Notes: generated by a model from the letters alone, not told the origin. 64,000 nt of DNA from a bacterium (GCA_039630415.1 JBCNVB010000003.1:52962-116961); one strand, 5' to 3'. Counted from the first letter of the stretch, positions 1 to 64,000 are shown. A program made the numbers and translations.

Positions 1-493
1 AACATGAACTAAAAATTGGGTCTTTTTTTGATAATTCTTGAAATATACTGTAAAGTATAGTAGTAGTTGTTGTTTTTCCATTTGTTCCTGTTATACCGAA
101 GATGTTTAAACTTTTTGCCGGATGATCATAAAAGAAATTTAGCAATTTATCTAAATCTCTCTTTAAGTTTTCTACTACTACATAGTTGATATGACTTGGA
201 AGCATATGGTAATTACAATCTTTATCAGCTATTACTAGCTTTGGATTAAGATCAAGAATAGGTTTCAAGTAGTGTTCTAATGGATCTTTCGAACCTTTCA
301 AAGCTATAAAACCAACATCGCAACTGCTATAACTGCAACTGCTACAAATAGATCTAAACAAACCATACAGTGAACTGTTTAAAATAAAAAAATCTATCTT
401 GTGATCACTGTTTACATTGATCTTAATCAACTTAAATGATAAACTAAGAAAATCAACTATATCAGAAATTTTTTTGTAATTTTTGTTAACCAT
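1..493 (-). CDS. murE: Mur ligase, most likely UDP-MurNAc-tripeptide synthetase (partial, runs off window start)
   Basis: Manual minus-strand translation from ATG at 493 gives ...FFYDHPAKSLNIFGITGTNGKTTTTTILYSI..., the MurE-type FY.HP...GITGTNGKTT signature. Not in the ORF track. Confidence 0.8.
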   Translation of the reverse strand, partial: MVNKNYKKISDIVDFLSLSFKLIKINVNSDHKIDFFILNSSLYGLFRSICSSCSYSSCDVGFIALKGSKDPLEHYLKPILDLNPKLVIADKDCNYHMLPSHINYVVVENLKRDLDKLLNFFYDHPAKSLNIFGITGTNGKTTTTTILYSIFQELSKKDPIFSSC

Positions 494-613
494 CTACCTT
501 TATGATTTTCTTCTACGTTCTAGAAATATGTCCTATTGAAGGTGTACTTCAAAAGGTATTAAATTTTAAAAGTGGTAACTATTGGATTTTCTTAAGACGG
601 GGGTAAAATAAAG

Positions 614-2242
614 ATGCTCTTACAAGAAATTACTTTTAACCGTATAAAAACCCAAATAGACACAAAATCTCTTGAGTACAAAAGTAATTACGATTATCAC
701 AAAGGATTAGCTCAGGTACTACATGAAAGAATAAAAAGGATAATGGAGGGTGGATCTGAAGAAGCTAAACAAAAACACATACAACGTGGAAAACTTTTGG
801 TAAGAGATAGAATAAAAAACCTAATAGATCCAGATACAGATTTTTTTGAATTGTCCATTTTTGCAGGACATGAACTTTATGAAGATTATATTCCTGCAGG
901 AGGAATAATAACTGGTATAGGACTAGTTGAAGGTAAATTTTGCATGATAGTTGCAAATGATGCTACTGTCAAAGGTGGAACCTACTATCCTATAACAGTT
1001 AAAAAACACATCAGAGCTCAGGAAATAGCAATGCAAAACAGATTACCAACAATATATCTCGTAGACTCTGGGGGAGCTTTCTTACCTCTTCAAGCTGAAG
1101 TATTCCCCGACAAAGAACACTTCGGAAGAATATTTTATAACCAAGCGAGAATGTCTGCTATGGGTATACCACAAATAGCTGTTGTAATGGGATCTTGTAC
1201 AGCAGGAGGAGCTTACGTTCCTGCTATGAGTGACGAAGTTGTAATAGTTAAAAATCAAGGTACAATATTTTTAGGTGGACCACCTTTGGTTAAAGCTGCT
1301 ACCGGCGAAGAAATATCTGCTGAAGAACTAGGTGGAGGAGATGTTCATACCAGAATATCTGGAGTAGCTGACTACCTCGCTGATAATGATTACCATGCTA
1401 TTCAAATAACTCGACATATAGTCAAGAATCTTAACTATGAACCAATTCCATCTCTAACTCAATATGATCCGGAAGAACCCTACTACGATCCAGATGAAAT
1501 ATATGGCATACTTCCAAAAGACCTAAGAAAACCTTTCGACATAAGAGAAATTATTGCCAGAATAGTAGATGGAAGTTATTTCCATGAGTTCAAACCGTTG
1601 TATGGTAGTACATTAGTTTGTGGATTTGCAAGAATACACGGATACATAGTAGGAATAGTGGCAAATAATGGTGTACTGTTTTCTCAATCCGCCCTAAAAG
1701 GAGCCCACTTTATTCAACTATGCAACAAAAGAAAAATACCCATAATCTTCTTACAGAATATAACCGGTTTTATGGTTGGAAAACAGTATGAACATGGTGG
1801 AATAGCAAAAGATGGTGCAAAAATGATAAATACAGTGGCTAATTCTGAGGTTCCCAGAATAACTATAATCGTTGGAGGATCTTTTGGAGCGGGAAATTAT
1901 GGAATGTGCGGAAGAGCATATAATCCAAGATTTTTGTTCATGTATCCCAACGCAAAAATATCAGTTATGGGAGGGGAGCAAGCTGCATTAACACTTCTTA
2001 CTGTCAAAGAACAACAACTTAAAGCCAAGGGAATAAGTATGTCAGAAGAAGAAAAACAAGAATTTATGAAGAAGATAATAGAAAAATATGATTACGAAGG
2101 AAGTGCTTACTACTCCTCAGCTAGGTTGTGGGATGATGGAATAATCAACCCTATACAAACAAGAAAGGTACTTGCTAGGGTACTTAGTGTATGCTCTTAT
2201 AGCCCCATAGAAGACTCTACTTATGCAATCTTTAGAATGTAA
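614..2242 (+). CDS. acyl-CoA carboxylase carboxyltransferase subunit (3-methylcrotonyl-CoA carboxylase beta-like)
   Basis: [50 protein letters not shown] motifs. Confidence 0.9.
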
Positions 2243-2244
2243 CT

Positions 2245-3291
2245 ATGAATATGTTGGATTTAGAACTACAAAAGTTAGGAATACATAGATCTAAAGAGCC
2301 AGCACATGTATTACCGCAAGCAGCTTATAAAGTTGATAACTCTTTACCAATATCTGAAACTGAAATTCTATTTGAAATAGACTCTCTGAATATAGATTCA
2401 GCAAGTTTTAGAAATTTGTTGGAAATTTCTGAAAACTCAGAAAGTAAACTTAAACAAAAGATATCGGAAATAGTAAAAGAGAGGGGAAAAATGCATAATC
2501 CTCAAACTAACTCGGGAGGAGTATTCAAAGGCAAGATTAAGCAAATTGGAAACATATACAATCAATATCATCAGAATAAATATCAGTTGGGAAGCAAGGT
2601 TGTGTCATTAACTTCTTTGACATTCACTCCTCTATATTTGGAGGAAATATACGATGTAGATATAAAAGGATGTACTGTATTTGTTAAAGGTTACGCGATT
2701 TTATTTTTGAATAGTCCCTTTGCGGTAATAGATGGATATGAAATACAAGAGGAAATAATAATGAAAGTATTGGATGTAGCTGGAGCACCTGCACAAGTAG
2801 CAAGATATACTAAACTATCCAGTAAGGTTGTAATACTTGGATCGGGTAAATCTTCAATACTTGCATCATACGAAGCTATGAAGCGAGTAGGACCAACAGG
2901 AAAGGTAATTGTAATATCAAACAATCAAGAAGAATTAGACTATTTTTTAAAAAATCATCTTTGTCATGAGGTAATTCTGTCTGATGCTACTGACCCTATC
3001 CAAACTTATCAAAAATACCTACGGACAAATGATCAACTAGCAGATTTAGTAGTTAATTGTACTAATGTACCTGATACCGAAGCTACAACTATACTGCTAA
3101 CTAAGGATTTTGGTATATCATACTTTTTCTCGATGGCTACATCTTTTCAGAAGGCTGCTTTACAAGCGGAGGGACTTGCTAAAAATGTCGAATTAATCAT
3201 TGGTAATGGATACTACCCAGACCACTACAAAATAGCTCTTAATTGTTTAATTGAAAATCCCCATATACTTGAGTTTTTTAAAATTAAGTAG
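2245..3291 (+). CDS. kdd: L-erythro-3,5-diaminohexanoate dehydrogenase
   Basis: GIHR..EP..VLPQAA, LNIDSASF, RGKMHNP.T.SGG, LDVAGAPAQ, FFSMATSF..AAL.AEG, IGNGY motifs typical of Kdd. Confidence 0.85.
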   Translation: MNMLDLELQKLGIHRSKEPAHVLPQAAYKVDNSLPISETEILFEIDSLNIDSASFRNLLEISENSESKLKQKISEIVKERGKMHNPQTNSGGVFKGKIKQIGNIYNQYHQNKYQLGSKVVSLTSLTFTPLYLEEIYDVDIKGCTVFVKGYAILFLNSPFAVIDGYEIQEEIIMKVLDVAGAPAQVARYTKLSSKVVILGSGKSSILASYEAMKRVGPTGKVIVISNNQEELDYFLKNHLCHEVILSDATDPIQTYQKYLRTNDQLADLVVNCTNVPDTEATTILLTKDFGISYFFSMATSFQKAALQAEGLAKNVELIIGNGYYPDHYKIALNCLIENPHILEFFKIK

Positions 3292-3350
3292 AAGGTATGT
3301 AATTGTTGGTCAAGAATATCATATAAAGACCAGTATACCTACTAATCAAA

Positions 3351-3800
3351 ATGTCAATAGACAAGGAAAAACCATACCTAGAATTATCAAAAATAAAAGA
3401 AATAGCCTCAGAAATTTTGGATGTAGTATTCGTTAAAAACTACGTTATAAAAAAAGAATATAAACCTGATGTAGATATATTCAAATTCAGCCAAAACAAT
3501 AAGGAGTATTTTCTAATAGTAGTAGCGCTACCTGGTATCAAAAAGGACTCTATAGAAATATCACTTGATCAAGACTTATTGACAATAAGTGCTAAAAGAG
3601 AACTATTTTTCCCTACAGAAATGATAAATATAGAAGGTGATATACTTGAGTTCATAAACAATAACTCAATATCAATAGAGAATTACTACGGTAATATATT
3701 CAGGAAAATAAGATTACCTAAACCAGTAAAGGCGAAAGAAGAAAAAGCAACGTATTTCAAAGGAATGCTTTTTATAAAACTCGAGGTTTTACAAGATTGA
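3351..3800 (+). CDS. Hsp20/alpha-crystallin family protein
   Basis: PDVDI...ALPGIKKDSIEI...LTISAKR...YGNIFRKIRLP...ATYFKGML.I.L. Confidence 0.8.
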   Translation: MSIDKEKPYLELSKIKEIASEILDVVFVKNYVIKKEYKPDVDIFKFSQNNKEYFLIVVALPGIKKDSIEISLDQDLLTISAKRELFFPTEMINIEGDILEFINNNSISIENYYGNIFRKIRLPKPVKAKEEKATYFKGMLFIKLEVLQD

Positions 3801-3801
3801 A

Positions 3802-4002
3802 ATGAAACAAATAGTAATACAAGCTATAAAAATGTATAGGAAACTAAAAATGAGGCCTGCGGTATGTAGATACTATCCATCCTGCTCAGAATACATGATA
3901 CTCAGTATAGAGAAATACGGGCTTATAAAAGGAATATTAAAAGGTTTAATCAGAATAGTAAGGTGTAATCCTTTAGGTAAGGGAGGAATTGATTATCCAT
4001 AA
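3802..4002 (+). CDS. yidD: membrane protein insertion efficiency factor
   Basis: CRYYPSCSEY...YG..KG.....RI.RCNP..KGG.D.P. Confidence 0.9.
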   Translation: MKQIVIQAIKMYRKLKMRPAVCRYYPSCSEYMILSIEKYGLIKGILKGLIRIVRCNPLGKGGIDYP

Positions 4003-4918
4003 CTTGGTTATATGCCCTAAGTGCAATACCGAAAATCAAGATAATTACAACTACTGCTACAATTGTGCTTTTCCTCTTAAGGAAAAAATAAGGGAAAAGG
4101 AAATAACTAGACTAATGGGAATAGCTATAGGATACGAAATTGTAAATCTATTTGATAAAGCTGCCGAAATATATGAAACTATAGTCCAAGAAAAACCTAG
4201 CTATGCTGACGTAAGATACAAATTAGCTTTAATCTATGAGTTACAGGGTAAGTATGAAAAGGTAATAAAGCAACTTCAAGAAGCACTTACCATAAACCCT
4301 GATTTTATCCAGGCAAGAATTAAGCTTGCTAATATTTTGATGACTCTGGGAAACTATCAAGAAGCACTCATAGAGTACAAAACCGTTCTCACCACAAAAA
4401 TAAAATATAACTTCGCAGACATATACAACAATATAGGGATAATATATGAAAAAATGGGAAATATAAAACAAGCAAAAGCATACTATATGAAATCAATATC
4501 AATGAATCCCAAATTTGCAAAACCTTACTACAATTTAGGAAATGTCATGTTTGCAAAGGGAAACTATGATATGGCTATAATTAACTACAGAAAAGCTATA
4601 AGCTTGAAGTTTGAAGTTCCTGAAGTATATAATAACCTTGCTTTGGCTATGTATAAGCAAGGAAACATGAAAGAAGCTGAACAGAATCTATTAAAGGCAA
4701 TAGAAATAGATAAGAATTTTTTTGAAGCTTACTACAATTTAACACTAATCTACCTTCAATCCGAACAACTTCAAAAAGCAAATGAAATTATTCAACAAAT
4801 TAAACAAAGATTTGCCTACAGTCAAGATATAAATTACCTTGAAAAAACTATTGAAAAAAAGTATAAGGAAAAGTACAAAAAAGAGCAAATTAATAATATA
4901 GAGAAAACAATTAAATGA
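3989..4918 (+). CDS. zinc-ribbon + tetratricopeptide repeat protein
   Basis: N-terminal CPKC..CYNC, followed by several TPR units (YNNIG.IY..MG, YYNLG.V....G). Confidence 0.8.
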   Translation: MIIHNLVICPKCNTENQDNYNYCYNCAFPLKEKIREKEITRLMGIAIGYEIVNLFDKAAEIYETIVQEKPSYADVRYKLALIYELQGKYEKVIKQLQEALTINPDFIQARIKLANILMTLGNYQEALIEYKTVLTTKIKYNFADIYNNIGIIYEKMGNIKQAKAYYMKSISMNPKFAKPYYNLGNVMFAKGNYDMAIINYRKAISLKFEVPEVYNNLALAMYKQGNMKEAEQNLLKAIEIDKNFFEAYYNLTLIYLQSEQLQKANEIIQQIKQRFAYSQDINYLEKTIEKKYKEKYKKEQINNIEKTIK

Positions 4919-5541
4919 ACGAAGCATTTAGTAAACTAAAATCAACGGTGCAATACTACAAAAGAATATTAAGAAAAGATCCCTTTATAGCGCTAAACAT
5001 AGCACCCATAAACTATATGAAAAATGATAAAATCACAGTTGATTCAAATCCAAAGGGATTGATAGATCAGAAAGAATTGGATCAAATGATATCCTTTATT
5101 CATAGATATGCAAAAGAATACTTATCTTCAATAATTTCTTGTTTCCAACCATTACCTGCTGTATATGAACAAATAATAAAGGGATCAGCAAAGAAAATTG
5201 AAGGTTTAGAAACACATAGAGTTAAAGGTTTCAAAATATCAGAACCAAAAGCACAAATATATGAGAATGAATTTGCTCAGAATATATTTGGAACAACTGA
5301 TACAAATAAACTAAAAGCTGCTCAAAACTACTATTTATCAGCATCTCATTTTAAAGAAAAAAACTACTACGAATCAAACAAAGCAATACTAGAGTCTTAT
5401 AAATACGATCCTTCTAACCCATATGTTATTAACAACCTGTTTATAACTAACTATTTGCTAGGAAAATTTGATGAAAACCAAGAAATACTAAAAATCATGG
5501 CTATATTTGGATTCGACGAGGTTGAGTTCTTTGAAAAGTAG
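4915..5541 (+). CDS. hypothetical protein with C-terminal TPR-like helices
   Basis: ATGA-type overlap with the upstream gene; DPSNPYVINNL TPR-like segment. Confidence 0.55.
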   Translation: MNEAFSKLKSTVQYYKRILRKDPFIALNIAPINYMKNDKITVDSNPKGLIDQKELDQMISFIHRYAKEYLSSIISCFQPLPAVYEQIIKGSAKKIEGLETHRVKGFKISEPKAQIYENEFAQNIFGTTDTNKLKAAQNYYLSASHFKEKNYYESNKAILESYKYDPSNPYVINNLFITNYLLGKFDENQEILKIMAIFGFDEVEFFEK

Positions 5542-5562
5542 AAAAAGAAAGGGTGAAAAAAT

Positions 5563-6174
5563 ATGAAGCTTCCTTCAAAAGACTATTATAAGCTCTTGGA
5601 AGTAAGTCCATTAGCTTCAACAGAGGAAATACAACAGGCTTTCAGAAAATTGGCTCGTAAGTACCACCCAGATACCACCCAAAACCCCGTAGAAAAGAAA
5701 AGACTACAGGAAATCTATCAACAACTAGTAGATGCTCATCAGTTCCTGAGAGATGAAGAAAAAAGAAAAGAATATGACAATAATGTAATATTCAAATTCA
5801 GAACCATAAGTAAGAGTCAGGTAAAGAATAAGGTACAAGTACAAACCAAACAGGAACCATGGTGGAAAAAAATATTATCGATTGGTAAAAAGGACAAAGA
5901 AAAGGATGACCCGGTTAAAAAAGCAGAACAACTATTTTTCTTAGGTATGAGTCTAACAGCAAGACAAGATCAAAAAATGATACAATCAGCCCTAACTTAT
6001 TTTGAACAAGCCTACAAATCAAATCCAGAGCTATTGGAAGCTTTGTTCAATACAGCCCTAGCATACTACAAATTGGGTGATTTTGAAAAAGCAAAAAGTT
6101 TACTTAAGGAATATCTTTCCAAAAGGCCATCCGATCAAGCAGCCGAAATACTATATCGTCTTATAAACTGGTAA
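5563..6174 (+). CDS. J-domain (DnaJ-like) protein with C-terminal TPR
   Basis: DYYKLLEV...AFRKLARKYHPD J-domain with HPD; C-terminal TPR. Confidence 0.85.
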   Translation: MKLPSKDYYKLLEVSPLASTEEIQQAFRKLARKYHPDTTQNPVEKKRLQEIYQQLVDAHQFLRDEEKRKEYDNNVIFKFRTISKSQVKNKVQVQTKQEPWWKKILSIGKKDKEKDDPVKKAEQLFFLGMSLTARQDQKMIQSALTYFEQAYKSNPELLEALFNTALAYYKLGDFEKAKSLLKEYLSKRPSDQAAEILYRLINW

Positions 6175-7091
6175 TGATAACTATAATAACCGGTCCAACT
6201 GCGGTAGGAAAAACTAACCTTTCCCTAATCCTTGCCCAAAAAATACCTAACTCCATCATAATCTCTGTGGATAGTAGACAAGTATACAGACTAATGGACA
6301 TAGGCACTGATAAGGTATCACCATATATCAGAAAGTATATCCCACACTATCTAATAGATATCATTAACCCCAATTGCCAATTCTCTGTTTATGACTTTAT
6401 CAATAAATCACATAAAATAGTGCAATTTGCTATTAAGAATAACAAAAATGTTATATTTGTAGGAGGAACTGTATTGTACGTACTTTCGCTTATAGAAGGA
6501 TACTCTCTCTTACCTACTAACCCCAACATAAGAAAAAAGTATGAAAATTTATCAACAGAAGAACTTAAAAATCTTTTGGAAAAAATTGATAAAAAATATG
6601 CTACAAACTTTCTAAATAAAATAAAAGACAAAAGAAGAATGGTCAGAATACTTGAGGTATACGAAATAACTAATCAAAATCCATTAGATCTGTGGAGAAA
6701 TAATCGAAAAATTCCAATAGATAACATAATAATTCTGCAAAATCATAGATCAAAAATATATGAAAATATAAACTCAAGAGTAGATCGTCAAATATCTCAA
6801 GGACTTGTAGATGAAGTCAAATACATAGTTAAAAAGTATCCTGAATATTCAACTTTTAAAAGCCTTAAAACTTTTGGATATTACGAGATAATTCAATACA
6901 TTAACAGGAATATAACTCTTGAAAGAGCAATAGATCTGATAAAAAGAAATACGAGAAGATATGCAAAAAGACAAATTAGTTTTCTGAAGAAAATAAAAGG
7001 ACATGTAGTCGATTTATCAACTTTCCAAGATAACTTATATAGAGCTTCAGAACATATACTACAGTTTATATTCAATCCAAGTAATGTTTGA
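6174..7091 (+). CDS. miaA: tRNA dimethylallyltransferase
   Basis: GPTAVGKT, SVDSRQVYR.MDIGT.K, VGGT.LY, NTRRYAKRQ. Confidence 0.95.
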   Translation: MITIITGPTAVGKTNLSLILAQKIPNSIIISVDSRQVYRLMDIGTDKVSPYIRKYIPHYLIDIINPNCQFSVYDFINKSHKIVQFAIKNNKNVIFVGGTVLYVLSLIEGYSLLPTNPNIRKKYENLSTEELKNLLEKIDKKYATNFLNKIKDKRRMVRILEVYEITNQNPLDLWRNNRKIPIDNIIILQNHRSKIYENINSRVDRQISQGLVDEVKYIVKKYPEYSTFKSLKTFGYYEIIQYINRNITLERAIDLIKRNTRRYAKRQISFLKKIKGHVVDLSTFQDNLYRASEHILQFIFNPSNV

Positions 7092-8022
7092 AGGTACATT
7101 ACCACAAGCTATTTCTGAACTACAAATACTTGAACCATCAGAGTATTATACTCTTCCAGATTATCAGTTAAACCAACATATATACTTTTTTGATGGGGTT
7201 AAGGAAATAGTTTATCTTAATCAGTTCTACGAAGCTTTATGGATTACGTGCATAGGAGGAATCAGAACTATACAACAGCCATGCTTTACAAAAGTCTTCT
7301 GCTTCTATGTATATAACTACGTAAATAAACCTAATAACTACATATTTGATAAATTATCAACTTACGGAATTAGTTTTAACTCTGTTTTTGAAGAATTCGA
7401 TCAAGTCTATGAATATGTTACGAGTGTAAAAGATTTGTCTGTGGACTATGTATTAGGTTTATCACAGCGGGTAGAATATGAAAAAATTGAATCCATACAA
7501 AGCTTTACGAATCAAATGATGCTTTATCTGGAAGCGTTGATTGTTAATAGATATCTAAACCATGTAGGTGGTGTTGAAAGTATTGTAGTTTCTGATGGCC
7601 CACTTAGTAAATTTAATAAGATACCTAAGATGGAAAATACGTTAACTTTAGTTGGATTAGTTAAACAGGTTGAGAAGAATTATCTAGCAAATCTAGGAAA
7701 CGAATATCTGTATAATCTACCATTTTCTAAAAGAACTGCATCTTTCTTGATAAAGTATGGAAATATCCATGTTATCAGTTTCTACTTAAATTTAGGGCTC
7801 TACTCGCCTAAGATTATAAGATTGGAAATTTTAAAGGGTAGTGATGAAAAAATTCATCAAGATATACAAAGGCTAGAAAGAGTTGCTAATGTAGTGCTGA
7901 AACTATCAGTAGGGCCTAGAATATACCATAGGATGCCTGAAAATAACCTGGCACTCAACACACTGGAAAAATATCTAAAAAAATATATCCCCCATCAAAC
8001 AATATTTTCTTACGTTTTTTGA
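7084..8022 (+). CDS. NurA-like nuclease domain protein (divergent)
   Basis: FFDGV, VVSDGPL, VGLVK...YL, KRT..F, SFYL.L, IIRLE, R.PEN....LEK.L motifs in the order I recall for bacterial NurA-like proteins. Confidence 0.55.
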   Translation: MFEGTLPQAISELQILEPSEYYTLPDYQLNQHIYFFDGVKEIVYLNQFYEALWITCIGGIRTIQQPCFTKVFCFYVYNYVNKPNNYIFDKLSTYGISFNSVFEEFDQVYEYVTSVKDLSVDYVLGLSQRVEYEKIESIQSFTNQMMLYLEALIVNRYLNHVGGVESIVVSDGPLSKFNKIPKMENTLTLVGLVKQVEKNYLANLGNEYLYNLPFSKRTASFLIKYGNIHVISFYLNLGLYSPKIIRLEILKGSDEKIHQDIQRLERVANVVLKLSVGPRIYHRMPENNLALNTLEKYLKKYIPHQTIFSYVF

Positions 8023-8658
8023 ATGTCAAGAACATTAGAACAACTTATAAATGAGCTTAGAAAATACGGAATTACAGAAAAAACATTAGAGGTATTTAAA
8101 GTCATAAAAAGGGAATGGTTTGTTGAGGACAAAGAACAGGCTTATTTGAATGAAGCTTTACCATTCTTTGGACAAACAACTTCTCAACCACTAGTGATTG
8201 CTAATATTATTGATGAACTAGAGCTATCTAAACAAGATATAGTACTGGAAGTAGGAACTGGATCTGGTTTCCAAACATGCCTAATTGCTTATCTTGCTTT
8301 TAAAGTCTACTCATTCGAAATAGATCATCTAATATATAAAAAAGCAATTGAAAATATCTCTTACTGCCAAAGTATTATACCAAATCTGAACATCGAAGTT
8401 ATAAGAAAAGATATATTTAACTCTTACCAAGAAATACAAGAGATAATCCGGCAAGAAGGTAGAATAGATAAGGCGGTTTTTAGTTTCTCTATAAATAAAA
8501 TTCCCACTTTTATATCGGAATCAATAAATCTAATAATTGCCCCCATTGATATAAATCAAAAATATCAAAAACTCCAAAAGATAATTCGGCAAGGAGATAA
8601 GACTATTGTTAAGGACTTAGGGTATGTTTCATTTGTCAAAGCAAGGAGGGAAAAATGA
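8023..8658 (+). CDS. pcm: protein-L-isoaspartate O-methyltransferase
   Basis: RE.FV....AY.N.ALP..GQTTSQP, VLEVGTGSGFQ, C-terminal V.FV. Confidence 0.8.
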   Translation: MSRTLEQLINELRKYGITEKTLEVFKVIKREWFVEDKEQAYLNEALPFFGQTTSQPLVIANIIDELELSKQDIVLEVGTGSGFQTCLIAYLAFKVYSFEIDHLIYKKAIENISYCQSIIPNLNIEVIRKDIFNSYQEIQEIIRQEGRIDKAVFSFSINKIPTFISESINLIIAPIDINQKYQKLQKIIRQGDKTIVKDLGYVSFVKARREK

Positions 8659-9827
8659 TAGAGATAAAAAGAGCTAGTGTTAAGCTAAAAAAAGATATAA
8701 AGAATTTATATCAAAAAGTTTATGGAAGCTATTATTCTTTACCAGAAATTCAGGATGATGATCTCATGGAAGAAATATTGAACGATGAGGATAATGTTTG
8801 GGTTGTTGCACAAGAGGATGGTAATATAGTTGGTTCGCTTATATTTAGGGTAAATAAAGAAATCTCGGTTTGTAAAGCTATGGGAGCCGTTGTTAACCCA
8901 TCTCACAGAGGTAGAGGTTTATTTTCTCAAATGTTTGAATTTGGATTACAACTAATAGATACAGAGATAATCTATGCTTTAACAAGAACAATATCCCCAG
9001 AGCCTCAAAAGCTTCTTCTTAAACATAACTTTGTATCCTTAGGTATTTTCCCAAATGTAAGAAGAGTTTATGCTTATGAGAATCATGGGCTTTATGCTTA
9101 TATTAAACCCTCCGCATTTCAAAAAAGAAAAAAAATAAATGAATTAACATATGAAGTAGCAGCCTTACAAGAAATCTTAAAACAAATAATAATTAATCAG
9201 GACTTTCGAAATGGAGCGCTTGAACACTGGAAAGAATTTGTATACGAGAAAATCAAAATTATACCACGACAAAAGTTTAACATAGAACCTAAAGAAGCTA
9301 AAAAAATCGAAACCAAGATAATAAATGTGGAAAAAGATTACATAAACGAATATGACTCACTGAGATTTAAGTTTTTCCCTTTTCATAAACCAAACTTCAA
9401 GATAATTACAGAATACGGAAGCTTTTACCTACATTTAAATATGATAGATAAGCACTGTGCTATCATGGGAATTGATGTTCCTTTGGATGATATTGAAAGA
9501 CTATACAATCTGTTCTTTAACATACCTTACATAGTTGATAAATTAGATGCGAGATATTTGGAAATAGTATCAATGGCTTCTAAACATGTAAATCATTCAA
9601 TAATTTTGGATAATGGATTCATACCTGCTGCATATTTTCCATGTTTAATACCCCTAAAAGAAAACAAAAATAAATTTAGGGTCGATGCTGTAATATTTTT
9701 CTACCCTTATAACCTCCCACACTTCAAAAAACTGTTTATCCCAGATGATTTCAAGGAATATGTCAGGTATGTATATTCGATGATAGTTGAAAAAATCAAT
9801 CGGGAAATACAAAGTAGTCTACAGTAA
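8655..9827 (+). CDS. GNAT-domain N-acetyltransferase with C-terminal extension
   Basis: AVVNPSHRGRGL acetyl-CoA binding motif A. Confidence 0.7.
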   Translation: MIEIKRASVKLKKDIKNLYQKVYGSYYSLPEIQDDDLMEEILNDEDNVWVVAQEDGNIVGSLIFRVNKEISVCKAMGAVVNPSHRGRGLFSQMFEFGLQLIDTEIIYALTRTISPEPQKLLLKHNFVSLGIFPNVRRVYAYENHGLYAYIKPSAFQKRKKINELTYEVAALQEILKQIIINQDFRNGALEHWKEFVYEKIKIIPRQKFNIEPKEAKKIETKIINVEKDYINEYDSLRFKFFPFHKPNFKIITEYGSFYLHLNMIDKHCAIMGIDVPLDDIERLYNLFFNIPYIVDKLDARYLEIVSMASKHVNHSIILDNGFIPAAYFPCLIPLKENKNKFRVDAVIFFYPYNLPHFKKLFIPDDFKEYVRYVYSMIVEKINREIQSSLQ

Positions 9828-9887
9828 TTTGTATCACTTTTGTAATTCTCATTAGAGAATTTTTGTTTTCTGTGTAGAAGAGAGATT

Positions 9888-11153
9888 TTGAGGAGGGTGA
9901 AGGTAGGGGTGAGTAAGTTTTGGGGAATAGTTTTTATACTAATTTTAGTTTTACTAACTGTAAACGCTAGTGAGAAAACTATAAGTATACTAATAGGTGG
10001 TGCTGCAGACGGATGGACAGAAATCGCACAGGAATTTTACAACAAAACAGGTATAAAAGTAAATGTCATACAAGGACCTCCTTCTTCTGATGCTAGAGAA
10101 ATTATGTACTCAATATCATTGCTTACTAAAACCAAAGGTTTTGATGTAATATACATGGACGTTGTATGGATGGGAAAATTTGCTTCTGCTTCCTGGCTAA
10201 CTCCTATATCCAGTTTTGTTAATCCTTTAGAGTACTTCAAGCAAAAAAATTTAGCTGAATCTTGTTATCTCGCTTCTTTGTATGAAGGTGAATACTACTC
10301 AGTACCTATTAAAGCTGATGCTGGGCTTCTTTACTACCGTAAGGATCTACTCGAAAAATACGGATACTCAGTTCCACAAACCTGGCAAGAGCTTAAAAGA
10401 ATAGCAAAGGAAATAAAGCAAAAAGAAGCTACAGAAGGAAAACAAATTGAAGGCTTTGTATTCCAGGGTAAACAATATGAAGGGCTTGTTTGTAATTTCT
10501 ACGAAGTTCTTCGAGGTATGGGATATGAATTAATATACCAAAACCAGAAAGGATCTTTCTTGGCAGTTAATGAAGACCAACTAACACAAGTATTAGAGTT
10601 TTACAGTGAACTAATACAGGAAGGTGTGAGTCCAAGATCAGTGATAAACTTTGAAGAAGAGGAGTCTAGGATAGTCTTTCAACAAGGTAGAGCAGTGTTT
10701 GCTAGAAATTGGCCATATGCCATAAAAATGCTTATGGAAGACGAAAATATGAGAGATAAATTTGGTGTAGCTATTTTACCAGGTTCAAGTCCAACACTAG
10801 GTGGATGGGCTTTGTCTGTATCTAACTACTCTTCCAACAAAAAAGAAGCCTGGCTATTCATAGATTTTGTTGTAGAAAATGGATTGAAAACCTTATTTCT
10901 TAAAAGAGGTGATGTGCCAACTAAAATAGATCTATTCCAAGATCAAGAAGTAAAATCTAAACTCGAATACTCGGATACCATAATGAGATCAGTTGACTTT
11001 TCTAAACCTAGAACGGTGCACCCTCTCTATCCAAGGATATCAAGCATAATACAAGTATATGTAAGTGGTGTAATAGCAGGTAAAATTCAACCAAGGCAGG
11101 CTGCTCAAAAAATGATAAAAGAACTCCATAAAGTTGTAAGTTTCAAGGATTAA
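9888..11153 (+). CDS. sugar ABC transporter substrate-binding protein (trehalose/maltose-like)
   Basis: Signal peptide; DVIYMDVVW, LLYYRKDLLEKYG..PQTW.EL, QGKQYEGLVCNF, FARNWPY. Confidence 0.85.
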   Translation: MRRVKVGVSKFWGIVFILILVLLTVNASEKTISILIGGAADGWTEIAQEFYNKTGIKVNVIQGPPSSDAREIMYSISLLTKTKGFDVIYMDVVWMGKFASASWLTPISSFVNPLEYFKQKNLAESCYLASLYEGEYYSVPIKADAGLLYYRKDLLEKYGYSVPQTWQELKRIAKEIKQKEATEGKQIEGFVFQGKQYEGLVCNFYEVLRGMGYELIYQNQKGSFLAVNEDQLTQVLEFYSELIQEGVSPRSVINFEEEESRIVFQQGRAVFARNWPYAIKMLMEDENMRDKFGVAILPGSSPTLGGWALSVSNYSSNKKEAWLFIDFVVENGLKTLFLKRGDVPTKIDLFQDQEVKSKLEYSDTIMRSVDFSKPRTVHPLYPRISSIIQVYVSGVIAGKIQPRQAAQKMIKELHKVVSFKD

Positions 11154-11217
11154 GTGAGTTTAATCCCAAAGTAAATGCAGGTTTTTTGTTTATTTTGTGT
11201 AATCCTATATAGAAAAT

Positions 11218-12192
11218 ATGCAAACAACAATTAACTTGGAGCTTTCCGAAAAGATAGATAAAATTATTTCAGAGGTAAGCAAAGTAATAGTTGGACAAAA
11301 AAACGTTGTTTTAAAATGTATATTAGCTTTATTAGTAGATGGTAACGTCTTGTTAGAGGGAGTACCAGGATTAGCTAAAACTCTAATATTCAAAACTTTG
11401 GCTTCATGTAGTGGAGGAACTTTTAAAAGAATACAGTTCACTCCGGATTTGTTACCTGCAGATATAACTGGTACAAGAGTGTTTAATCCTCAAACTTTAA
11501 ATTTTGAAGTAGTATTCGGTCCAATATTTGCCAACTTTGTACTAGCGGATGAAATAAACAGAGCACCTGCAAAGGTTCAAAGCGCTCTTTTGGAAGCTAT
11601 GCAAGAAAAGCAAGTAACAATAGGAAATCAAACATTTCCTTTACCAAAACCCTTTATTGTCATGGCTACTCAAAACCCAATAGAAAGTGAGGGAACTTAT
11701 CCTCTACCAGAAGCTCAACTAGATAGATTTATAATGAAGATAAAAATAGATTATCCAACATTTAGTGAGGAAAAAGAAATAATAAATCGAATGCAGAGCA
11801 ATTTTAATATCCCTGAAGCACAAAAAGTTATAGAATTATCTGAAATAGAGGATTTGCAAAGGGAAGTCGAGAAAGTGAAGATAAGCCCCAAAATAGAGGA
11901 CTACATTACTAAGATAGTATTCATAACAAGAAAACCCCATCTATATGGCTTTAACTCACTATCCAAATACATAATGTATGGGGCAAGTCCTAGAGCTTCC
12001 ATAGCTTTCGTGAAGCTATCAAAAGCATTAGCATTCACTGAAAAAAGATACTTTGTAATACCAGAAGACGTAGAATATCTTGCTTTTGATATACTCAGAC
12101 ATAGAATTATTCTTACCTATGAAGCTCAAGCAGAAAACATAACAACTGAAGATATCATATACACCGTTATCAAGTCATTGCCCAAAATATAA
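11218..12192 (+). CDS. MoxR family AAA+ ATPase
   Basis: LLEGVPGLAKT, RIQFTPDLLPAD, LADEINRAPAKVQSALLEAMQE, ATQNPIE.EGTYPLPEAQLDRF. Confidence 0.95.
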   Translation: MQTTINLELSEKIDKIISEVSKVIVGQKNVVLKCILALLVDGNVLLEGVPGLAKTLIFKTLASCSGGTFKRIQFTPDLLPADITGTRVFNPQTLNFEVVFGPIFANFVLADEINRAPAKVQSALLEAMQEKQVTIGNQTFPLPKPFIVMATQNPIESEGTYPLPEAQLDRFIMKIKIDYPTFSEEKEIINRMQSNFNIPEAQKVIELSEIEDLQREVEKVKISPKIEDYITKIVFITRKPHLYGFNSLSKYIMYGASPRASIAFVKLSKALAFTEKRYFVIPEDVEYLAFDILRHRIILTYEAQAENITTEDIIYTVIKSLPKI

Positions 12193-12229
12193 ACACAAAA
12201 TATAAACCAAAAGGAAGGAGGAATGCAGA

Positions 12230-13312
12230 ATGTATATAAACAAAGAATTCCTATTTAAGCTACTACAGTCTTTTGGACCATCGGGATATGAAAGTGAAGC
12301 ATCAATCGTATGGAAAGAATATACTTCCAAATTTGCAGATGAAGTATTTACCGATTTTCATGGCAATTCCTTTGCTCAAATAAATAAAGATTCACAGATA
12401 AGAGTTTTACTATCTGGACATATAGATGAAATAGGATTCATGGTATCCCAAATAACCGAAGAAGGATTTATTAAGTTTGTCCCCATAGGAGGATGGGATT
12501 CTCAAATACCTCAAGGACAAAGAGTATGGATAAAATCAACTAAAACTGGTCAAAAGATACCTGGTGGAATAGCTAAAAAACCTATACATCTACTAAAAGA
12601 AGAAACTGAAAGAAATAAAGTACTGAAAATAGAAGACATGTGGATAGATATAGGAGCCAAATCTAAACAAGAAGTAGAAGAAATAATAAGTATTGGAGAT
12701 CCAATAGTTTTAGCTTATGAACCTATTGAGATAATGAATCAAAACATTATGTCAAGAGCAATAGATAATAGAGTTGGTGCTTTTGTAGTAGCAGAAGTTC
12801 TAAGAATGCTAAAAGAAATGGGTGTTAAGTGTAATGTTTATAGCGTAGCTACGGTTCAAGAGGAAATAGGTCTTAGAGGAGCATATACCAGTGCCTATAG
12901 AGTTAATCCCCACATAGGAATAGCTGTAGACGTAACCTTTGTTTCTGATGATCCGGGAACAAAGGATTCTGCTAAAATAATAGGCGATATTAAAGTTGGT
13001 AAAGGTCCTGTGATAAGTAGAGGCCCTAATATAAATCCTAAACTTTTCCAAATTCATGAAGAAGTAGCTAAAAAATATGAAATACCTTATCAAATTCAAC
13101 CTGCTCCTAGGGGAACAGGAACTGATGCTAACATTATTCAACTAACACGAGAAGGACCTGCAACCTCATTAATATCTATCCCCACTAGATATCTTCACAC
13201 ACCCGTGGAAATATGTAACCTGCAAGATTTAGATAATACCGTAAAAATAATAGCCTATACAATTAAGCATATTGAGGAAAATTATTCATTAGAAAACTTG
13301 ATACCGCATTAA
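12230..13312 (+). CDS. M42 family metallo-aminopeptidase
   Basis: GHIDEIG, A.DNR.G, VQEEIGLRGA, GTDA, RYLHTP.E. Confidence 0.92.
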   Translation: MYINKEFLFKLLQSFGPSGYESEASIVWKEYTSKFADEVFTDFHGNSFAQINKDSQIRVLLSGHIDEIGFMVSQITEEGFIKFVPIGGWDSQIPQGQRVWIKSTKTGQKIPGGIAKKPIHLLKEETERNKVLKIEDMWIDIGAKSKQEVEEIISIGDPIVLAYEPIEIMNQNIMSRAIDNRVGAFVVAEVLRMLKEMGVKCNVYSVATVQEEIGLRGAYTSAYRVNPHIGIAVDVTFVSDDPGTKDSAKIIGDIKVGKGPVISRGPNINPKLFQIHEEVAKKYEIPYQIQPAPRGTGTDANIIQLTREGPATSLISIPTRYLHTPVEICNLQDLDNTVKIIAYTIKHIEENYSLENLIPH

Positions 13313-13369
13313 TTATAAAAGACTCACTTCATTGTGTAGGTATGATATTGTCTCTATAGACTTAATCCT

Positions 13370-14350
13370 TTACCTTGGTAATTTGCTTTGCTTTAGGACT
13401 TTTAGGAAATCATTTAGGAAGGTTTTATAGTCTTCTATTATTCCGAAGTGTGAGTATTTAAATATAGGTGCTTCGGGATCAGTATTGATGCTAACTACTA
13501 TTTTGGATTTGTTCATACCTGCTATGTGTTGACTTGCACCAGATATTCCAACAGCTATGTATAGGTCTGGTGATACGGTTTTACCTGTTTGTCCAACTTG
13601 GTGTTGAGGATCTATCCAACCGGAGTCTACTGCAGCCCTTGATGCACCTACTGCTGCACCCAATTCTTCTGCAACTGCCTTTATAAGTTCAAATCCTTCT
13701 TTTCCTCCTATTCCTCTTCCTCCACTTATAACTATCCTAGCTTCCTCTAACTTTATCGAAGATTCCCGATGTTCTGAATGTATAACTTCAATATCAAACA
13801 TATGATTTGATAGATCTAGTTCTACTTCGGTTATAGGTACATTTTCATAGGAAAGCTTTGGGTTATTTGAATAAGATTTTATGGTTATAAAAACTGGTTT
13901 TTTGATAGGCTCTATTTTAGATATTATTTTTCCTCCAAATGCACTTACATTAAAGGATAGATCCTCATTTATTGACTCAACTTGGCTAACTATGCTTCCG
14001 TTATACTTATAAGATAGGTAGGGGATTATTTCTGAAAATACTTGATCATAATTTGAAACAATGTAAGTATAATCATTTAGATTTATAATTTGACTGAGTT
14101 GATTGTTTAGGATATGATTTACTATTTCTGGGATGTAGTATTTAGAGGAGAAAACTATTTTGATGTTTATTACCTGATTCCAAGCGGTTGAGATTTGGTT
14201 TAATTGTTGTTGATCTAGGGGGTGGTTCTGGAGATTAAAAAGTACTAAGGTGGAGTTTTGATTTGTTTTGGAACAAAGGTCTTGTACAAAACAAGACAGT
14301 ATTTTAATTTTGTTAAAGTTTTCATATGATGTTATTAATCCCAGTACCAT
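13370..14350 (-). CDS. etfA: electron transfer flavoprotein subunit alpha
   Basis: [41 protein letters not shown]. Confidence 0.93.
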
Positions 14351-14356
14351 GTTTTT

Positions 14357-15124
14357 TTAGGTTATTAGCTTAAGTTCTACTAGTTTTTGATATAGTTTTT
14401 GTGCTTTTTCTAAACTATTTTGCCCCTGTATTATTTGACATTCTATTTGTGTTTGAGGTTGTTGAAAGGATTTTATGTTTATAGAGGGTGGAGGAGTTTC
14501 TTCTATTTTTTCTATTATTATTGGCTTTTTAGATGCTAGCATTATATCTTTCACTTTTGGGTATCTTGGTTGGTTTTCTTGATGGGTTGTTATACTCACG
14601 ATTAGATTTTTGTTGGTTTTTAGCGTTATGTAGCCGGTCTCAGTTAGTTTATGTATTATCCATTCGTTTTGGTAGGATACTGTATAAGCGTAGGTTATTA
14701 GGTGGTAGTTAAGGATAGAGGAGAGGAGGGGGGCTAAACTTCTGTGCCCCCAATCTGCTGACTCATATCCCATTAATATCAAATTGTAGCTATCCTCTCT
14801 AATCTTTTTAGACAACAAGTATGCTATTGATTGGGAATCCATAAATTTTTGATTTGTTTGTAGAATTATTGCTTTATCTGCTCCCATTGCTAGTGCTTTT
14901 TTTATAGGTTGTGAATAATCCAAATGAGTTAGTGTCATTACTGTTACTTCAAAGTTGTGTTTATCTTTTAGTTTTAGTGCAACTTCAAGAGCATTTTCAT
15001 CATAGCTACTTATTACTATTGGATTATCTTCTCCTAGTTGTATTTTTGTTTCTGGATCTATTTTAAATTTGGTTGATGGTATATCCGGATCTATTACTAG
15101 TTTTGTGAGAGCTAATATTTTCAT
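14357..15124 (-). CDS. etfB: electron transfer flavoprotein subunit beta
   Basis: DENALE.AL.LK, ALAMGAD, G.ESAD, PRYP; adjacent to etfA. Confidence 0.9.
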   Translation of the reverse strand: MKILALTKLVIDPDIPSTKFKIDPETKIQLGEDNPIVISSYDENALEVALKLKDKHNFEVTVMTLTHLDYSQPIKKALAMGADKAIILQTNQKFMDSQSIAYLLSKKIREDSYNLILMGYESADWGHRSLAPLLSSILNYHLITYAYTVSYQNEWIIHKLTETGYITLKTNKNLIVSITTHQENQPRYPKVKDIMLASKKPIIIEKIEETPPPSINIKSFQQPQTQIECQIIQGQNSLEKAQKLYQKLVELKLIT

Positions 15125-15141
15125 GTTGTACTATATAATAT

Positions 15142-15402
15142 TTATTGAGTTTCTGGAGTTTGTGTTTGTTCTTGTTGTGTTTGTCCTTGTTGCTGTGTTT
15201 GTTCTTGTTGCATTTGTTCTTGTGTTTGAGTAGTTTCTGTTTGTGTAGTTGTTGTATCTGCTTGTTGGTTAGGTTGGGTATTTTGTTCTTGGGTAGTTGT
15301 CACGGTTGTTGTAGTTTGTTGTTGCTGTTGTTGTGCTGGTTGATTACAAGCTTGAAGATATACCATAACAAATGCTAATAGTAGGGCTAGTAGTATTTTC
15401 AT
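15142..15402 (-). CDS. small Gln/Thr-rich lipoprotein
   Basis: Strong RBS (AAAGGAGGT), hydrophobic signal ending in lipobox LQAC, low-complexity Q/T mature region. Confidence 0.75.
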   Translation of the reverse strand: MKILLALLLAFVMVYLQACNQPAQQQQQQTTTTVTTTQEQNTQPNQQADTTTTQTETTQTQEQMQQEQTQQQGQTQQEQTQTPETQ

Positions 15403-15544
15403 ATTTTTATACCTCCTTTCGTTTTATTTTTCTAGTTTTACGAGTATAGAGATTCTATAAAGGGGGTTGAATTCCTTCATAAAGGTATAGGTGTTATTAA
15501 TAGGAGGGAAGATGTCATCTGTTATAGAAGAGATAGGATAGGAA

Positions 15545-15614
<70 letters not shown>

Positions 15615-15616
<2 letters not shown>

Positions 15617-16007
15617 ATAGATACCTGGGGTTTATATACATATCCTCCACTTTACTGGGTAATTTGGTTGGACCAAAGGGACCAATCTTATCTACTTTAG
15701 GGGGTAGTTTGGTTGGAATATCTAGCATATCTTCTTCTACGCTGGGAGGTAATTTGGTTATATCAAGGCGAATATTCTTGCCTATTTTAGGGGGTAATTG
15801 GGTTAAACCAATCTCATCTGCCTCATCCATAATCAAATTCACAGGTATAGAATCTAATGATTTTACATATTTATCCTGAGAATACGGGGTTATATCACTA
15901 TCTTTTTTTACAAACTTATCTTTTTCACTATCTGTTGTGTTCTTCCAATAATTCGGAAAATAGTTTATAAAACTTCTATCAACTATGTTATTAAAATCGT
16001 TTGTCAT
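15615..16007 (-). CDS. hypothetical protein with four T[KQ]LP[PS] repeats
   Basis: 130 aa ORF with RBS (AAGGGTG); repeats TQLPPKI / TKLPPSV / TKLPPKV / TKLPSKV. Confidence 0.65.
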
Positions 16008-16078
16008 ATTATCACCCCTTTATTTTATTTTTTCCAATTAATTTTTCAACTGTTTAATGGTTTGAGCCTATAAAACTT

Positions 16079-16095
16079 TGTAAAAAAAACGTAAA
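16079..16095 (-). promoter_or_regulatory. candidate OmpR/PhoP-type direct-repeat box (TTTACG-N5-TTTACA)
   Basis: Hexamers at 11-bp periodicity in a divergent intergenic region; similar boxes at 48120 and 55185. Confidence 0.35.
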
Positions 16096-16152
16096 ATTTT
16101 TTATATAGGTGGGGAGAAGTGAACCTGATGGAATAAAAATGATAATAGGAAA

Positions 16153-16737
16153 ATGGGATTAAAAGGTAAACCCAAAAAGTTTCAGAAAGCCTTAAGTATA
16201 GTAGAAGTAGTTGTGTCTGTAACCATAATAGGACTAATACTTTCCACTGTTGGTCTTAGCTTTTTAACATTTGAAAATATGAGATTAAGTAGTCAAATAA
16301 GACACGAGATACAAAGGTATGGTGAGGGAATATTAGATTACTTATGCACTTTACCATTATCGGATAGCCATATAGCAATAGTCCAAAATAGTCCTAACAA
16401 TGGAATACTTTCACTATCGGACTTATCTGCTAATCCAGCGGGTACGGATACTAACCAAATACTAGCTACTATGAATAGTATGCTACAAAATCTTGCAAGC
16501 ACAGGCAAATTTCAAATAATAAATAACGTTAATCAAGGTCAAATAAATTCAAGAAAGGGTGCAATAGTTATGTTTAATATAGGCCAAAATCCACAACAAA
16601 GCTCGGTATCAGTTAATACACAGGGAATAAACTCAATATCTATTACTATATTGTATGTTAGGAGATATCCAAATAGAAGGCCACCAAACAACATAATAGT
16701 AAGACCTATAAGAATAACTCGAATCCTCCCGATGTAA
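16153..16737 (+). CDS. type IV pilin-like protein (PilV/GspI-like minor pilin)
   Basis: Basic leader then KA|LSIVE (E at +5) and a hydrophobic helix, i.e. a class III signal peptide. Confidence 0.75.
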   Translation: MGLKGKPKKFQKALSIVEVVVSVTIIGLILSTVGLSFLTFENMRLSSQIRHEIQRYGEGILDYLCTLPLSDSHIAIVQNSPNNGILSLSDLSANPAGTDTNQILATMNSMLQNLASTGKFQIINNVNQGQINSRKGAIVMFNIGQNPQQSSVSVNTQGINSISITILYVRRYPNRRPPNNIIVRPIRITRILPM

Positions 16738-16742
16738 ATACT

Positions 16743-17588
16743 ATGAGAAATAAAAAAGCACTTTCTCTTATAGAAATAATAATTGCCGTAGTAATATTAT
16801 CACTTATTTTAGTGTGGGTAGTAAATATGCTCAGAGATATTGCAATGGAAAAATCAATAGCACTAGAAAAATCTAAAGTAGATCAAATCATAAATGTTTT
16901 CGAAAAAAATCTCAAAAACTACATAAATAATTCTGACCTGAATCTAAATATGAATCTCTTAGATATTATTAATTCAAACCTAAACGATATAAGACCATTT
17001 TATGTTTCTAGTGCTGTAATAGTTCCTGCAATATATCAAACACAATCAGATTACTTACTTATATATTATAACAACACTGTACTTATAAATAACAACAATC
17101 AGCGTATATCATACATAAATGTCAGACTAACGCAGAATAATACCATATTGTTTTCAGGTATACAAAGCAATCAAAGAAACCTGATTTTTAGAGTATTAAC
17201 AAACAACAATCAAACAAGATTCTTCTGGTATTATATGGTGCAAAATCCATTTTTAAACCAACAAACTATATCAACTATTGATTTTGGAACACCCGCAATG
17301 GGAAGAAGATTTACATATCAAATATCAATGAGATTCAGAAGAATACCTGTAATTCAACAAAATGGAAGAATAGATCCTACAGTCCAGGAAATAATCTATC
17401 AAACTCATGGAAACATTACAAACATAAACCAAGTACAAGGAATAGCAACTATAACCAATCCTAATATTATCTACTCCGAAATAACAGTAGCTGTATTACA
17501 ACAAGCTAATCAAGCTAATCGACGTAGAAGAGTCTTCTTTACAACTAGAGCTTTTAATATCTATGTTAGGCATAAAAGTATAATTTGA
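16743..17588 (+). CDS. type IV pilin-like protein (PilW/GspJ-like minor pilin)
   Basis: MRNKKA|LSLIE followed by a hydrophobic helix. Confidence 0.78.
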   Translation: MRNKKALSLIEIIIAVVILSLILVWVVNMLRDIAMEKSIALEKSKVDQIINVFEKNLKNYINNSDLNLNMNLLDIINSNLNDIRPFYVSSAVIVPAIYQTQSDYLLIYYNNTVLINNNNQRISYINVRLTQNNTILFSGIQSNQRNLIFRVLTNNNQTRFFWYYMVQNPFLNQQTISTIDFGTPAMGRRFTYQISMRFRRIPVIQQNGRIDPTVQEIIYQTHGNITNINQVQGIATITNPNIIYSEITVAVLQQANQANRRRRVFFTTRAFNIYVRHKSII

Positions 17589-17613
17589 AACCTATTTCAG
17601 GAGGTGGATTTTA

Positions 17614-20049
17614 ATGCGTGTTAATACTAGAAAAGGAGCGGCACTAGCAATAACCCTTTTTATCCTCCTAATAGCCAGCATAATGATTAGCATAATAATG
17701 CACATATCTAAAAACAATATAAAAATGTTTTCTCAAAGTGCTCAGGAATCACAATACTCTCAGTACGTAAAGGAAGCACTTGATATAACTGTAAGTCCCT
17801 TTGTTATGGGTAATGGAAATCTAGTAACACCTAACATTATATTAATAAATCCTCAAGCAGATGAATTTATTTGGTCTTTTAGAAACCAATTTCAAACAAT
17901 CCAAATGCCTGCACAAGCATTAAATCTATCAATAGCTATGGATGCTCAAAATACAAATAACAACTTTAGAAACCTTCATATAAACATATCCAGAAGAGTT
18001 TCTCAAAATGATAACCTTTGGGTAGTAAGTAATGTACACATAGAAGCTATCTATTTATCTCAAATACCAGTATTACCAATACCTGAATACCAAATAAATA
18101 TAAATACGCTAATTATAAGAACAAACCAACAAATACAACCTATACAAAATTTTGCCGCTTTTGTACAGCAAACATTTGCTAACAATCCAAACCGTGTAGT
18201 TTGGCAAGGTAGAGCAAGAGCAAGAATTATTCAAAGAACTCCAATCAACCTCGCTCAAAACGCCGCAGTATACGTAAAATACTCAGGATTATGGGTACCC
18301 TTCGGAGCTAATCCATTCTCACAAGGTCTACTAGCACAAGGAGTAGATAATTGCATAGGAATAACCAACGGATACACAATTATAGGTGATATAGCTACCC
18401 CAAGAGCAAATCCAAATGAAAGATTCCAAAATGCTTTCGGAACACAACCTACTACAGCAAAATCCGGATTTACTACTATATGGCAGGGAACTACACCAAG
18501 TACACTTATAAGAGGTGGTGCAACCACAGGGTACGCAACCATAGCACCTAACCTAAACACCTTCAATCAGAACAATAATGAATACTCTATAAGGACAGCT
18601 AGGTTATCAGTCGTAAATACAAACCAAAACATCTCAAACATACAAGGAAGAATACCTGGTGAATCTAGAATCGGAAATCAAGTAATCGATATAACTAGCA
18701 TCCCTAATTCTCAATCAATGGTAAGAATAACAATAAACACCAACCAAGCTGTTGTGGTAGGTCAATCAATCGATTCTAATGGAAACTTGGGAAGTATTAG
18801 AACAAGACCTCAAGGTGGAGGATTAATTGAAGTCCTCTGGCCTATGGATAATAATGGAAACTTCGTACGAATAAATCCAAACGATCAACAAGATACAAAC
18901 AGAACCATCTTGAATAGTTACCCACCGGGCTATGCCAACGTATATGTAGTACTGGAAGGTAGTAACTTAAAACTTTACGCAGTAGGAAAATATAGTGGAC
19001 AAAGAGTTCCTGTAAACGAACTTCTACAAAGCATGATTGTAAGTCAATCTGTCAGATCTAAATTTCAAGTCAATACAACAAATAACGAAATAAACATAAA
19101 CTTGAGTAATCTAACTGAACAGGAAAGAACAGAGTTATCTACACTTTATGTGGAAGGAGGAAACATAGTTCTTGCTCCTTCTTCTAGCGGAAACTCAACT
19201 CTACACTACGGAAACAATCAAACCCCATTTGACCTAACCATAATAGCAGGAAGATTAGGAAATACCGATACTATGGCTAACAGAGGTTTCTATCGGGATG
19301 GCAATTCTAACCAACCAATAGACAGAAGAATAGGAGGATGGGAATTACCAGCTAATCAACAAAGTTTTGCTCCAACAAACTTCACACTAAACTTAAATCA
19401 AAATTCTCCAAACTCTGTAAGGTATATTTTACCTTCTCAAGACGCTAATACCTACGATAGAAGAAGACAAGTAGTAAGAGCTTTAGAAGGAAACGTTATA
19501 ATCCAGGATTTCGCAGATACTAATAACAATGGAAGAAGAGATCCAAATGAAAGAGTAGGTTATATAGGATTTAACATGAACTCAAATAATAACGCAGATA
19601 TAGCCTCTAGAAAAGGAGGAGCAAAAATTACTATTATTAGCCATAACTTCGTTATACTAAACTACCAATCAAGGTTGAACCGTAGAGATAGAGCTGGTTT
19701 AGCAGCTGATATAATAACCTACCGCGGAAGCCTGCAAATTATAGACGAAGATTCCTACAGATTCCTCCTAGATACAGGAAGATTTAGAAATCAGGAAGCT
19801 AATAACTTCCTTAATCTAATAATTACTGACAGTAACCTATATTGGTATGGAAAATATATATCAAATTTTGCAAATATAGAAGGAGTTATGCTTAAAAACG
19901 GTACAATCAGAGGATTTGGTAATGTCACTATTGAAGGTAGTGGTACTAACCATAGACTACCCAGAACTACAAGATCAGACTTTGTAATAATTATCCAAGG
20001 AAGACCAGTAGTACTTTATGACATACTATCTTTTAACTTAAATAGATAA
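17614..20049 (+). CDS. large PilX/GspK-like pilin with extended Asn/Gln/Ile-rich domain
   Basis: RKG|AALAITL lacking E5, as in PilX/GspK; strong RBS; DTNNNGRRDPNE Ca-binding-like loop. Confidence 0.68.
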   Translation: MRVNTRKGAALAITLFILLIASIMISIIMHISKNNIKMFSQSAQESQYSQYVKEALDITVSPFVMGNGNLVTPNIILINPQADEFIWSFRNQFQTIQMPAQALNLSIAMDAQNTNNNFRNLHINISRRVSQNDNLWVVSNVHIEAIYLSQIPVLPIPEYQININTLIIRTNQQIQPIQNFAAFVQQTFANNPNRVVWQGRARARIIQRTPINLAQNAAVYVKYSGLWVPFGANPFSQGLLAQGVDNCIGITNGYTIIGDIATPRANPNERFQNAFGTQPTTAKSGFTTIWQGTTPSTLIRGGATTGYATIAPNLNTFNQNNNEYSIRTARLSVVNTNQNISNIQGRIPGESRIGNQVIDITSIPNSQSMVRITINTNQAVVVGQSIDSNGNLGSIRTRPQGGGLIEVLWPMDNNGNFVRINPNDQQDTNRTILNSYPPGYANVYVVLEGSNLKLYAVGKYSGQRVPVNELLQSMIVSQSVRSKFQVNTTNNEININLSNLTEQERTELSTLYVEGGNIVLAPSSSGNSTLHYGNNQTPFDLTIIAGRLGNTDTMANRGFYRDGNSNQPIDRRIGGWELPANQQSFAPTNFTLNLNQNSPNSVRYILPSQDANTYDRRRQVVRALEGNVIIQDFADTNNNGRRDPNERVGYIGFNMNSNNNADIASRKGGAKITIISHNFVILNYQSRLNRRDRAGLAADIITYRGSLQIIDEDSYRFLLDTGRFRNQEANNFLNLIITDSNLYWYGKYISNFANIEGVMLKNGTIRGFGNVTIEGSGTNHRLPRTTRSDFVIIIQGRPVVLYDILSFNLNR

Positions 20050-20772
20050 TTTATTAACTATCATATTTACAAACCAATCAATTACTAACTGCTGGGAATC
20101 TATCAATTCTCTTTGTTCTGGATGATACTGAACAGCAAAAATAGGAAGATATTCATGTTGTACAACTTCTACAATACCGTCTTTGCTTATAGCCAGTACG
20201 TTTAAATTTTTGCCAATCTTTGCTATGGCTTGATGGTGTCTACTGTTTACTTCCATAGTAATCAATGAATCTAACTTCAATTTTATTAAATGCCTAAGAT
20301 ACCTGACTTTATCACTGTCCTTTATAAGTGAATAACTACGATGAGCTTCTTCTATAACTACATCGGATATGTCATATGGTATATGCTGAAATAAGTTACC
20401 TCCAAAAAATACATTAATTATCTGTATACCTCTGCATATACCGAAAAAACACTTACTTTGGTGATATTTGTGTAAAATTTCTAATTCAATCTCATCCCTT
20501 TGTTTATTAAAACTGTATAGTTCATTGTTATATTTGACAAAGCTGTTATAATAGCTTGGATGTACATCTTCTCCTCCGGTAAGAATTATTATGTCTGAAC
20601 TTGCTAGGGTTTTTGTAGCTGTTCTATTTATATCCACTATTTCAAATTCATAGTTTTTACAAGTTTTCTCGTTTATCTTAGATTGTATTATTGAAGCAAA
20701 ATCTATGTATTCGTTATATAGACGGGGATTAGTTTTATTTATGTTATTTTTAATAAATAGAGCTACTTTCAT
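20038..20772 (-). CDS. gamma-glutamyl-gamma-aminobutyrate hydrolase family (peptidase C26)
   Basis: LTGGEDV.P..Y, RD..E, GICRG.Q, VNS.HHQA, VQYHPE. Confidence 0.9.
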   Translation of the reverse strand: MKVALFIKNNINKTNPRLYNEYIDFASIIQSKINEKTCKNYEFEIVDINRTATKTLASSDIIILTGGEDVHPSYYNSFVKYNNELYSFNKQRDEIELEILHKYHQSKCFFGICRGIQIINVFFGGNLFQHIPYDISDVVIEEAHRSYSLIKDSDKVRYLRHLIKLKLDSLITMEVNSRHHQAIAKIGKNLNVLAISKDGIVEVVQHEYLPIFAVQYHPEQRELIDSQQLVIDWFVNMIVNKLSI

Positions 20773-21187
20773 GTGAGTTGACTATCCTTACCTCATATTC
20801 TATTTGTGTTGACTTTTTAAGCATATTACTAACAGAACAATACTTTTGCTGGGATAATTCTACTGCTTTATGTATATTTTCATAATTTAGCTCTTTACCT
20901 TTGAATTCGTAGATAAGTTTTATTTTGGTGAATATTTTTGGGTGTTCATTTGCTCTTTCTCCCTCAAAATAAATTTTGAATCCTTCTACCGGTTGTCTCA
21001 TTTTTTTTAGGATTGATATTACATCCATAGCTGTACATCCCATTAGTGATATTGCTAATAATTCCATAGGGGAGGGTGCGGATTCAAACCCACCTACTTC
21101 CTTTTTTGTATCTAAAACTATTGCATGATTAGATTCTGATATGCCTATAAATCTCAAACCTTCTATCCATATAAGTTCTGACTTCAT
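20750..21187 (-). CDS. OsmC/YhfA family protein
   Basis: PSPMELL...L.GCTAMDV, AVELS..KYCSV. Confidence 0.9.
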   Translation of the reverse strand: MKSELIWIEGLRFIGISESNHAIVLDTKKEVGGFESAPSPMELLAISLMGCTAMDVISILKKMRQPVEGFKIYFEGERANEHPKIFTKIKLIYEFKGKELNYENIHKAVELSQQKYCSVSNMLKKSTQIEYEVRIVNSHESSSIY

Positions 21188-21197
21188 ACTATACCTC

Positions 21198-22406
21198 CTA
21201 ATCCACTACTAGAATTGATTCCTTAGTTTTGAAGCAGCTTGCTAGGTTGTTAACATCTTGTAGTGTTGTATTTTTAATTATTTCTACATGCTTATAAATG
21301 TAGTTGTCATCAATATCGTAGGATTTTATCTTTCCTAATAGGGCACTTCTGAAACTTCTTTTCTGCATAGCTGACGAAAACAAAGATATAACATAATTTT
21401 TTGCTACTTCTATTTCATCTTCTCTAAACCCTTCTATAGTTATTCTGTTTATCTCTTCTTTGAGAGCTTGTATCGCTAATTTTTTCTTTTCTTTTGATGT
21501 TAACATCATTATTTTTATGCTCCCTTTTCCTATGGGAATGGGTTCGTATGAAGAACCTACTGCATACGCTAACTCTTTCTTTTCCCTTATATTTACAAAC
21601 AATCTTCCAGACATTGAGTTTAAAATAGCATTGAGAATTTTAAATCTTATAGAATTTTCTGATAATATTGGAGCCTCATATACTAAACATATTCCCACTT
21701 CTTTTTTTCCCAATTTTTCTCTTTTTCTTACTCTTATGATATCAAAATTGTTCATCTGCTCCTTATACAGATTTTTATCGTTTAGTAATCTAATAAAATT
21801 TTTATAGACCAAGTTTATCATATCTTTGGTTACATAACCGCTTATAATCATTATTTTTTTTACTTTTTTGTCTAAAACTTTATTTTCATACCACTTAAAT
21901 AAGTCTTTTCTTGATATGTTTTTTAATGTTTTGAAGTTTCCTCTCACATCCCAGCTAAGGAAAGAATTATAAAAAACTTTATCTGATTTCTCATAAAGGT
22001 AGGTCCATATATCATCTCTAGATAACTTTATAGAATTTACTAGGTCTCTTTTAGCTTCTAATATATCATTTTTTCTAAAACCATAGTTGTATACTACTTC
22101 TTTGAGAATTTGTATAGCAGGTTTATAGTTATATGAAGGGAAGGAAATGGAAATAGAACTACTAAAGTTACCACCTGAAGAACTTATTGAAACTGAATTT
22201 TTTTCTAAATAGTATTGAAAAGCTTCATATGACATAGATTTTGTTGATCGGGTCAAAACTCTAAAACATAGGTTGTTTATTCCCAAATTTGACGGATTTT
22301 CTGCATAGTTACCTATCAAAAATACTAATGACAAATAGGTTATTGGAATGGAGTTATCTGGAATAACAAATATCTTGTTTTCTATATCTTGATACTTTAT
22401 TTCCAT
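21198..22406 (-). CDS. M16 family peptidase-like protein (no HxxEH, probably a non-catalytic subunit)
   Basis: MSGRLF..IREK..LAY.V motif; N-terminal metal-binding motif absent. Confidence 0.75.
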   Translation of the reverse strand: MEIKYQDIENKIFVIPDNSIPITYLSLVFLIGNYAENPSNLGINNLCFRVLTRSTKSMSYEAFQYYLEKNSVSISSSGGNFSSSISISFPSYNYKPAIQILKEVVYNYGFRKNDILEAKRDLVNSIKLSRDDIWTYLYEKSDKVFYNSFLSWDVRGNFKTLKNISRKDLFKWYENKVLDKKVKKIMIISGYVTKDMINLVYKNFIRLLNDKNLYKEQMNNFDIIRVRKREKLGKKEVGICLVYEAPILSENSIRFKILNAILNSMSGRLFVNIREKKELAYAVGSSYEPIPIGKGSIKIMMLTSKEKKKLAIQALKEEINRITIEGFREDEIEVAKNYVISLFSSAMQKRSFRSALLGKIKSYDIDDNYIYKHVEIIKNTTLQDVNNLASCFKTKESILVVD

Positions 22407-23284
22407 ATTTCTACTTCCTCTTCCAAAAGTATGTTTTGATTTCTTGAATGATTTTTAATTCTCTGAATAATTTCATAGACATGACTGAACTTTGCATTTC
22501 CGAGATTTATTATGAAGTTACAGTGTTTTTCTGATACTTTAGCTTGTCCAATTCTGAAACCTCTATATCCTAAGCTGTCTATTATTTGCCAAGCAGCTAA
22601 ATTTGGTAAGTTTTTGAATACACTACCACAGGACTTGAAACTCAGTGGTTGAGTCTGTTGCCTTTTTTCCCAAACCTCTTTGTACTTTCTATATAAACTT
22701 TCGGGATTAATCAGATTATGTAAGGGAAACTCAAATACTAGTTCTATTATGTCCATTGGATTTCCATTTAAAGTTTCTTCTTTAAACAGGGAGTTCCTGT
22801 AGCAAAAGAAGGAAGAATCTACATACATGTTTACTATTTCTCCCGTTTTCCTTTTATAAACTGTTACTTTCCTTAAGTATTTAGATATCTCTACATTTTT
22901 TGTTCCTGCATTATTAAAAACTGCTCCTCCAACCGTAGCGGGTATAGCAGCTAACTCCTCGTAACCAGAAATACCTTTCCAAATTAGGGTCTTTATAAAA
23001 AACTGTAGCTCTGTAAAAGGAGTTACAAAAACAATAAATTTTCCATCTTCCTTGTAAATCTTAACATCTCTATACTTACCTGTAACTACGAAAAAATCCA
23101 ATTTTTCATCACTGATTAATAAATTGCTTCCTTTCCCTATGATTCTGTAAGGTGCCTTTGTGGATAGTTCAAGCAGGGTTGATATATACTCTTCCTGGCT
23201 TCGAGTGCAAATAACTCCTAAGCAATATCCACCTATTTGATAGGTGGTTAGTTTTGAAAGAGGTATGTTTTGTATATTTTGCAC
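22397..23284 (-). CDS. murB: UDP-N-acetylenolpyruvoylglucosamine reductase
   Basis: TTYQIGG, IGKGSNLLISD, IPATVGGA..NAG, QP....SCGSVFKN, VSEKHCNFIIN, LEEEV. Confidence 0.93.
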   Translation of the reverse strand: MQNIQNIPLSKLTTYQIGGYCLGVICTRSQEEYISTLLELSTKAPYRIIGKGSNLLISDEKLDFFVVTGKYRDVKIYKEDGKFIVFVTPFTELQFFIKTLIWKGISGYEELAAIPATVGGAVFNNAGTKNVEISKYLRKVTVYKRKTGEIVNMYVDSSFFCYRNSLFKEETLNGNPMDIIELVFEFPLHNLINPESLYRKYKEVWEKRQQTQPLSFKSCGSVFKNLPNLAAWQIIDSLGYRGFRIGQAKVSEKHCNFIINLGNAKFSHVYEIIQRIKNHSRNQNILLEEEVEIWK

Positions 23285-23288
23285 TGTT

Positions 23289-23783
23289 TTATAGTTTAGA
23301 TTTTTGCTTTTTTACTTTTCTAAACTTCTTTTTTAGAGGTGGTAGTTTTACGAACTTGGAGTTAGTTTTCTTGATTTTTGACAAAGCTCTAGAAGTTATT
23401 TTGTGAGCATGTATTTCTAGAGTTTTATTGAGCTCTCCATTACCCAATATTTTAATTTCTTTTTTTAGATCCGGTATTAAATTATTTTCCAATAGAGTTT
23501 GTGGATTGACCACCGAGTTTTGAGGAAATATGTTTAGATCTTTGAGTTTAACTATATGATACTCTTTTCTGAATATGTTAGTAAATCCTTTAGATGGTAT
23601 TCTAAGATAGAGAGGGTTTTGTCCGCCTTCGAACCAAGGTGGTTTCGCTCCACCACTTCTGGCTTTTTGACCCTTGGTTCCTCTTGTTGACGTTACACCA
23701 TGTCCACTACCTAAGCCTCTGCCTACTCTTTTTCTTTTATGTTTGCTTCTAGGAAAAGGTTTAAGATTGTTTACCTTTATCAT
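23289..23783 (-). CDS. rplO: 50S ribosomal protein L15
   Basis: KRVGRG.GSGHG.TS.RG.KGQKARSG...FEGGQ.PL; start placed at ATG 23783 (alternative 23792). Confidence 0.95.
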   Translation of the reverse strand: MIKVNNLKPFPRSKHKRKRVGRGLGSGHGVTSTRGTKGQKARSGGAKPPWFEGGQNPLYLRIPSKGFTNIFRKEYHIVKLKDLNIFPQNSVVNPQTLLENNLIPDLKKEIKILGNGELNKTLEIHAHKITSRALSKIKKTNSKFVKLPPLKKKFRKVKKQKSKL

Positions 23784-24495
23784 TCTTATCACCTACTTTT
23801 CTGAATGGTTTGGTAGGTTTTTGAAAGGATTTTTTTTCTGGTTTTCTTTCTTGCCTTTGTTCTTCTTTTCTTGCTTCTCTAGGAAATTCTCTATATGCAA
23901 AAGGTTTTTCTTGAGATTTTTCTTGAGATTTTTCTTGGAGTTTTTCTTTTTCTTGTACTTTCTCTAAGGGTTTTTCTGGTTTCTTGTGTAGGTATTTTTC
24001 GTACTCGTCTTCTGTATAAGTGGTGTGTAGGATTTTGAAATATTCTTCCCTTGTTTTAAGTTTTTTCAGTGCATCAATGGTAGCCCATACCAAATTTATG
24101 TGGTTATTGCTACCTAGAGACTTGGTTAGTACATTTTTATAACCTGCTTTTTCTAGAATACTTCTTACCGGCATTGAAGCTATTATACCTGTTCCTTTAC
24201 CCGCAGGTTTGAGTAAAACTACTGAGGTAGTATTTTCCCCTATTACTTCATGGGGAATAGTATCATTGACGATAGGTACTTTAAATATATTTTTTTTAGC
24301 TTTATTTTCTGCTTTTCTTATAGCTAATAGAGCTTCCGGAGCTTTTGCTAAAGCTACACCTACGTTACCTTGACCATCTCCTACTACTACTAAAGCACTA
24401 AATCTAAATCTTTTACCTCCTTTCATTACACGCGTAACTCTTCTAAGGGAAACTAAGACACTCTGGTATTCTGCTGATTCTAGGGACTCCAACAT
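23761..24495 (-). CDS. rpsE: 30S ribosomal protein S5 with long charged C-terminal tail
   Basis: RVTRVMKGGKRFRFSALVVVGD, LKPA..GTGIIA, KSLGS.N. Confidence 0.96.
   Translation of the reverse strand: MLESLESAEYQSVLVSLRRVTRVMKGGKRFRFSALVVVGDGQGNVGVALAKAPEALLAIRKAENKAKKNIFKVPIVNDTIPHEVIGENTTSVVLLKPAGKGTGIIASMPVRSILEKAGYKNVLTKSLGSNNHINLVWATIDALKKLKTREEYFKILHTTYTEDEYEKYLHKKPEKPLEKVQEKEKLQEKSQEKSQEKPFAYREFPREARKEEQRQERKPEKKSFQKPTKPFRKVGDKNDKGKQS
23905..23940 (+). repeat. 12-bp tandem repeat (TTTTTCTTGAGA x2 plus one variant) encoding QEKS repeats in the S5 tail
   Basis: Read directly from the sequence. Confidence 0.8.
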
Positions 24496-24506
24496 ACCTT
24501 TACCTC

Positions 24507-24887
24507 CTATACCTCTATACCTTTTTCTCTTAAAGTGTCAGCTATTTTCTTTACATTTCCATGATACTTGTATCCACCTCTATCAAATACGAGCTTATTT
24601 ATATTAAGTTTTTTACATCTTTCTGCTAATCTTGAGGCTACTTCTACTACTGCGTCACTATACTTAATTTGCTTATTTTTTAGCTTCTCCCTTATGTCTT
24701 TTTCTAGTGAATTGGCATAGGCTAAGGTTATGCCTTTTTGGTCATCTATAACACTAAGGTATATATTCCTGTTACTTTTGAATATGTTACATCGAGGTCT
24801 TGTTTCGGTACCTTTTACCTTTTTTCTTAGTCTTTGATGTCTAATTTTTCTTCTATAATTTCTACTTACCTTCTTTATCACTTTCAA
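24507..24887 (-). CDS. rplR: 50S ribosomal protein L18
   Basis: RH.R.RKKV.GT..RPR, VFDRGGYKYHG.VK. Confidence 0.96.
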   Translation of the reverse strand: MKVIKKVSRNYRRKIRHQRLRKKVKGTETRPRCNIFKSNRNIYLSVIDDQKGITLAYANSLEKDIREKLKNKQIKYSDAVVEVASRLAERCKKLNINKLVFDRGGYKYHGNVKKIADTLREKGIEV

Positions 24888-25036
24888 TACACCTCTCTTA
24901 AAACTAATTACCAGACAGTAAAAGAATTCTACAATTTTATTCCTTACCCTTTTACAGTTCCGAAATAAAAAGAAGGTTGTTGGTTTTGAGGGATAGAATA
25001 TAGTATATAGGATTTATCTATAGGGAGGATCCGGTT

Positions 25037-25879
25037 ATGAAGGTTTTTAAGTTTCTTTCTAAAACATTAAAGAAAATAACTCTACTTCTTATCCTGTTAA
25101 TGTGCATTTGCTTTTCTCAAGAACTCCACATATACATACACAATAAAAAATATAAGGGTCAATACATATACAAGGCTCCTAGAATATATGTTGAAATAGA
25201 AGTTTTTGTAAACATGACAGGACTAAAAATGTATAAACAAGGAAACTATTACGTTATAAGTAAGGATAACATTATACCCCCTCAAACTTTTACCAGCCTT
25301 GTATACTACAATAACAAACCACTAAGATATGTTATATTTGAAAACCAAAAAGTCTTTATAGATTTACTTGAAATATCCTATCTGACCGATAGTATAGTTG
25401 AGTTTAATAAAGAAACCGGAATAGTAGATTATTACAGCAAAACAAAACTAAAACAAACAGCTGAGGAATTATATAAAGCTTCTCAGCAAGTATATCAAAC
25501 TCAAAAGGAAGTATACGACAAAAAAATACAAGCAGGTGAAAAAGTACAAGCAGGAGAAAAACCCAAAATCCCAAAAGACGCGATAAAAATAATAGAAGAA
25601 ATGCCAGCCTATGAAGACAGAAATAACAGAGGTGAACTTAGATACACAGCAAAAGTAAAAAATACCTACAAAGAAAAAATAGAACAAATAACTGTCAAAA
25701 TAAAAATAACTAGTCCTGCAGGAGAATTACTACACCAAGAAGTATTCAAATTCCCTTCCCTTAATCCAGGCCAAACTAAAGAAATATTCTTCTACTGGAT
25801 AAATAATACAACAATCTCTAACCCAGTAATAAAGCACGAAATAGATTTCAAAGGAAAAGAAGAGCAGGAAAAAACATGA
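25037..25879 (+). CDS. exported hypothetical protein (C-terminal Ig-like/FxLYD-like segment)
   Basis: RBS GGGAGG, signal peptide, VKN....I..ITV......LNPGQTK.IF. Confidence 0.6.
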   Translation: MKVFKFLSKTLKKITLLLILLMCICFSQELHIYIHNKKYKGQYIYKAPRIYVEIEVFVNMTGLKMYKQGNYYVISKDNIIPPQTFTSLVYYNNKPLRYVIFENQKVFIDLLEISYLTDSIVEFNKETGIVDYYSKTKLKQTAEELYKASQQVYQTQKEVYDKKIQAGEKVQAGEKPKIPKDAIKIIEEMPAYEDRNNRGELRYTAKVKNTYKEKIEQITVKIKITSPAGELLHQEVFKFPSLNPGQTKEIFFYWINNTTISNPVIKHEIDFKGKEEQEKT

Positions 25880-26478
25880 AAATCCTGGATATAGTTAAGA
25901 AAAAAATAAAGAATATAATTAAAAAAAACATAAATTACTTAACTCCAACCCTTGTATATGAAAGCATCCTTAAAATACCAATCGAAAAACTAAAGAGTAT
26001 GAAAATAGATACTGTATTAATAGATTTGGACAATACACTTGTCCCCTGGAATAAAAGAGATGTACCAAAAGAAATCATAGATTACCTGATTAATCTTAAA
26101 AAAAATGGGTTCAAAATATGTGTTGTTTCTAACGCTTTACCTCTTAGAGTTAAGAAAATAACCCAAGAATTGGATATCCCATACATAGCAATAGCTGCTA
26201 AGCCATCAACTAGACCTCTAAGAAAAGCAATAAAACTTCTCAACTCAAAAATAGAAAATACAGTAATAATCGGAGACCAAATTTTCACAGATATACTAGC
26301 AGGAAATAGATTAGGTATAAAAACTATCCTCGTAAGACCACTCGCAAATTTTGAACTAATAACCTCTAAGTTTGTAAGACTCCTAGAGTACATAATACTA
26401 CAATACATCCAAAAAAAACAAATATTATCAACAAAGGAAGGAAGAAATGAAGAAGGGGATAGTATGGTCATATACTAA
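25876..26478 (+). CDS. YqeG family HAD IIIA phosphatase
   Basis: DLDNTLVPW, VSN, A.KP, IGDQIFTDILAGNRLG..TILV.P. Confidence 0.92.
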   Translation: MKILDIVKKKIKNIIKKNINYLTPTLVYESILKIPIEKLKSMKIDTVLIDLDNTLVPWNKRDVPKEIIDYLINLKKNGFKICVVSNALPLRVKKITQELDIPYIAIAAKPSTRPLRKAIKLLNSKIENTVIIGDQIFTDILAGNRLGIKTILVRPLANFELITSKFVRLLEYIILQYIQKKQILSTKEGRNEEGDSMVIY

Positions 26479-27109
26479 AGGAGAATTCGTCATTTTTGAC
26501 CATTACTACTTCTCTACTCTGTATAACTACCTAAAAGAAAACTATAACCTCGAAATACCAACTAGATTCAACGATATCATAAAAATATGTAAACAAAACA
26601 CCTTTAATACAATCATTTTCAACTATCCAGAAAAAAGTTTTACCTCAAATCAAATCCAACAACTACTCGAACTATATCGAAATGGAAAAACAATAATATT
26701 TCTAACTTACTATAACAACGAAGACAATAGTAGCCAAATATCAAACCAGGTATTATCAAAGGTAGGAATACAAATAAACCATGATGAGATAATTCAAGAA
26801 AAAAATATTCACAACAATGATAAGTATCTAATTTTAACGGGTAGTATTCATAAAAAAATAAAGTACAACGTAAAAAATATACTTATGCCATGTTCTGCAA
26901 GTGTATCTATATTGAAAAAGAATTCAAAATATTCTTACACAGAACTAGTCAAGGATGGTCAAAACAATAAAGCGATAGCTATAGAAGTGTCAAGTAGGGG
27001 TAAAATAATAGCCTTTGGAACATGTGTATTTTGGGATAACTTCTCTATATCAATGTACGATAACTTTCAGTTCACCAAAAACCTACTACAGTACTGCACG
27101 GAGGTATGA
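26447..27109 (+). CDS. hypothetical protein (GATase-like/GIFT-like fold possible)
   Basis: P.K.FT..QI..L, GKIIAFG....DN..I...DN.QF..NL. Confidence 0.5.
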   Translation: MKKGIVWSYTKGEFVIFDHYYFSTLYNYLKENYNLEIPTRFNDIIKICKQNTFNTIIFNYPEKSFTSNQIQQLLELYRNGKTIIFLTYYNNEDNSSQISNQVLSKVGIQINHDEIIQEKNIHNNDKYLILTGSIHKKIKYNVKNILMPCSASVSILKKNSKYSYTELVKDGQNNKAIAIEVSSRGKIIAFGTCVFWDNFSISMYDNFQFTKNLLQYCTEV

Positions 27110-27113
27110 AAAT

Positions 27114-27608
27114 ATGGAAAACCTATATAGACTACTAGATAAGTTAGAAGCAAATATGCGAAAAAACAAAATATTTGGAATGTCTATAATAAAGCACAAA
27201 GAAAACCTAACGATAATAAATAAAATAAGGCAAATATTAATGGAAAGCTATACACCTTCCGAAGAATTGATAAAGCTAAGAAAAGAACTAGAAATCAAAG
27301 AAAGAGAATTAAATAACCTAAAAAACAACTTAATAGAAAATGAGGAAATAGTAAAAATGGCATATGTAAGAGCTCAGGAAATAGAAAAACAAGCAAAAGA
27401 AGAAGCTCAAGAGTTAATAACTGGTGCGGAAAAATACGCATTCAAAATTCTAGATCATTTCGAAGAAGAACTAAAAAGATTAATAACTACTGTACAAAAT
27501 AGCAAAAAAAATCTTGAATCCGAAATAAATCTAGAAACAAACAAAGTAGGAGTAAAGAAAGTGGAAAATAATAAAGAAATTAAAAAAGTAAATATAAGGG
27601 TAACCTAA
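27114..27608 (+). CDS. coiled-coil protein (DivIVA/ATPase-b-like)
   Basis: Start moved to ATG 27114 behind GGAGGT; A.EI...AKEEA.E...GA..YA..IL pattern. Confidence 0.6.
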   Translation: MENLYRLLDKLEANMRKNKIFGMSIIKHKENLTIINKIRQILMESYTPSEELIKLRKELEIKERELNNLKNNLIENEEIVKMAYVRAQEIEKQAKEEAQELITGAEKYAFKILDHFEEELKRLITTVQNSKKNLESEINLETNKVGVKKVENNKEIKKVNIRVT

Positions 27609-27629
27609 GCAACGTCAGCTAGACCCAAA

Positions 27630-27648
27630 ACCGCCCTTGGAAGGCGGT
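27630..27648. other. GC-rich hairpin ACCGCC-CTTGGAA-GGCGGT
   Basis: Perfect 6-bp stem in an AT-rich intergenic region; a U-run follows it only on the minus strand. Confidence 0.5.
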
Positions 27649-27682
27649 ATACAAATGTTCCAGAAAACAAAAGGAGGGAAAT

Positions 27683-28396
27683 ATGAATCAAGTAGTCCTA
27701 GAATATAAAATGAAAGAAGGACAAAATTATTTCTACGATGTGTACATAACTAATACCAAAATATACCGTGAAGGTGAAACAGAGGAAAAAGAAGTTGATG
27801 AAATAAAACTTAAACTTTCACAAAAAGTGTCTAAAGTTCTACCCAATCAAAGCTATGAACTAGATGTTCAAATCGAACCAATCTCCTTCCTTAGAAATTC
27901 TAACCCTCAGGAAATAGCAATACCTTCCCAAACTATGAAAATGATAATGGATAAAAAGGGAAAAATATTATCATCAACGATGGAAAGCCCAGTAAGTACC
28001 CCCACTTTCCCAGAAAAACCAGTAAGTATAGGAGAAACCTGGATATCACCCGCAGAAATGAAACTACAAGACGGCGGGTCCATTAAAATGAATTACTACT
28101 ACACAGCAAAAGGAATAGAAAAGTATAAAAACTATGATGCTGTTATGATCGAAGTAAATAGTGACGAATGGAAAAACTCTGAAAACCAAGTAGACCAATA
28201 CATAAAATCTAAAGGAGTTTCTCTCTTCTCAGTCGAATATGGTGCACTAATGAAATCAGAAGTCGAAACCGAAGTAAAAGCTACCATCCAAGAAACTAAC
28301 CAACAATTCATATCCATAGTAAAAGTAGTTATTGAGCTAGAAAAACTATCCCAAAAGGATGTATCACAAACAGAAGAAGGTTTCATCATAAACTAA
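27683..28396 (+). CDS. hypothetical protein
   Basis: Strong RBS AGGAGGG; FPEKPVSIGETW motif seen in beta-rich uncharacterised proteins. Confidence 0.65.
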   Translation: MNQVVLEYKMKEGQNYFYDVYITNTKIYREGETEEKEVDEIKLKLSQKVSKVLPNQSYELDVQIEPISFLRNSNPQEIAIPSQTMKMIMDKKGKILSSTMESPVSTPTFPEKPVSIGETWISPAEMKLQDGGSIKMNYYYTAKGIEKYKNYDAVMIEVNSDEWKNSENQVDQYIKSKGVSLFSVEYGALMKSEVETEVKATIQETNQQFISIVKVVIELEKLSQKDVSQTEEGFIIN

Positions 28397-28448
28397 AAGT
28401 AAATAACAAACTACACAAAACAAATAACAAAACAAGGAGTGATATATA

Positions 28449-29780
28449 ATGCTTAAATCACAGGATATAATATCTATAGTCAAAGAGCTAAATGTAAGAA
28501 GTATAAGAATGATGTTTGTTGATATACTTGGAATACCAAAGGGTGTACAAATACCAGTATCTCAAACAAAGAAAATGCTCGAAGGAGAAATACTTTTCGA
28601 TGGATCTTCAATACAAGGATTCGTCAGAATAGAAGAATCAGACATGAAATTAGTCCCAGATATTAACACCTTCATAGTAGCAGACCTTAAAGGACATAAT
28701 GAAGCTTTTGTAATATGTGACGTATACTATCCAAATGGAAAAAGATTTGAAGGAGATCCTAGGTATATCCTCCAAAAAGTCATGGAAAAAGCCCAAAAAA
28801 TGGGATACACTCCAATGGTAGGAGTAGAAGCTGAATTCTTCCTCTTCCCAATGAGTGATTCAAATGGATATAGCCTAACACCTGTACTAGAACACACTGA
28901 CTCCGGTGGGTACTTCGATATGCTTCATCTAGATGCAGCAGAACAAGTAAAACTTGATATACTCAATAAACTCGAAGAATTCGGATTTGAGGTAGAGGCT
29001 CTGCACCATGAAGTAGCCCCATCTCAACACGAAATAGATTTTAAATACAGTGACGCCTTAACAACAGCTGATAGATTACTCCTTTTCAAATTAATAGTCA
29101 AAACAATCGCTTTAAAACACAAATTGCATGCAACTTTTCTACCCAAACCAATAAAGGGAATAAATGGATCTGGGTTACATATGCATCAATCTCTCTTTAA
29201 AGGAGAAGTGAATGCTTTTTATGATCCAGAAGGTAAAATGGGTATAAGTACGGTGATGCTCAATTACATAGGAGGAATATTTAAACATGTAAAAGGTTTT
29301 ACAGCAGTAACTAATCCGTTGGTTAATTCATACAAAAGACTAGTGCCTGGCTACGAAGCTCCAGTATACATATCATGGGGAGAACATAACCGAAGCCCAC
29401 TAATTAGAATACCTGCAAAAAGAGGAAACTCAACACGTATAGAACTCAGAAGTCCGGATCCTTCATGCAACCCCTACCTGGCTTTCGCTGTAATCATCAA
29501 CTCTGGACTAGATGGAATAGTCAATAACTATCAACCACCAAAACCAGTGGATATCAATGTTTACGAACTAGATGAAAATACAATGAAAAAATACAAAATA
29601 GAAAGTCTTCCTTCTAACTTGTGCGAAGCTATTGTTGAAATGCAAAAAGACAATCTTGTTAAAGAAACACTTGGAGAACATATCTATACAAATTACATAA
29701 ACGCTAAACTAAAAGAATGGAAAGAGTATTCAACTGAAATAACACCATGGGAAATACAGAAATACCTAGGAATATATTAA
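28449..29780 (+). CDS. glnA: glutamine synthetase type I
   Basis: FDGSSI.GF.RI.ESDM, HHEVA..QHEI, GSG.H.HQSL, NSYKRLVPGYEAP, RIELRSPD...NPYLA. Confidence 0.95.
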   Translation: MLKSQDIISIVKELNVRSIRMMFVDILGIPKGVQIPVSQTKKMLEGEILFDGSSIQGFVRIEESDMKLVPDINTFIVADLKGHNEAFVICDVYYPNGKRFEGDPRYILQKVMEKAQKMGYTPMVGVEAEFFLFPMSDSNGYSLTPVLEHTDSGGYFDMLHLDAAEQVKLDILNKLEEFGFEVEALHHEVAPSQHEIDFKYSDALTTADRLLLFKLIVKTIALKHKLHATFLPKPIKGINGSGLHMHQSLFKGEVNAFYDPEGKMGISTVMLNYIGGIFKHVKGFTAVTNPLVNSYKRLVPGYEAPVYISWGEHNRSPLIRIPAKRGNSTRIELRSPDPSCNPYLAFAVIINSGLDGIVNNYQPPKPVDINVYELDENTMKKYKIESLPSNLCEAIVEMQKDNLVKETLGEHIYTNYINAKLKEWKEYSTEITPWEIQKYLGIY

Positions 29781-30715
29781 TAACAACAACACTAAAATCT
29801 TTCGCAAAAATTAATTGGGTCTTAGAAATACTAAACAAAAGAAAGGATAACTACCATAACATATCATCAATTTTTGATCTTATAAACCTATACGATACAA
29901 TTCAAGTTACCCTAATACCGGATACAATATGGCAAGTAGAACTTAATGTGAACGATCCTACACTTAAATCCTCTAACCTGATATATGACCTTATAAACCA
30001 ATTAAATAATCAAAAAACTAATCAAAAATATTTTGTAAAAATCGAACTAGAAAAAAGAATACCTATAGGTGGTGGGCTGGGTGGTGGTAGCTCAAATGTA
30101 GCTACTATTCTTTTTTACCTATATAAGCAATCAATAATAGACCTACAACAAGCAATCAGATTATGTAAAAGTTTGGGTAGTGATATTCTTCCTATCTTTA
30201 TGCTTTACCTCTATCCTGATTCCTTTATACTGACTCTTGAAAAACAAAATATAACTATCCCCATCGCTAGAAATCTATCTAGTTTTAAACTTTCTGATCT
30301 CAAAATTTATCTAATAACTTTTCCTTTTCAATCATCAACTACTCAAGCTTACCAATCATACGATAAAACAATAAAAAACAAAGAAGTATATATCGGACCT
30401 AAAACATATAGGTTTATTTATTTTAACAGAATCAATCAACTACAAACTTACTTAACGTTTATTTTACATAATGATTTCGAACAAACAGTTTTTGAACTTT
30501 ACCCTACAATAGGACAGCTAGTGGAGGAAATTAGAAATAAAATAAAAGAAGGTTCGTTTATTAAAGATATCAAAATTTTACTATGTGGTAGTGGGTCTAG
30601 TGTAGCTGTAATTTGCAAAAACCCTTCACTGCCTATAAATTCGATACTCAATATCGACATAATTCAAACAAAATACGGTGTAAAAGTTATGGAGGTAGAA
30701 AATGGTAGTAATTAG
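29747..30715 (+). CDS. ispE: 4-diphosphocytidyl-2-C-methyl-D-erythritol kinase (divergent; start uncertain)
   Basis: S.AKINW.L.I..KR.D.YH, LEKRIP.GGGLGGGSSN.A, LGSD, NDFE, GSGSSV. Confidence 0.85.
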   Translation: MGNTEIPRNILITTTLKSFAKINWVLEILNKRKDNYHNISSIFDLINLYDTIQVTLIPDTIWQVELNVNDPTLKSSNLIYDLINQLNNQKTNQKYFVKIELEKRIPIGGGLGGGSSNVATILFYLYKQSIIDLQQAIRLCKSLGSDILPIFMLYLYPDSFILTLEKQNITIPIARNLSSFKLSDLKIYLITFPFQSSTTQAYQSYDKTIKNKEVYIGPKTYRFIYFNRINQLQTYLTFILHNDFEQTVFELYPTIGQLVEEIRNKIKEGSFIKDIKILLCGSGSSVAVICKNPSLPINSILNIDIIQTKYGVKVMEVENGSN

Positions 30716-31430
30716 ACCTGAGAAATGGGGTTCACTAGGAGAAGTTGAACTACTTATATTCTTACTAGACGGTTCTGCTAGTATGTATGAAACTAATACA
30801 TTTGATGGTAGAAGAAAAGCTGATCACTTGGTAAATATTTTATATGATACCCTCGAAAGACTAATAAATAGTAGCAGGAGTAACAGTTTTAGGGCAAGCT
30901 TGGTTTACTTTTCCGACAGTGTATCTATTCCCACTGTAGATGATTTACCTTATTATCCCCTAGAAGATGCTATTAATGAATTAACTGACCCAGTAATAAA
31001 GATGGCTGGAGGAAGTACGTCAATAGCTAACGCTCTCGCTGAAACCTCAAAGATAGTATATGAATTCAACAACGATATAGGTTTGCCAGATCAAAAAAAC
31101 ATAACTCTGTTCCTTTTTACAGACGGTAGAGAAAATATAAGAACTCCACGTGATGTAATAAATGAAGCTCTAAAAGTAAAGAGCATGGGAGTTACTATAT
31201 GTACAATATCCCTTGGTAATGATTGCGATGAAAAGTTACTAATGGATATATCCAGTGTAGCAAGTCTTAGGCAAGTAAAAAGACTTGATTTGGCTAACAT
31301 GTTAGACTTCCTAAAAAAAGAAGGAGGGAATTATAAGCTCTTTCTTAGAGGACATGTAAACGGAGAAATAAATCGTAACATCTCTGAAGTTATTAGAAGT
31401 TTTGTTAGTATCCTTAGTGAAACAAGATAA
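30702..31430 (+). CDS. von Willebrand factor A domain protein (TerY-like)
   Basis: MIDAS elements LLDGSASM, GGST..A.AL, LFTDG. Confidence 0.8.
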   Translation: MVVIRPEKWGSLGEVELLIFLLDGSASMYETNTFDGRRKADHLVNILYDTLERLINSSRSNSFRASLVYFSDSVSIPTVDDLPYYPLEDAINELTDPVIKMAGGSTSIANALAETSKIVYEFNNDIGLPDQKNITLFLFTDGRENIRTPRDVINEALKVKSMGVTICTISLGNDCDEKLLMDISSVASLRQVKRLDLANMLDFLKKEGGNYKLFLRGHVNGEINRNISEVIRSFVSILSETR

Positions 31431-31444
31431 CTCTACAAAATTCC

Positions 31445-33211
31445 ATGGCTATAAGCTTTAGGTTTGATGACGGAAGTGAAATACAAATAAATTTGGAAAG
31501 CTTGCAAAATCCCATTTTTGGGGGGCAAGGTAGAATATATTTCTACCAAAACTACCTTATAAAAGTTTTACCCCTAAATGATGAAACTGAATCCATACCT
31601 AGAAGATTCATCGTTCTTAAAAGAGTATGTAATCAAATAGATCCTACTGTAAGGGAATACATAACATATCGTGGGATACCTCTATCCATAAGTGTAGATT
31701 TGAAGAACTACTTTAACTTCAAAACAACCGATAAAGCCCTCATATTGTTGTTTAATCTTTTGGATGGAAAGGATATATTTGATTATTTAAAGAATGAGCC
31801 TCCTCTAAGTCCCAAAAGAAGGCATATATATCAAAAAACCATAAAAATTCTTACCGCAATAAACAACGTTGGTATAATACACGGCGATCTTTACCCTGAC
31901 AATTTTATAGTATCTAAAAATGATGAAGTTTATATTTTAGATTTGGAGGGAGCGGGAATACTTCTCAACCGTAGAGAATGGGAATGGAAACCACTAGTAA
32001 TTGGAAAGGAAGGAATATTTCCTTTACCTCCTGAAGTAAAGTATAGTGGTGAATTTACAGTATCATCAGATATATGGACAGGACTGTATTTGGTATTCTT
32101 TATTCTAACGGGAATTAAACCACTAGACTTCTTGGTAAGAAATGATCATAAATATCTTGAAACTATTGTTTCTAGCATAGACAAAGAAGTAAATAGTTGG
32201 CCACCTGCTCTACCAGATAGTCTTATCAAAAATGTCCAAAGATATCAAGATTTCTCTACATTCTATAATTCAATCTTCAAGAAAGGAAAACTTTGTCAAA
32301 TTTTAGTAAGAACCTACATAAAAGGCTATACGGACTACTCTGTAAGACCTTCATTCGAAGAAATAAAACAGGCAATAGATCAGGAAATTGAAGACATACA
32401 GGACGTGCAAGAAATAATTATAGAAATAAAACCCGTAAAAACTAAACCATCAGACTTGAAATCAAATACAGCAGAGGTAAAATCCAGCACATCAGAAGCA
32501 AAACCTAAAACAGCTGAAGTAGAACCTAAAACTTTAGAGTCAAAAACTTTAGAGTCAAGACCTAAAACCGCGGAATTGAAACCAAAAAGCACTTCATACT
32601 CAATAAGTCCTGAACTAGAGCAAAAAATAAGCTCTTTACCAATATCTACTCGAGGATATGTCTTCAAAATAATTAATTCTCTCAAAGCTGAAAACATCAT
32701 AGATCAAATATCTGAAAAAGCATTTGAAAAAGTAATCGAACATAGGCAAGCTGAATCATTAGTTAACACTTTCATAATAACCAAAGATATATTCTTAGCT
32801 GCTGTTTTGTTAAAGTTTGCAGAATCCGAATACTATGAAAACTTCTTAAAAGATTTGCAAACATTATCAAATATACAAAGTAGATCAGCAATGGAGGTAA
32901 TACAAACTGTTTTATACCCAATAGTTTTGAAGTATAAAAACAAGAACAAGAAAATAAATGATGTACATGAAGATATATTCAGCGAGTTTCATTTAATTAC
33001 TGCTGAAGCTATAAGTACTCAAAAACAAAAAGAAATAGCAAAATTTTCCAATACAATACTTTATTTTTTCTCGTTTATTTGTTTTTGTATTCCTTTCATA
33101 TTGTATACTTTTCAAATTAACTACAATATGATTGCTATGCTATATCCTGCGTTCTTTGTAGTTTTCTATCTAGTTTTCTTCATACTTCGGATGATAATGA
33201 TCAGAGGATGA
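31445..33211 (+). CDS. Ser/Thr protein kinase domain protein with low-complexity linker and two C-terminal TM helices
   Basis: GGQG.IY, LIK, HGDLYPDNF, ILDLE, PPE, SD.W; hydrophobic C-terminus. Confidence 0.82.
   Translation: MAISFRFDDGSEIQINLESLQNPIFGGQGRIYFYQNYLIKVLPLNDETESIPRRFIVLKRVCNQIDPTVREYITYRGIPLSISVDLKNYFNFKTTDKALILLFNLLDGKDIFDYLKNEPPLSPKRRHIYQKTIKILTAINNVGIIHGDLYPDNFIVSKNDEVYILDLEGAGILLNRREWEWKPLVIGKEGIFPLPPEVKYSGEFTVSSDIWTGLYLVFFILTGIKPLDFLVRNDHKYLETIVSSIDKEVNSWPPALPDSLIKNVQRYQDFSTFYNSIFKKGKLCQILVRTYIKGYTDYSVRPSFEEIKQAIDQEIEDIQDVQEIIIEIKPVKTKPSDLKSNTAEVKSSTSEAKPKTAEVEPKTLESKTLESRPKTAELKPKSTSYSISPELEQKISSLPISTRGYVFKIINSLKAENIIDQISEKAFEKVIEHRQAESLVNTFIITKDIFLAAVLLKFAESEYYENFLKDLQTLSNIQSRSAMEVIQTVLYPIVLKYKNKNKKINDVHEDIFSEFHLITAEAISTQKQKEIAKFSNTILYFFSFICFCIPFILYTFQINYNMIAMLYPAFFVVFYLVFFILRMIMIRG
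32528..32557 (+). repeat. 15-bp tandem duplication AAAACTTTAGAGTCA x2 (KTLES) in the kinase linker
   Basis: Read directly from the sequence. Confidence 0.85.
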
Positions 33212-34068
33212 TATACTTAATAACTGATTATGGGCTTGAAGATTACTTTGTATCCGCTTTGAAAAATGTTATACTCAACTCCTGTAATTTACTAAAAATA
33301 CCCTTTCCAACGATAATTGATATATCTCACAACTTACCGAATCATAATGTAGTAGCAGCAATTATAAATATTAAGGCTTTGTTAGATTTGATGCCTGATA
33401 GAAGTATTATATTGGCAATAGTTGATCCTGAAGTAGGATCTAACATTGAAGGATGTGTATCTCTTCATGTATACCACCAAAAGTATATCTACTTAGTTGG
33501 TAGAAATAATGGTATTTTGGGAGCTTTGTATCCTCACAAGCATGTATATACCTACAAAATATCTTCAAGGAAAATAGAAAATAACATAAAAAATAAAGGA
33601 ATATTTTACCAAGCGGGAATAAGGGGCATAAGTAATACATTCCATGGAAGAGACATATTTGCCCCCATTGCTTCTATCCTCTTACATGATATAAAAACAA
33701 ATTCCAATTTACTTAGGGAATTCATAGGCCAAAAAGTAAAGCCCTTATACTATAAAATTCCAAAGCCGCTTGTCAAAAACAAAACTATAATCGGCAAGAT
33801 AATTTACTTTGACCATTTTGGAAATGCTATAACTAACATATCTTCCAACTTACTAAATAAAAAAATAAAACAAATCAACCTTAAACTAAAAGACCAAGTT
33901 TTATTTTCGATACCTAATATTTCAAAGAATTATTTGGAAGGTAAGAATCAGCAGATTATCGCAATAGCCAACAGTTTTGGCTACTTGGAGTTTTCAAAAT
34001 ATAAATCTAGTGTAAGAGAACTGTTAGGCGATTTTGAAAACATTATGGTTGAAGTATTAATGGGCTGA
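33208..34068 (+). CDS. SAM hydroxide adenosyltransferase (DUF62) family
   Basis: ITDYG..D.FV, IDISH, IVDP.VGS, S.TFHGRDIFAP, D.FGN.ITN. Confidence 0.9.
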   Translation: MIYLITDYGLEDYFVSALKNVILNSCNLLKIPFPTIIDISHNLPNHNVVAAIINIKALLDLMPDRSIILAIVDPEVGSNIEGCVSLHVYHQKYIYLVGRNNGILGALYPHKHVYTYKISSRKIENNIKNKGIFYQAGIRGISNTFHGRDIFAPIASILLHDIKTNSNLLREFIGQKVKPLYYKIPKPLVKNKTIIGKIIYFDHFGNAITNISSNLLNKKIKQINLKLKDQVLFSIPNISKNYLEGKNQQIIAIANSFGYLEFSKYKSSVRELLGDFENIMVEVLMG

Positions 34069-35242
34069 TTAGGTTATGATCCAGACAAAAACAAAATTCT
34101 CTCCAGTCACTTGTATCGAGTATATTGAATAACGCTAAGAAATCCTGTCTTATTTGTCCAGCTTTGATATCTAGCATAAATGCCGGATTCGTTGTTATAT
34201 AACATAACACTTCTTCGGGTTTTAATTTTAAATAAATACATGCTAAATTACAAACCATCAACATAGAATATACATTGGAGGACCCTGCATTAAAATCCGT
34301 TGCTAAGCATATGGGTATATGGTTTTCTATTAGTTTTCTTGCTAGACTATAGTTTTTACCTAAGAACCAAGAAGTACCCGGCATTATAACGCCGAAACTT
34401 TTCATTAAACGCATAAACTTAATCGTAAAATCGCTTAAGACTAATAGATGATCAAAACTCTTTACTTCTATACTGTTTCCAAACATGTCATATAGACCCT
34501 CAACAAGCCTATCATCTTGAAATTCATTAGTGTGAAATCTAAAAGCAAAGTGGTAGGAAGTAAGAGATCTTACTATTTGAATAGTTTGATCTACAGAGAA
34601 TGCAGTTTTATCACAAAAAATATCAAAATATTTTGTTAGTTTTCTTATTTCAGGAGCGTACATTTTGATTTTATTTAGATATTCATCAAAATCGTCTGGA
34701 GGTATATGTGCAAGAAAGGTTGGTATTATAATTGGCTTAACGAATTTTGAAACATCAATGATTAGTTTGAGATGTTCGATCTCTTTTTCTATTTCTATGG
34801 CGTAACCATTTTTTGCTTCTATTATGACTGATCCACTTTGGTAGATTTGATTAAGCCTGTATACTAGGAGCTGTTTAAGATGGGGAGAATTTATGGTATT
34901 TTGAACAGTATATTTTATTCCTCCACCACTAAGAGCTATTTCTTGGTAGCTCTTACCTTCTATCCTTGCTATGAAGTCATTTATTCTTTTACCATCGAAC
35001 AGAGGATGTGTATGACAGTCTATAAAACCTGGCAACAAAAATCTATTCTTCAAATCTATTATTCGAGTATTTGATGATACATTTTGCTTTAATTCAGAAT
35101 AATTACCTATCTGCTTGATAATCCCATTTTGTACAAAAACGCATTTATTCTCAAGACAAAATATTTGAGGCTCTGATACAACCGGCCGATCAGATAATGC
35201 TGTTAGGATTTTGGCATTTACAATTAAGTAACTACTATGCAT
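34043..35242 (-). CDS. hutI: imidazolonepropionase
   Basis: PGFIDCHTH, G.SY.EIA..GGGI..TV, E.K.GY, D.FC, ATDFN.GSS. Confidence 0.88.
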   Translation of the reverse strand: MHSSYLIVNAKILTALSDRPVVSEPQIFCLENKCVFVQNGIIKQIGNYSELKQNVSSNTRIIDLKNRFLLPGFIDCHTHPLFDGKRINDFIARIEGKSYQEIALSGGGIKYTVQNTINSPHLKQLLVYRLNQIYQSGSVIIEAKNGYAIEIEKEIEHLKLIIDVSKFVKPIIIPTFLAHIPPDDFDEYLNKIKMYAPEIRKLTKYFDIFCDKTAFSVDQTIQIVRSLTSYHFAFRFHTNEFQDDRLVEGLYDMFGNSIEVKSFDHLLVLSDFTIKFMRLMKSFGVIMPGTSWFLGKNYSLARKLIENHIPICLATDFNAGSSNVYSMLMVCNLACIYLKLKPEEVLCYITTNPAFMLDIKAGQIRQDFLALFNILDTSDWREFCFCLDHNLISPLILQP

Positions 35243-35250
35243 TAACTTGT

Positions 35251-36756
35251 CTATATCATGGATAGGTTTTGTTCTATGAATGAAATTTTACTATTCAGGT
35301 AAGATATTAGGTGATTGGAGTTTATTTCTTCATTTGTTATCTTTTTAACTACCTCGGAGGTTGTATATTTTTTACCGAGAGAGTAAAGATTTTCTTTGAG
35401 GAATTGTATTATTATTTGGAAGTTTCCTTTTTTAACTTCTTCATAGAGATTGATATGTTTTTGAATAGTATTAAGAATTTGTGCTGATATTATATTACCG
35501 AGGGTATAGGTTGGAAAATATCCGAACAATGATTCTGCCCAGTGTATATCTTGAAGAATTCCTACGCTATCGTTTGCGGGACGATATCCAAAATATTCTT
35601 CAAACATCGTATTCCATAACTCTGGTAATTCCTCAACTTTTACACCTTCGTTGAATATCTTTCTTTCTAGGTTAAATCTAAGTATAATATGTAGATTGTA
35701 TGTGAACTCATCTGCTTCAATTCTTATTGGTTGCATAGAGATTTTGTTAGCTGAGAGTACAAATTTTTCGAGAGGTATATTTTGAAGATCAGGTACATAT
35801 TGTTTTAAATCCTGATAAAAAAGTTCCCAGAAAGCTAGACTTCTTCCTATTACATTTTCAAAGAATCTAGATTGGGATTCATGTATACTAAGGGATATAC
35901 TGGAAGATATAGGTTGGCCAAAGTACTCTTCTTGAGGTAAGTAGTAATCATACAGAGCATGTCCTAGTTCATGCAAAGTACCAAATATAGCTCCTTCTAG
36001 ATTATTATATCTTGTGGTTATTCTTACATCATATGGAAGGATTGTAGTTGCAAATGGGTGAGAGGTGGTATCTAACCTTATATCTAGCCCACTTATCTTC
36101 TTAACTAAGTATTTGCAAAAATGTTCGAGTTTTTGCTGGTCAAATGGGATTTTTTTCAAATCTACTGGGCTTTGTAGTATATACTTTCCTCTGCTTATTA
36201 ACTGCTTCAGAGTTTTGTGTAAGGGTTCAAAAATTGAATTTATTTGAGATGGTGTTATATCTATTTCATAACCTATTGTTAATGCTTCATAGGGTTCTTC
36301 TTTATATCCCCATTTTTGAATCATTTCTTTGTTTAATTCGATTATTTTGGATAAGTAAGGTGAAAAGATTTTGTATTTTTTTTGTTCCTTTGCTTTTTCC
36401 CAAGCTTGAATAGATACCGGAATAAGTTCATATAACTTAGCTAAAAGTTTCGGAGGAATTTTTTTATTTCTTTCATATTCAAATTTCCACCACTTGAAAT
36501 TAACCCATTCAGGAGAGAACTTTTCAAAATCATCTAAATCTATTGACTCTATTAGTTTTGAGTATTTTTTGGATGTTCTAGTTTTATGAATATACTCAGT
36601 TAGTATGGAGATTTGTTTACCTCTATATTTAGCTGATTTGGGATTCATACATACTCTATCATCCCAAAAGAGCAAACTAAGGGTATATTCATAATAAGCC
36701 AGATGTTGATTTATTTTTAGTAGCTGTTTGTAAGATTTGATTGAATTTTTATTCAT
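35251..36756 (-). CDS. M32 thermostable carboxypeptidase (Taq-type)
   Basis: HPF, DVRITTR, HELGHALY, HESQSRF, IRIEADE, G.LQD.HW. Confidence 0.95.
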   Translation of the reverse strand: MNKNSIKSYKQLLKINQHLAYYEYTLSLLFWDDRVCMNPKSAKYRGKQISILTEYIHKTRTSKKYSKLIESIDLDDFEKFSPEWVNFKWWKFEYERNKKIPPKLLAKLYELIPVSIQAWEKAKEQKKYKIFSPYLSKIIELNKEMIQKWGYKEEPYEALTIGYEIDITPSQINSIFEPLHKTLKQLISRGKYILQSPVDLKKIPFDQQKLEHFCKYLVKKISGLDIRLDTTSHPFATTILPYDVRITTRYNNLEGAIFGTLHELGHALYDYYLPQEEYFGQPISSSISLSIHESQSRFFENVIGRSLAFWELFYQDLKQYVPDLQNIPLEKFVLSANKISMQPIRIEADEFTYNLHIILRFNLERKIFNEGVKVEELPELWNTMFEEYFGYRPANDSVGILQDIHWAESLFGYFPTYTLGNIISAQILNTIQKHINLYEEVKKGNFQIIIQFLKENLYSLGKKYTTSEVVKKITNEEINSNHLISYLNSKISFIEQNLSMI

Positions 36757-36890
36757 AAGTACCTCCTTCTATTTTTTGAACTCTCTAAAAAGAGCTTACT
36801 AAAATTCTTCAACTTTTGTTTACTGGCTCCTGCAAACTAAAAGGGTAAGATCTAAAATTTAAAGAATATTATCCTAGTAAGCTCTATAAT

Positions 36891-37391
36891 ATGCAATTAG
36901 TTTTCTCAAAAGATCAAATAAAGCAAGCGATTCAAAAAATAGCGGATCAAGTGTCTGAATATCTCGAACAAGTCCAAGAAGATGTGCATTTTGTAACTGT
37001 ATTAAGAGAAGGAATACACTTTTCAATTGATTTAGCACAAAAACTGGAAAAATATAGCCTTATATTTGATTATATCTTCCTAGAAAATGTTAACCCAAAT
37101 AATAGAGAATTAGCAATCGAAAAAGATATATTTTTACCCGTTAAGGATAAAACAGTTTTGCTCTGCTCAGTTTTAATAAGAACAGGATATGAAATCAGTT
37201 TTATAGAAAACTACTTGAGAATAAGAGGATGTAAGCAAATAAAAACTGTTTCCCTTATCTGTAAAAAAGGAGCTTACAAGAAACCCGATTTCTACTACTT
37301 CTTAACAGAACCCTCTGATTACCTCGTAGGATATGGACTAGATTACAATGAAAAATACAGAAATTTACAGGAAATATACAAAATAAAGTAA
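36891..37391 (+). CDS. hypoxanthine phosphoribosyltransferase-like protein (degenerate PRPP motif)
   Basis: VGYGLDYNEKYRNL C-terminus typical of Hpt; the canonical VEDIIDTG motif reads CSVLIRTG. Confidence 0.7.
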   Translation: MQLVFSKDQIKQAIQKIADQVSEYLEQVQEDVHFVTVLREGIHFSIDLAQKLEKYSLIFDYIFLENVNPNNRELAIEKDIFLPVKDKTVLLCSVLIRTGYEISFIENYLRIRGCKQIKTVSLICKKGAYKKPDFYYFLTEPSDYLVGYGLDYNEKYRNLQEIYKIK

Positions 37392-38239
37392 TGCTTTTCC
37401 TGTTGGATACTTTTAGTATTCTTTACCGGCTGTTTTATGCTCTTCCTGAACTGAGCCATAATAATCTAAACTTGAACTCTATCTATGGATTAACTAGAGT
37501 ACTTATAAAAATAACTAAAGAGTACAAAGTGGAATACCTAACTTTCTGTGTTGATAAAGGAAGATCTGGTAGGGATAAAATACAACAAACATATAAGTCT
37601 GATCGTGTCTCTACACCAGATAAGTTTAAACAACAAATACCAATATTTTACGAACTATCAAAAGCTTCTAAAATTAGTATACTCGCTATAGAAGGAATGG
37701 AAGCAGATGATACAATCTACACCATCTCCAATCTCTTTAAAAAAGAAATCAAAATATACATAATCACTGGTGATAGTGATTTACTACAAGCAATAGACGA
37801 CAATGTTACTGTACTTTTAATGAAAAAAGGTATATCAGATATCGAGGTTTTTGATAAGATTAACTTCACTAAAAAATACGGATTTGATAGTTCACTTTAC
37901 ATATATTATAAAGCACTCGTAGGAGATCAAGCTGATAATATTAAAGGAGTAAAGGGTATAGGACCTAAAAAAGCTTTGAATATAATAAAATCAATCGAAA
38001 ATCCTTCTGATATACCTAAACACCTAGATTCCCAACAATTGGAAATATTTAATCATAACTGCCAAATAATACAATTGAAAAACTCTCCAGATAGAATAAA
38101 CCTGTCTTTAGAGAAGCTGAAAATAGATAGGCAGTGGTATAAAAACAAAGATTTTGTTGATTTTCTTCGTAAGTATAATTTTAGGAGTATTTTAAAAGAA
38201 ATAGGTGTAGAGGATGTACAAATGAAGTTATTTGGGTAG
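37391..38239 (+). CDS. stand-alone 5'-3' exonuclease / flap endonuclease (PolI N-terminal-like)
   Basis: YK..R, EADD, TGD.DL.Q, L.GD..DNI.GV.GIG.K.A; stop after 282 aa, no polymerase domain. Confidence 0.9.
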   Translation: MLFLLDTFSILYRLFYALPELSHNNLNLNSIYGLTRVLIKITKEYKVEYLTFCVDKGRSGRDKIQQTYKSDRVSTPDKFKQQIPIFYELSKASKISILAIEGMEADDTIYTISNLFKKEIKIYIITGDSDLLQAIDDNVTVLLMKKGISDIEVFDKINFTKKYGFDSSLYIYYKALVGDQADNIKGVKGIGPKKALNIIKSIENPSDIPKHLDSQQLEIFNHNCQIIQLKNSPDRINLSLEKLKIDRQWYKNKDFVDFLRKYNFRSILKEIGVEDVQMKLFG

Positions 38240-38240
38240 G

Positions 38241-38329
38241 GGAGGGATGGCCGAGCGGTCGAAGGCGGTGGTCTCGAAAACCACAGTGGAGTTATCACTC
38301 CACCGGGGGTTCGAATCCCCCTCCCTCCG
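38241..38329 (+). tRNA. tRNA-Ser (CGA), CCA not encoded
   Basis: Acceptor GGAGGGA/TCCCTCC, anticodon arm GTGGT-CTCGAAA-ACCAC, long variable arm GTGGAG/CTCCAC. Confidence 0.97.
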
Positions 38330-38338
38330 AATAATACC

Positions 38339-39556
38339 ATGGATATTATACAAATCAACAAACTAATCGATACCTGGAAACAACAACTCTCCAAAAATGA
38401 TAACTACCTCATCCTCAAAACAATACAAGAAATAATTAACGTATTCAATAAACTAGAACAACGACAAAAAACAACTTTTCTTAACATCTTTAAAGATATA
38501 CAAAAAAAGGTTTTTAGTCAAGTCTATTCTAATGATCCATTAATTAGAAGAAATGTCGTTATACTTGCCAGTACTTTAGAATCAAACGATATAGTTCTTG
38601 ATGTTCTCAGGTATCTCAAAGTTGAAAAAGACTATGAAAATTTGATAACTTATCTCAGATATCTCGAAAAGTTTAAATCTGTCGGTTTTATAGATAGCTT
38701 AAGTGACTATGCTTTTAATCATTCTTTACCTTTACCAATTAAAATCAGAGTTATATCGATTATAACTTCCATCCTACCTCTCTACAAAGGTAACCAACAA
38801 ATAATTAACAAAATCTTCGACAATATTTCGGAAATTATCAATGATCCTAATAATCAAGCTTATATAGTAATCTACTATGATAATCTCATTTCAGAAACGA
38901 TGGACTACTATACCAATAAAAATCAGCCTAAAGTCGTATCAATTTTCTGCGAGTTATATGACAGTTTGATCATTAGAACTATGGATTTAATAAAACAAAT
39001 AATGAAAGATAAAGTTAAAGAAACGCAAGCTGAGTTAATAGCTGCTTGTATAATATTCTTACTTTTGGCTAAAGCATTACTTGAAAAAATGAATTACAAG
39101 GGTTTTTCATATGAACATTATCAAGACGAAAATATCAAATATTTATTGATCAAAACTATAGGACAATGTGGTGAGCTCTTCAAATTCATGATTAACTTCT
39201 CTGATAAGTACAATTTAACAAATGAAATAGGACAGATTATTAACCAATTAGGTTTGTCAGAATATTTGGTTGAGTTACTATCTAACTCTAATCCAAGGCA
39301 AAAAAAAGATATCTTAAAGTTTTTATATACCTTTGGAATAAAGTTAAGCCAAGATGAATTGAAAACCATCGCAGATTTATGTAAGCATGATTTTGATGAA
39401 GATATTATTAGTGTTTGCCTAGATATATTTGATCATAATCACTACTATGAAGATTTACACTACTTTTCAAAGTACTCTTCTTCTTTCAGTTATCAATTGA
39501 GAGAGAAAATAAAAAATTTGATAGATAAGAGTGGCATGAATCTCAGGGATGGATGA
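38339..39556 (+). CDS. hypothetical alpha-helical (HEAT-like) protein
   Basis: 405 aa ORF; DP.IRRN.V..A and similar helical repeat-like segments. Confidence 0.55.
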   Translation: MDIIQINKLIDTWKQQLSKNDNYLILKTIQEIINVFNKLEQRQKTTFLNIFKDIQKKVFSQVYSNDPLIRRNVVILASTLESNDIVLDVLRYLKVEKDYENLITYLRYLEKFKSVGFIDSLSDYAFNHSLPLPIKIRVISIITSILPLYKGNQQIINKIFDNISEIINDPNNQAYIVIYYDNLISETMDYYTNKNQPKVVSIFCELYDSLIIRTMDLIKQIMKDKVKETQAELIAACIIFLLLAKALLEKMNYKGFSYEHYQDENIKYLLIKTIGQCGELFKFMINFSDKYNLTNEIGQIINQLGLSEYLVELLSNSNPRQKKDILKFLYTFGIKLSQDELKTIADLCKHDFDEDIISVCLDIFDHNHYYEDLHYFSKYSSSFSYQLREKIKNLIDKSGMNLRDG

Positions 39557-40166
39557 TATCGTTTTTATAATAGGTCTTGGAAATCCAGGAAAAAAATATA
39601 AAAATACCCGACATAACGTGGGATTTATTATAGTGGAAAAATTTATTCAAAAATTAGACGCTACACCTCTAAATGATTATAAATTCAGTAGTATCATCTA
39701 TACTCTATATCTACATGATAAAAAGGTAATAATTGCTATGCCTCTGACATTTATGAATCTATCTGGCAACGCAGTCAAGCAAATTATTAACTTTTATAAG
39801 CCACCTAACCTTCAATACTTAGAACTAGGTAAAAAAATATTGGTTGTCCATGACGATATGGACCTTGATATCGGAAAATTTAAGCTAAAATTTGACGGAG
39901 GAGATGCAGGACACAATGGAGTTAAATCTATCATCCAACACATAGGAAAAGATTTCTGTAGACTCAGAGTAGGTATATCTAAACCAGCCGACAAAAATTA
40001 TCAAAAGTACGTACTGGAAGATTTTTTACCCGAAGAAATCATTAAAATAGACACTCTAATACCTTCTCTATGCAGAGTAATAGATAGCTTTATAAGAGAG
40101 GGATTCGATATGACTGTATCAAAAATAGGAACAATAATAACTGCGGGAGGTAGAAAAGATGGATAA
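39549..40166 (+). CDS. pth: peptidyl-tRNA hydrolase
   Basis: GLGNPG.KY..TRHN.GF, P.TFMNLSG, HDD.D, GHNG.KSI, RLRVGI. Confidence 0.96.
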   Translation: MDDIVFIIGLGNPGKKYKNTRHNVGFIIVEKFIQKLDATPLNDYKFSSIIYTLYLHDKKVIIAMPLTFMNLSGNAVKQIINFYKPPNLQYLELGKKILVVHDDMDLDIGKFKLKFDGGDAGHNGVKSIIQHIGKDFCRLRVGISKPADKNYQKYVLEDFLPEEIIKIDTLIPSLCRVIDSFIREGFDMTVSKIGTIITAGGRKDG

Positions 40167-41514
40167 ACAAAAATATTACGAAATAGCTTCTAAACGACTT
40201 ATTCCACATTTCGCAATGTGGAAAGAAATCGAAAAATATGGACCAAGAATCATATCCAAAGGTAAAGGAGTTTATATATGGGACATCGACGGTAATAAAT
40301 ACATAGATGCAATGTCTATTCTATGGGTAGTCAACGTAGGTCACGGAAGAGAAGAAATTATTCAAGCTATGTATGAACAAATGCAAAAAATAAACTACGT
40401 TTCATTGTTTGGTGGATACCACCATGAAAAAGCACTAGAATTAGCAGATTTAATGTGTTCTATCCTGCCGGTTTACTCTGTCTTCTTTTCTAACAGCGGA
40501 GGTGAAGCTATAGAAACAGCTATAAAACTTTCAAGGCAGTACCACTACGTAACCGGTAACCCACAAAAATATAAAATTGTGGGTAGATGGCACTCTTACC
40601 ACGGGGTTACTTATGGCGCTTTGAGTGTATCCGGAATAAGACAAAACAGAAACTTCTTTGAACCTCTACTACCTGGTTTTATCCACTTTGATGTACCATA
40701 TTGCTATCGATGTCCTTTCTCCTTAGAGTATCCTTCTTGCAATTTAAGATGTGCTGATGATTTTGAAAAGTTGGTAGAAAAAGAGGGACCTAAAACTATA
40801 GCTGCGGTAATTGTTGAACCAGTAATGTCAGCTTTGGGATCAGTTTATGCACCAGACATAAAAGAATACTACCGCAGAATAAGAGAAGTATGTGATAAAA
40901 ATGATATTATCCTAATATTTGACGAAGTCAATAATGGATTTGGAAGAACGGGTAAGTTTTTTGCTTATGAGCATACGGGGGTTATCCCTGATATGTTTGT
41001 ATTTGGGAAAGGAATAACAAGTGGTTATGCTCCTTTAGGGGCTACAGCAGTTAGTCAAAAAATAAGTGAAGTTTTCAAGGAATGGATGTTTGTACATGGT
41101 TATACTTTTGGTGGGCATCCTGTTTCAAGCACCGCAGCTATTGAAAATATTAATATAATCCAAAGAGAAAAGCTTTACGAAAATGCCAATAATGTCGGTA
41201 CCTATTTAGGACAAAGATTGCAAGAGTTGAGAGAGTTTGATATTGTTGGGGATGTAAGAGGAATAGGTTTACATTGGTCTATAGAATACGTGGATGATAA
41301 AAAAACCAAAAAAACAATCCCTTCTAAGTTCTGGGTAGCTTCAAGAATAGAAAAAGAGTTATTAAAAAATGGGGTATACTTATCGAGGGCTTCGGTGGAT
41401 AGAACCTACATAGCTCCACCACTCATAATAACTAAAGATGAAATAGATTTTATAATAGAAGCTTTGAAAAAGTCGATATATGCCGTTCAAAAGGAATATA
41501 GGAGCGTTGTTTGA
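40159..41514 (+). CDS. class III PLP aminotransferase (omega-amino acid/BioA-like)
   Basis: SYHG.T.G, EP, FDEV..GFGRTG, PD....KG..SGY.P, HG.TF.GHP. Confidence 0.9.
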   Translation: MDKQKYYEIASKRLIPHFAMWKEIEKYGPRIISKGKGVYIWDIDGNKYIDAMSILWVVNVGHGREEIIQAMYEQMQKINYVSLFGGYHHEKALELADLMCSILPVYSVFFSNSGGEAIETAIKLSRQYHYVTGNPQKYKIVGRWHSYHGVTYGALSVSGIRQNRNFFEPLLPGFIHFDVPYCYRCPFSLEYPSCNLRCADDFEKLVEKEGPKTIAAVIVEPVMSALGSVYAPDIKEYYRRIREVCDKNDIILIFDEVNNGFGRTGKFFAYEHTGVIPDMFVFGKGITSGYAPLGATAVSQKISEVFKEWMFVHGYTFGGHPVSSTAAIENINIIQREKLYENANNVGTYLGQRLQELREFDIVGDVRGIGLHWSIEYVDDKKTKKTIPSKFWVASRIEKELLKNGVYLSRASVDRTYIAPPLIITKDEIDFIIEALKKSIYAVQKEYRSVV

Positions 41515-41560
41515 AGGGTAAGTAGTATTTGATGTAGAAGAAGATAAAGAGATAAGTTGT

Positions 41561-41632
41561 GCCGGTGTAGCTCAGCGGCAGAGCAGGTGATTTGTAATCA
41601 CCAGGTCAGGGGTTCAAATCCCCTCACCGGCT
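41561..41632 (+). tRNA. tRNA-Thr (TGT), CCA not encoded
   Basis: Acceptor GCCGGTG/CACCGGC, anticodon arm GGTGA-TTTGTAA-TCACC, T-loop TTCAAAT. Confidence 0.97.
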
Positions 41633-41642
41633 AATATACACA

Positions 41643-42743
41643 ATGTCTTCAAAAAATCTCCTAATATTCCATGAACTTCTCAAAGCTATGACAGAAAACA
41701 AAGCTTCAGATCTTTACTTAAAACCTTTTCAAGTACCAGTATTCAGAATAGAAGGGGAACTATACCCTATAAAAATTCAAGAACTAACACCTGAATTCAC
41801 AGAAGAAATCCTAACGTCTATTACAACAGTTTCTCAAAAGAAATCTTTTGAAGTATCTCCAGAGCTTAACATGATATACTCATTATCTGACGTAGCTGAT
41901 AGGTTCAGGATCAATTTCTACAAAAATAGGGGATATGTCTCAATGGTTGTTAGGAGAATAATATCAAATGTTCCTACCATAGAAGAACTTAATCTTCCTC
42001 CTATTTTGAAGAAACTGGTTTTGTACAAGAAAGGATTAATTATAGTCTGTGGACCAACAGGTATGGGTAAATCAACCACTCTAGCTGCAATGTTAGATTA
42101 TGTAAACCAAAACTACAAAAAACATATAGTAACGATCGAAGATCCAGTAGAGTACATATTAGAAGACAAAAAATCATATATATCTCAACGAGAGGTAGGG
42201 ATAGATACTAATAGTTTTGCAGAAGCATTAAAAAATGTTGTAAGGCAAACACCAGACATAATAATGGTGGGAGAAACCAGGGATAGTGTTACGGCTACTA
42301 GTATACTACAATTAGCTGAAACTGGACATTTGATCCTAACAACTCTACACTCTCCAAACACTGTCCAGGCAATAGTAAGAATCTTACAGTTTTTTGACCA
42401 ATCACAACATAGAGAAATTGTAGGTTACTTATCTTCTAACCTGATAGCTATAATTAGTCAGAAATTAATTACAAGAATAGATAAAAAAGGTAGAGTACCT
42501 GTAGTAGAGATACTGATGATGAATGCGAGGATGCAGGAACTATTAGATCAAATGGAATTCAAAAAAATGAAAGCTGAAATAGATATGTTTATTCCTGACG
42601 GTATGCAAACTTTTGATTACTCTCTAATAGAACTTTACAAACAAGGATTGATAAGCTTAGAAACAGCGATAGAACATGCAGAAGTACCTCATGATTTGCA
42701 ACTAAAAATAAGAACTATGGGGATAACACCAGGTAAAAGCTAA
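41643..42743 (+). CDS. PilT/PilU family type IV pilus retraction ATPase
   Basis: ASDL, RFR.N, GPTG.GKSTTLAAM, TIEDPVE, QREVG.DT, PD.I.VGE.RD, AETGHL..TTLH, GMQTFD. Confidence 0.92.
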   Translation: MSSKNLLIFHELLKAMTENKASDLYLKPFQVPVFRIEGELYPIKIQELTPEFTEEILTSITTVSQKKSFEVSPELNMIYSLSDVADRFRINFYKNRGYVSMVVRRIISNVPTIEELNLPPILKKLVLYKKGLIIVCGPTGMGKSTTLAAMLDYVNQNYKKHIVTIEDPVEYILEDKKSYISQREVGIDTNSFAEALKNVVRQTPDIIMVGETRDSVTATSILQLAETGHLILTTLHSPNTVQAIVRILQFFDQSQHREIVGYLSSNLIAIISQKLITRIDKKGRVPVVEILMMNARMQELLDQMEFKKMKAEIDMFIPDGMQTFDYSLIELYKQGLISLETAIEHAEVPHDLQLKIRTMGITPGKS

Positions 42744-42779
42744 AATTTAATGTATTAAAATAAATAGGAGGAGATAAAA

Positions 42780-42980
42780 ATGTCTAGAGTTTGTCAGCTA
42801 TCGGGTAAAAAAACAACTACGGGTTACAAAGTAAGCCACTCAAATAGACATACAAAAAGAACATGGAAAGTAAACCTTAGAAAAGTTAAAGTAGGCAATA
42901 AGGTAATCAGAGTATCGGCTAAGTATCTTAAGAAATACGGACTACTTCTCAAAGAAGGGAAAATAATTAAATTAAAATAA
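42780..42980 (+). CDS. rpmB: 50S ribosomal protein L28
   Basis: MSRVCQLSGK....G.KVSHSNR.TKR.W..NL. Confidence 0.95.
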   Translation: MSRVCQLSGKKTTTGYKVSHSNRHTKRTWKVNLRKVKVGNKVIRVSAKYLKKYGLLLKEGKIIKLK

Positions 42981-43004
42981 GCTCAAAGTAGGGAGTGAAA
43001 GAAA

Positions 43005-43304
43005 ATGTTCGCAATTATTGAACTAAAAGGTCATCAATACAAAGTACAGAATAACGAAATAATTGTAACTGAAAAAATAGATCAACAAGAAAATAGTGAA
43101 ATAGAGATCGACAAAGTTCTTCTATTTTACGATGGTAAAGAGTTAAAGGTAGGTAGACCATATTTGAACATGAAAATTAAGGGTAAGATTTTAGAGCACT
43201 TTAAAGGGCCAAAGATAGTGGATTTCAAATATACTCCAAAAAAGAGATATAGAAAGAAAAGAGGACACAGACAAAACTTAACCAAAGTTCAGATAATTTT
43301 TTAG
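43005..43304 (+). CDS. rplU: 50S ribosomal protein L21
   Basis: MFAII...G.QYKV, VG.PY, K.I..FKY..KK.YRK..GHRQ. Confidence 0.96.
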   Translation: MFAIIELKGHQYKVQNNEIIVTEKIDQQENSEIEIDKVLLFYDGKELKVGRPYLNMKIKGKILEHFKGPKIVDFKYTPKKRYRKKRGHRQNLTKVQIIF

Positions 43305-43335
43305 GGGGACAAAGTAAATGTGGGGGAAAGTATAA

Positions 43336-43412
43336 GGTGGGTGTAGCTCAGCGGTTAGAGCAGTGGACTGTGGATCCACGGGTCGGGGGTTCAAATCCCC
43401 TCACCCACCCCA
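43336..43412 (+). tRNA. tRNA-His (GTG) with G-1; CCA encoded
   Basis: G-1 plus GTGGGTG/CACCCAC-C-CCA; anticodon arm GTGGA-CTGTGGA-TCCAC. Confidence 0.97.
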
Positions 43413-43419
43413 ACCCCAA

Positions 43420-44745
43420 ATGACTATTAAAATATCCCAACTCCCAGGTCCAAATGTAACCGAACTCGCTAATCAAGAAAAAGAATTATTAGCTACTTCA
43501 ACCAAATGTTGGGATACACCAGGCGGTCCAATCCATGCCAAAGGAATATACTTCACAGATAAAGACGGCAATACTCTCATGGATTGGACCAACGGAATGG
43601 TTGTTATTCTAGGACATAACCACCCTCAATGGAATAACGCTATTATTGATCAAATCAACAAATTCGTATACTTTAACGGACCAGATTTCGTTTATGATGT
43701 TCAAAAACAAGCCGCAGAAATATTAACAAACATAGCACCAGGTAAATGGAAAAAGAAAGTTTTTTTCTGTAACTCTGGAACTGAAGCAAATGAAGCTGCT
43801 ATCAAAATCGCTAGAATATCGCAAAAAAGAAATCTTGTTTTGGGCTTTATAGGAGGTTTTCATGGCAGAACACAAGGATCGTTATCTGTTACTGCTAGTA
43901 AAGTGGTACAAAGAAAAAACTACACATCTTATCTGAATAACTCCTTTTCCATTCCCTATCCATATTGTTACAGATGCTGGTACAATATGACCTACCCTAG
44001 TTGTGAAATGTACTGTATAAAAATATTGGAAAGATATTTTCAGCACATTATACCTCCGGAAGATGTAGCTGCATTTATATTTGAACCTGTTCAAGGAGAG
44101 GGAGGATATGTAGTACCTCCTAAGGAATCCTTTAAGGTTTTGAAATCAATTTTAGACAAGTATGGGATTTTGATGATAGCTGACGAGGTTCAAACGGGTT
44201 TTGGAAAAAGTGGTTATATGTTTGCTAGTACTTATTTTGAGGTAGAGCCAGATATAATTTCTCTAGCTAAGGCAATAGCTAATGGACTACCTATGGGAGC
44301 AACAATTTTCAGATCAGAACTTGATTTCAAAGAACAAGGAATGCATTCTAACACTTTTGGAGGTAATGCTTTATCTTGTAGATCGCTAATAGAAACCTAT
44401 AGGATAATCCAGGAAGAAAATTTACTTGAGCATGTAAGAAAGATAGGAGATTATTTCAAAGAAAAGCTTGAAGAACTAAAAGAAAGTTCAAGATTTGTAG
44501 GTGATGTAAGAGTATTAGGTATGCTTATAGGAATTGAATTGGTCAAGGATAAGAAAACAAAGGAACCAGCAAAGGAAATAAGAGATTTTGTCATAAGAAG
44601 AGCTTATGAAAAAGGATTATTAATGCTTTCATGTGGGCAATCTGTAATAAGAATAACAGCTTCATACATAATAACTAAGCAAGAAGTTGATGAAGGAGTA
44701 AAGATAATAAAGGAAGCGCTGGAGGAGGCAGAAAAAATATTCTAA
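43420..44745 (+). CDS. class III PLP aminotransferase (4-aminobutyrate/acetylornithine-type)
   Basis: Start moved to ATG 43420 because the track start lies inside tRNA-His; NSGTEANEAA, FHGRT, EPVQGEGGY, DEVQTG.G, AKAIA.G.P. Confidence 0.9.
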   Translation: MTIKISQLPGPNVTELANQEKELLATSTKCWDTPGGPIHAKGIYFTDKDGNTLMDWTNGMVVILGHNHPQWNNAIIDQINKFVYFNGPDFVYDVQKQAAEILTNIAPGKWKKKVFFCNSGTEANEAAIKIARISQKRNLVLGFIGGFHGRTQGSLSVTASKVVQRKNYTSYLNNSFSIPYPYCYRCWYNMTYPSCEMYCIKILERYFQHIIPPEDVAAFIFEPVQGEGGYVVPPKESFKVLKSILDKYGILMIADEVQTGFGKSGYMFASTYFEVEPDIISLAKAIANGLPMGATIFRSELDFKEQGMHSNTFGGNALSCRSLIETYRIIQEENLLEHVRKIGDYFKEKLEELKESSRFVGDVRVLGMLIGIELVKDKKTKEPAKEIRDFVIRRAYEKGLLMLSCGQSVIRITASYIITKQEVDEGVKIIKEALEEAEKIF

Positions 44746-44763
44746 CTAAAATCATCTCTAAAA

Positions 44764-45251
44764 ATGTTAAAAAATTAGCCATCTTAATCTTAACGATACT
44801 CTTATCCACTACTATTACCCTGGCCCAAAACTTGATAAAAATAGAAAAATTCTTCCTGGAATACCCCTCCTATTACATAAAAGTTGAGTTATATAATCAG
44901 CACAAAACGGTAGTGCTATTAGATTCCAGAAACCAAAACAGAACAATATATATAGAATACATGAAGTCAACCGATATAAGAAAACACATCCAACAGAACT
45001 TGAAAGATCTTGAGGATATGTATGAGAAGAAGTATAAAGTAAGTACTAATAAAGTGAGTGAATACAAAAATAGAAAGCTTTATGTATTGGAGTATAATTT
45101 TACGCAGATAGATGGTGATTACAGAAGTTTGAAATATTTCTGGGAAGTAGGTGACGGTGAGTATTTATGTTTATACTGCTTATCTCCTATATCTGAGTTT
45201 GATCAAGTTTATCAGGATTTTGTAAAAATTTGGGAGTCGGTAAAGGAGTGA
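44764..45251 (+). CDS. exported hypothetical protein (PsbP/DcrB-like fold possible); start region appears frameshifted
   Basis: Frame of the 44832 ORF extends upstream as KKLAILILTILLSTTITLAQ (signal peptide), but ATG 44764 is out of frame by one A. Confidence 0.5.
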
Positions 45252-45258
45252 TAAAAAA

Positions 45259-46641
45259 GTGACCAACTACATAGATTTTAGTCAGGAAGATCAAACCGAA
45301 ATCAAAAGAGAAAAACTAGATTTGCCAGATCTTTCTGAATTAGAAGTTGTTAGATACTTTACAAATTTGAGCAGAATAAATTGGGCGATAGATGTTGGCT
45401 TTTATCCTTTGGGATCATGTACGATGAAGTATAATCCGAAAGTTAACGATTATATAGCTACTAAATTTTACAAACTCCATCCCTATCTAGATGAGGTGAG
45501 TCACATATTAGAGGTACTAAAGGAATTAGAGAAAAAGATAGCATATTTAGTTGGGTTAGACTATGTATCACTATTACCTGCGGCTGGTGCTCATGGAGAA
45601 TATACTTGTTTGCTAATAGCTAAAAAATACTTTGAAAGTATGGGTCAGAAAAGGGAGATAGTAATAGTTCCTGATAGTGCACACGGAACTAATCCTGCTT
45701 CCGCTTCAATGGCAGGGTTTAACGTCATAACTGTAAAAAGTAATTCTGAAGGACAGGTTGATATAGATGATCTTAAAAGTAAGCTCAGTTCTAATGTAGC
45801 GGTATTTATGATAACTAATCCAAATACTTTGGGAATATATGAGAAAAGAATAGAGGAGATAACTTTGTTATGTAAGAGTTGTGGAGCTTTAAACTACTAT
45901 GATGGAGCTAATTTTAATGCTATAGTTGGGAAATTAAGGCCTGGGGATATGGGTTTTGATATGGTACATTTAAATTTGCATAAGACGTTTTCGACACCTC
46001 ATGGTGGTGGTGGGCCAGGTGCTGGTCCTATCGCTGTAAGAAGTTTCCTTAAAGACTTTCTACCCATACCTATCATTAACCGTAAAAATGGTAAGTACTA
46101 TCTGGACTTTGATCTACCTAATAGTATTGGAATGATAAGGGATTTTTGGGGTAATTTTGGGGTACTCATAAGAGCGTTGGCTTACATAATGTCTTATGGT
46201 AATCAAATTAGTAAAGTGTCTGAATTTGCTGTTCTTAATGCTAACTATCTTAGGAATAAACTCAAAAAGTATTTTATTGATGTATTTAATCAGCCTTTTT
46301 GTGCTCATGAGTTTGTTTTGTCTGCCTCAAATTACAAGTCTAAGGGTATAAGAGCAATGGATATTGCGAAAAGAATGTTAGATTATAATGTTCATTCACC
46401 GACCACTTATTTTCCACTGATTGTTGAAGAGTGTTTGATGATAGAACCTACTGAAACTGAAAATCTTGAAACTTTAGAGTATTTTGAGCAAGTTGTTAGC
46501 AAAATAGTTGAGGAGATTGATACTAATCCAGAGCTAGTGAAGAATGCTCCGCATACGACGTTTGTTAAGAGAATAAATGAGGCTTTAGCATCTAGAGAAC
46601 CAAAACCTACGAATAAAACTGTAGTGGAAGCTAAGACATAG
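45259..46641 (+). CDS. gcvPB: glycine dehydrogenase (decarboxylating) subunit 2
   Basis: YPLGSCTMKYNP, AGAHGE, SAHGTNPASA, HLNLHKTFSTPHGGGGPG, IEPTETE. Confidence 0.95.
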   Translation: MTNYIDFSQEDQTEIKREKLDLPDLSELEVVRYFTNLSRINWAIDVGFYPLGSCTMKYNPKVNDYIATKFYKLHPYLDEVSHILEVLKELEKKIAYLVGLDYVSLLPAAGAHGEYTCLLIAKKYFESMGQKREIVIVPDSAHGTNPASASMAGFNVITVKSNSEGQVDIDDLKSKLSSNVAVFMITNPNTLGIYEKRIEEITLLCKSCGALNYYDGANFNAIVGKLRPGDMGFDMVHLNLHKTFSTPHGGGGPGAGPIAVRSFLKDFLPIPIINRKNGKYYLDFDLPNSIGMIRDFWGNFGVLIRALAYIMSYGNQISKVSEFAVLNANYLRNKLKKYFIDVFNQPFCAHEFVLSASNYKSKGIRAMDIAKRMLDYNVHSPTTYFPLIVEECLMIEPTETENLETLEYFEQVVSKIVEEIDTNPELVKNAPHTTFVKRINEALASREPKPTNKTVVEAKT

Positions 46642-46650
46642 CAAACATAA

Positions 46651-48123
46651 GTGATTTACCACCTGGCACTTTTTTTTGTTTCTTTTTTTATAACATTTTA
46701 CTGGGATTTTTTATTGAACGGGTTAGTATTTATAATTGCGAGTGTTAATCTGGTTTTAAGAATAAAACAAGTTAGGTTTAGGGATTTAGGTTTGTTTAGC
46801 GTTATATTGGCTTTAATATGTCTATTTTGGATGTGGTTTATAGAGGATTATGTAGGTTGGGGTTTTGCTTTATTGGCTATGGTTTGTTCTGTTTTGGTTT
46901 TGGGTGCTTTATTTTTCTTCAGTTTCTTGCCTTGGCTCTTATTTGATAAAATAAGAAACAAGTTGGGATTTGGTGTATTTTTTGCTTTTTATTTTGCTTT
47001 TTGGCAATATATTTTTTACAGTATGGATGATTTGGGACTAAGTTTTGTTCAGTTCTTTTTCACTCAAAGTGGAACTTTTGCTTTGTATCCCATATTTTTT
47101 AGTCCTTTTTGGGTTAATGTTATTATGGCTCTGATTGTTATGTTTATGGCTTTTGGGTTGAATTGTTGGAGGTCTAGGGTAATATTTTCTTTATTTTTTG
47201 TCATTATTAATCTTCTGATGTTTTGGGTATATGAAAAAGAGGCTAATAGGTGTTTATATGAATTGATTGGTAGGCTTAAGGAAAATAGGTTATTTATATT
47301 TGCTATTTCTACGGATGTTATTGCCTCTCCACCGGATTATAGGATAAGAAATGAGGAGCAAACTTTTCAAAAGATAAAAGAAGCTCTAAAAGTAGCTAAC
47401 CAAATATATGACTCATATTTTTTGTTTTTGCTACCTGAGGGGTCTATTAGTAAAGATCAAGCCAGTATATTTGATTTGAACAATCCTTCCTATAGTCCGT
47501 GTATATCTAAAATCAGAAAAGCTTTAAGTGAGATTTATCAAAAAAAGGAATTGAATCTAGCAATTCTTAGCAGAAGTTGGATTTTTTTTAATCCTTCCTC
47601 TGTTGATTACATTAATAAGGTTGTTTATAACAGTGTTTTAAGCGTTAAACTGGAACAGGTATGGAATGGCGGTATTAATGATTATCAGATTTACCATAAG
47701 GTTTTTTTGGTTCCATTTATAGAATTTACACCTGGGTTTTTTATGTCGGTTGCGAAATTCCTTTCCAAGTGGATAATTGTTTTTTCATACATTGATTACT
47801 CACCGGGAGTTGATAAATCGAAGAATTTTATTTGCAACAATGTTTCATTTAGACCTATGATATGTTTTGAGAGTTTTAAGAATTTGTATAACATAACTAG
47901 CTTTGACCAAGTTGATTTTATAGTTGTTTCATCAAATGATAGTTGGTTCAAGGGGAATTTAATGTATAATCTTCATAGAAAAAGTGTGAGGATGTTGTCT
48001 ATAGCAAAGAAGTTACCTGTAATTTTTGTAGTTAATGGTAATCCAAGTTGTTTATTTATGTTTTTTGATTTTACTGATGTTTTTAGAGGTTTTGATTTAT
48101 CAGGAAGGATAGTCATACTTTAA
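46651..48123 (+). CDS. lnt: apolipoprotein N-acyltransferase (divergent)
   Basis: Multiple TM helices then a nitrilase triad: LPEG, YHK..LVPF.E, ICFE, SND.WF. Confidence 0.8.
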   Translation: MIYHLALFFVSFFITFYWDFLLNGLVFIIASVNLVLRIKQVRFRDLGLFSVILALICLFWMWFIEDYVGWGFALLAMVCSVLVLGALFFFSFLPWLLFDKIRNKLGFGVFFAFYFAFWQYIFYSMDDLGLSFVQFFFTQSGTFALYPIFFSPFWVNVIMALIVMFMAFGLNCWRSRVIFSLFFVIINLLMFWVYEKEANRCLYELIGRLKENRLFIFAISTDVIASPPDYRIRNEEQTFQKIKEALKVANQIYDSYFLFLLPEGSISKDQASIFDLNNPSYSPCISKIRKALSEIYQKKELNLAILSRSWIFFNPSSVDYINKVVYNSVLSVKLEQVWNGGINDYQIYHKVFLVPFIEFTPGFFMSVAKFLSKWIIVFSYIDYSPGVDKSKNFICNNVSFRPMICFESFKNLYNITSFDQVDFIVVSSNDSWFKGNLMYNLHRKSVRMLSIAKKLPVIFVVNGNPSCLFMFFDFTDVFRGFDLSGRIVIL

Positions 48124-48136
48124 CATTTTTTTTACA
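48120..48136 (+). promoter_or_regulatory. candidate OmpR/PhoP-type direct-repeat box (TTAACA-N5-TTTACA)
   Basis: Hexamers 11 bp apart, ending about 77 nt upstream of the 48214 start. Confidence 0.35.
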
Positions 48137-48213
48137 AAAAATCGGTTTTTTTAAAGGTATAGTCATAAACTTTATATTACAACTAAATTAATCAAATAAA
48201 GGAGGTAAAATTT

Positions 48214-49653
48214 ATGATTAACAAAATAATAGGAAGCATTTATAATAAGCTTTGGTTGCATCCTACTAATCCATTCATAGATTTAGTTTCGGATCCTATT
48301 TATCCTTTACCACCATCTTACAAACCATATCCTATAGAGTATTTTCCAACTAGTGATAACTATGAAAAGCAAACCAAAGTTGAGGAAGAGGGTAAGAAGA
48401 AGAAGTGGTTAGTTATACACTATGGGGGGTCAGATAATGACCTTGCAAGATACATCTTTAGAGACTTGGATGAACTGGAAAAAGTAGGTTCTGACCACAA
48501 TACCCACATAGTTTCACTTTTGGATATGGGTAAGCAGTTTGGAATGCCTTTTGAAGGTGCCAGAGTTTTTTACGTTAAGCAAGATAATCAGAAAGATATC
48601 ATTAACTCTCCTGTTATAAAGAAATTTCGTCAAGTTGATACCTCTGATCCCAAATTTATGGCTACTTTAATAAAGGAAATTATACGTAGATTTCCTGCGG
48701 ATAATATTGCTTTGATAATAAGTAACCACGGTGTTGGATGGAAGGGAATAGTTACTGACGATAGTGCTGGTTCAAAATTCATGCATATAGATGAGTTAAG
48801 GGAAGCTTTGGGAGAAGTAGTTAAAAGTACGGGTAAAAAGATTGATGTTGTAGCGTTTGATGCTTGTTTAATGGCTATGGCTGAAGTAGGTTATGAACTG
48901 AAAGATGTTGCCAAATATATGGTTGCAAGTGAGGAAATAGAAGGTGGAAATGGTTATGAATATAGCGTACTCTTTAGTAAGGCTATGAAAAACTTACAAA
49001 GTGCTAATCTTGCCAAAATTAATATGGGACCCGAAGAATTTGCTAAATTAATCGTTCATGCAGCAAAGGAATACAGTAATGATATAAGAACCATATCCGC
49101 AGTTGATCTTGAAAAAGCTAATAATCTTGCCAAAGCTATGGATTCTTTTGCTAAAACCCTCATACCTAAATTTGATCACTATAAAGTAGCAACTATTATT
49201 GAACAAATTAAAAACTCGAATAATCAACAGAATTCAACCCAAACCCAGGATATACAAAAACTAAAGCAGGAAATTAAAGATTTGCTAAAGCTTCCTAACT
49301 TGCCTGAAAATCTTGATGATTTAATCTCTACTCTAGATTATAATGATGCTAAAAGAATAAAGGATAAGATACCTATGGTACAAAGCTTTCGAAGAGGGTT
49401 CAAAGATCTAAAGCATTTCATGAAGCTTATACAAGAAGATAATGAAATAAGCGAGGAGGTAAGAAAGAAGGCCTCTAAGGTAATGGAGACTATAGATGAG
49501 TATGTTATAGCTGAGTTTCATAATAGTTGGTTTCCTAATGCAAATGGTGTTAGTGTAGACTTATCATTGCTTGGTGATCCTGTTGAGCAGTATAAACAAA
49601 CTCTCATTGCAAAAGACACTAACTGGGATGAACTAATAGAAAAAATATCGTAA
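48214..49653 (+). CDS. clostripain-family (C11) cysteine peptidase
   Basis: W....Y...DNDL, E.E.VGS, NHG.GW (catalytic His), FDACLM (catalytic Cys), ASEE. Confidence 0.88.
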   Translation: MINKIIGSIYNKLWLHPTNPFIDLVSDPIYPLPPSYKPYPIEYFPTSDNYEKQTKVEEEGKKKKWLVIHYGGSDNDLARYIFRDLDELEKVGSDHNTHIVSLLDMGKQFGMPFEGARVFYVKQDNQKDIINSPVIKKFRQVDTSDPKFMATLIKEIIRRFPADNIALIISNHGVGWKGIVTDDSAGSKFMHIDELREALGEVVKSTGKKIDVVAFDACLMAMAEVGYELKDVAKYMVASEEIEGGNGYEYSVLFSKAMKNLQSANLAKINMGPEEFAKLIVHAAKEYSNDIRTISAVDLEKANNLAKAMDSFAKTLIPKFDHYKVATIIEQIKNSNNQQNSTQTQDIQKLKQEIKDLLKLPNLPENLDDLISTLDYNDAKRIKDKIPMVQSFRRGFKDLKHFMKLIQEDNEISEEVRKKASKVMETIDEYVIAEFHNSWFPNANGVSVDLSLLGDPVEQYKQTLIAKDTNWDELIEKIS

Positions 49654-49657
49654 ACTT

Positions 49658-50776
49658 ATGATAAATCAAGCACTAAACCTAGATTTACCTAAAAAGAAAT
49701 GGTTGGTTATACATTATGGTGCTTCTGATAATGACTTAGCTAAATTTGTTTACTCGGATGTTGATGAGATGGAAAAAATTGGTTCTAATGATAGTATGCA
49801 TATAGTTTCTGTGTTAGATTTGGGACATCACAAAGGGCAAAATTTGTATGAAGGGACTAATGTTTTTTACATAACAAAAGACTCTCAGGAAGGTAAAATT
49901 AATTCTCAGATAGTAAAGAGTTTAGGTCAAGTTAATACTGCTGATCCACAGTTTATGTCTTCGATTTTAAGTGAGATAATTGATAAGTTTCCGGCTGATA
50001 ATATAGCTTTAATTATAAGCAGTCATGGAATGGGTTGGAAGGGTGTAGTTGTAGATCATGGTCAAAAAGACTACATGACAATCAATGAGTTACGGGAAGC
50101 TCTTGAAAAAGTAGTAAAGGAAAAGGGAAGAAAATTAAACATAATAGCGTTTGATGCTTGTTTAATGGCTATGGCCGAAGTAGGTTATGAACTAAGAAGC
50201 GTAACTAAGTATATGGTTGCTAGTCAGAAAATCCATGGGTTAGGTGGATATGATTATACTACTTTACTTAAAGGTGTTCGAGGTAAACCTAAACAAGTAG
50301 CTATTGCTTTTGTTAATGCTGCTAAAAAATATTACGAAAATATTAATAGTTTGTCGGCTGTCGATTTAAGTAAAGCTTCAAAATTAGCTAAAGTATTGGA
50401 TTCTTTTGCTTCTACTTTACTAAAATTCAGCGATAACGATATAACAAAAGTGAAGGACAAATTAGTTAAAGTTCAAAAGTTTGACTTTGATTTCAAAGAC
50501 CTTAAACATTTTATGGAATTGATAGTTGAAGATAAAGAAATCAACTTTGAGATTAGACAGAAAGCTCAGGAGGTTATACAGGTTTTGGATGAATACGTTG
50601 TTAAAGAGTTTCACATTCCACAATATCCAAATGCAAATGGTGTAAATATTGAATTCGATCTAAGAGAAAATCAGCAGAAGTTGAAAGAATATAAACAAAC
50701 ACTTTTTGCCAAAGATACTAAATGGGATGAGATGATCTTATGTTTTGATGCATGCAGGGAACGTGTTTATAATTGA
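49658..50776 (+). CDS. clostripain-family (C11) cysteine peptidase, tandem paralog
   Basis: KKKWLVIHYG.SDNDL, SHG.GW, FDACLMAMAEVGYEL shared with the upstream gene. Confidence 0.88.
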   Translation: MINQALNLDLPKKKWLVIHYGASDNDLAKFVYSDVDEMEKIGSNDSMHIVSVLDLGHHKGQNLYEGTNVFYITKDSQEGKINSQIVKSLGQVNTADPQFMSSILSEIIDKFPADNIALIISSHGMGWKGVVVDHGQKDYMTINELREALEKVVKEKGRKLNIIAFDACLMAMAEVGYELRSVTKYMVASQKIHGLGGYDYTTLLKGVRGKPKQVAIAFVNAAKKYYENINSLSAVDLSKASKLAKVLDSFASTLLKFSDNDITKVKDKLVKVQKFDFDFKDLKHFMELIVEDKEINFEIRQKAQEVIQVLDEYVVKEFHIPQYPNANGVNIEFDLRENQQKLKEYKQTLFAKDTKWDEMILCFDACRERVYN

Positions 50777-50804
50777 AGAACTAAATCATAAGTCGGGGGA
50801 AAGT

Positions 50805-51761
50805 ATGAGAGTAAGCATAGTCGGAGTAAATGGATTAGTAGGAGCTGAATTACGAAAAATTATAAAAGAAAATACAGACTGGCAAATTCACGAAATAACT
50901 TCAAAAGACAGTATAGATTACTCTGATTTAGAAGCCAGTGAAATAGTTTTTCTATGTGTGGATTCTGAAATAAGTGCTCAAATAGCTCCCAAAATATACG
51001 ATAAAACCACAGTTATAGATAATAGCTCGTATTTTAGATTATTTGACGATGTACCATTAGTAGTTCCAGAAATCAACATGGTAACAAATTGGAAAGATAG
51101 GAAATCCAAAAAAATAATAGCAAATCCAAATTGTTCAACTATACAGCTGGTGATACCTTTAAAACCAATACTTGACCAGTATGGGATAGAAGAAGTATTT
51201 GTATGTACTTATCAATCTGTGTCAGGAGCTGGGAAAAAAGCTCTCGAAGAATTCAAAGATCAAATAAAAAATAATCATAACTATCACAAATACTTACCAT
51301 ATCCTATGGCTTACAATCTATTCCCAGTAATTGGGGATTTCGATGAAACTAACGTGGAAAATATAGTATGTACTGAGGAAAAGAAGATTATTTTTGAAAC
51401 GAGAAAAATTTTGGAAGCAAAGTTTGATATATATCCATACACTGTTAGAGTACCTGTTTTAAGGTCTCATAGTCAAGCGGTTTTTGTAAGAACGATAGAA
51501 GATTTTAAATACGAAGAAATGATTAACTTGTTTTATGAATATTCTATGAATGGAAGTTTGAAGGTATGGATAGATCATGGTGTTGTTCCACAACCATACA
51601 CAGTTTCCAATACAAAAGAGGTTCATATAGGTAGGATAAGGAAGATTGGTAAGAGATTGCTAGGATTCTGGTCAGTTTCAGATAATCTTCTTAGGGGAGC
51701 TGCATATAATGCCTTCCTTATCGCAAAAAATATAATCAAGTACACCTTAATACCTAGTTAG
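50805..51761 (+). CDS. asd: aspartate-semialdehyde dehydrogenase
   Basis: Start moved to ATG 50805 behind GGGGGA; VIDNSS.FR, PLVVPEIN, ANPNCST, TYQSVSGAG, DNL.RGAA.N. Confidence 0.94.
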   Translation: MRVSIVGVNGLVGAELRKIIKENTDWQIHEITSKDSIDYSDLEASEIVFLCVDSEISAQIAPKIYDKTTVIDNSSYFRLFDDVPLVVPEINMVTNWKDRKSKKIIANPNCSTIQLVIPLKPILDQYGIEEVFVCTYQSVSGAGKKALEEFKDQIKNNHNYHKYLPYPMAYNLFPVIGDFDETNVENIVCTEEKKIIFETRKILEAKFDIYPYTVRVPVLRSHSQAVFVRTIEDFKYEEMINLFYEYSMNGSLKVWIDHGVVPQPYTVSNTKEVHIGRIRKIGKRLLGFWSVSDNLLRGAAYNAFLIAKNIIKYTLIPS

Positions 51762-51777
51762 TCCCAATTTATTAAAA

Positions 51778-52938
51778 ATGAAGAAAGTTTGTATTTTGGG
51801 GTCTACTGGATCAATAGGGATTCAAACCATAGAAGTTATTTCCAAATACCCAGATCACTTTAAAGTACATTCCATAGCTGCTTATGGAAGAAATCCTGAA
51901 AGTATAATACAACAGATCACCAAGTACAAACCCAAATACGTTGCAGTGTTTGATAGTGTTACCGCACAAAAAATATCTTCTCAGTTAGGAATAAAAGTTC
52001 TTACTGGAATGGAAGGTTTAATAGAACTGGTATCTGACGAGGAAATAGATGTTGTTGTAAGTGGAATGATAGGGTTTGTGGGTTTAAAACCAACTTTAAA
52101 GGCTTTGGAAAACGGAAAATTTGTGGCTTTGGCTAACAAGGAATCAATAGTGGTTGGTGGACCACTGATTAAACAGTATCTATCCCAAATAGTGCCTGTT
52201 GACAGCGAACATAGTGCCCTTTTCCAACTACTTCAAAACAAAAATAAAGAAGAAGTGAAAGAAATAATACTTACTGCTTCTGGAGGACCATTTTGGAAAA
52301 TGGACATATCTGATCTTAGGAATGTTAAAATAGAAGATGCTATTAAACATCCTGTATGGAAGATGGGGCATAAGATAACGGTAGATAGTGCAACTTTGAT
52401 GAATAAAGCTCTAGAGATTATAGAAGCTCACTTTTTATTCGGCTTTGAACCTGAAAAAATAAAAGCTATCATTCATCCACAAAGTTATATACACTCTTTG
52501 GTAGTTTTTGTAGATAACAATGTTTTTGCACATGTTGCTAAACCGGATATGAAGATACCTATTCATTATGCTTTATTTTATCCACAAAGAGTAGAAAATG
52601 ATTTTTCGAGTTTTTCTGTAACGGGTTTGTATGAAAAGAAATTGGAATTTTATGAAATTCCTGGTCATTTTAAGTCAATAAGATTCGCTTATTCTGTCTT
52701 ATCAAAGGGAGGAGTTTTTCCGACCATTCTGAATGCTTCTAATGAGGTAGCTGTTGATCTTTTTAGCAAAGGAGTTGTAGGATTCTTAGATATTTTTAGG
52801 ATTGTAGAGGATACGCTTAGCAGTTATAGTGGACCAAACTATTTGAGTTTGAGTGTTTCTGTGTTAGAAGAGGTGGATTCATGGGCTAGACAAACTGCTT
52901 CTAAATTAGCAACAAAATCTAAAATCTACAGAATATGA
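51778..52938 (+). CDS. dxr: 1-deoxy-D-xylulose 5-phosphate reductoisomerase
   Basis: LGSTGSIG, LANKES, PVDSEH, TASGGPF, HP.W.MG.KITVDSA, NASNEVAV. Confidence 0.96.
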   Translation: MKKVCILGSTGSIGIQTIEVISKYPDHFKVHSIAAYGRNPESIIQQITKYKPKYVAVFDSVTAQKISSQLGIKVLTGMEGLIELVSDEEIDVVVSGMIGFVGLKPTLKALENGKFVALANKESIVVGGPLIKQYLSQIVPVDSEHSALFQLLQNKNKEEVKEIILTASGGPFWKMDISDLRNVKIEDAIKHPVWKMGHKITVDSATLMNKALEIIEAHFLFGFEPEKIKAIIHPQSYIHSLVVFVDNNVFAHVAKPDMKIPIHYALFYPQRVENDFSSFSVTGLYEKKLEFYEIPGHFKSIRFAYSVLSKGGVFPTILNASNEVAVDLFSKGVVGFLDIFRIVEDTLSSYSGPNYLSLSVSVLEEVDSWARQTASKLATKSKIYRI

Positions 52939-53393
52939 CGAAAATATATGCGACGAATAAGAAGATAAGAGAGTACAATGTAATAGAATCATTAGAGGCT
53001 GGTATATCTTTGTTGGGACCTGAAGTTAAAGCAATAAGAAATGGGAATATTGTTATAAATGAAGGTTTTGTGAGGATAAAAGATGGTGAAGCTTTTTTAG
53101 TTAATGTAAACATTTCCCCTGTTTCTCCTACTTCTTTTTTTGAAAAGTTTAATCCTCTCAGGGTTAGAAAACTTCTCCTAAGAAAAAATCAAATAAAAAG
53201 GCTTGTTGGTAAAATAAAAGAAAAAGGGGTAACTATTATACCTTCCAAAGTCTATACCAAAGGAAGATGGATAAAGGTTGAAATAGCCTTGGTTAGACAT
53301 AAAACAGTTCATGATAAAAGACAAAAGATTATTCAAAGGGAAGCACAGAGAAGAATCAAAGAGTTACTCAAGCATTCCAGAAAAGTCAGATAA
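52935..53393 (+). CDS. smpB: SsrA-binding protein
   Basis: N.K...Y.....EAGI.L.G.EVK.IR, RKLLL.K.QI, HDKR. Confidence 0.94.
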   Translation: MTKIYATNKKIREYNVIESLEAGISLLGPEVKAIRNGNIVINEGFVRIKDGEAFLVNVNISPVSPTSFFEKFNPLRVRKLLLRKNQIKRLVGKIKEKGVTIIPSKVYTKGRWIKVEIALVRHKTVHDKRQKIIQREAQRRIKELLKHSRKVR

Positions 53394-53446
53394 AAACACT
53401 ATGAGAACAAAAAAGGATTTATTAACAAAATGTAGAAAATATAAGT

Positions 53447-54082
53447 ATGATGGGTAAAAATATAAAGATAATAAAATCCATATTTCCTGGCAGCGAGGAC
53501 TTTTATGCACGTTTGCATGAGTGTTCTCTAATTCTAGTTGAATTATGTAAAGAAATAGCTAACTTATTTGATGATCCAACTGAAGAAAAATACGAAAAAA
53601 TAGTGGAGTTAGAAAACAAAGCTGATAAAATACTAGTAGAGTATAGGAAAAGACTGAACGAAGTGTTCATAACTCCTCTAGATAGAGAAGATCTACATAG
53701 GATAATAGTGTATTTAGATGAAGTCATAGATTATGCTAAATCAGCAGCAGAAAAAAAATATTTATACAAACCTAAGCAAAAAGTAGAATTTTTCTATCAA
53801 ATGATAGACATTATGATACAAATTTCTGAAAAAATTATGAAAATAATTGAAATGATGAAAAATCCATCAAATCACATGCATGATGTTGTAAATCAAATCT
53901 ACCAGTTAGAAAAACAAGCAGACTCTATAAATAGAAGGGGGATAATTTGGCTTTTTGAAAACAGTCTGGATCCAACAGAATTGATTAAGAACAAGGACAT
54001 ACTTTTCCAGCTAGAGGAAACTATTGATAGAATGCAGAGATTAGCTGTAACTGTAGAAAATAGCGTCTTTAAGAACCTATAA
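53447..54082 (+). CDS. DUF47 (PhoU-like) phosphate transport accessory protein
   Basis: LE..AD......L...FITPLDRED; adjacent to a Pit transporter. Confidence 0.88.
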   Translation: MMGKNIKIIKSIFPGSEDFYARLHECSLILVELCKEIANLFDDPTEEKYEKIVELENKADKILVEYRKRLNEVFITPLDREDLHRIIVYLDEVIDYAKSAAEKKYLYKPKQKVEFFYQMIDIMIQISEKIMKIIEMMKNPSNHMHDVVNQIYQLEKQADSINRRGIIWLFENSLDPTELIKNKDILFQLEETIDRMQRLAVTVENSVFKNL

Positions 54083-54101
54083 ACACATTGTTGATAAACG
54101 T

Positions 54102-55106
54102 ATGGAAAGTTTGTTTGTTATTTTGGTTCTAGTTGTAATAGCGGCATGGTTATTTGATTTTGCGAATGGTTTAAATGATGCTGCGAATGCTATAGCTACC
54201 GTGGTTTCAACTAGAGTATTAACCCCTATTGCAGCGGTAGTAATGGCTGCTATTTTTAACTTTATAGGAGCACTAATCTCTGTGGAAGTTGCCACTACAA
54301 TAGGTAAAGGATTAGTTGACCCAAAGTTTATTGATATATATGCTATTTTTGCTGCTGCTTTGTCTGCATTTCTTTGGACTTTATTAACTTCTTTGCTTGG
54401 ATTGCCTATTAGTTGCAGTCATGCACTGATTGGCGGAATAATTGGTGCAGCTATTTCACACGCCTCCTTTGACGTTATAAACTATAAAAATCTTTTTAAC
54501 AAGGTATTTATTCCATCGATAGTTGCCCCTTTTGTAGGTATTTTTGCTGCATTGATATTTTCTCTGTTATCCTATTTTGCTGCTTCCTTTTTGAAACTTA
54601 TGAATGCAAATAAAGCGTTTAGAATATTACAACTTTTTTCTGCTTCTTTTATGGCTCTTAGTCACGGTGCTAATGACGCTCAAAAAACTATGGGTATTAT
54701 AGCTATGGCATTGGTCGTAGCCGGTGTTACTAACACTTTTCAAATTCCTCTATGGGTAAAATTGTCAGCTGCTTTCTTTATGTTTCTCGGAACTTTAGTA
54801 GGTGGTTGGAGAGTTATAAAAACCATGGGAATGAAATTGACCAAGCTAAGACCGATAGATGGTTTTTCTGCTGAAACTTCTGCAGCTACTACCATAATTG
54901 TCGCCTCGCAATTGGGTATGCCTATAAGCACTACTTATGTTATAGCGGCTTCTATTATGGGGGTTGGATTAACTAAGAAAATTACTGCTGTTAAGTGGAG
55001 CCTCTTTTTCACCATCTTAACCACTTGGTTACTTACTGTACCTATGTCAGCTTTGATTGCTTTTGTTATATACAAATCCATAAAATATCTGTCTCTTCTT
55101 TTCTAG
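54102..55106 (+). CDS. inorganic phosphate transporter (PiT family)
   Basis: NG.ND.ANAIAT.VSTR, GLPIS.SH, SHG.ND.QK.MG, G.P.STT. Confidence 0.94.
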   Translation: MESLFVILVLVVIAAWLFDFANGLNDAANAIATVVSTRVLTPIAAVVMAAIFNFIGALISVEVATTIGKGLVDPKFIDIYAIFAAALSAFLWTLLTSLLGLPISCSHALIGGIIGAAISHASFDVINYKNLFNKVFIPSIVAPFVGIFAALIFSLLSYFAASFLKLMNANKAFRILQLFSASFMALSHGANDAQKTMGIIAMALVVAGVTNTFQIPLWVKLSAAFFMFLGTLVGGWRVIKTMGMKLTKLRPIDGFSAETSAATTIIVASQLGMPISTTYVIAASIMGVGLTKKITAVKWSLFFTILTTWLLTVPMSALIAFVIYKSIKYLSLLF

Positions 55107-55184
55107 AATTTTTTCCTGAAATTTCTGCTTAAGTTTTTGCTTTTAAATCCAAGGCAACTTTCAAAGCTTTATATTATCGTCAAA

Positions 55185-55225
55185 TTTACAAAAATTTTAC
55201 AACTAATTTCTTACGAAAATTAACA
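55185..55225 (+). promoter_or_regulatory. candidate OmpR/PhoP-type direct-repeat array (TTTACA-N5-TTTACA ... CTTACG-N4-TTAACA)
   Basis: Repeated hexamers upstream of the 55270 gene. Confidence 0.4.
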
Positions 55226-55269
55226 TATAGAAATACACATAGTGTAAAATCCTAAGGAGGTGGACAAAG

Positions 55270-55728
55270 ATGGTAAGAGAAGTAAAATACGGAAGTTATC
55301 TTGGATTTGAAGGAATAAAGGTTAAGGGGCCAAAAGGGGAAAAACTCGTAGAGATATCTGGTGACAAAGTAGAAGTAACACCTTCAGATTCTTTTGGGGA
55401 AGGAGTACTAAAGGGTATAGGTAGGTCAATATTTGGATCTTTTTATCCATTTCTTACTGGAATTGGTAAGTCTATAGAAAGCTATAGTGATGCATATGAG
55501 GCAGCTAAGGAAGTAGGTTTAGGAGAGTGGGGTAGTGCTAAGGCTGGTTTGAAAGCTGCTTTTCTCGGAGGAATAAAAGGATTTGCTCATGGATTTATTG
55601 ACTCTGTAGCAATAGGTGGTATAACGGTTTTGGGAGGTTTAGTAGGAGGACCTTTGGGAGCTATAGCTGGAGCTACTTTGGGAGCAGGAATATACAATGT
55701 TGTAAAAGATGCAATAAGACATGGATAA
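55270..55728 (+). CDS. Gly-rich hydrophobic (glycine-zipper) hypothetical protein
   Basis: Perfect RBS TAAGGAGGTG; C-terminal GxxxG series (GGLVGGPLGAIAGATLGAG). Confidence 0.8.
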   Translation: MVREVKYGSYLGFEGIKVKGPKGEKLVEISGDKVEVTPSDSFGEGVLKGIGRSIFGSFYPFLTGIGKSIESYSDAYEAAKEVGLGEWGSAKAGLKAAFLGGIKGFAHGFIDSVAIGGITVLGGLVGGPLGAIAGATLGAGIYNVVKDAIRHG

Positions 55729-55739
55729 TAAGTAGTGGG

Positions 55740-55781
55740 ATAGTTTAGGTTGAATAGTTTAGGTTGAATAGTTTAGGTTGA
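55740..55781 (+). repeat. 14-bp perfect tandem repeat ATAGTTTAGGTTGA x3
   Basis: Read directly from the sequence. Confidence 0.92.
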
Positions 55782-55836
55782 GGGGGTTTATTTCTGACTT
55801 TGTCTGAGTTTTGCGGTTCAAGTCCGCACACCCCTA
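55781..55836 (+). pseudogene. tRNA-Pro-derived element lacking the anticodon arm
   Basis: TGCGG-TTCAAGT-CCGCA-CACCCCT-A versus tRNA-Pro CGCGG-TTCAAGT-CCGCG-CACCCCG-A; 5' GGGGG and a D-arm remnant. Confidence 0.7.
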
Positions 55837-55919
55837 ACCTTACACCTAAGCCTTATAGTTTCATAGGTTTGTTGATAGTACTAGGATATGTTTAATAACA
55901 AACGATTGTGAATGTCGGT

Positions 55920-56031
55920 AAAGATGGTAAGAGAGGTAAGAGGACAATGTTGTTTTTTCATTTGCTGAAGGGGTATTAAAAGGAGCTGGAGTGTCAACAC
56001 TTTTTTTTATTATGATAATGGATTTATTGAT
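55920..56031 (+). pseudogene. decayed paralog of the 55270 Gly-rich gene
   Basis: Three colinear blocks: MVREV start (19/20 nt identical), SFAEGVLKGAG versus SFGEGVLKGIG, ATGGATTTATTGA identical. Confidence 0.72.
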
Positions 56032-56104
56032 ATGTTTATTAGATAGTGGAGGTTTTGGATAAGGGGTTGTAGAATAGAATAGGGAAGAGGAGGGTAATTG
56101 GGTG

Positions 56105-56179
56105 CGGGGTGTAGCTCAGACTGGTTAGAGCGCGTGCCTTGGGAGCACGAGGTCCGCGGTTCAAGTCCGCGCACCCCGA
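56105..56179 (+). tRNA. tRNA-Pro (TGG), CCA not encoded
   Basis: Acceptor CGGGGTG/CACCCCG, anticodon arm CGTGC-CTTGGGA-GCACG. Confidence 0.97.
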
Positions 56180-56188
56180 CACTACAAC

Positions 56189-56752
56189 ATGATCATCAAA
56201 ACTAAATTTATCTCCTCTTCTTTTGATAATAATACATACCCTAAAGGAATAGCTTGTGTAGAATGCACCATAAAAACTAACGATGCCGAAATATCTTTCC
56301 TCTTTGTCCGACAAGCAGATGACAACACGATCGAATCATTCGTCCAAAACGATAATCTATGTCAAAAAGAAGCTATACACAAAACCATCAAAATACTTAA
56401 GTCTATAGAAAACTATCATTTTGACAACTACGAATTAACCCAAATAGAAGAATATAAAGATGATTCGCATAAGAAAATTTCATATAAACAAAAGGTTATT
56501 GAATTACTAAATTTACTCAATTGGAATATCGATAAACTATCAAAACTTGTGCAGAAGAACCTTAAAAAGAAATTAAGTGAATTAAATGAAAATGAATGGA
56601 TCAAAATCTATGAATACCTTAAAAGTAAATTAATCGTTGAAAATAACCAAAGAGATAGTTATTCTCACAAAAATGTAAATTTAGAAACAGCAAAACCTAA
56701 ACCTATTGAAGAAGAAATAATAAAACCTGAAGAATGGGAAGAAATATTGTGA
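56189..56752 (+). CDS. hypothetical protein
   Basis: 187 aa ORF with typical composition, 1 nt from the next gene. Confidence 0.6.
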   Translation: MIIKTKFISSSFDNNTYPKGIACVECTIKTNDAEISFLFVRQADDNTIESFVQNDNLCQKEAIHKTIKILKSIENYHFDNYELTQIEEYKDDSHKKISYKQKVIELLNLLNWNIDKLSKLVQKNLKKKLSELNENEWIKIYEYLKSKLIVENNQRDSYSHKNVNLETAKPKPIEEEIIKPEEWEEIL

Positions 56753-56753
56753 A

Positions 56754-57485
56754 ATGCTCGAAGTAAAAGATATATATAAAACATACAGGAAAGGTAAACA
56801 AATTATAAAGGCACTTAACGGATTAACTTTTACGATTAATAAAAATGAATCATTCGCTCTAATTGGACCTAATGGTGCAGGGAAAACTACAACTATAAAA
56901 TCAATCCTTAATCTTATAAATGTTGATAGTGGACAAATAACTATTAATGGTTTGGATGTTAAATTTTATAAAAATAGAAAACTCATAGGATATGCCCCTG
57001 AAATACCTTACTACCCCCTACACATACCCGCTATTAAACTCTTGAAAATATACATAGATTTATATGACATGAAAATTGATGATCAAAAGATAGACTATTA
57101 TTTTGAAATGGTAAAGTTGAAGGATTTTAAAAATTATCCACTTTCTAACTATTCTAAAGGAATGCTTCAAAGGTTTAGTATATTACAAGCGATTATCGTT
57201 GAACCAGAATTGTTGATACTCGATGAATTGACAAGCGGGCTTGACCCAATAGGACAGTACGAAATAATACAAATCGTAAAAAATCTCAAAAACAAAAAAA
57301 CTATACTATTTACTTCTCATAATTTAGCAGAAGTTGAACAAATATGTGATAAAGTTATGATTATAAACAGAGGTAGAAGCATATTTTATGGAACAATAGA
57401 AGAATTGAAAAATCGATACCAAGCTGATCTTTATAAAATATTTTTTGATTTAATAATGGAAGATAATCAACACCGCCAGGTATAG
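56754..57485 (+). CDS. ABC transporter ATP-binding protein
   Basis: GPNGAGKTT, YSKGM.QR, LILDE.TSGLDP, SH. Confidence 0.92.
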   Translation: MLEVKDIYKTYRKGKQIIKALNGLTFTINKNESFALIGPNGAGKTTTIKSILNLINVDSGQITINGLDVKFYKNRKLIGYAPEIPYYPLHIPAIKLLKIYIDLYDMKIDDQKIDYYFEMVKLKDFKNYPLSNYSKGMLQRFSILQAIIVEPELLILDELTSGLDPIGQYEIIQIVKNLKNKKTILFTSHNLAEVEQICDKVMIINRGRSIFYGTIEELKNRYQADLYKIFFDLIMEDNQHRQV

Positions 57486-57519
57486 GGCGGAATATAAATA
57501 CTATGACCCAACTAAGATT

Positions 57520-59442
57520 TTGACTCTTATGGAAATAAATATTGAAAACATAAAGATAGCTTACTTTCCTACGCAAGAAATTATCCAAAATTCCAATCTT
57601 TTCAAAATAATGACTGAGGAAAATTTAACTTATGAGCAGTTATATGAAAAATCTATAAAAGATGAGGAATGGTTTTGGAATAGGTTTTTTAAAGATATTA
57701 ACTTTAAGTGGTTTAAATATCCTGAAAGAATTGTTGAAAAAAACGGGATAAATACAAGATGGTTTGTTGGTGGGTTTCTCAATATCTCCTCTAATTGTTT
57801 AGATGCTAATTCAGAAAAGATTGCTATCATTGAAGTTGATGAAGACCTTAATGAAAGTTTTTTAACGTATGGAGAACTGGAAAAGAAGGTTAATAAATTG
57901 GCAAATTTTTTGACGAATGTTGGTATTGGGTTGAACGATAGGGTTGCTCTTTATATGCCTTTATCGAAGGAAAGTGTGGTTTGTTTCCTTGCTCTTGCTC
58001 GTATTGGTGCTATTGTTGTTCCTCTGTTTTCTGGATTTGGAAAAGATGCTATCAATATTAGACTTAAAGCTTCGGATGCTAAAATGGTAATCTCTTTTTG
58101 CTTCAACAAAAGAAGAAACAAGAAAATAGATATGAAAAAAACGCTGTTGGAAGCAATCGAAGGCACTTCTGTTAAGAAAATACTCTTCATTGGAAAAGAT
58201 GTTGAGAAAGTGAAAGATGTAGAAGTTTATAGCTATGATGAGGTTGAAAAATGCTCGCCTTTTATAAAGGTACCTATTTTTGAATCTTCTTTTCCGTTAA
58301 TGATAATATATACATCTGGCACAACGGGTTTACCAAAGGGTGTTTTGCACTTTCATTCAGGATTTCCTATCAAAGCTGCTCAAGATATGTTTCATGTCTT
58401 TGATCTTAAATCTGATGATATTATAACCTGGATAACGGATATAGGGTGGATGATGGGACCATGGTTGATATATGGAGCCCTTATAAATAGGTCAACTATA
58501 TTTATTTACAATGGTTCTCCAGATTATCCCGATGTTGATATAATCTGGAAGCTTGTAGATAAGTATAAGGTAACGTGTGTAGGATTATCTCCTTCCTACA
58601 TAAGATCAATTGCAAACAAATCAAAAGTAAATGAACTGGATTTAGAAAGTTTGAGGATGGTTGGATCTACTGGTGAGGTTTGGGATGAATACCATTGGAA
58701 CTGGACTTTTGAAAATATTTGCAAAAGTAAAAAACCTATAATAAACTATTCGGGAGGAACTGAGGTTAGCGGAGGAATATTGGGTAACGTTGTTATTAAA
58801 CCTATTAAACCTTTGTCTTTTAACAGTCCTGTTTTGGGGATGGATGCGGTTGTCCTTGACGAAAATGCAAATAAAGTTAAGGGAGAAGTGGGATATCTTT
58901 GTATTGCAAATCATAATCCTGGAATGGCTACAACTTTCTGGAATGATCATCAAAGGTATATCGAAACTTATTGGTCAAAGTTCGAAAATATTTGGTACCA
59001 TGGGGATTTAGCTTATATTGATAATGACGGATTCTTTTATATTTTAGGTAGAGCTGATGATACTTTAAAAATTGCAGGAAAGAGGATAGGACCTGCTGAA
59101 TATGAAACAGTTATTAATAACGTTGAAGGGGTAAAAGAGTCTGCTGTTGTTGGAATACCTGATGAGGTTAAAGGTATGGCTCCTCTTGCTTTTGTCGTTG
59201 CTTCTGACGCATCGATTAAGCAAAAAATATTTGATAAAGTAATAGAAACACTTGGGAAACCCTTTGCTCTTAAAGATGTCATATTTGTTGATGATTTACC
59301 TAAAACAAGAAATTTTAAAATAATGAGAAGAATATTAAGAGACATAGTTGTTTATGGAAATATAAAAGGAGATACTAGTAATTTGGTTAATCCTGAAGTT
59401 TGTGAAAAGATAATAAGCCATTATAAGAAGGTGATCTCATGA
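57520..59442 (+). CDS. AMP-forming acyl-CoA synthetase (acetate--CoA ligase-like)
   Basis: YTSGTTG.PKG, D.GWMMG, SGGTE, GD, GRADD..K.AGKR, LPKTR..KIMRR. Confidence 0.9.
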   Translation: MTLMEINIENIKIAYFPTQEIIQNSNLFKIMTEENLTYEQLYEKSIKDEEWFWNRFFKDINFKWFKYPERIVEKNGINTRWFVGGFLNISSNCLDANSEKIAIIEVDEDLNESFLTYGELEKKVNKLANFLTNVGIGLNDRVALYMPLSKESVVCFLALARIGAIVVPLFSGFGKDAINIRLKASDAKMVISFCFNKRRNKKIDMKKTLLEAIEGTSVKKILFIGKDVEKVKDVEVYSYDEVEKCSPFIKVPIFESSFPLMIIYTSGTTGLPKGVLHFHSGFPIKAAQDMFHVFDLKSDDIITWITDIGWMMGPWLIYGALINRSTIFIYNGSPDYPDVDIIWKLVDKYKVTCVGLSPSYIRSIANKSKVNELDLESLRMVGSTGEVWDEYHWNWTFENICKSKKPIINYSGGTEVSGGILGNVVIKPIKPLSFNSPVLGMDAVVLDENANKVKGEVGYLCIANHNPGMATTFWNDHQRYIETYWSKFENIWYHGDLAYIDNDGFFYILGRADDTLKIAGKRIGPAEYETVINNVEGVKESAVVGIPDEVKGMAPLAFVVASDASIKQKIFDKVIETLGKPFALKDVIFVDDLPKTRNFKIMRRILRDIVVYGNIKGDTSNLVNPEVCEKIISHYKKVIS

Positions 59443-61889
59443 AAATTGCTGATTTTCAACAGATAGAGGAAAAATGGCAAAAATATTGGGAAGAAAACCA
59501 AGTTTATAAAGCTGTCTTTGATAAAACGAAACCTAAATACTATGTTTTAGAAATGTTTCCATATCCAAGTGGACAATTACATATGGGCCATGCAAGGAAT
59601 TATTGCATAGGTGATGCTATTGCAAGATACTACTTTTTAAAAGGTTATAATGTTCTACATCCGATAGGATGGGATGCTTTCGGATTACCAGCTGAAAATG
59701 CTGCAATAAAAAATAAAATACATCCTAAAGTCTGGACAGAAAACAATATTAACACAATGAGAAAACAATTGAAAAGGCTTGGAATATCTTATGATTGGAG
59801 TAGAGAAATAAACACATCAAGCCAACAATATTATAAATTTACCCAGTGGATGTTTTTGAAATTGTTCGAAAATGGATTGGCTTACAGAAAAAAAGGACTT
59901 GTTAATTGGTGCTTCCATTGTAATACTGTCCTTGCTAATGAACAGGTTATTGATGGAAAATGTTGGAGATGTAATAATCAAGTTGGAAAGAAAGAACTGG
60001 AACAATGGTTTATTAGAATAACAAAGTATGCGGATAGTTTATTGGAGGAACTTGAAAATTTGGATGGTTGGAGTAATTATGTTAAGCAGATGCAAAGAAA
60101 TTGGATAGGTAAAAGTTTAGGAGCAAGAGTTAAATTTTGGGTTCCCGATTTTCAGGAATATTTAGAAATTTTTACAACCAGGCCTGATACTCTGCCAGGG
60201 GTTACTTTTGTTTGCATTGCTCCTGAACACAGTTTAGTAAAGAAAATAGTAGAAAAAACAAACAATAAAGAAATAATTGAATATCTTGAAAAAACTGCTT
60301 CTTTAACAACGACTGAAAGAACAAAAGAAAAAACAGGAATTTTTACTTCTTTTTATTGTCAAAATCCTTTGAATGGTAATTTGTTACCGATTTGGATTGC
60401 TAATTACGTGCTTGGGGACTATGGAACGGGTGCTGTTATGGCAGTACCTGCTCATGATCAACGAGACTATGAATTCGCAAAAACGTATAATTTACCTATA
60501 ATACCCGTTATAATGCCAGAATATGAGATAGAAAACAAAGCTTATGAAGAACAAAAAGGAAAGATGTTTAACGTTGGAACGATTGATGGAATATTAGTCG
60601 ATGGCATGGATTGTAACGATTTTAAGGTTTTTGTTGTTAAATATCTTGAGAGTAAAGGGTTAGGACATGAAGAAGTTAATTATAAATTGAAGGATTGGTT
60701 GATTTCAAGACAGAGGTATTGGGGTGCTCCTATACCGATAATATACTGCGATTCTTGTGGTATTGTGCCTGTACCTTATGAGGATCTTCCTGTTCTTTTG
60801 CCTGAAAATGTTGAGATAACAGGAAAAGGAGAATCTCCTCTTTCTTATTGTCCTGAATTTGTTAATACTACATGTCCTAAATGTGGAGGAAAAGCAAAGA
60901 GGGAAACTGATACGATGGATACTTTCATGTGCTCAAGTTGGTATTTTTGGAGGTATACCAGTCCATATAGGAACGATTTACCTTTTGACAAGGATGAGTT
61001 AGATTATTGGATGCCTGTTGATCAGTATATAGGTGGGATTGAACATGCTGTTATGCACTTACTGTATTCTCGGTTCTTGAGTCATTTTCTATATGATTTA
61101 GGTTTAGTTCCTACTAAAGAGCCATTCAAAAATTTACTTAATCAAGGGATGGTTTGTAAGGATGGCAAAGCAATGTCCAAATCACTTGGGAATATTGTTT
61201 CGATTGAGGAGATCGTAGAGAAATATGGTGCTGATACGGGAAGAGTTTTTGAGTTATTTGTTGCTCCCCCTGAAAAAGATATAGAATGGTCTGACAAAGG
61301 AATAGAGGGAGTTCATAGATTCCTTAACCGGTTTTTTAAATATGTCAAAAATTTAATAGAATCAAAAAGTGAAGGTGTTTTACAAGAGGAGGATAGAAAG
61401 AAAATATTGAATAGAGTTTATAGAATGCTAAGCAAGATAACTGAGGAATTTGAAAGTAAAAGATATCATTTTAACACTTCTATCGCTGCTTTGATGGAAC
61501 TACTCAACTTTCTTGAGGAAAATGTTGAGATAGTAAATAATTTAAGTAAGCAGGATAAGGATGATGTTATCGATATCTTAATAAAAGCTATATCTCCTTT
61601 TGCTCCTCATTTGGCTGAAGAATTGTGGAATTTATGGGGTAAAAAGGGTAGTGTATTTAAAGATAAATGGCCTGAAATAAAGCATGAATACTTAGTTGAA
61701 AACAAAATTACTATTCCTATTCAAATAAATGGAAAATTGAGAGGACAGCTAGAAATCGATATAGATGCCGATAAAGATACTATCATTCATTACATCCTTA
61801 ATGAACCAAAGATTTCTAAATATATCCAAAACAAACAAATTAAAAATATTATTTTTGTTAAAAATAAGATCATTAATTTGATAGTATAG
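59439..61889 (+). CDS. leuS: leucine--tRNA ligase
   Basis: MFPYPSG.LHMGH, FTTRPDT, DW.ISRQRYWG, AMSKS. Confidence 0.97.
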   Translation: MKIADFQQIEEKWQKYWEENQVYKAVFDKTKPKYYVLEMFPYPSGQLHMGHARNYCIGDAIARYYFLKGYNVLHPIGWDAFGLPAENAAIKNKIHPKVWTENNINTMRKQLKRLGISYDWSREINTSSQQYYKFTQWMFLKLFENGLAYRKKGLVNWCFHCNTVLANEQVIDGKCWRCNNQVGKKELEQWFIRITKYADSLLEELENLDGWSNYVKQMQRNWIGKSLGARVKFWVPDFQEYLEIFTTRPDTLPGVTFVCIAPEHSLVKKIVEKTNNKEIIEYLEKTASLTTTERTKEKTGIFTSFYCQNPLNGNLLPIWIANYVLGDYGTGAVMAVPAHDQRDYEFAKTYNLPIIPVIMPEYEIENKAYEEQKGKMFNVGTIDGILVDGMDCNDFKVFVVKYLESKGLGHEEVNYKLKDWLISRQRYWGAPIPIIYCDSCGIVPVPYEDLPVLLPENVEITGKGESPLSYCPEFVNTTCPKCGGKAKRETDTMDTFMCSSWYFWRYTSPYRNDLPFDKDELDYWMPVDQYIGGIEHAVMHLLYSRFLSHFLYDLGLVPTKEPFKNLLNQGMVCKDGKAMSKSLGNIVSIEEIVEKYGADTGRVFELFVAPPEKDIEWSDKGIEGVHRFLNRFFKYVKNLIESKSEGVLQEEDRKKILNRVYRMLSKITEEFESKRYHFNTSIAALMELLNFLEENVEIVNNLSKQDKDDVIDILIKAISPFAPHLAEELWNLWGKKGSVFKDKWPEIKHEYLVENKITIPIQINGKLRGQLEIDIDADKDTIIHYILNEPKISKYIQNKQIKNIIFVKNKIINLIV

Positions 61890-61905
61890 GAAAGGATGTT
61901 TATGG

Positions 61906-62949
61906 GTGGATAGTAATCAACAGGTAGGGAATAAAGTTGATGTGGAGAATATAGAAAAATTTTTCGAAATTTTAGGAAAATTTTATGTATGTTTTGAAGG
62001 TAATAAAGTAATCGATAACAAAAGTGCTTTTACTGATGTTGTTTTGCCACCTGAATTTTTCACAAGTGTTGTTCATAAACTTAAAGATTATTATTCTAAG
62101 AATGTTAATAAAATTACTGATTTCAAAAAAATTGTTATTAATGAACAAATTCACGGGAAATCAGTAGACTTAGAATTTGTAGTTATTTCAAAGAAAAATA
62201 AGCTTTTCTTTATACTTGTTAATGATAATTATGTAAGGTATGAATTTTTTAGAACCAGTATTCTTAATACTCTTTCTCACGAACTTAAAACTCCATTAAC
62301 TATTATAAAGGGGTATATCCAATATGTTATGAAGTCATTTGCTAATGAAAGTAGCTTATCAAGCATTATGGCGACTATGTTAAGTGAAACGTATAGACTT
62401 GAAGAAATTATTTCTGAATTAATCGAAGTTTCTAAATTCTATTCTGATAACGTTATGATTAGAAGAGACGTTTTTTCTGTTAAGAGTTTAATTAATATGG
62501 TTGTTAATAAGTTTGAACCTAAGATAAAATCGAGGGATATAAGGTTGGAAATAGAGATTGTTAATAATGATTTTGAGGTTATTGCAGATTTTGAAAAAAT
62601 TAGATATGTTATTTCTGAATTAATTGAGAATTCCATCAAATACGGCAAAGATAAGATAGTAATAAGAACATTTGAAGATTTTGATGGATTTTATTTTGAA
62701 GTAATTGATAATGGTAGAGGAATGCCAAAGGAAATACAAAAAAATATTTTTAATCTATTTGTAAGAACTGATAATGAATTAAATAGGAAAATTTATGGAC
62801 TTGGAGTTGGTTTGTTTTTGGTAAAAAAAATAGTCGAGGCACATAAAGGAGAAGTAAGTATTAAATCGAAGGTTAATAAGGGAACTAAAGTTACTATATT
62901 TATCCCAAGAAATTTTAACCCTTCTCATAGCTTATTTGCAGGAAAGTAA
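61906..62949 (+). CDS. cytoplasmic sensor histidine kinase (HisKA + HATPase)
   Basis: SHELKTPL, N..KY, DNG.G, G.G.GL..VK.IVEAH.G; no TM segment seen. Confidence 0.9.
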   Translation: MDSNQQVGNKVDVENIEKFFEILGKFYVCFEGNKVIDNKSAFTDVVLPPEFFTSVVHKLKDYYSKNVNKITDFKKIVINEQIHGKSVDLEFVVISKKNKLFFILVNDNYVRYEFFRTSILNTLSHELKTPLTIIKGYIQYVMKSFANESSLSSIMATMLSETYRLEEIISELIEVSKFYSDNVMIRRDVFSVKSLINMVVNKFEPKIKSRDIRLEIEIVNNDFEVIADFEKIRYVISELIENSIKYGKDKIVIRTFEDFDGFYFEVIDNGRGMPKEIQKNIFNLFVRTDNELNRKIYGLGVGLFLVKKIVEAHKGEVSIKSKVNKGTKVTIFIPRNFNPSHSLFAGK

Positions 62950-62981
62950 AATATAAACTAAAAATTGTTCAAGGAGGTTAT

Positions 62982-64000
62982 ATGGAGAATTTTGAGTTGT
63001 ATAAATACAAAGTAGTCCAAAAGATAAATTTCTTATCTTTGGAAGAAAGAGAGAAAATATTAGAAAATGCGGGATACAATGTTTTTAACATAAGTTCAAA
63101 GTATATAACGGTAGATTTACTTACGGACAGTGGGACGAATACAATCAGCGACTTGCAGTTGTCTATGATGATGCTTTTTGATGAATCTTATGCAGGAGCC
63201 GGAAGTTTTGAAAGGTTTCTACAAAGTGCTAAAGATTTTTGCAATAAGAGATTTATAGTACCGGTTCATCAAGGTAGGGCAGCTGAAAAAATACTCGCTG
63301 AAATATTCTGTTCAAAGGGAAGTATTGTCCTAAGTAATACTCATTTCGATACAGGGTTTGCTATATATAAGTATAAAGAATCAATTCCCGTTAATATACC
63401 GACTCCATTCTATAGTGATGAATCTTTTTTATTCAAGGGTAATATAGATTTAGATAAACTGGAAAGTTTTTTGAAGAATGAAAATGTTAGTCATGTTGTT
63501 ATGACTATAACAAACAATGCTCTTGGGGGGCAGCCTGTTGATTTAGAAAATGTTGCACAAGCTTACGAGTTAACAAAAAAGTATGGAAAACCTTTTATTA
63601 TTGATGGTTGCAGGATTGCTGAAAATGCTATCCTTTATAAAAAATACAGAGGAGTTAATAAATCGATAAAGGAAATTATTCATTCTTACACTCATTACTG
63701 TGATATTTTTTATATGAGTACAAAGAAGGATGGAATTGCTCATATGGGTGGGTTTATTGCTTTTGATGATGAAAAGTTTTTGCCCAAGATAAGGCAGTTG
63801 GCTATACTTTTTGAGGGGTTTCCTTCTTATGGAGGATTGTCTGGAAAAGACATGGAGATAATTGCGCAGGGGTTAAGGGAAGTTTTGGATGAGGATTATT
63901 TGAATGACAGGATAAACCAGGTTAGTTTTTTGGGTAATTTATTGGATAGAATAGGGGTACCTGTTATTAAGCCGTTTGGAGGGCATGCTGTTTTTGTTGA
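62982..64000 (+). CDS. tryptophanase / tyrosine phenol-lyase family beta-eliminating lyase (partial, runs off window end)
   Basis: Manual translation after RBS AAGGAGG: DLLTDSGT, DESYAG, HQGRAAE, TNN..GGQPV, MSTKKDG, EGFPSYGGL, GGHAVF. Confidence 0.9.
   Translation, partial: MENFELYKYKVVQKINFLSLEEREKILENAGYNVFNISSKYITVDLLTDSGTNTISDLQLSMMMLFDESYAGAGSFERFLQSAKDFCNKRFIVPVHQGRAAEKILAEIFCSKGSIVLSNTHFDTGFAIYKYKESIPVNIPTPFYSDESFLFKGNIDLDKLESFLKNENVSHVVMTITNNALGGQPVDLENVAQAYELTKKYGKPFIIDGCRIAENAILYKKYRGVNKSIKEIIHSYTHYCDIFYMSTKKDGIAHMGGFIAFDDEKFLPKIRQLAILFEGFPSYGGLSGKDMEIIAQGLREVLDEDYLNDRINQVSFLGNLLDRIGVPVIKPFGGHAVFV

Follow-up and report, generated by a model that had tools for sequence, protein, structure and literature searches.

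Why should protein genes begin almost at the edge of a folded tRNA, and do so without a Shine-Dalgarno (SD) sequence? The question is raised by a 64,000-nt stretch of the genome of an uncultivated hot-spring bacterium (1.40 Mb, 89% complete), referred to below as the window, in which four tRNA genes are each followed within 10 nt by a protein gene (Table 1). A preliminary description of the window had proposed that RNase Z might excise these tRNAs just 3' of the discriminator and release mRNAs with a fixed leader of about 10 nt, or that the folded tRNA might position the ribosome. The four spacers are exactly as reported there, in length and in being G-free, and encoded CCA is indeed missing from three of the four tRNA genes. 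The statement that every co-oriented gene behind a tRNA begins in this way is correct for the window; its fifth tRNA faces a convergent gene, and no G-free trailer was found behind it. Many other genes do carry SDs, as had been stated: a match of at least 5 nt was present for 472 of 1326 genes (36%) genome-wide, where gene calls and SD classes are the output of a simple, crude caller written for the analysis.

Table 1. Features at the four tRNA-gene junctions and at the contrasting tRNA. Positions are counted from the first base of the window; tRNA genes were located with ARAGORN.
Feature	Position	Strand	Remarks
tRNA-Gly(CCC)	15544..15617	+	fifth tRNA of the window, internal contrast; convergent gene next
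5'-3' exonuclease gene	37391..38239		stop codon to tRNA-Ser gap of 1 nt
tRNA-Ser(CGA)	38241..38329	+	no encoded CCA
Ser spacer AATAATACC	38330..38338	+	9 nt, G-free, no SD
ORF of 405 aa behind tRNA-Ser	38339..39556	+	ATG 9 nt from discriminator; no Pfam family
-10-like TAGTAT box	41523..41528		upstream of tRNA-Thr
tRNA-Thr(TGT)	41561..41632	+	no encoded CCA
Thr spacer AATATACACA	41633..41642	+	10 nt, G-free
PilT-like secretion ATPase (T2SSE)	41643..42743	+	ATG at 41643; Pfam match from residue 8
tRNA-His(GTG)	43337..43412	+	encoded CCA 43410-43412, discriminator 43409; L21 gene ends 32 nt upstream
His discriminator-to-ATG spacer CCAACCCCAA	43410..43419	+	10 nt, G-free
Class-III aminotransferase	43420..44745	+	ATG at 43420, behind tRNA-His
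TAGAAT box	56070..56075		upstream of tRNA-Pro, inside C-free leader
tRNA-Pro(TGG)	56105..56179	+	no encoded CCA; ARAGORN span 56105-56180, discriminator 56179
Pro spacer CACTACAAC	56180..56188	+	9 nt, G-free; identical in G004
ORF of 187 aa behind tRNA-Pro	56189..56752	+	ATG at 56189; no Pfam family

Judged from the encoded proteins, the junction starts are genuine. Pfam profiles begin at residues 2–11 of the TopA, Upp, DUF503, LAB_N, GNAT, AccA, YbaB and AAA-ATPase products, and the position of the match in the PilT-like protein marks its junction ATG as the true start. The N-terminus of the class-III aminotransferase is conserved from the ATG on in both G004 and G007, two other species of the genus. 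A match to AGGAGG 4–13 nt before the start was found at only 2 of the 31 junction starts that were supported genome-wide, those with spacers of 25 and 40 nt, and the starts are not displaced by SD-led starts further downstream.

The arrangement extends over the whole genome. All 42 tRNA genes are dispersed and none adjoins another; for 31 of them a supported start in the same orientation lies no more than 40 nt past the discriminator, and 27 have the end of a co-oriented gene at most 75 nt upstream, leaving, as in mitochondria, no room for promoters or terminators between co-oriented genes. The distance from discriminator to start is 8–10 nt for 15 of the 42 tRNAs and never below 8 nt in this genome. 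Of 1104 co-oriented gene-gene pairs, only 2.7% fall in that range (binomial p = 1.6e-13), whereas 29% overlap and 16% are spaced by 0–7 nt. The peak at 9–10 nt that the preliminary description had named as a test is present genome-wide. Among spacers of 8–30 nt, 24 of 31 between tRNA and gene are G-free, a set that still contains doubtful Trp and Lys-ctt cases, versus 20 of 257 between genes (Fisher p = 4e-17). Counted from the discriminator, short spacers average 9.6 nt behind CCA-encoding tRNAs (n = 8) and 9.9 nt behind CCA-less ones (n = 37); the spacing ruler begins at the acceptor helix, not at the mature CCA end.

The same layout is common to G004 and G007, and it was not shared by the sister family or the outgroup. 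Across species the N-termini of the junction genes are conserved and the spacers diverge: the His spacer, whose sequence changes from species to species, measures 10 nt in G004 and 11 nt in G007, and the orthologue of the 405-aa ORF starts 10 nt behind tRNA-Ser(CGA) in G004. The shortest spacers are 8 nt in this genome (G000) and, in G004, 4 nt (doubtful) and 7 nt. Spacer length among orthologues ranges over 8–29 nt, with pairs of 25 and 8 nt for Gly-tcc, 19 and 9 nt for Arg-cct, and 23 and 12 nt for Val-tac. Since orthologous spacers differ in length, the peak at 9–10 nt reflects an accumulation of spacers at the minimum, with no particular length being conserved, and the proposed leader of fixed length is not upheld.

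The flanks of the tRNA genes are strongly asymmetric in composition. Leaders upstream of the tRNAs are C-free, and a -10-like box ends 5–44 nt upstream of 24 of the 42 tRNAs, compared with 14.6% of random positions (p = 2e-10). The trailers are G-poor and C-rich over about 120 nt; over the first 10 nt G makes up 2% and C 36%, and the excess of C persists to about +120. Where the trailer runs into a gene, synonymous third positions show the skew most strongly (G3 6.2 vs 12.5%, C3 22.8 vs 12.6%). The same kind of trailer follows tRNAs without an adjacent ORF (Ser-tga, Lys-ttt, Leu-tag, Thr-cgt and Gln) as well as the RNase P RNA and tmRNA genes. Trailers of these latter kinds should be ribosome-free, but most trailers overlap a translated gene. 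Between -10 and +30 the predicted pairing is 0.17–0.28 at junction genes, compared with 0.31–0.43 at other genes.

This composition resembles that of a loading (rut) site for Rho. The rut criterion in the available text of PMC6407284 comprises a 78-nt window with C above G, C residues at regular intervals and a pause site further downstream; the comparison made here concerned the 78-nt composition alone. C exceeds G in such windows: the best 78-nt C/G ratio had a median of 3.5 in trailers versus 1.44 at random positions (p = 5e-13), and it was at least 3 in 27 of 41 trailers, compared with 15% at random. A ratio above 1 was reached in 39 of 41 trailers, a loose test, as 69% of random 128-nt stretches also hold such a window. 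A rho gene is encoded (TIGR00767, 575 bits, above the cut-off), and matches to intrinsic terminators numbered 3 in 20 kb of the window, where 8.4 were expected. The excess of C over G is, however, weakest at the junction genes with 9–10 nt spacers. Trailers in G004 and G007 are G-poor and barely enriched in C (18.7% and 16.8%), so that the Rho part may apply mainly to this species.

Taken together, we give an even chance to a reading in which tRNAs lead operons whose protein genes are initiated independently of an SD, on an unstructured trailer that resembles a Rho loading site. Stable-RNA genes (stand-alone tRNAs and the SRP RNA) would head transcription units in the genus, each tRNA being preceded by a C-free, purine-rich leader, often with a TAGAAT-type -10 box. 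The spacers are too short to hold a separate promoter or SD for the junction genes, which suggests that these genes are co-transcribed with the tRNA. The start would lie at the closest approach of a ribosome to the folded RNA, about 10–11 unpaired bases from the last acceptor-stem pair to the AUG; G-free spacers can also be longer, up to about 30 nt. Initiation would depend on the trailer and early coding region, which are so nearly devoid of G that no stable structure should be possible; counting against this reading, the predicted accessibility of trailers with their G-rich leader attached was no better than when the flanks were random. Untranslated transcripts would probably be terminated by Rho within the C-rich, G-poor tract of about 100–120 nt and trimmed back to the tRNA, and translated ones would read on, so that a single strong promoter could yield much tRNA and less mRNA. 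RNase P, whose RNA is present (197 bits), would be expected to make the 5' cut. Separation of tRNA from mRNA would fall to an enzyme other than canonical RNase Z, for which the genome offers RNase E/G and RNase Y as candidates. RNase PH, PNPase and two genes of the PolyA_pol family are also encoded.

Punctuation in the manner of mitochondria is possible but unlikely. Here an endonuclease would cut after the discriminator and free an mRNA whose leader is about 10 nt long, to be translated like a short-leader or leaderless message, and CCA would be added later. Such a cut would explain why the spacing counts from the discriminator with or without encoded CCA, and the absence of encoded CCA from 34 of the 42 tRNA genes, together with the two PolyA_pol-family genes, is consistent with it. 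In 10 cases in the genome TAGAAT lies exactly 9 nt before an ATG; these genes may be leaderless or nearly so, and very short leaders thus seem usable in the organism. The junction messages would not themselves be leaderless, with AUG at the 5' end of the transcript, since a discriminator cut would still leave at least 8 nt, and a released leader would need no such floor, yet none shorter occurs in this genome. A C as first trailer base disfavours RNase Z, and C is found there in 24 of the 42 tRNAs. Canonical RNase Z (TIGR02651) was above the cut-off in none of seven genomes of the genus, the only matches being of 18–20 bits to generic metallo-beta-lactamase proteins; as this genome is only 89% complete, the absence rests on seven incomplete relatives, not on one closed genome. 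Furthermore, the same spacing recurs at the SRP RNA, on which RNase Z does not act. Thus, of the interpretation first offered, the peak at 9–10 nt and the real starts stand, and the excision by RNase Z fails along with the fixed leader length.

It is decidedly unlikely that genome compaction alone is responsible, with genes having drifted to a steric or processing limit, flanks that serve only the tRNA (in termination and exonucleolytic trimming), and an adjacency without regulatory meaning. The genome is indeed compact, about 95% of it being spanned by the crude gene calls, and both the free variation of orthologous spacers and the persistence of the trailer composition where no ORF follows would be expected from such drift. 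However, compaction does not explain why SDs are missing at the junctions while 36% of genes keep theirs, nor why synonymous sites were reshaped in the first 30 codons. Also unexplained is that tRNA-plus-gene modules are kept across species and were duplicated as units in two cases; the 187-aa ORF has a paralogue behind a Pro-like tRNA on contig C8.

The SD helix has its own location, a cleft, on the small ribosomal subunit, and a folded tRNA or SRP RNA might place the subunit by filling that cleft with its terminal helix, 10–11 nt before the AUG, in place of the SD. The sharp lower limit, with a mode at 8–10 nt from the helix, and the identical geometry of the SRP RNA, which has 11 unpaired nt ahead of the downstream ATG, would fit such placement. 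The YbaB orthologues exchange one arrangement for the other, with an SD and a 21-nt spacer in G004 and a 10-nt spacer without SD in this genome, and no shared sequence motif was found among the short spacers when they were compared by eye. Nevertheless, in about half of the junction genes the spacer is 12–40 nt long and an SD is still missing, which implies that close proximity is not required, and no hairpin near -10 is seen at SD-less genes in the rest of the genome. We therefore regard placement by the helix as very doubtful. That promoters hidden inside the tRNA genes, for instance in the T-loop region, drive the junction genes independently of tRNA transcription is scarcely credible: the T-loops TTCGAAT and TTCAAAT are loosely like the TAGAAT box but lack the A that is essential as second base of the -10 hexamer, transcripts begun there would carry the C-rich acceptor strand as 5' UTR and would not be leaderless, and no such promoter scored in a consensus scan of the window.

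Ojala, Montoya and Attardi reportedly described in 1981 the tRNA punctuation of animal mitochondrial transcripts. The subject is reviewed in PMC3790967, of which part was available. As in animal mitochondria, tRNAs are here interspersed among co-oriented genes with minimal spacers, RNase P is available for the 5' cut, and the downstream mRNA has no promoter or SD of its own. Unlike mitochondria, the present organism is a free-living bacterium, with a 1.4-Mb genome in which most tRNAs seem to own a promoter box and the flanks have a strong C-free/G-free asymmetry. The mRNA does not begin directly at the tRNA 3' end or just a few bases past it, the spacers being at least 8 nt rather than 0–3 nt, and the mitochondrial pair of cuts, RNase P at the 5' end and RNase Z at the 3' end, is incomplete, as no RNase Z gene was found.

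Among bacteria, E. coli has tRNA-mRNA operons in thrU-tyrU-glyT-thrT-tufB and metY-nusA-infB. The secG-leuU and metT operons are further cases, according to the accessible part of PMC2241853. The likeness lies in one shared transcript (presumed here) whose tRNA and protein parts are separated by endonucleases; E. coli has only a handful of such operons, whose intergenic regions, SDs and terminators are of the usual kind, whereas about three quarters of the tRNA genes here lead an SD-less gene at 8–40 nt. E. coli tyrT has a Rho-dependent terminator behind the tRNA gene. The trailers share with rut sites, as outlined in the available text of PMC6407284, a C-rich, G-poor, unstructured tract of about 80–120 nt behind an untranslated RNA gene in an organism that encodes rho; they differ in that the tract mostly overlaps the start of a translated gene and termination is read from composition. 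The t-elements of plant mitochondria, tRNA-shaped structures that set mRNA ends through tRNA-processing enzymes (accessible part of PMC1920247), likewise stand at the ends of mRNAs, but are tRNA-like organelle remnants, whereas those described here are functional bacterial tRNA genes.

A mitochondria-like arrangement on such a scale is not known to have been described in a free-living bacterium. It is a long shot that it embodies a third bacterial way of choosing a start codon, in which the terminal helix of a stable RNA, 10–11 nt before the AUG, docks the small subunit in place of the SD helix, with ribosome loading, tRNA maturation and Rho termination competing on one precursor. If true, such docking and competition would tie the output of housekeeping genes such as dnaA, topA, infA, accA and gmk to tRNA synthesis.

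ARAGORN placed five tRNA genes in the window, four of which are followed by a co-oriented open reading frame (ORF) whose start adjoins the tRNA 3' end (a junction gene). Discriminator positions were fixed by acceptor-stem pairing, and the spacers, i.e., the bases between the discriminator and the next start codon, were then read off the sequence. All four spacers were exactly as claimed in the preliminary description: G is absent from each, CCA is encoded by only one of the four tRNAs, and family matches confirmed that the four downstream genes are mutually unrelated. The spacer of tRNA-His, which does encode CCA, was counted from the discriminator. tRNA-Ser begins one base past the end of the stop codon that closes an upstream exonuclease gene.

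Junctions and other features discussed in the text (G000, genome containing the window; C, contig; L, locus)
Feature	Location	Spacer (nt)	Spacer sequence	Start	Product or remark
tRNA-Ser	window	9	AATAATACC	ATG 38339	no family
tRNA-Thr	window	10	AATATACACA	ATG 41643	PilT-like ATPase
tRNA-His	window, discriminator 43409	10	CCAACCCCAA	ATG 43420	class-III aminotransferase
tRNA-Pro	window, ORF 56189-56752	9	CACTACAAC	ATG 56189	no family
tRNA-Gly	window 15544-15617				convergent gene behind
tRNA called Leu(TAG)	G000:C8:6194-6269				outside window; ORF L103 behind
ORF behind tRNA-Glu(TTC)	G000:C10:147327-148243	25			Pfam AIM24
ORF behind tRNA-Glu(TTC)	G000:C25:1749-2006	8			
tRNA-Trp locus	G000:C18 ~14190-14224, - strand	9		ATG	
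infA behind tRNA-Asp	L120, G000:C22:14431-14727				
SRP RNA	G000:C5:31626-31721	9, from Rfam match end		ATG 31731	gene of ~1300 aa
RNase P RNA	L052:1501-1813				
ORF behind RNase P RNA	L052:1773-2891				
Metallo-beta-lactamase protein	L049:853-1815				320 aa
PolyA_pol-family gene	L050, G000:C3:58518-58883				
PolyA_pol-family gene	L051, G000:C10:137217-137618				

The G000 assembly (1.40 Mb, 31 contigs, 32% G+C) contains 42 tRNA genes, with no neighbouring pairs, and 33 of these have a co-oriented ORF start within 40 nt of the discriminator. Two were removed, leaving 31/42: the ATG behind tRNA-Trp opens seven codons only, and the GTG start behind Lys-ctt has no family support. With both left out, starts were found at 8–10 nt for 15 of the 42 tRNAs; a second group lies at 12–29 nt, and no junction in G000 has a spacer below 8 nt. 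Among 1104 co-oriented gene-gene pairs, taken from crude gene calls by a self-made caller, 2.7% were spaced by 8–10 nt, 29% overlapped and 16% were at 0–7 nt. The short spacing described for the window is thus seen across the genome as an excess at 8–10 nt (binomial p=1.6e-13). About three quarters of the tRNA genes directly precede housekeeping genes that lack a Shine-Dalgarno sequence (SD), including dnaA, topA, infA, accA, gmk, upp, hemE, hemL-like, gatC, clpP, ybaB, pilT-like, an HtrA-like protease gene and others.

Some tRNA-gene pairs may occur twice. The C8 tRNA is called as Leu(TAG), yet at 76 nt it is of type I and matches tRNA-Pro(TGG) in acceptor stem and leader (5' flank), and the true, long-arm Leu(TAG) is on C10. 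The ORF behind it is a paralogue of that behind tRNA-Pro in the window, and its leader also precedes Pro(TGG) in the congener G004. The locus looks like a duplicated tRNA-plus-gene module with an anticodon change from TGG to TAG. The ORFs behind the two tRNA-Glu(TTC) genes have N-termini that are alike by eye, the Pfam match being shown for the C10 copy only; this pair would be a second such module. At the tRNA-Trp locus, and at its counterpart in the congener G007 (L088, ATG at 8 nt), a ten-T run follows the ATG, the frame of which differs from that of a long signal-peptide ORF; insertion of a single base, or slippage by -1 within the T-run, would join the two in either species. G004 lacks the T-run behind Trp and has a GTG in frame. 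The frame break may reflect programmed slippage or a homopolymer assembly error.

The junction starts were tested by the first residue of the protein covered by a Pfam profile. Matches began at residue 2 for TopA (Toprim domain; TTG, 9 nt behind Thr-ggt), residue 3 for a DUF503 protein (ATG, 21 nt, Ser-gga), residue 5 for a LAB_N protein (ATG, 29 nt, Arg-tcg), residue 6 for Upp (GTG, 9 nt, Met-cat on C10), residue 7 for a GNAT acetyltransferase (ATG, 16 nt, Tyr-gta) and residue 8 for AccA (ATG, 25 nt, Val-gac), YbaB (ATG, 10 nt, Ser-gct) and the PilT-like ATPase (ATG, 10 nt, Thr-tgt), indicating that the junction starts are real. We also looked for true starts further downstream behind SDs. 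Of the 31 junction genes present in the gene set, 27 showed no later in-frame start preceded by an SD match (5 nt or more) in the stretch scanned, which covered up to 80 codons per gene, and the sole later SD-type candidates, in the Cys and Lys-ctt genes, both had a weak AAGGA. The possibility that the junction starts are wrong was therefore rejected. At the junction start itself an SD was found in 2/31 cases, with spacers of 25 and 40 nt, compared to 472/1326 gene calls with a match of at least 5 nt genome-wide, a standard anti-SD being assumed because the assembly lacks the 16S rRNA 3' end. This agrees with the earlier observation that SDs are absent at the junctions while many other genes keep them. 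The region from -10 to +30 of the junction genes is predicted to be the least structured among all gene classes. As judged from these sequences, initiation at the junction genes must be SD-independent. Folding of the tRNA might carry an SD of the leader close to the AUG; this idea was set aside, as GGAGG-like runs less than about 20 nt from the tRNA 5' end were seen by eye for some tRNAs only (e.g., Leu-caa, Ser-gct, Pro-ggg and Pro-tgg).

A general hairpin near -10 was not found across the SD-less genes. In 10 SD-less genes across the genome, TAGAAT precedes the start codon by exactly 9 nt; these are candidates for a class of leaderless or near-leaderless mRNAs, so that short or absent leaders seem usable in G000. 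The product of infA is extended ahead of its IF-1 domain by a lysine-rich stretch of 33 residues, and a similar N-terminal extension is present in G004.

The flanks of the tRNAs show a pronounced asymmetry in composition. Upstream, C makes up 2–4% from -40 to -1 and at most 10% out to about -80, and G rises to 25–34%. Downstream, the first 10 nt contain 2% G and 36% C, and C exceeds G until about +120. Among spacers of 8–30 nt, 24/31 tRNA-gene spacers (a set that still includes the Trp and Lys-ctt cases) were G-free, vs. 20/257 gene-gene spacers (p=4e-17). The skew continues into the coding sequence: at codons 2–30 of the 31 junction genes, third-position G was 6.2% vs. 12.5% elsewhere (p=1e-6) and third-position C 22.8% vs. 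12.6% (p=9e-11), fading by codons 60–89. Its peak at synonymous third positions argues for selection on nucleotides, not on protein. The same trailer (3' flank) is found behind tRNAs without an adjacent ORF (G/C counts in the first 100 nt of 2/35 for Ser-tga, 4/30 for Lys-ttt and 2/28 for Leu-tag) and behind the RNase P RNA and tmRNA genes; therefore, it belongs to stable-RNA genes as such. A processing stem formed by specific leader-trailer pairing was rejected (-6.5 kcal/mol for true vs. -6.3 for permuted pairs, p=0.30), and a role of the flanks as folding insulators was not supported (cloverleaf probability with native vs. random flanks 0.68/0.67 at 37 °C and 0.49/0.53 at 75 °C). The ORF that follows RNase P RNA has its sole canonical in-frame start inside the 3' end of that RNA; the next 150 nt or so are C-rich and contain no ATG, GTG or TTG in frame.

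For all spacers of up to 14 nt in the three congeners, the mean measured from the discriminator was 9.6 nt for CCA-encoding (n=8) and 9.9 nt for CCA-less tRNAs (n=37; p=0.61); measured from the CCA end, the former would be 6.6 nt (p=1.6e-4). Likewise, 11 unpaired bases separate the terminal helix of the SRP RNA from the following ATG, compared to 10–11 for a tRNA with a 9–10 nt spacer. Together, these values indicate that the spacing is counted from the folded helix and not from the mature 3' end.

The layout is real and conserved within the genus, but the genomes compared are kin and therefore not independent samples. In G004 (42 of 44 tRNAs read, two at contig edges left out), the ATG of an ORF lies at 4–14 nt for 22 tRNAs, 21–24 nt for five and 35 nt for one. 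In G007, seven of the best 19 of 38 tRNAs by score (two near contig ends skipped) have an ATG at 8–12 nt. Both have C-poor leaders (~3% C) and G-poor trailers. No start within 14 nt was found among the 15 of 29 tRNAs read in G005 (same order, other family), and one among the 13 of 36 read in the outgroup G006. In about seven of the 15 G005 cases a T-run was seen by eye directly behind the tRNA, beginning 2–10 nt past the discriminator without a separate hairpin (L004, L005, L006, L007, L008, L013 and L015); in that family the tRNA itself may be the terminator stem. At orthologous junctions of G000 and G004 the linkage is kept and the spacer length is not: His 10/10, Pro 9/9 and Ser-cga 9/10 nt, but Phe 9/13, Arg-cct 19/9, Val-tac 23/12, Gly-tcc 25/8 and Arg-tcg 29/11. 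The 9–10 nt peak is thus a pile-up at a floor, and the fixed leader length proposed in the preliminary description was not borne out.

Release of the mRNA by RNase Z, another element of that proposal, fared no better. CCA-less tRNAs usually need RNase Z, and 34/42 tRNA genes lack an encoded CCA. However, the RNase Z model gave only generic metallo-beta-lactamase matches of 18–20 bits in G000, and none over the cut-off in seven genomes of the genus (completeness 71–90%). A 320-aa metallo-beta-lactamase protein was rejected as a divergent RNase Z, having generic matches only. RNase J was not found; RNase P RNA, RNase E/G, RNase Y, RNase PH, PNPase, Rho and two PolyA_pol-family genes are encoded. 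The latter pair may act separately, one enzyme adding CC and the other A, in keeping with how often C or CC is encoded just past the discriminator. The first trailer base is C for 24/42 tRNAs.

A -10-like box ends 5–44 nt upstream of 24/42 tRNAs vs. 14.6% of random positions (p=2e-10). Because a spacer of 8–30 nt has no room for a promoter, we infer that co-transcription of junction gene and tRNA is forced by anatomy. The trailers match the published composition rule for Rho loading, 78 nt with C > G (PMC6407284), with a median best C/G of 3.5 vs. 1.44 at random positions, and the C-free leader shows the reverse composition. Intrinsic terminator matches in 20 kb of the window numbered 3 vs. 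8.4 expected. With a rut-like trailer, a C-free leader and few intrinsic terminators, we prefer a model in which Rho would compete with ribosome loading on the trailer. The Rho part would be weaker for G004 and G007, because the trailers there are not C-enriched.

Among known systems, the closest are mitochondrial tRNA punctuation, a few bacterial tRNA-mRNA operons and Rho-dependent terminators. tRNA punctuation is regarded as characteristic of organelle genomes, and tRNA-mRNA operons in bacteria are seen as rare exceptions. Two defining features of mitochondrial punctuation, RNase Z and abutting starts, were not found in the G000 layout. In the portions of the literature searched, no bacterium is described in which tRNAs lead SD-less genes throughout the genome. 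Here, an organelle-like layout, with roughly three quarters of the tRNAs placed before SD-less housekeeping genes, is found in a free-living thermophile. Metatranscriptomes are reported for hot-spring communities to which this lineage belongs (PMC11696919). If it works as proposed, tRNA synthesis, termination and translation initiation would be decided on one RNA in a natural system, SD-independent initiation would have a measurable geometry, and the question would arise of how maturation of CCA-less tRNAs proceeds in the absence of RNase Z.
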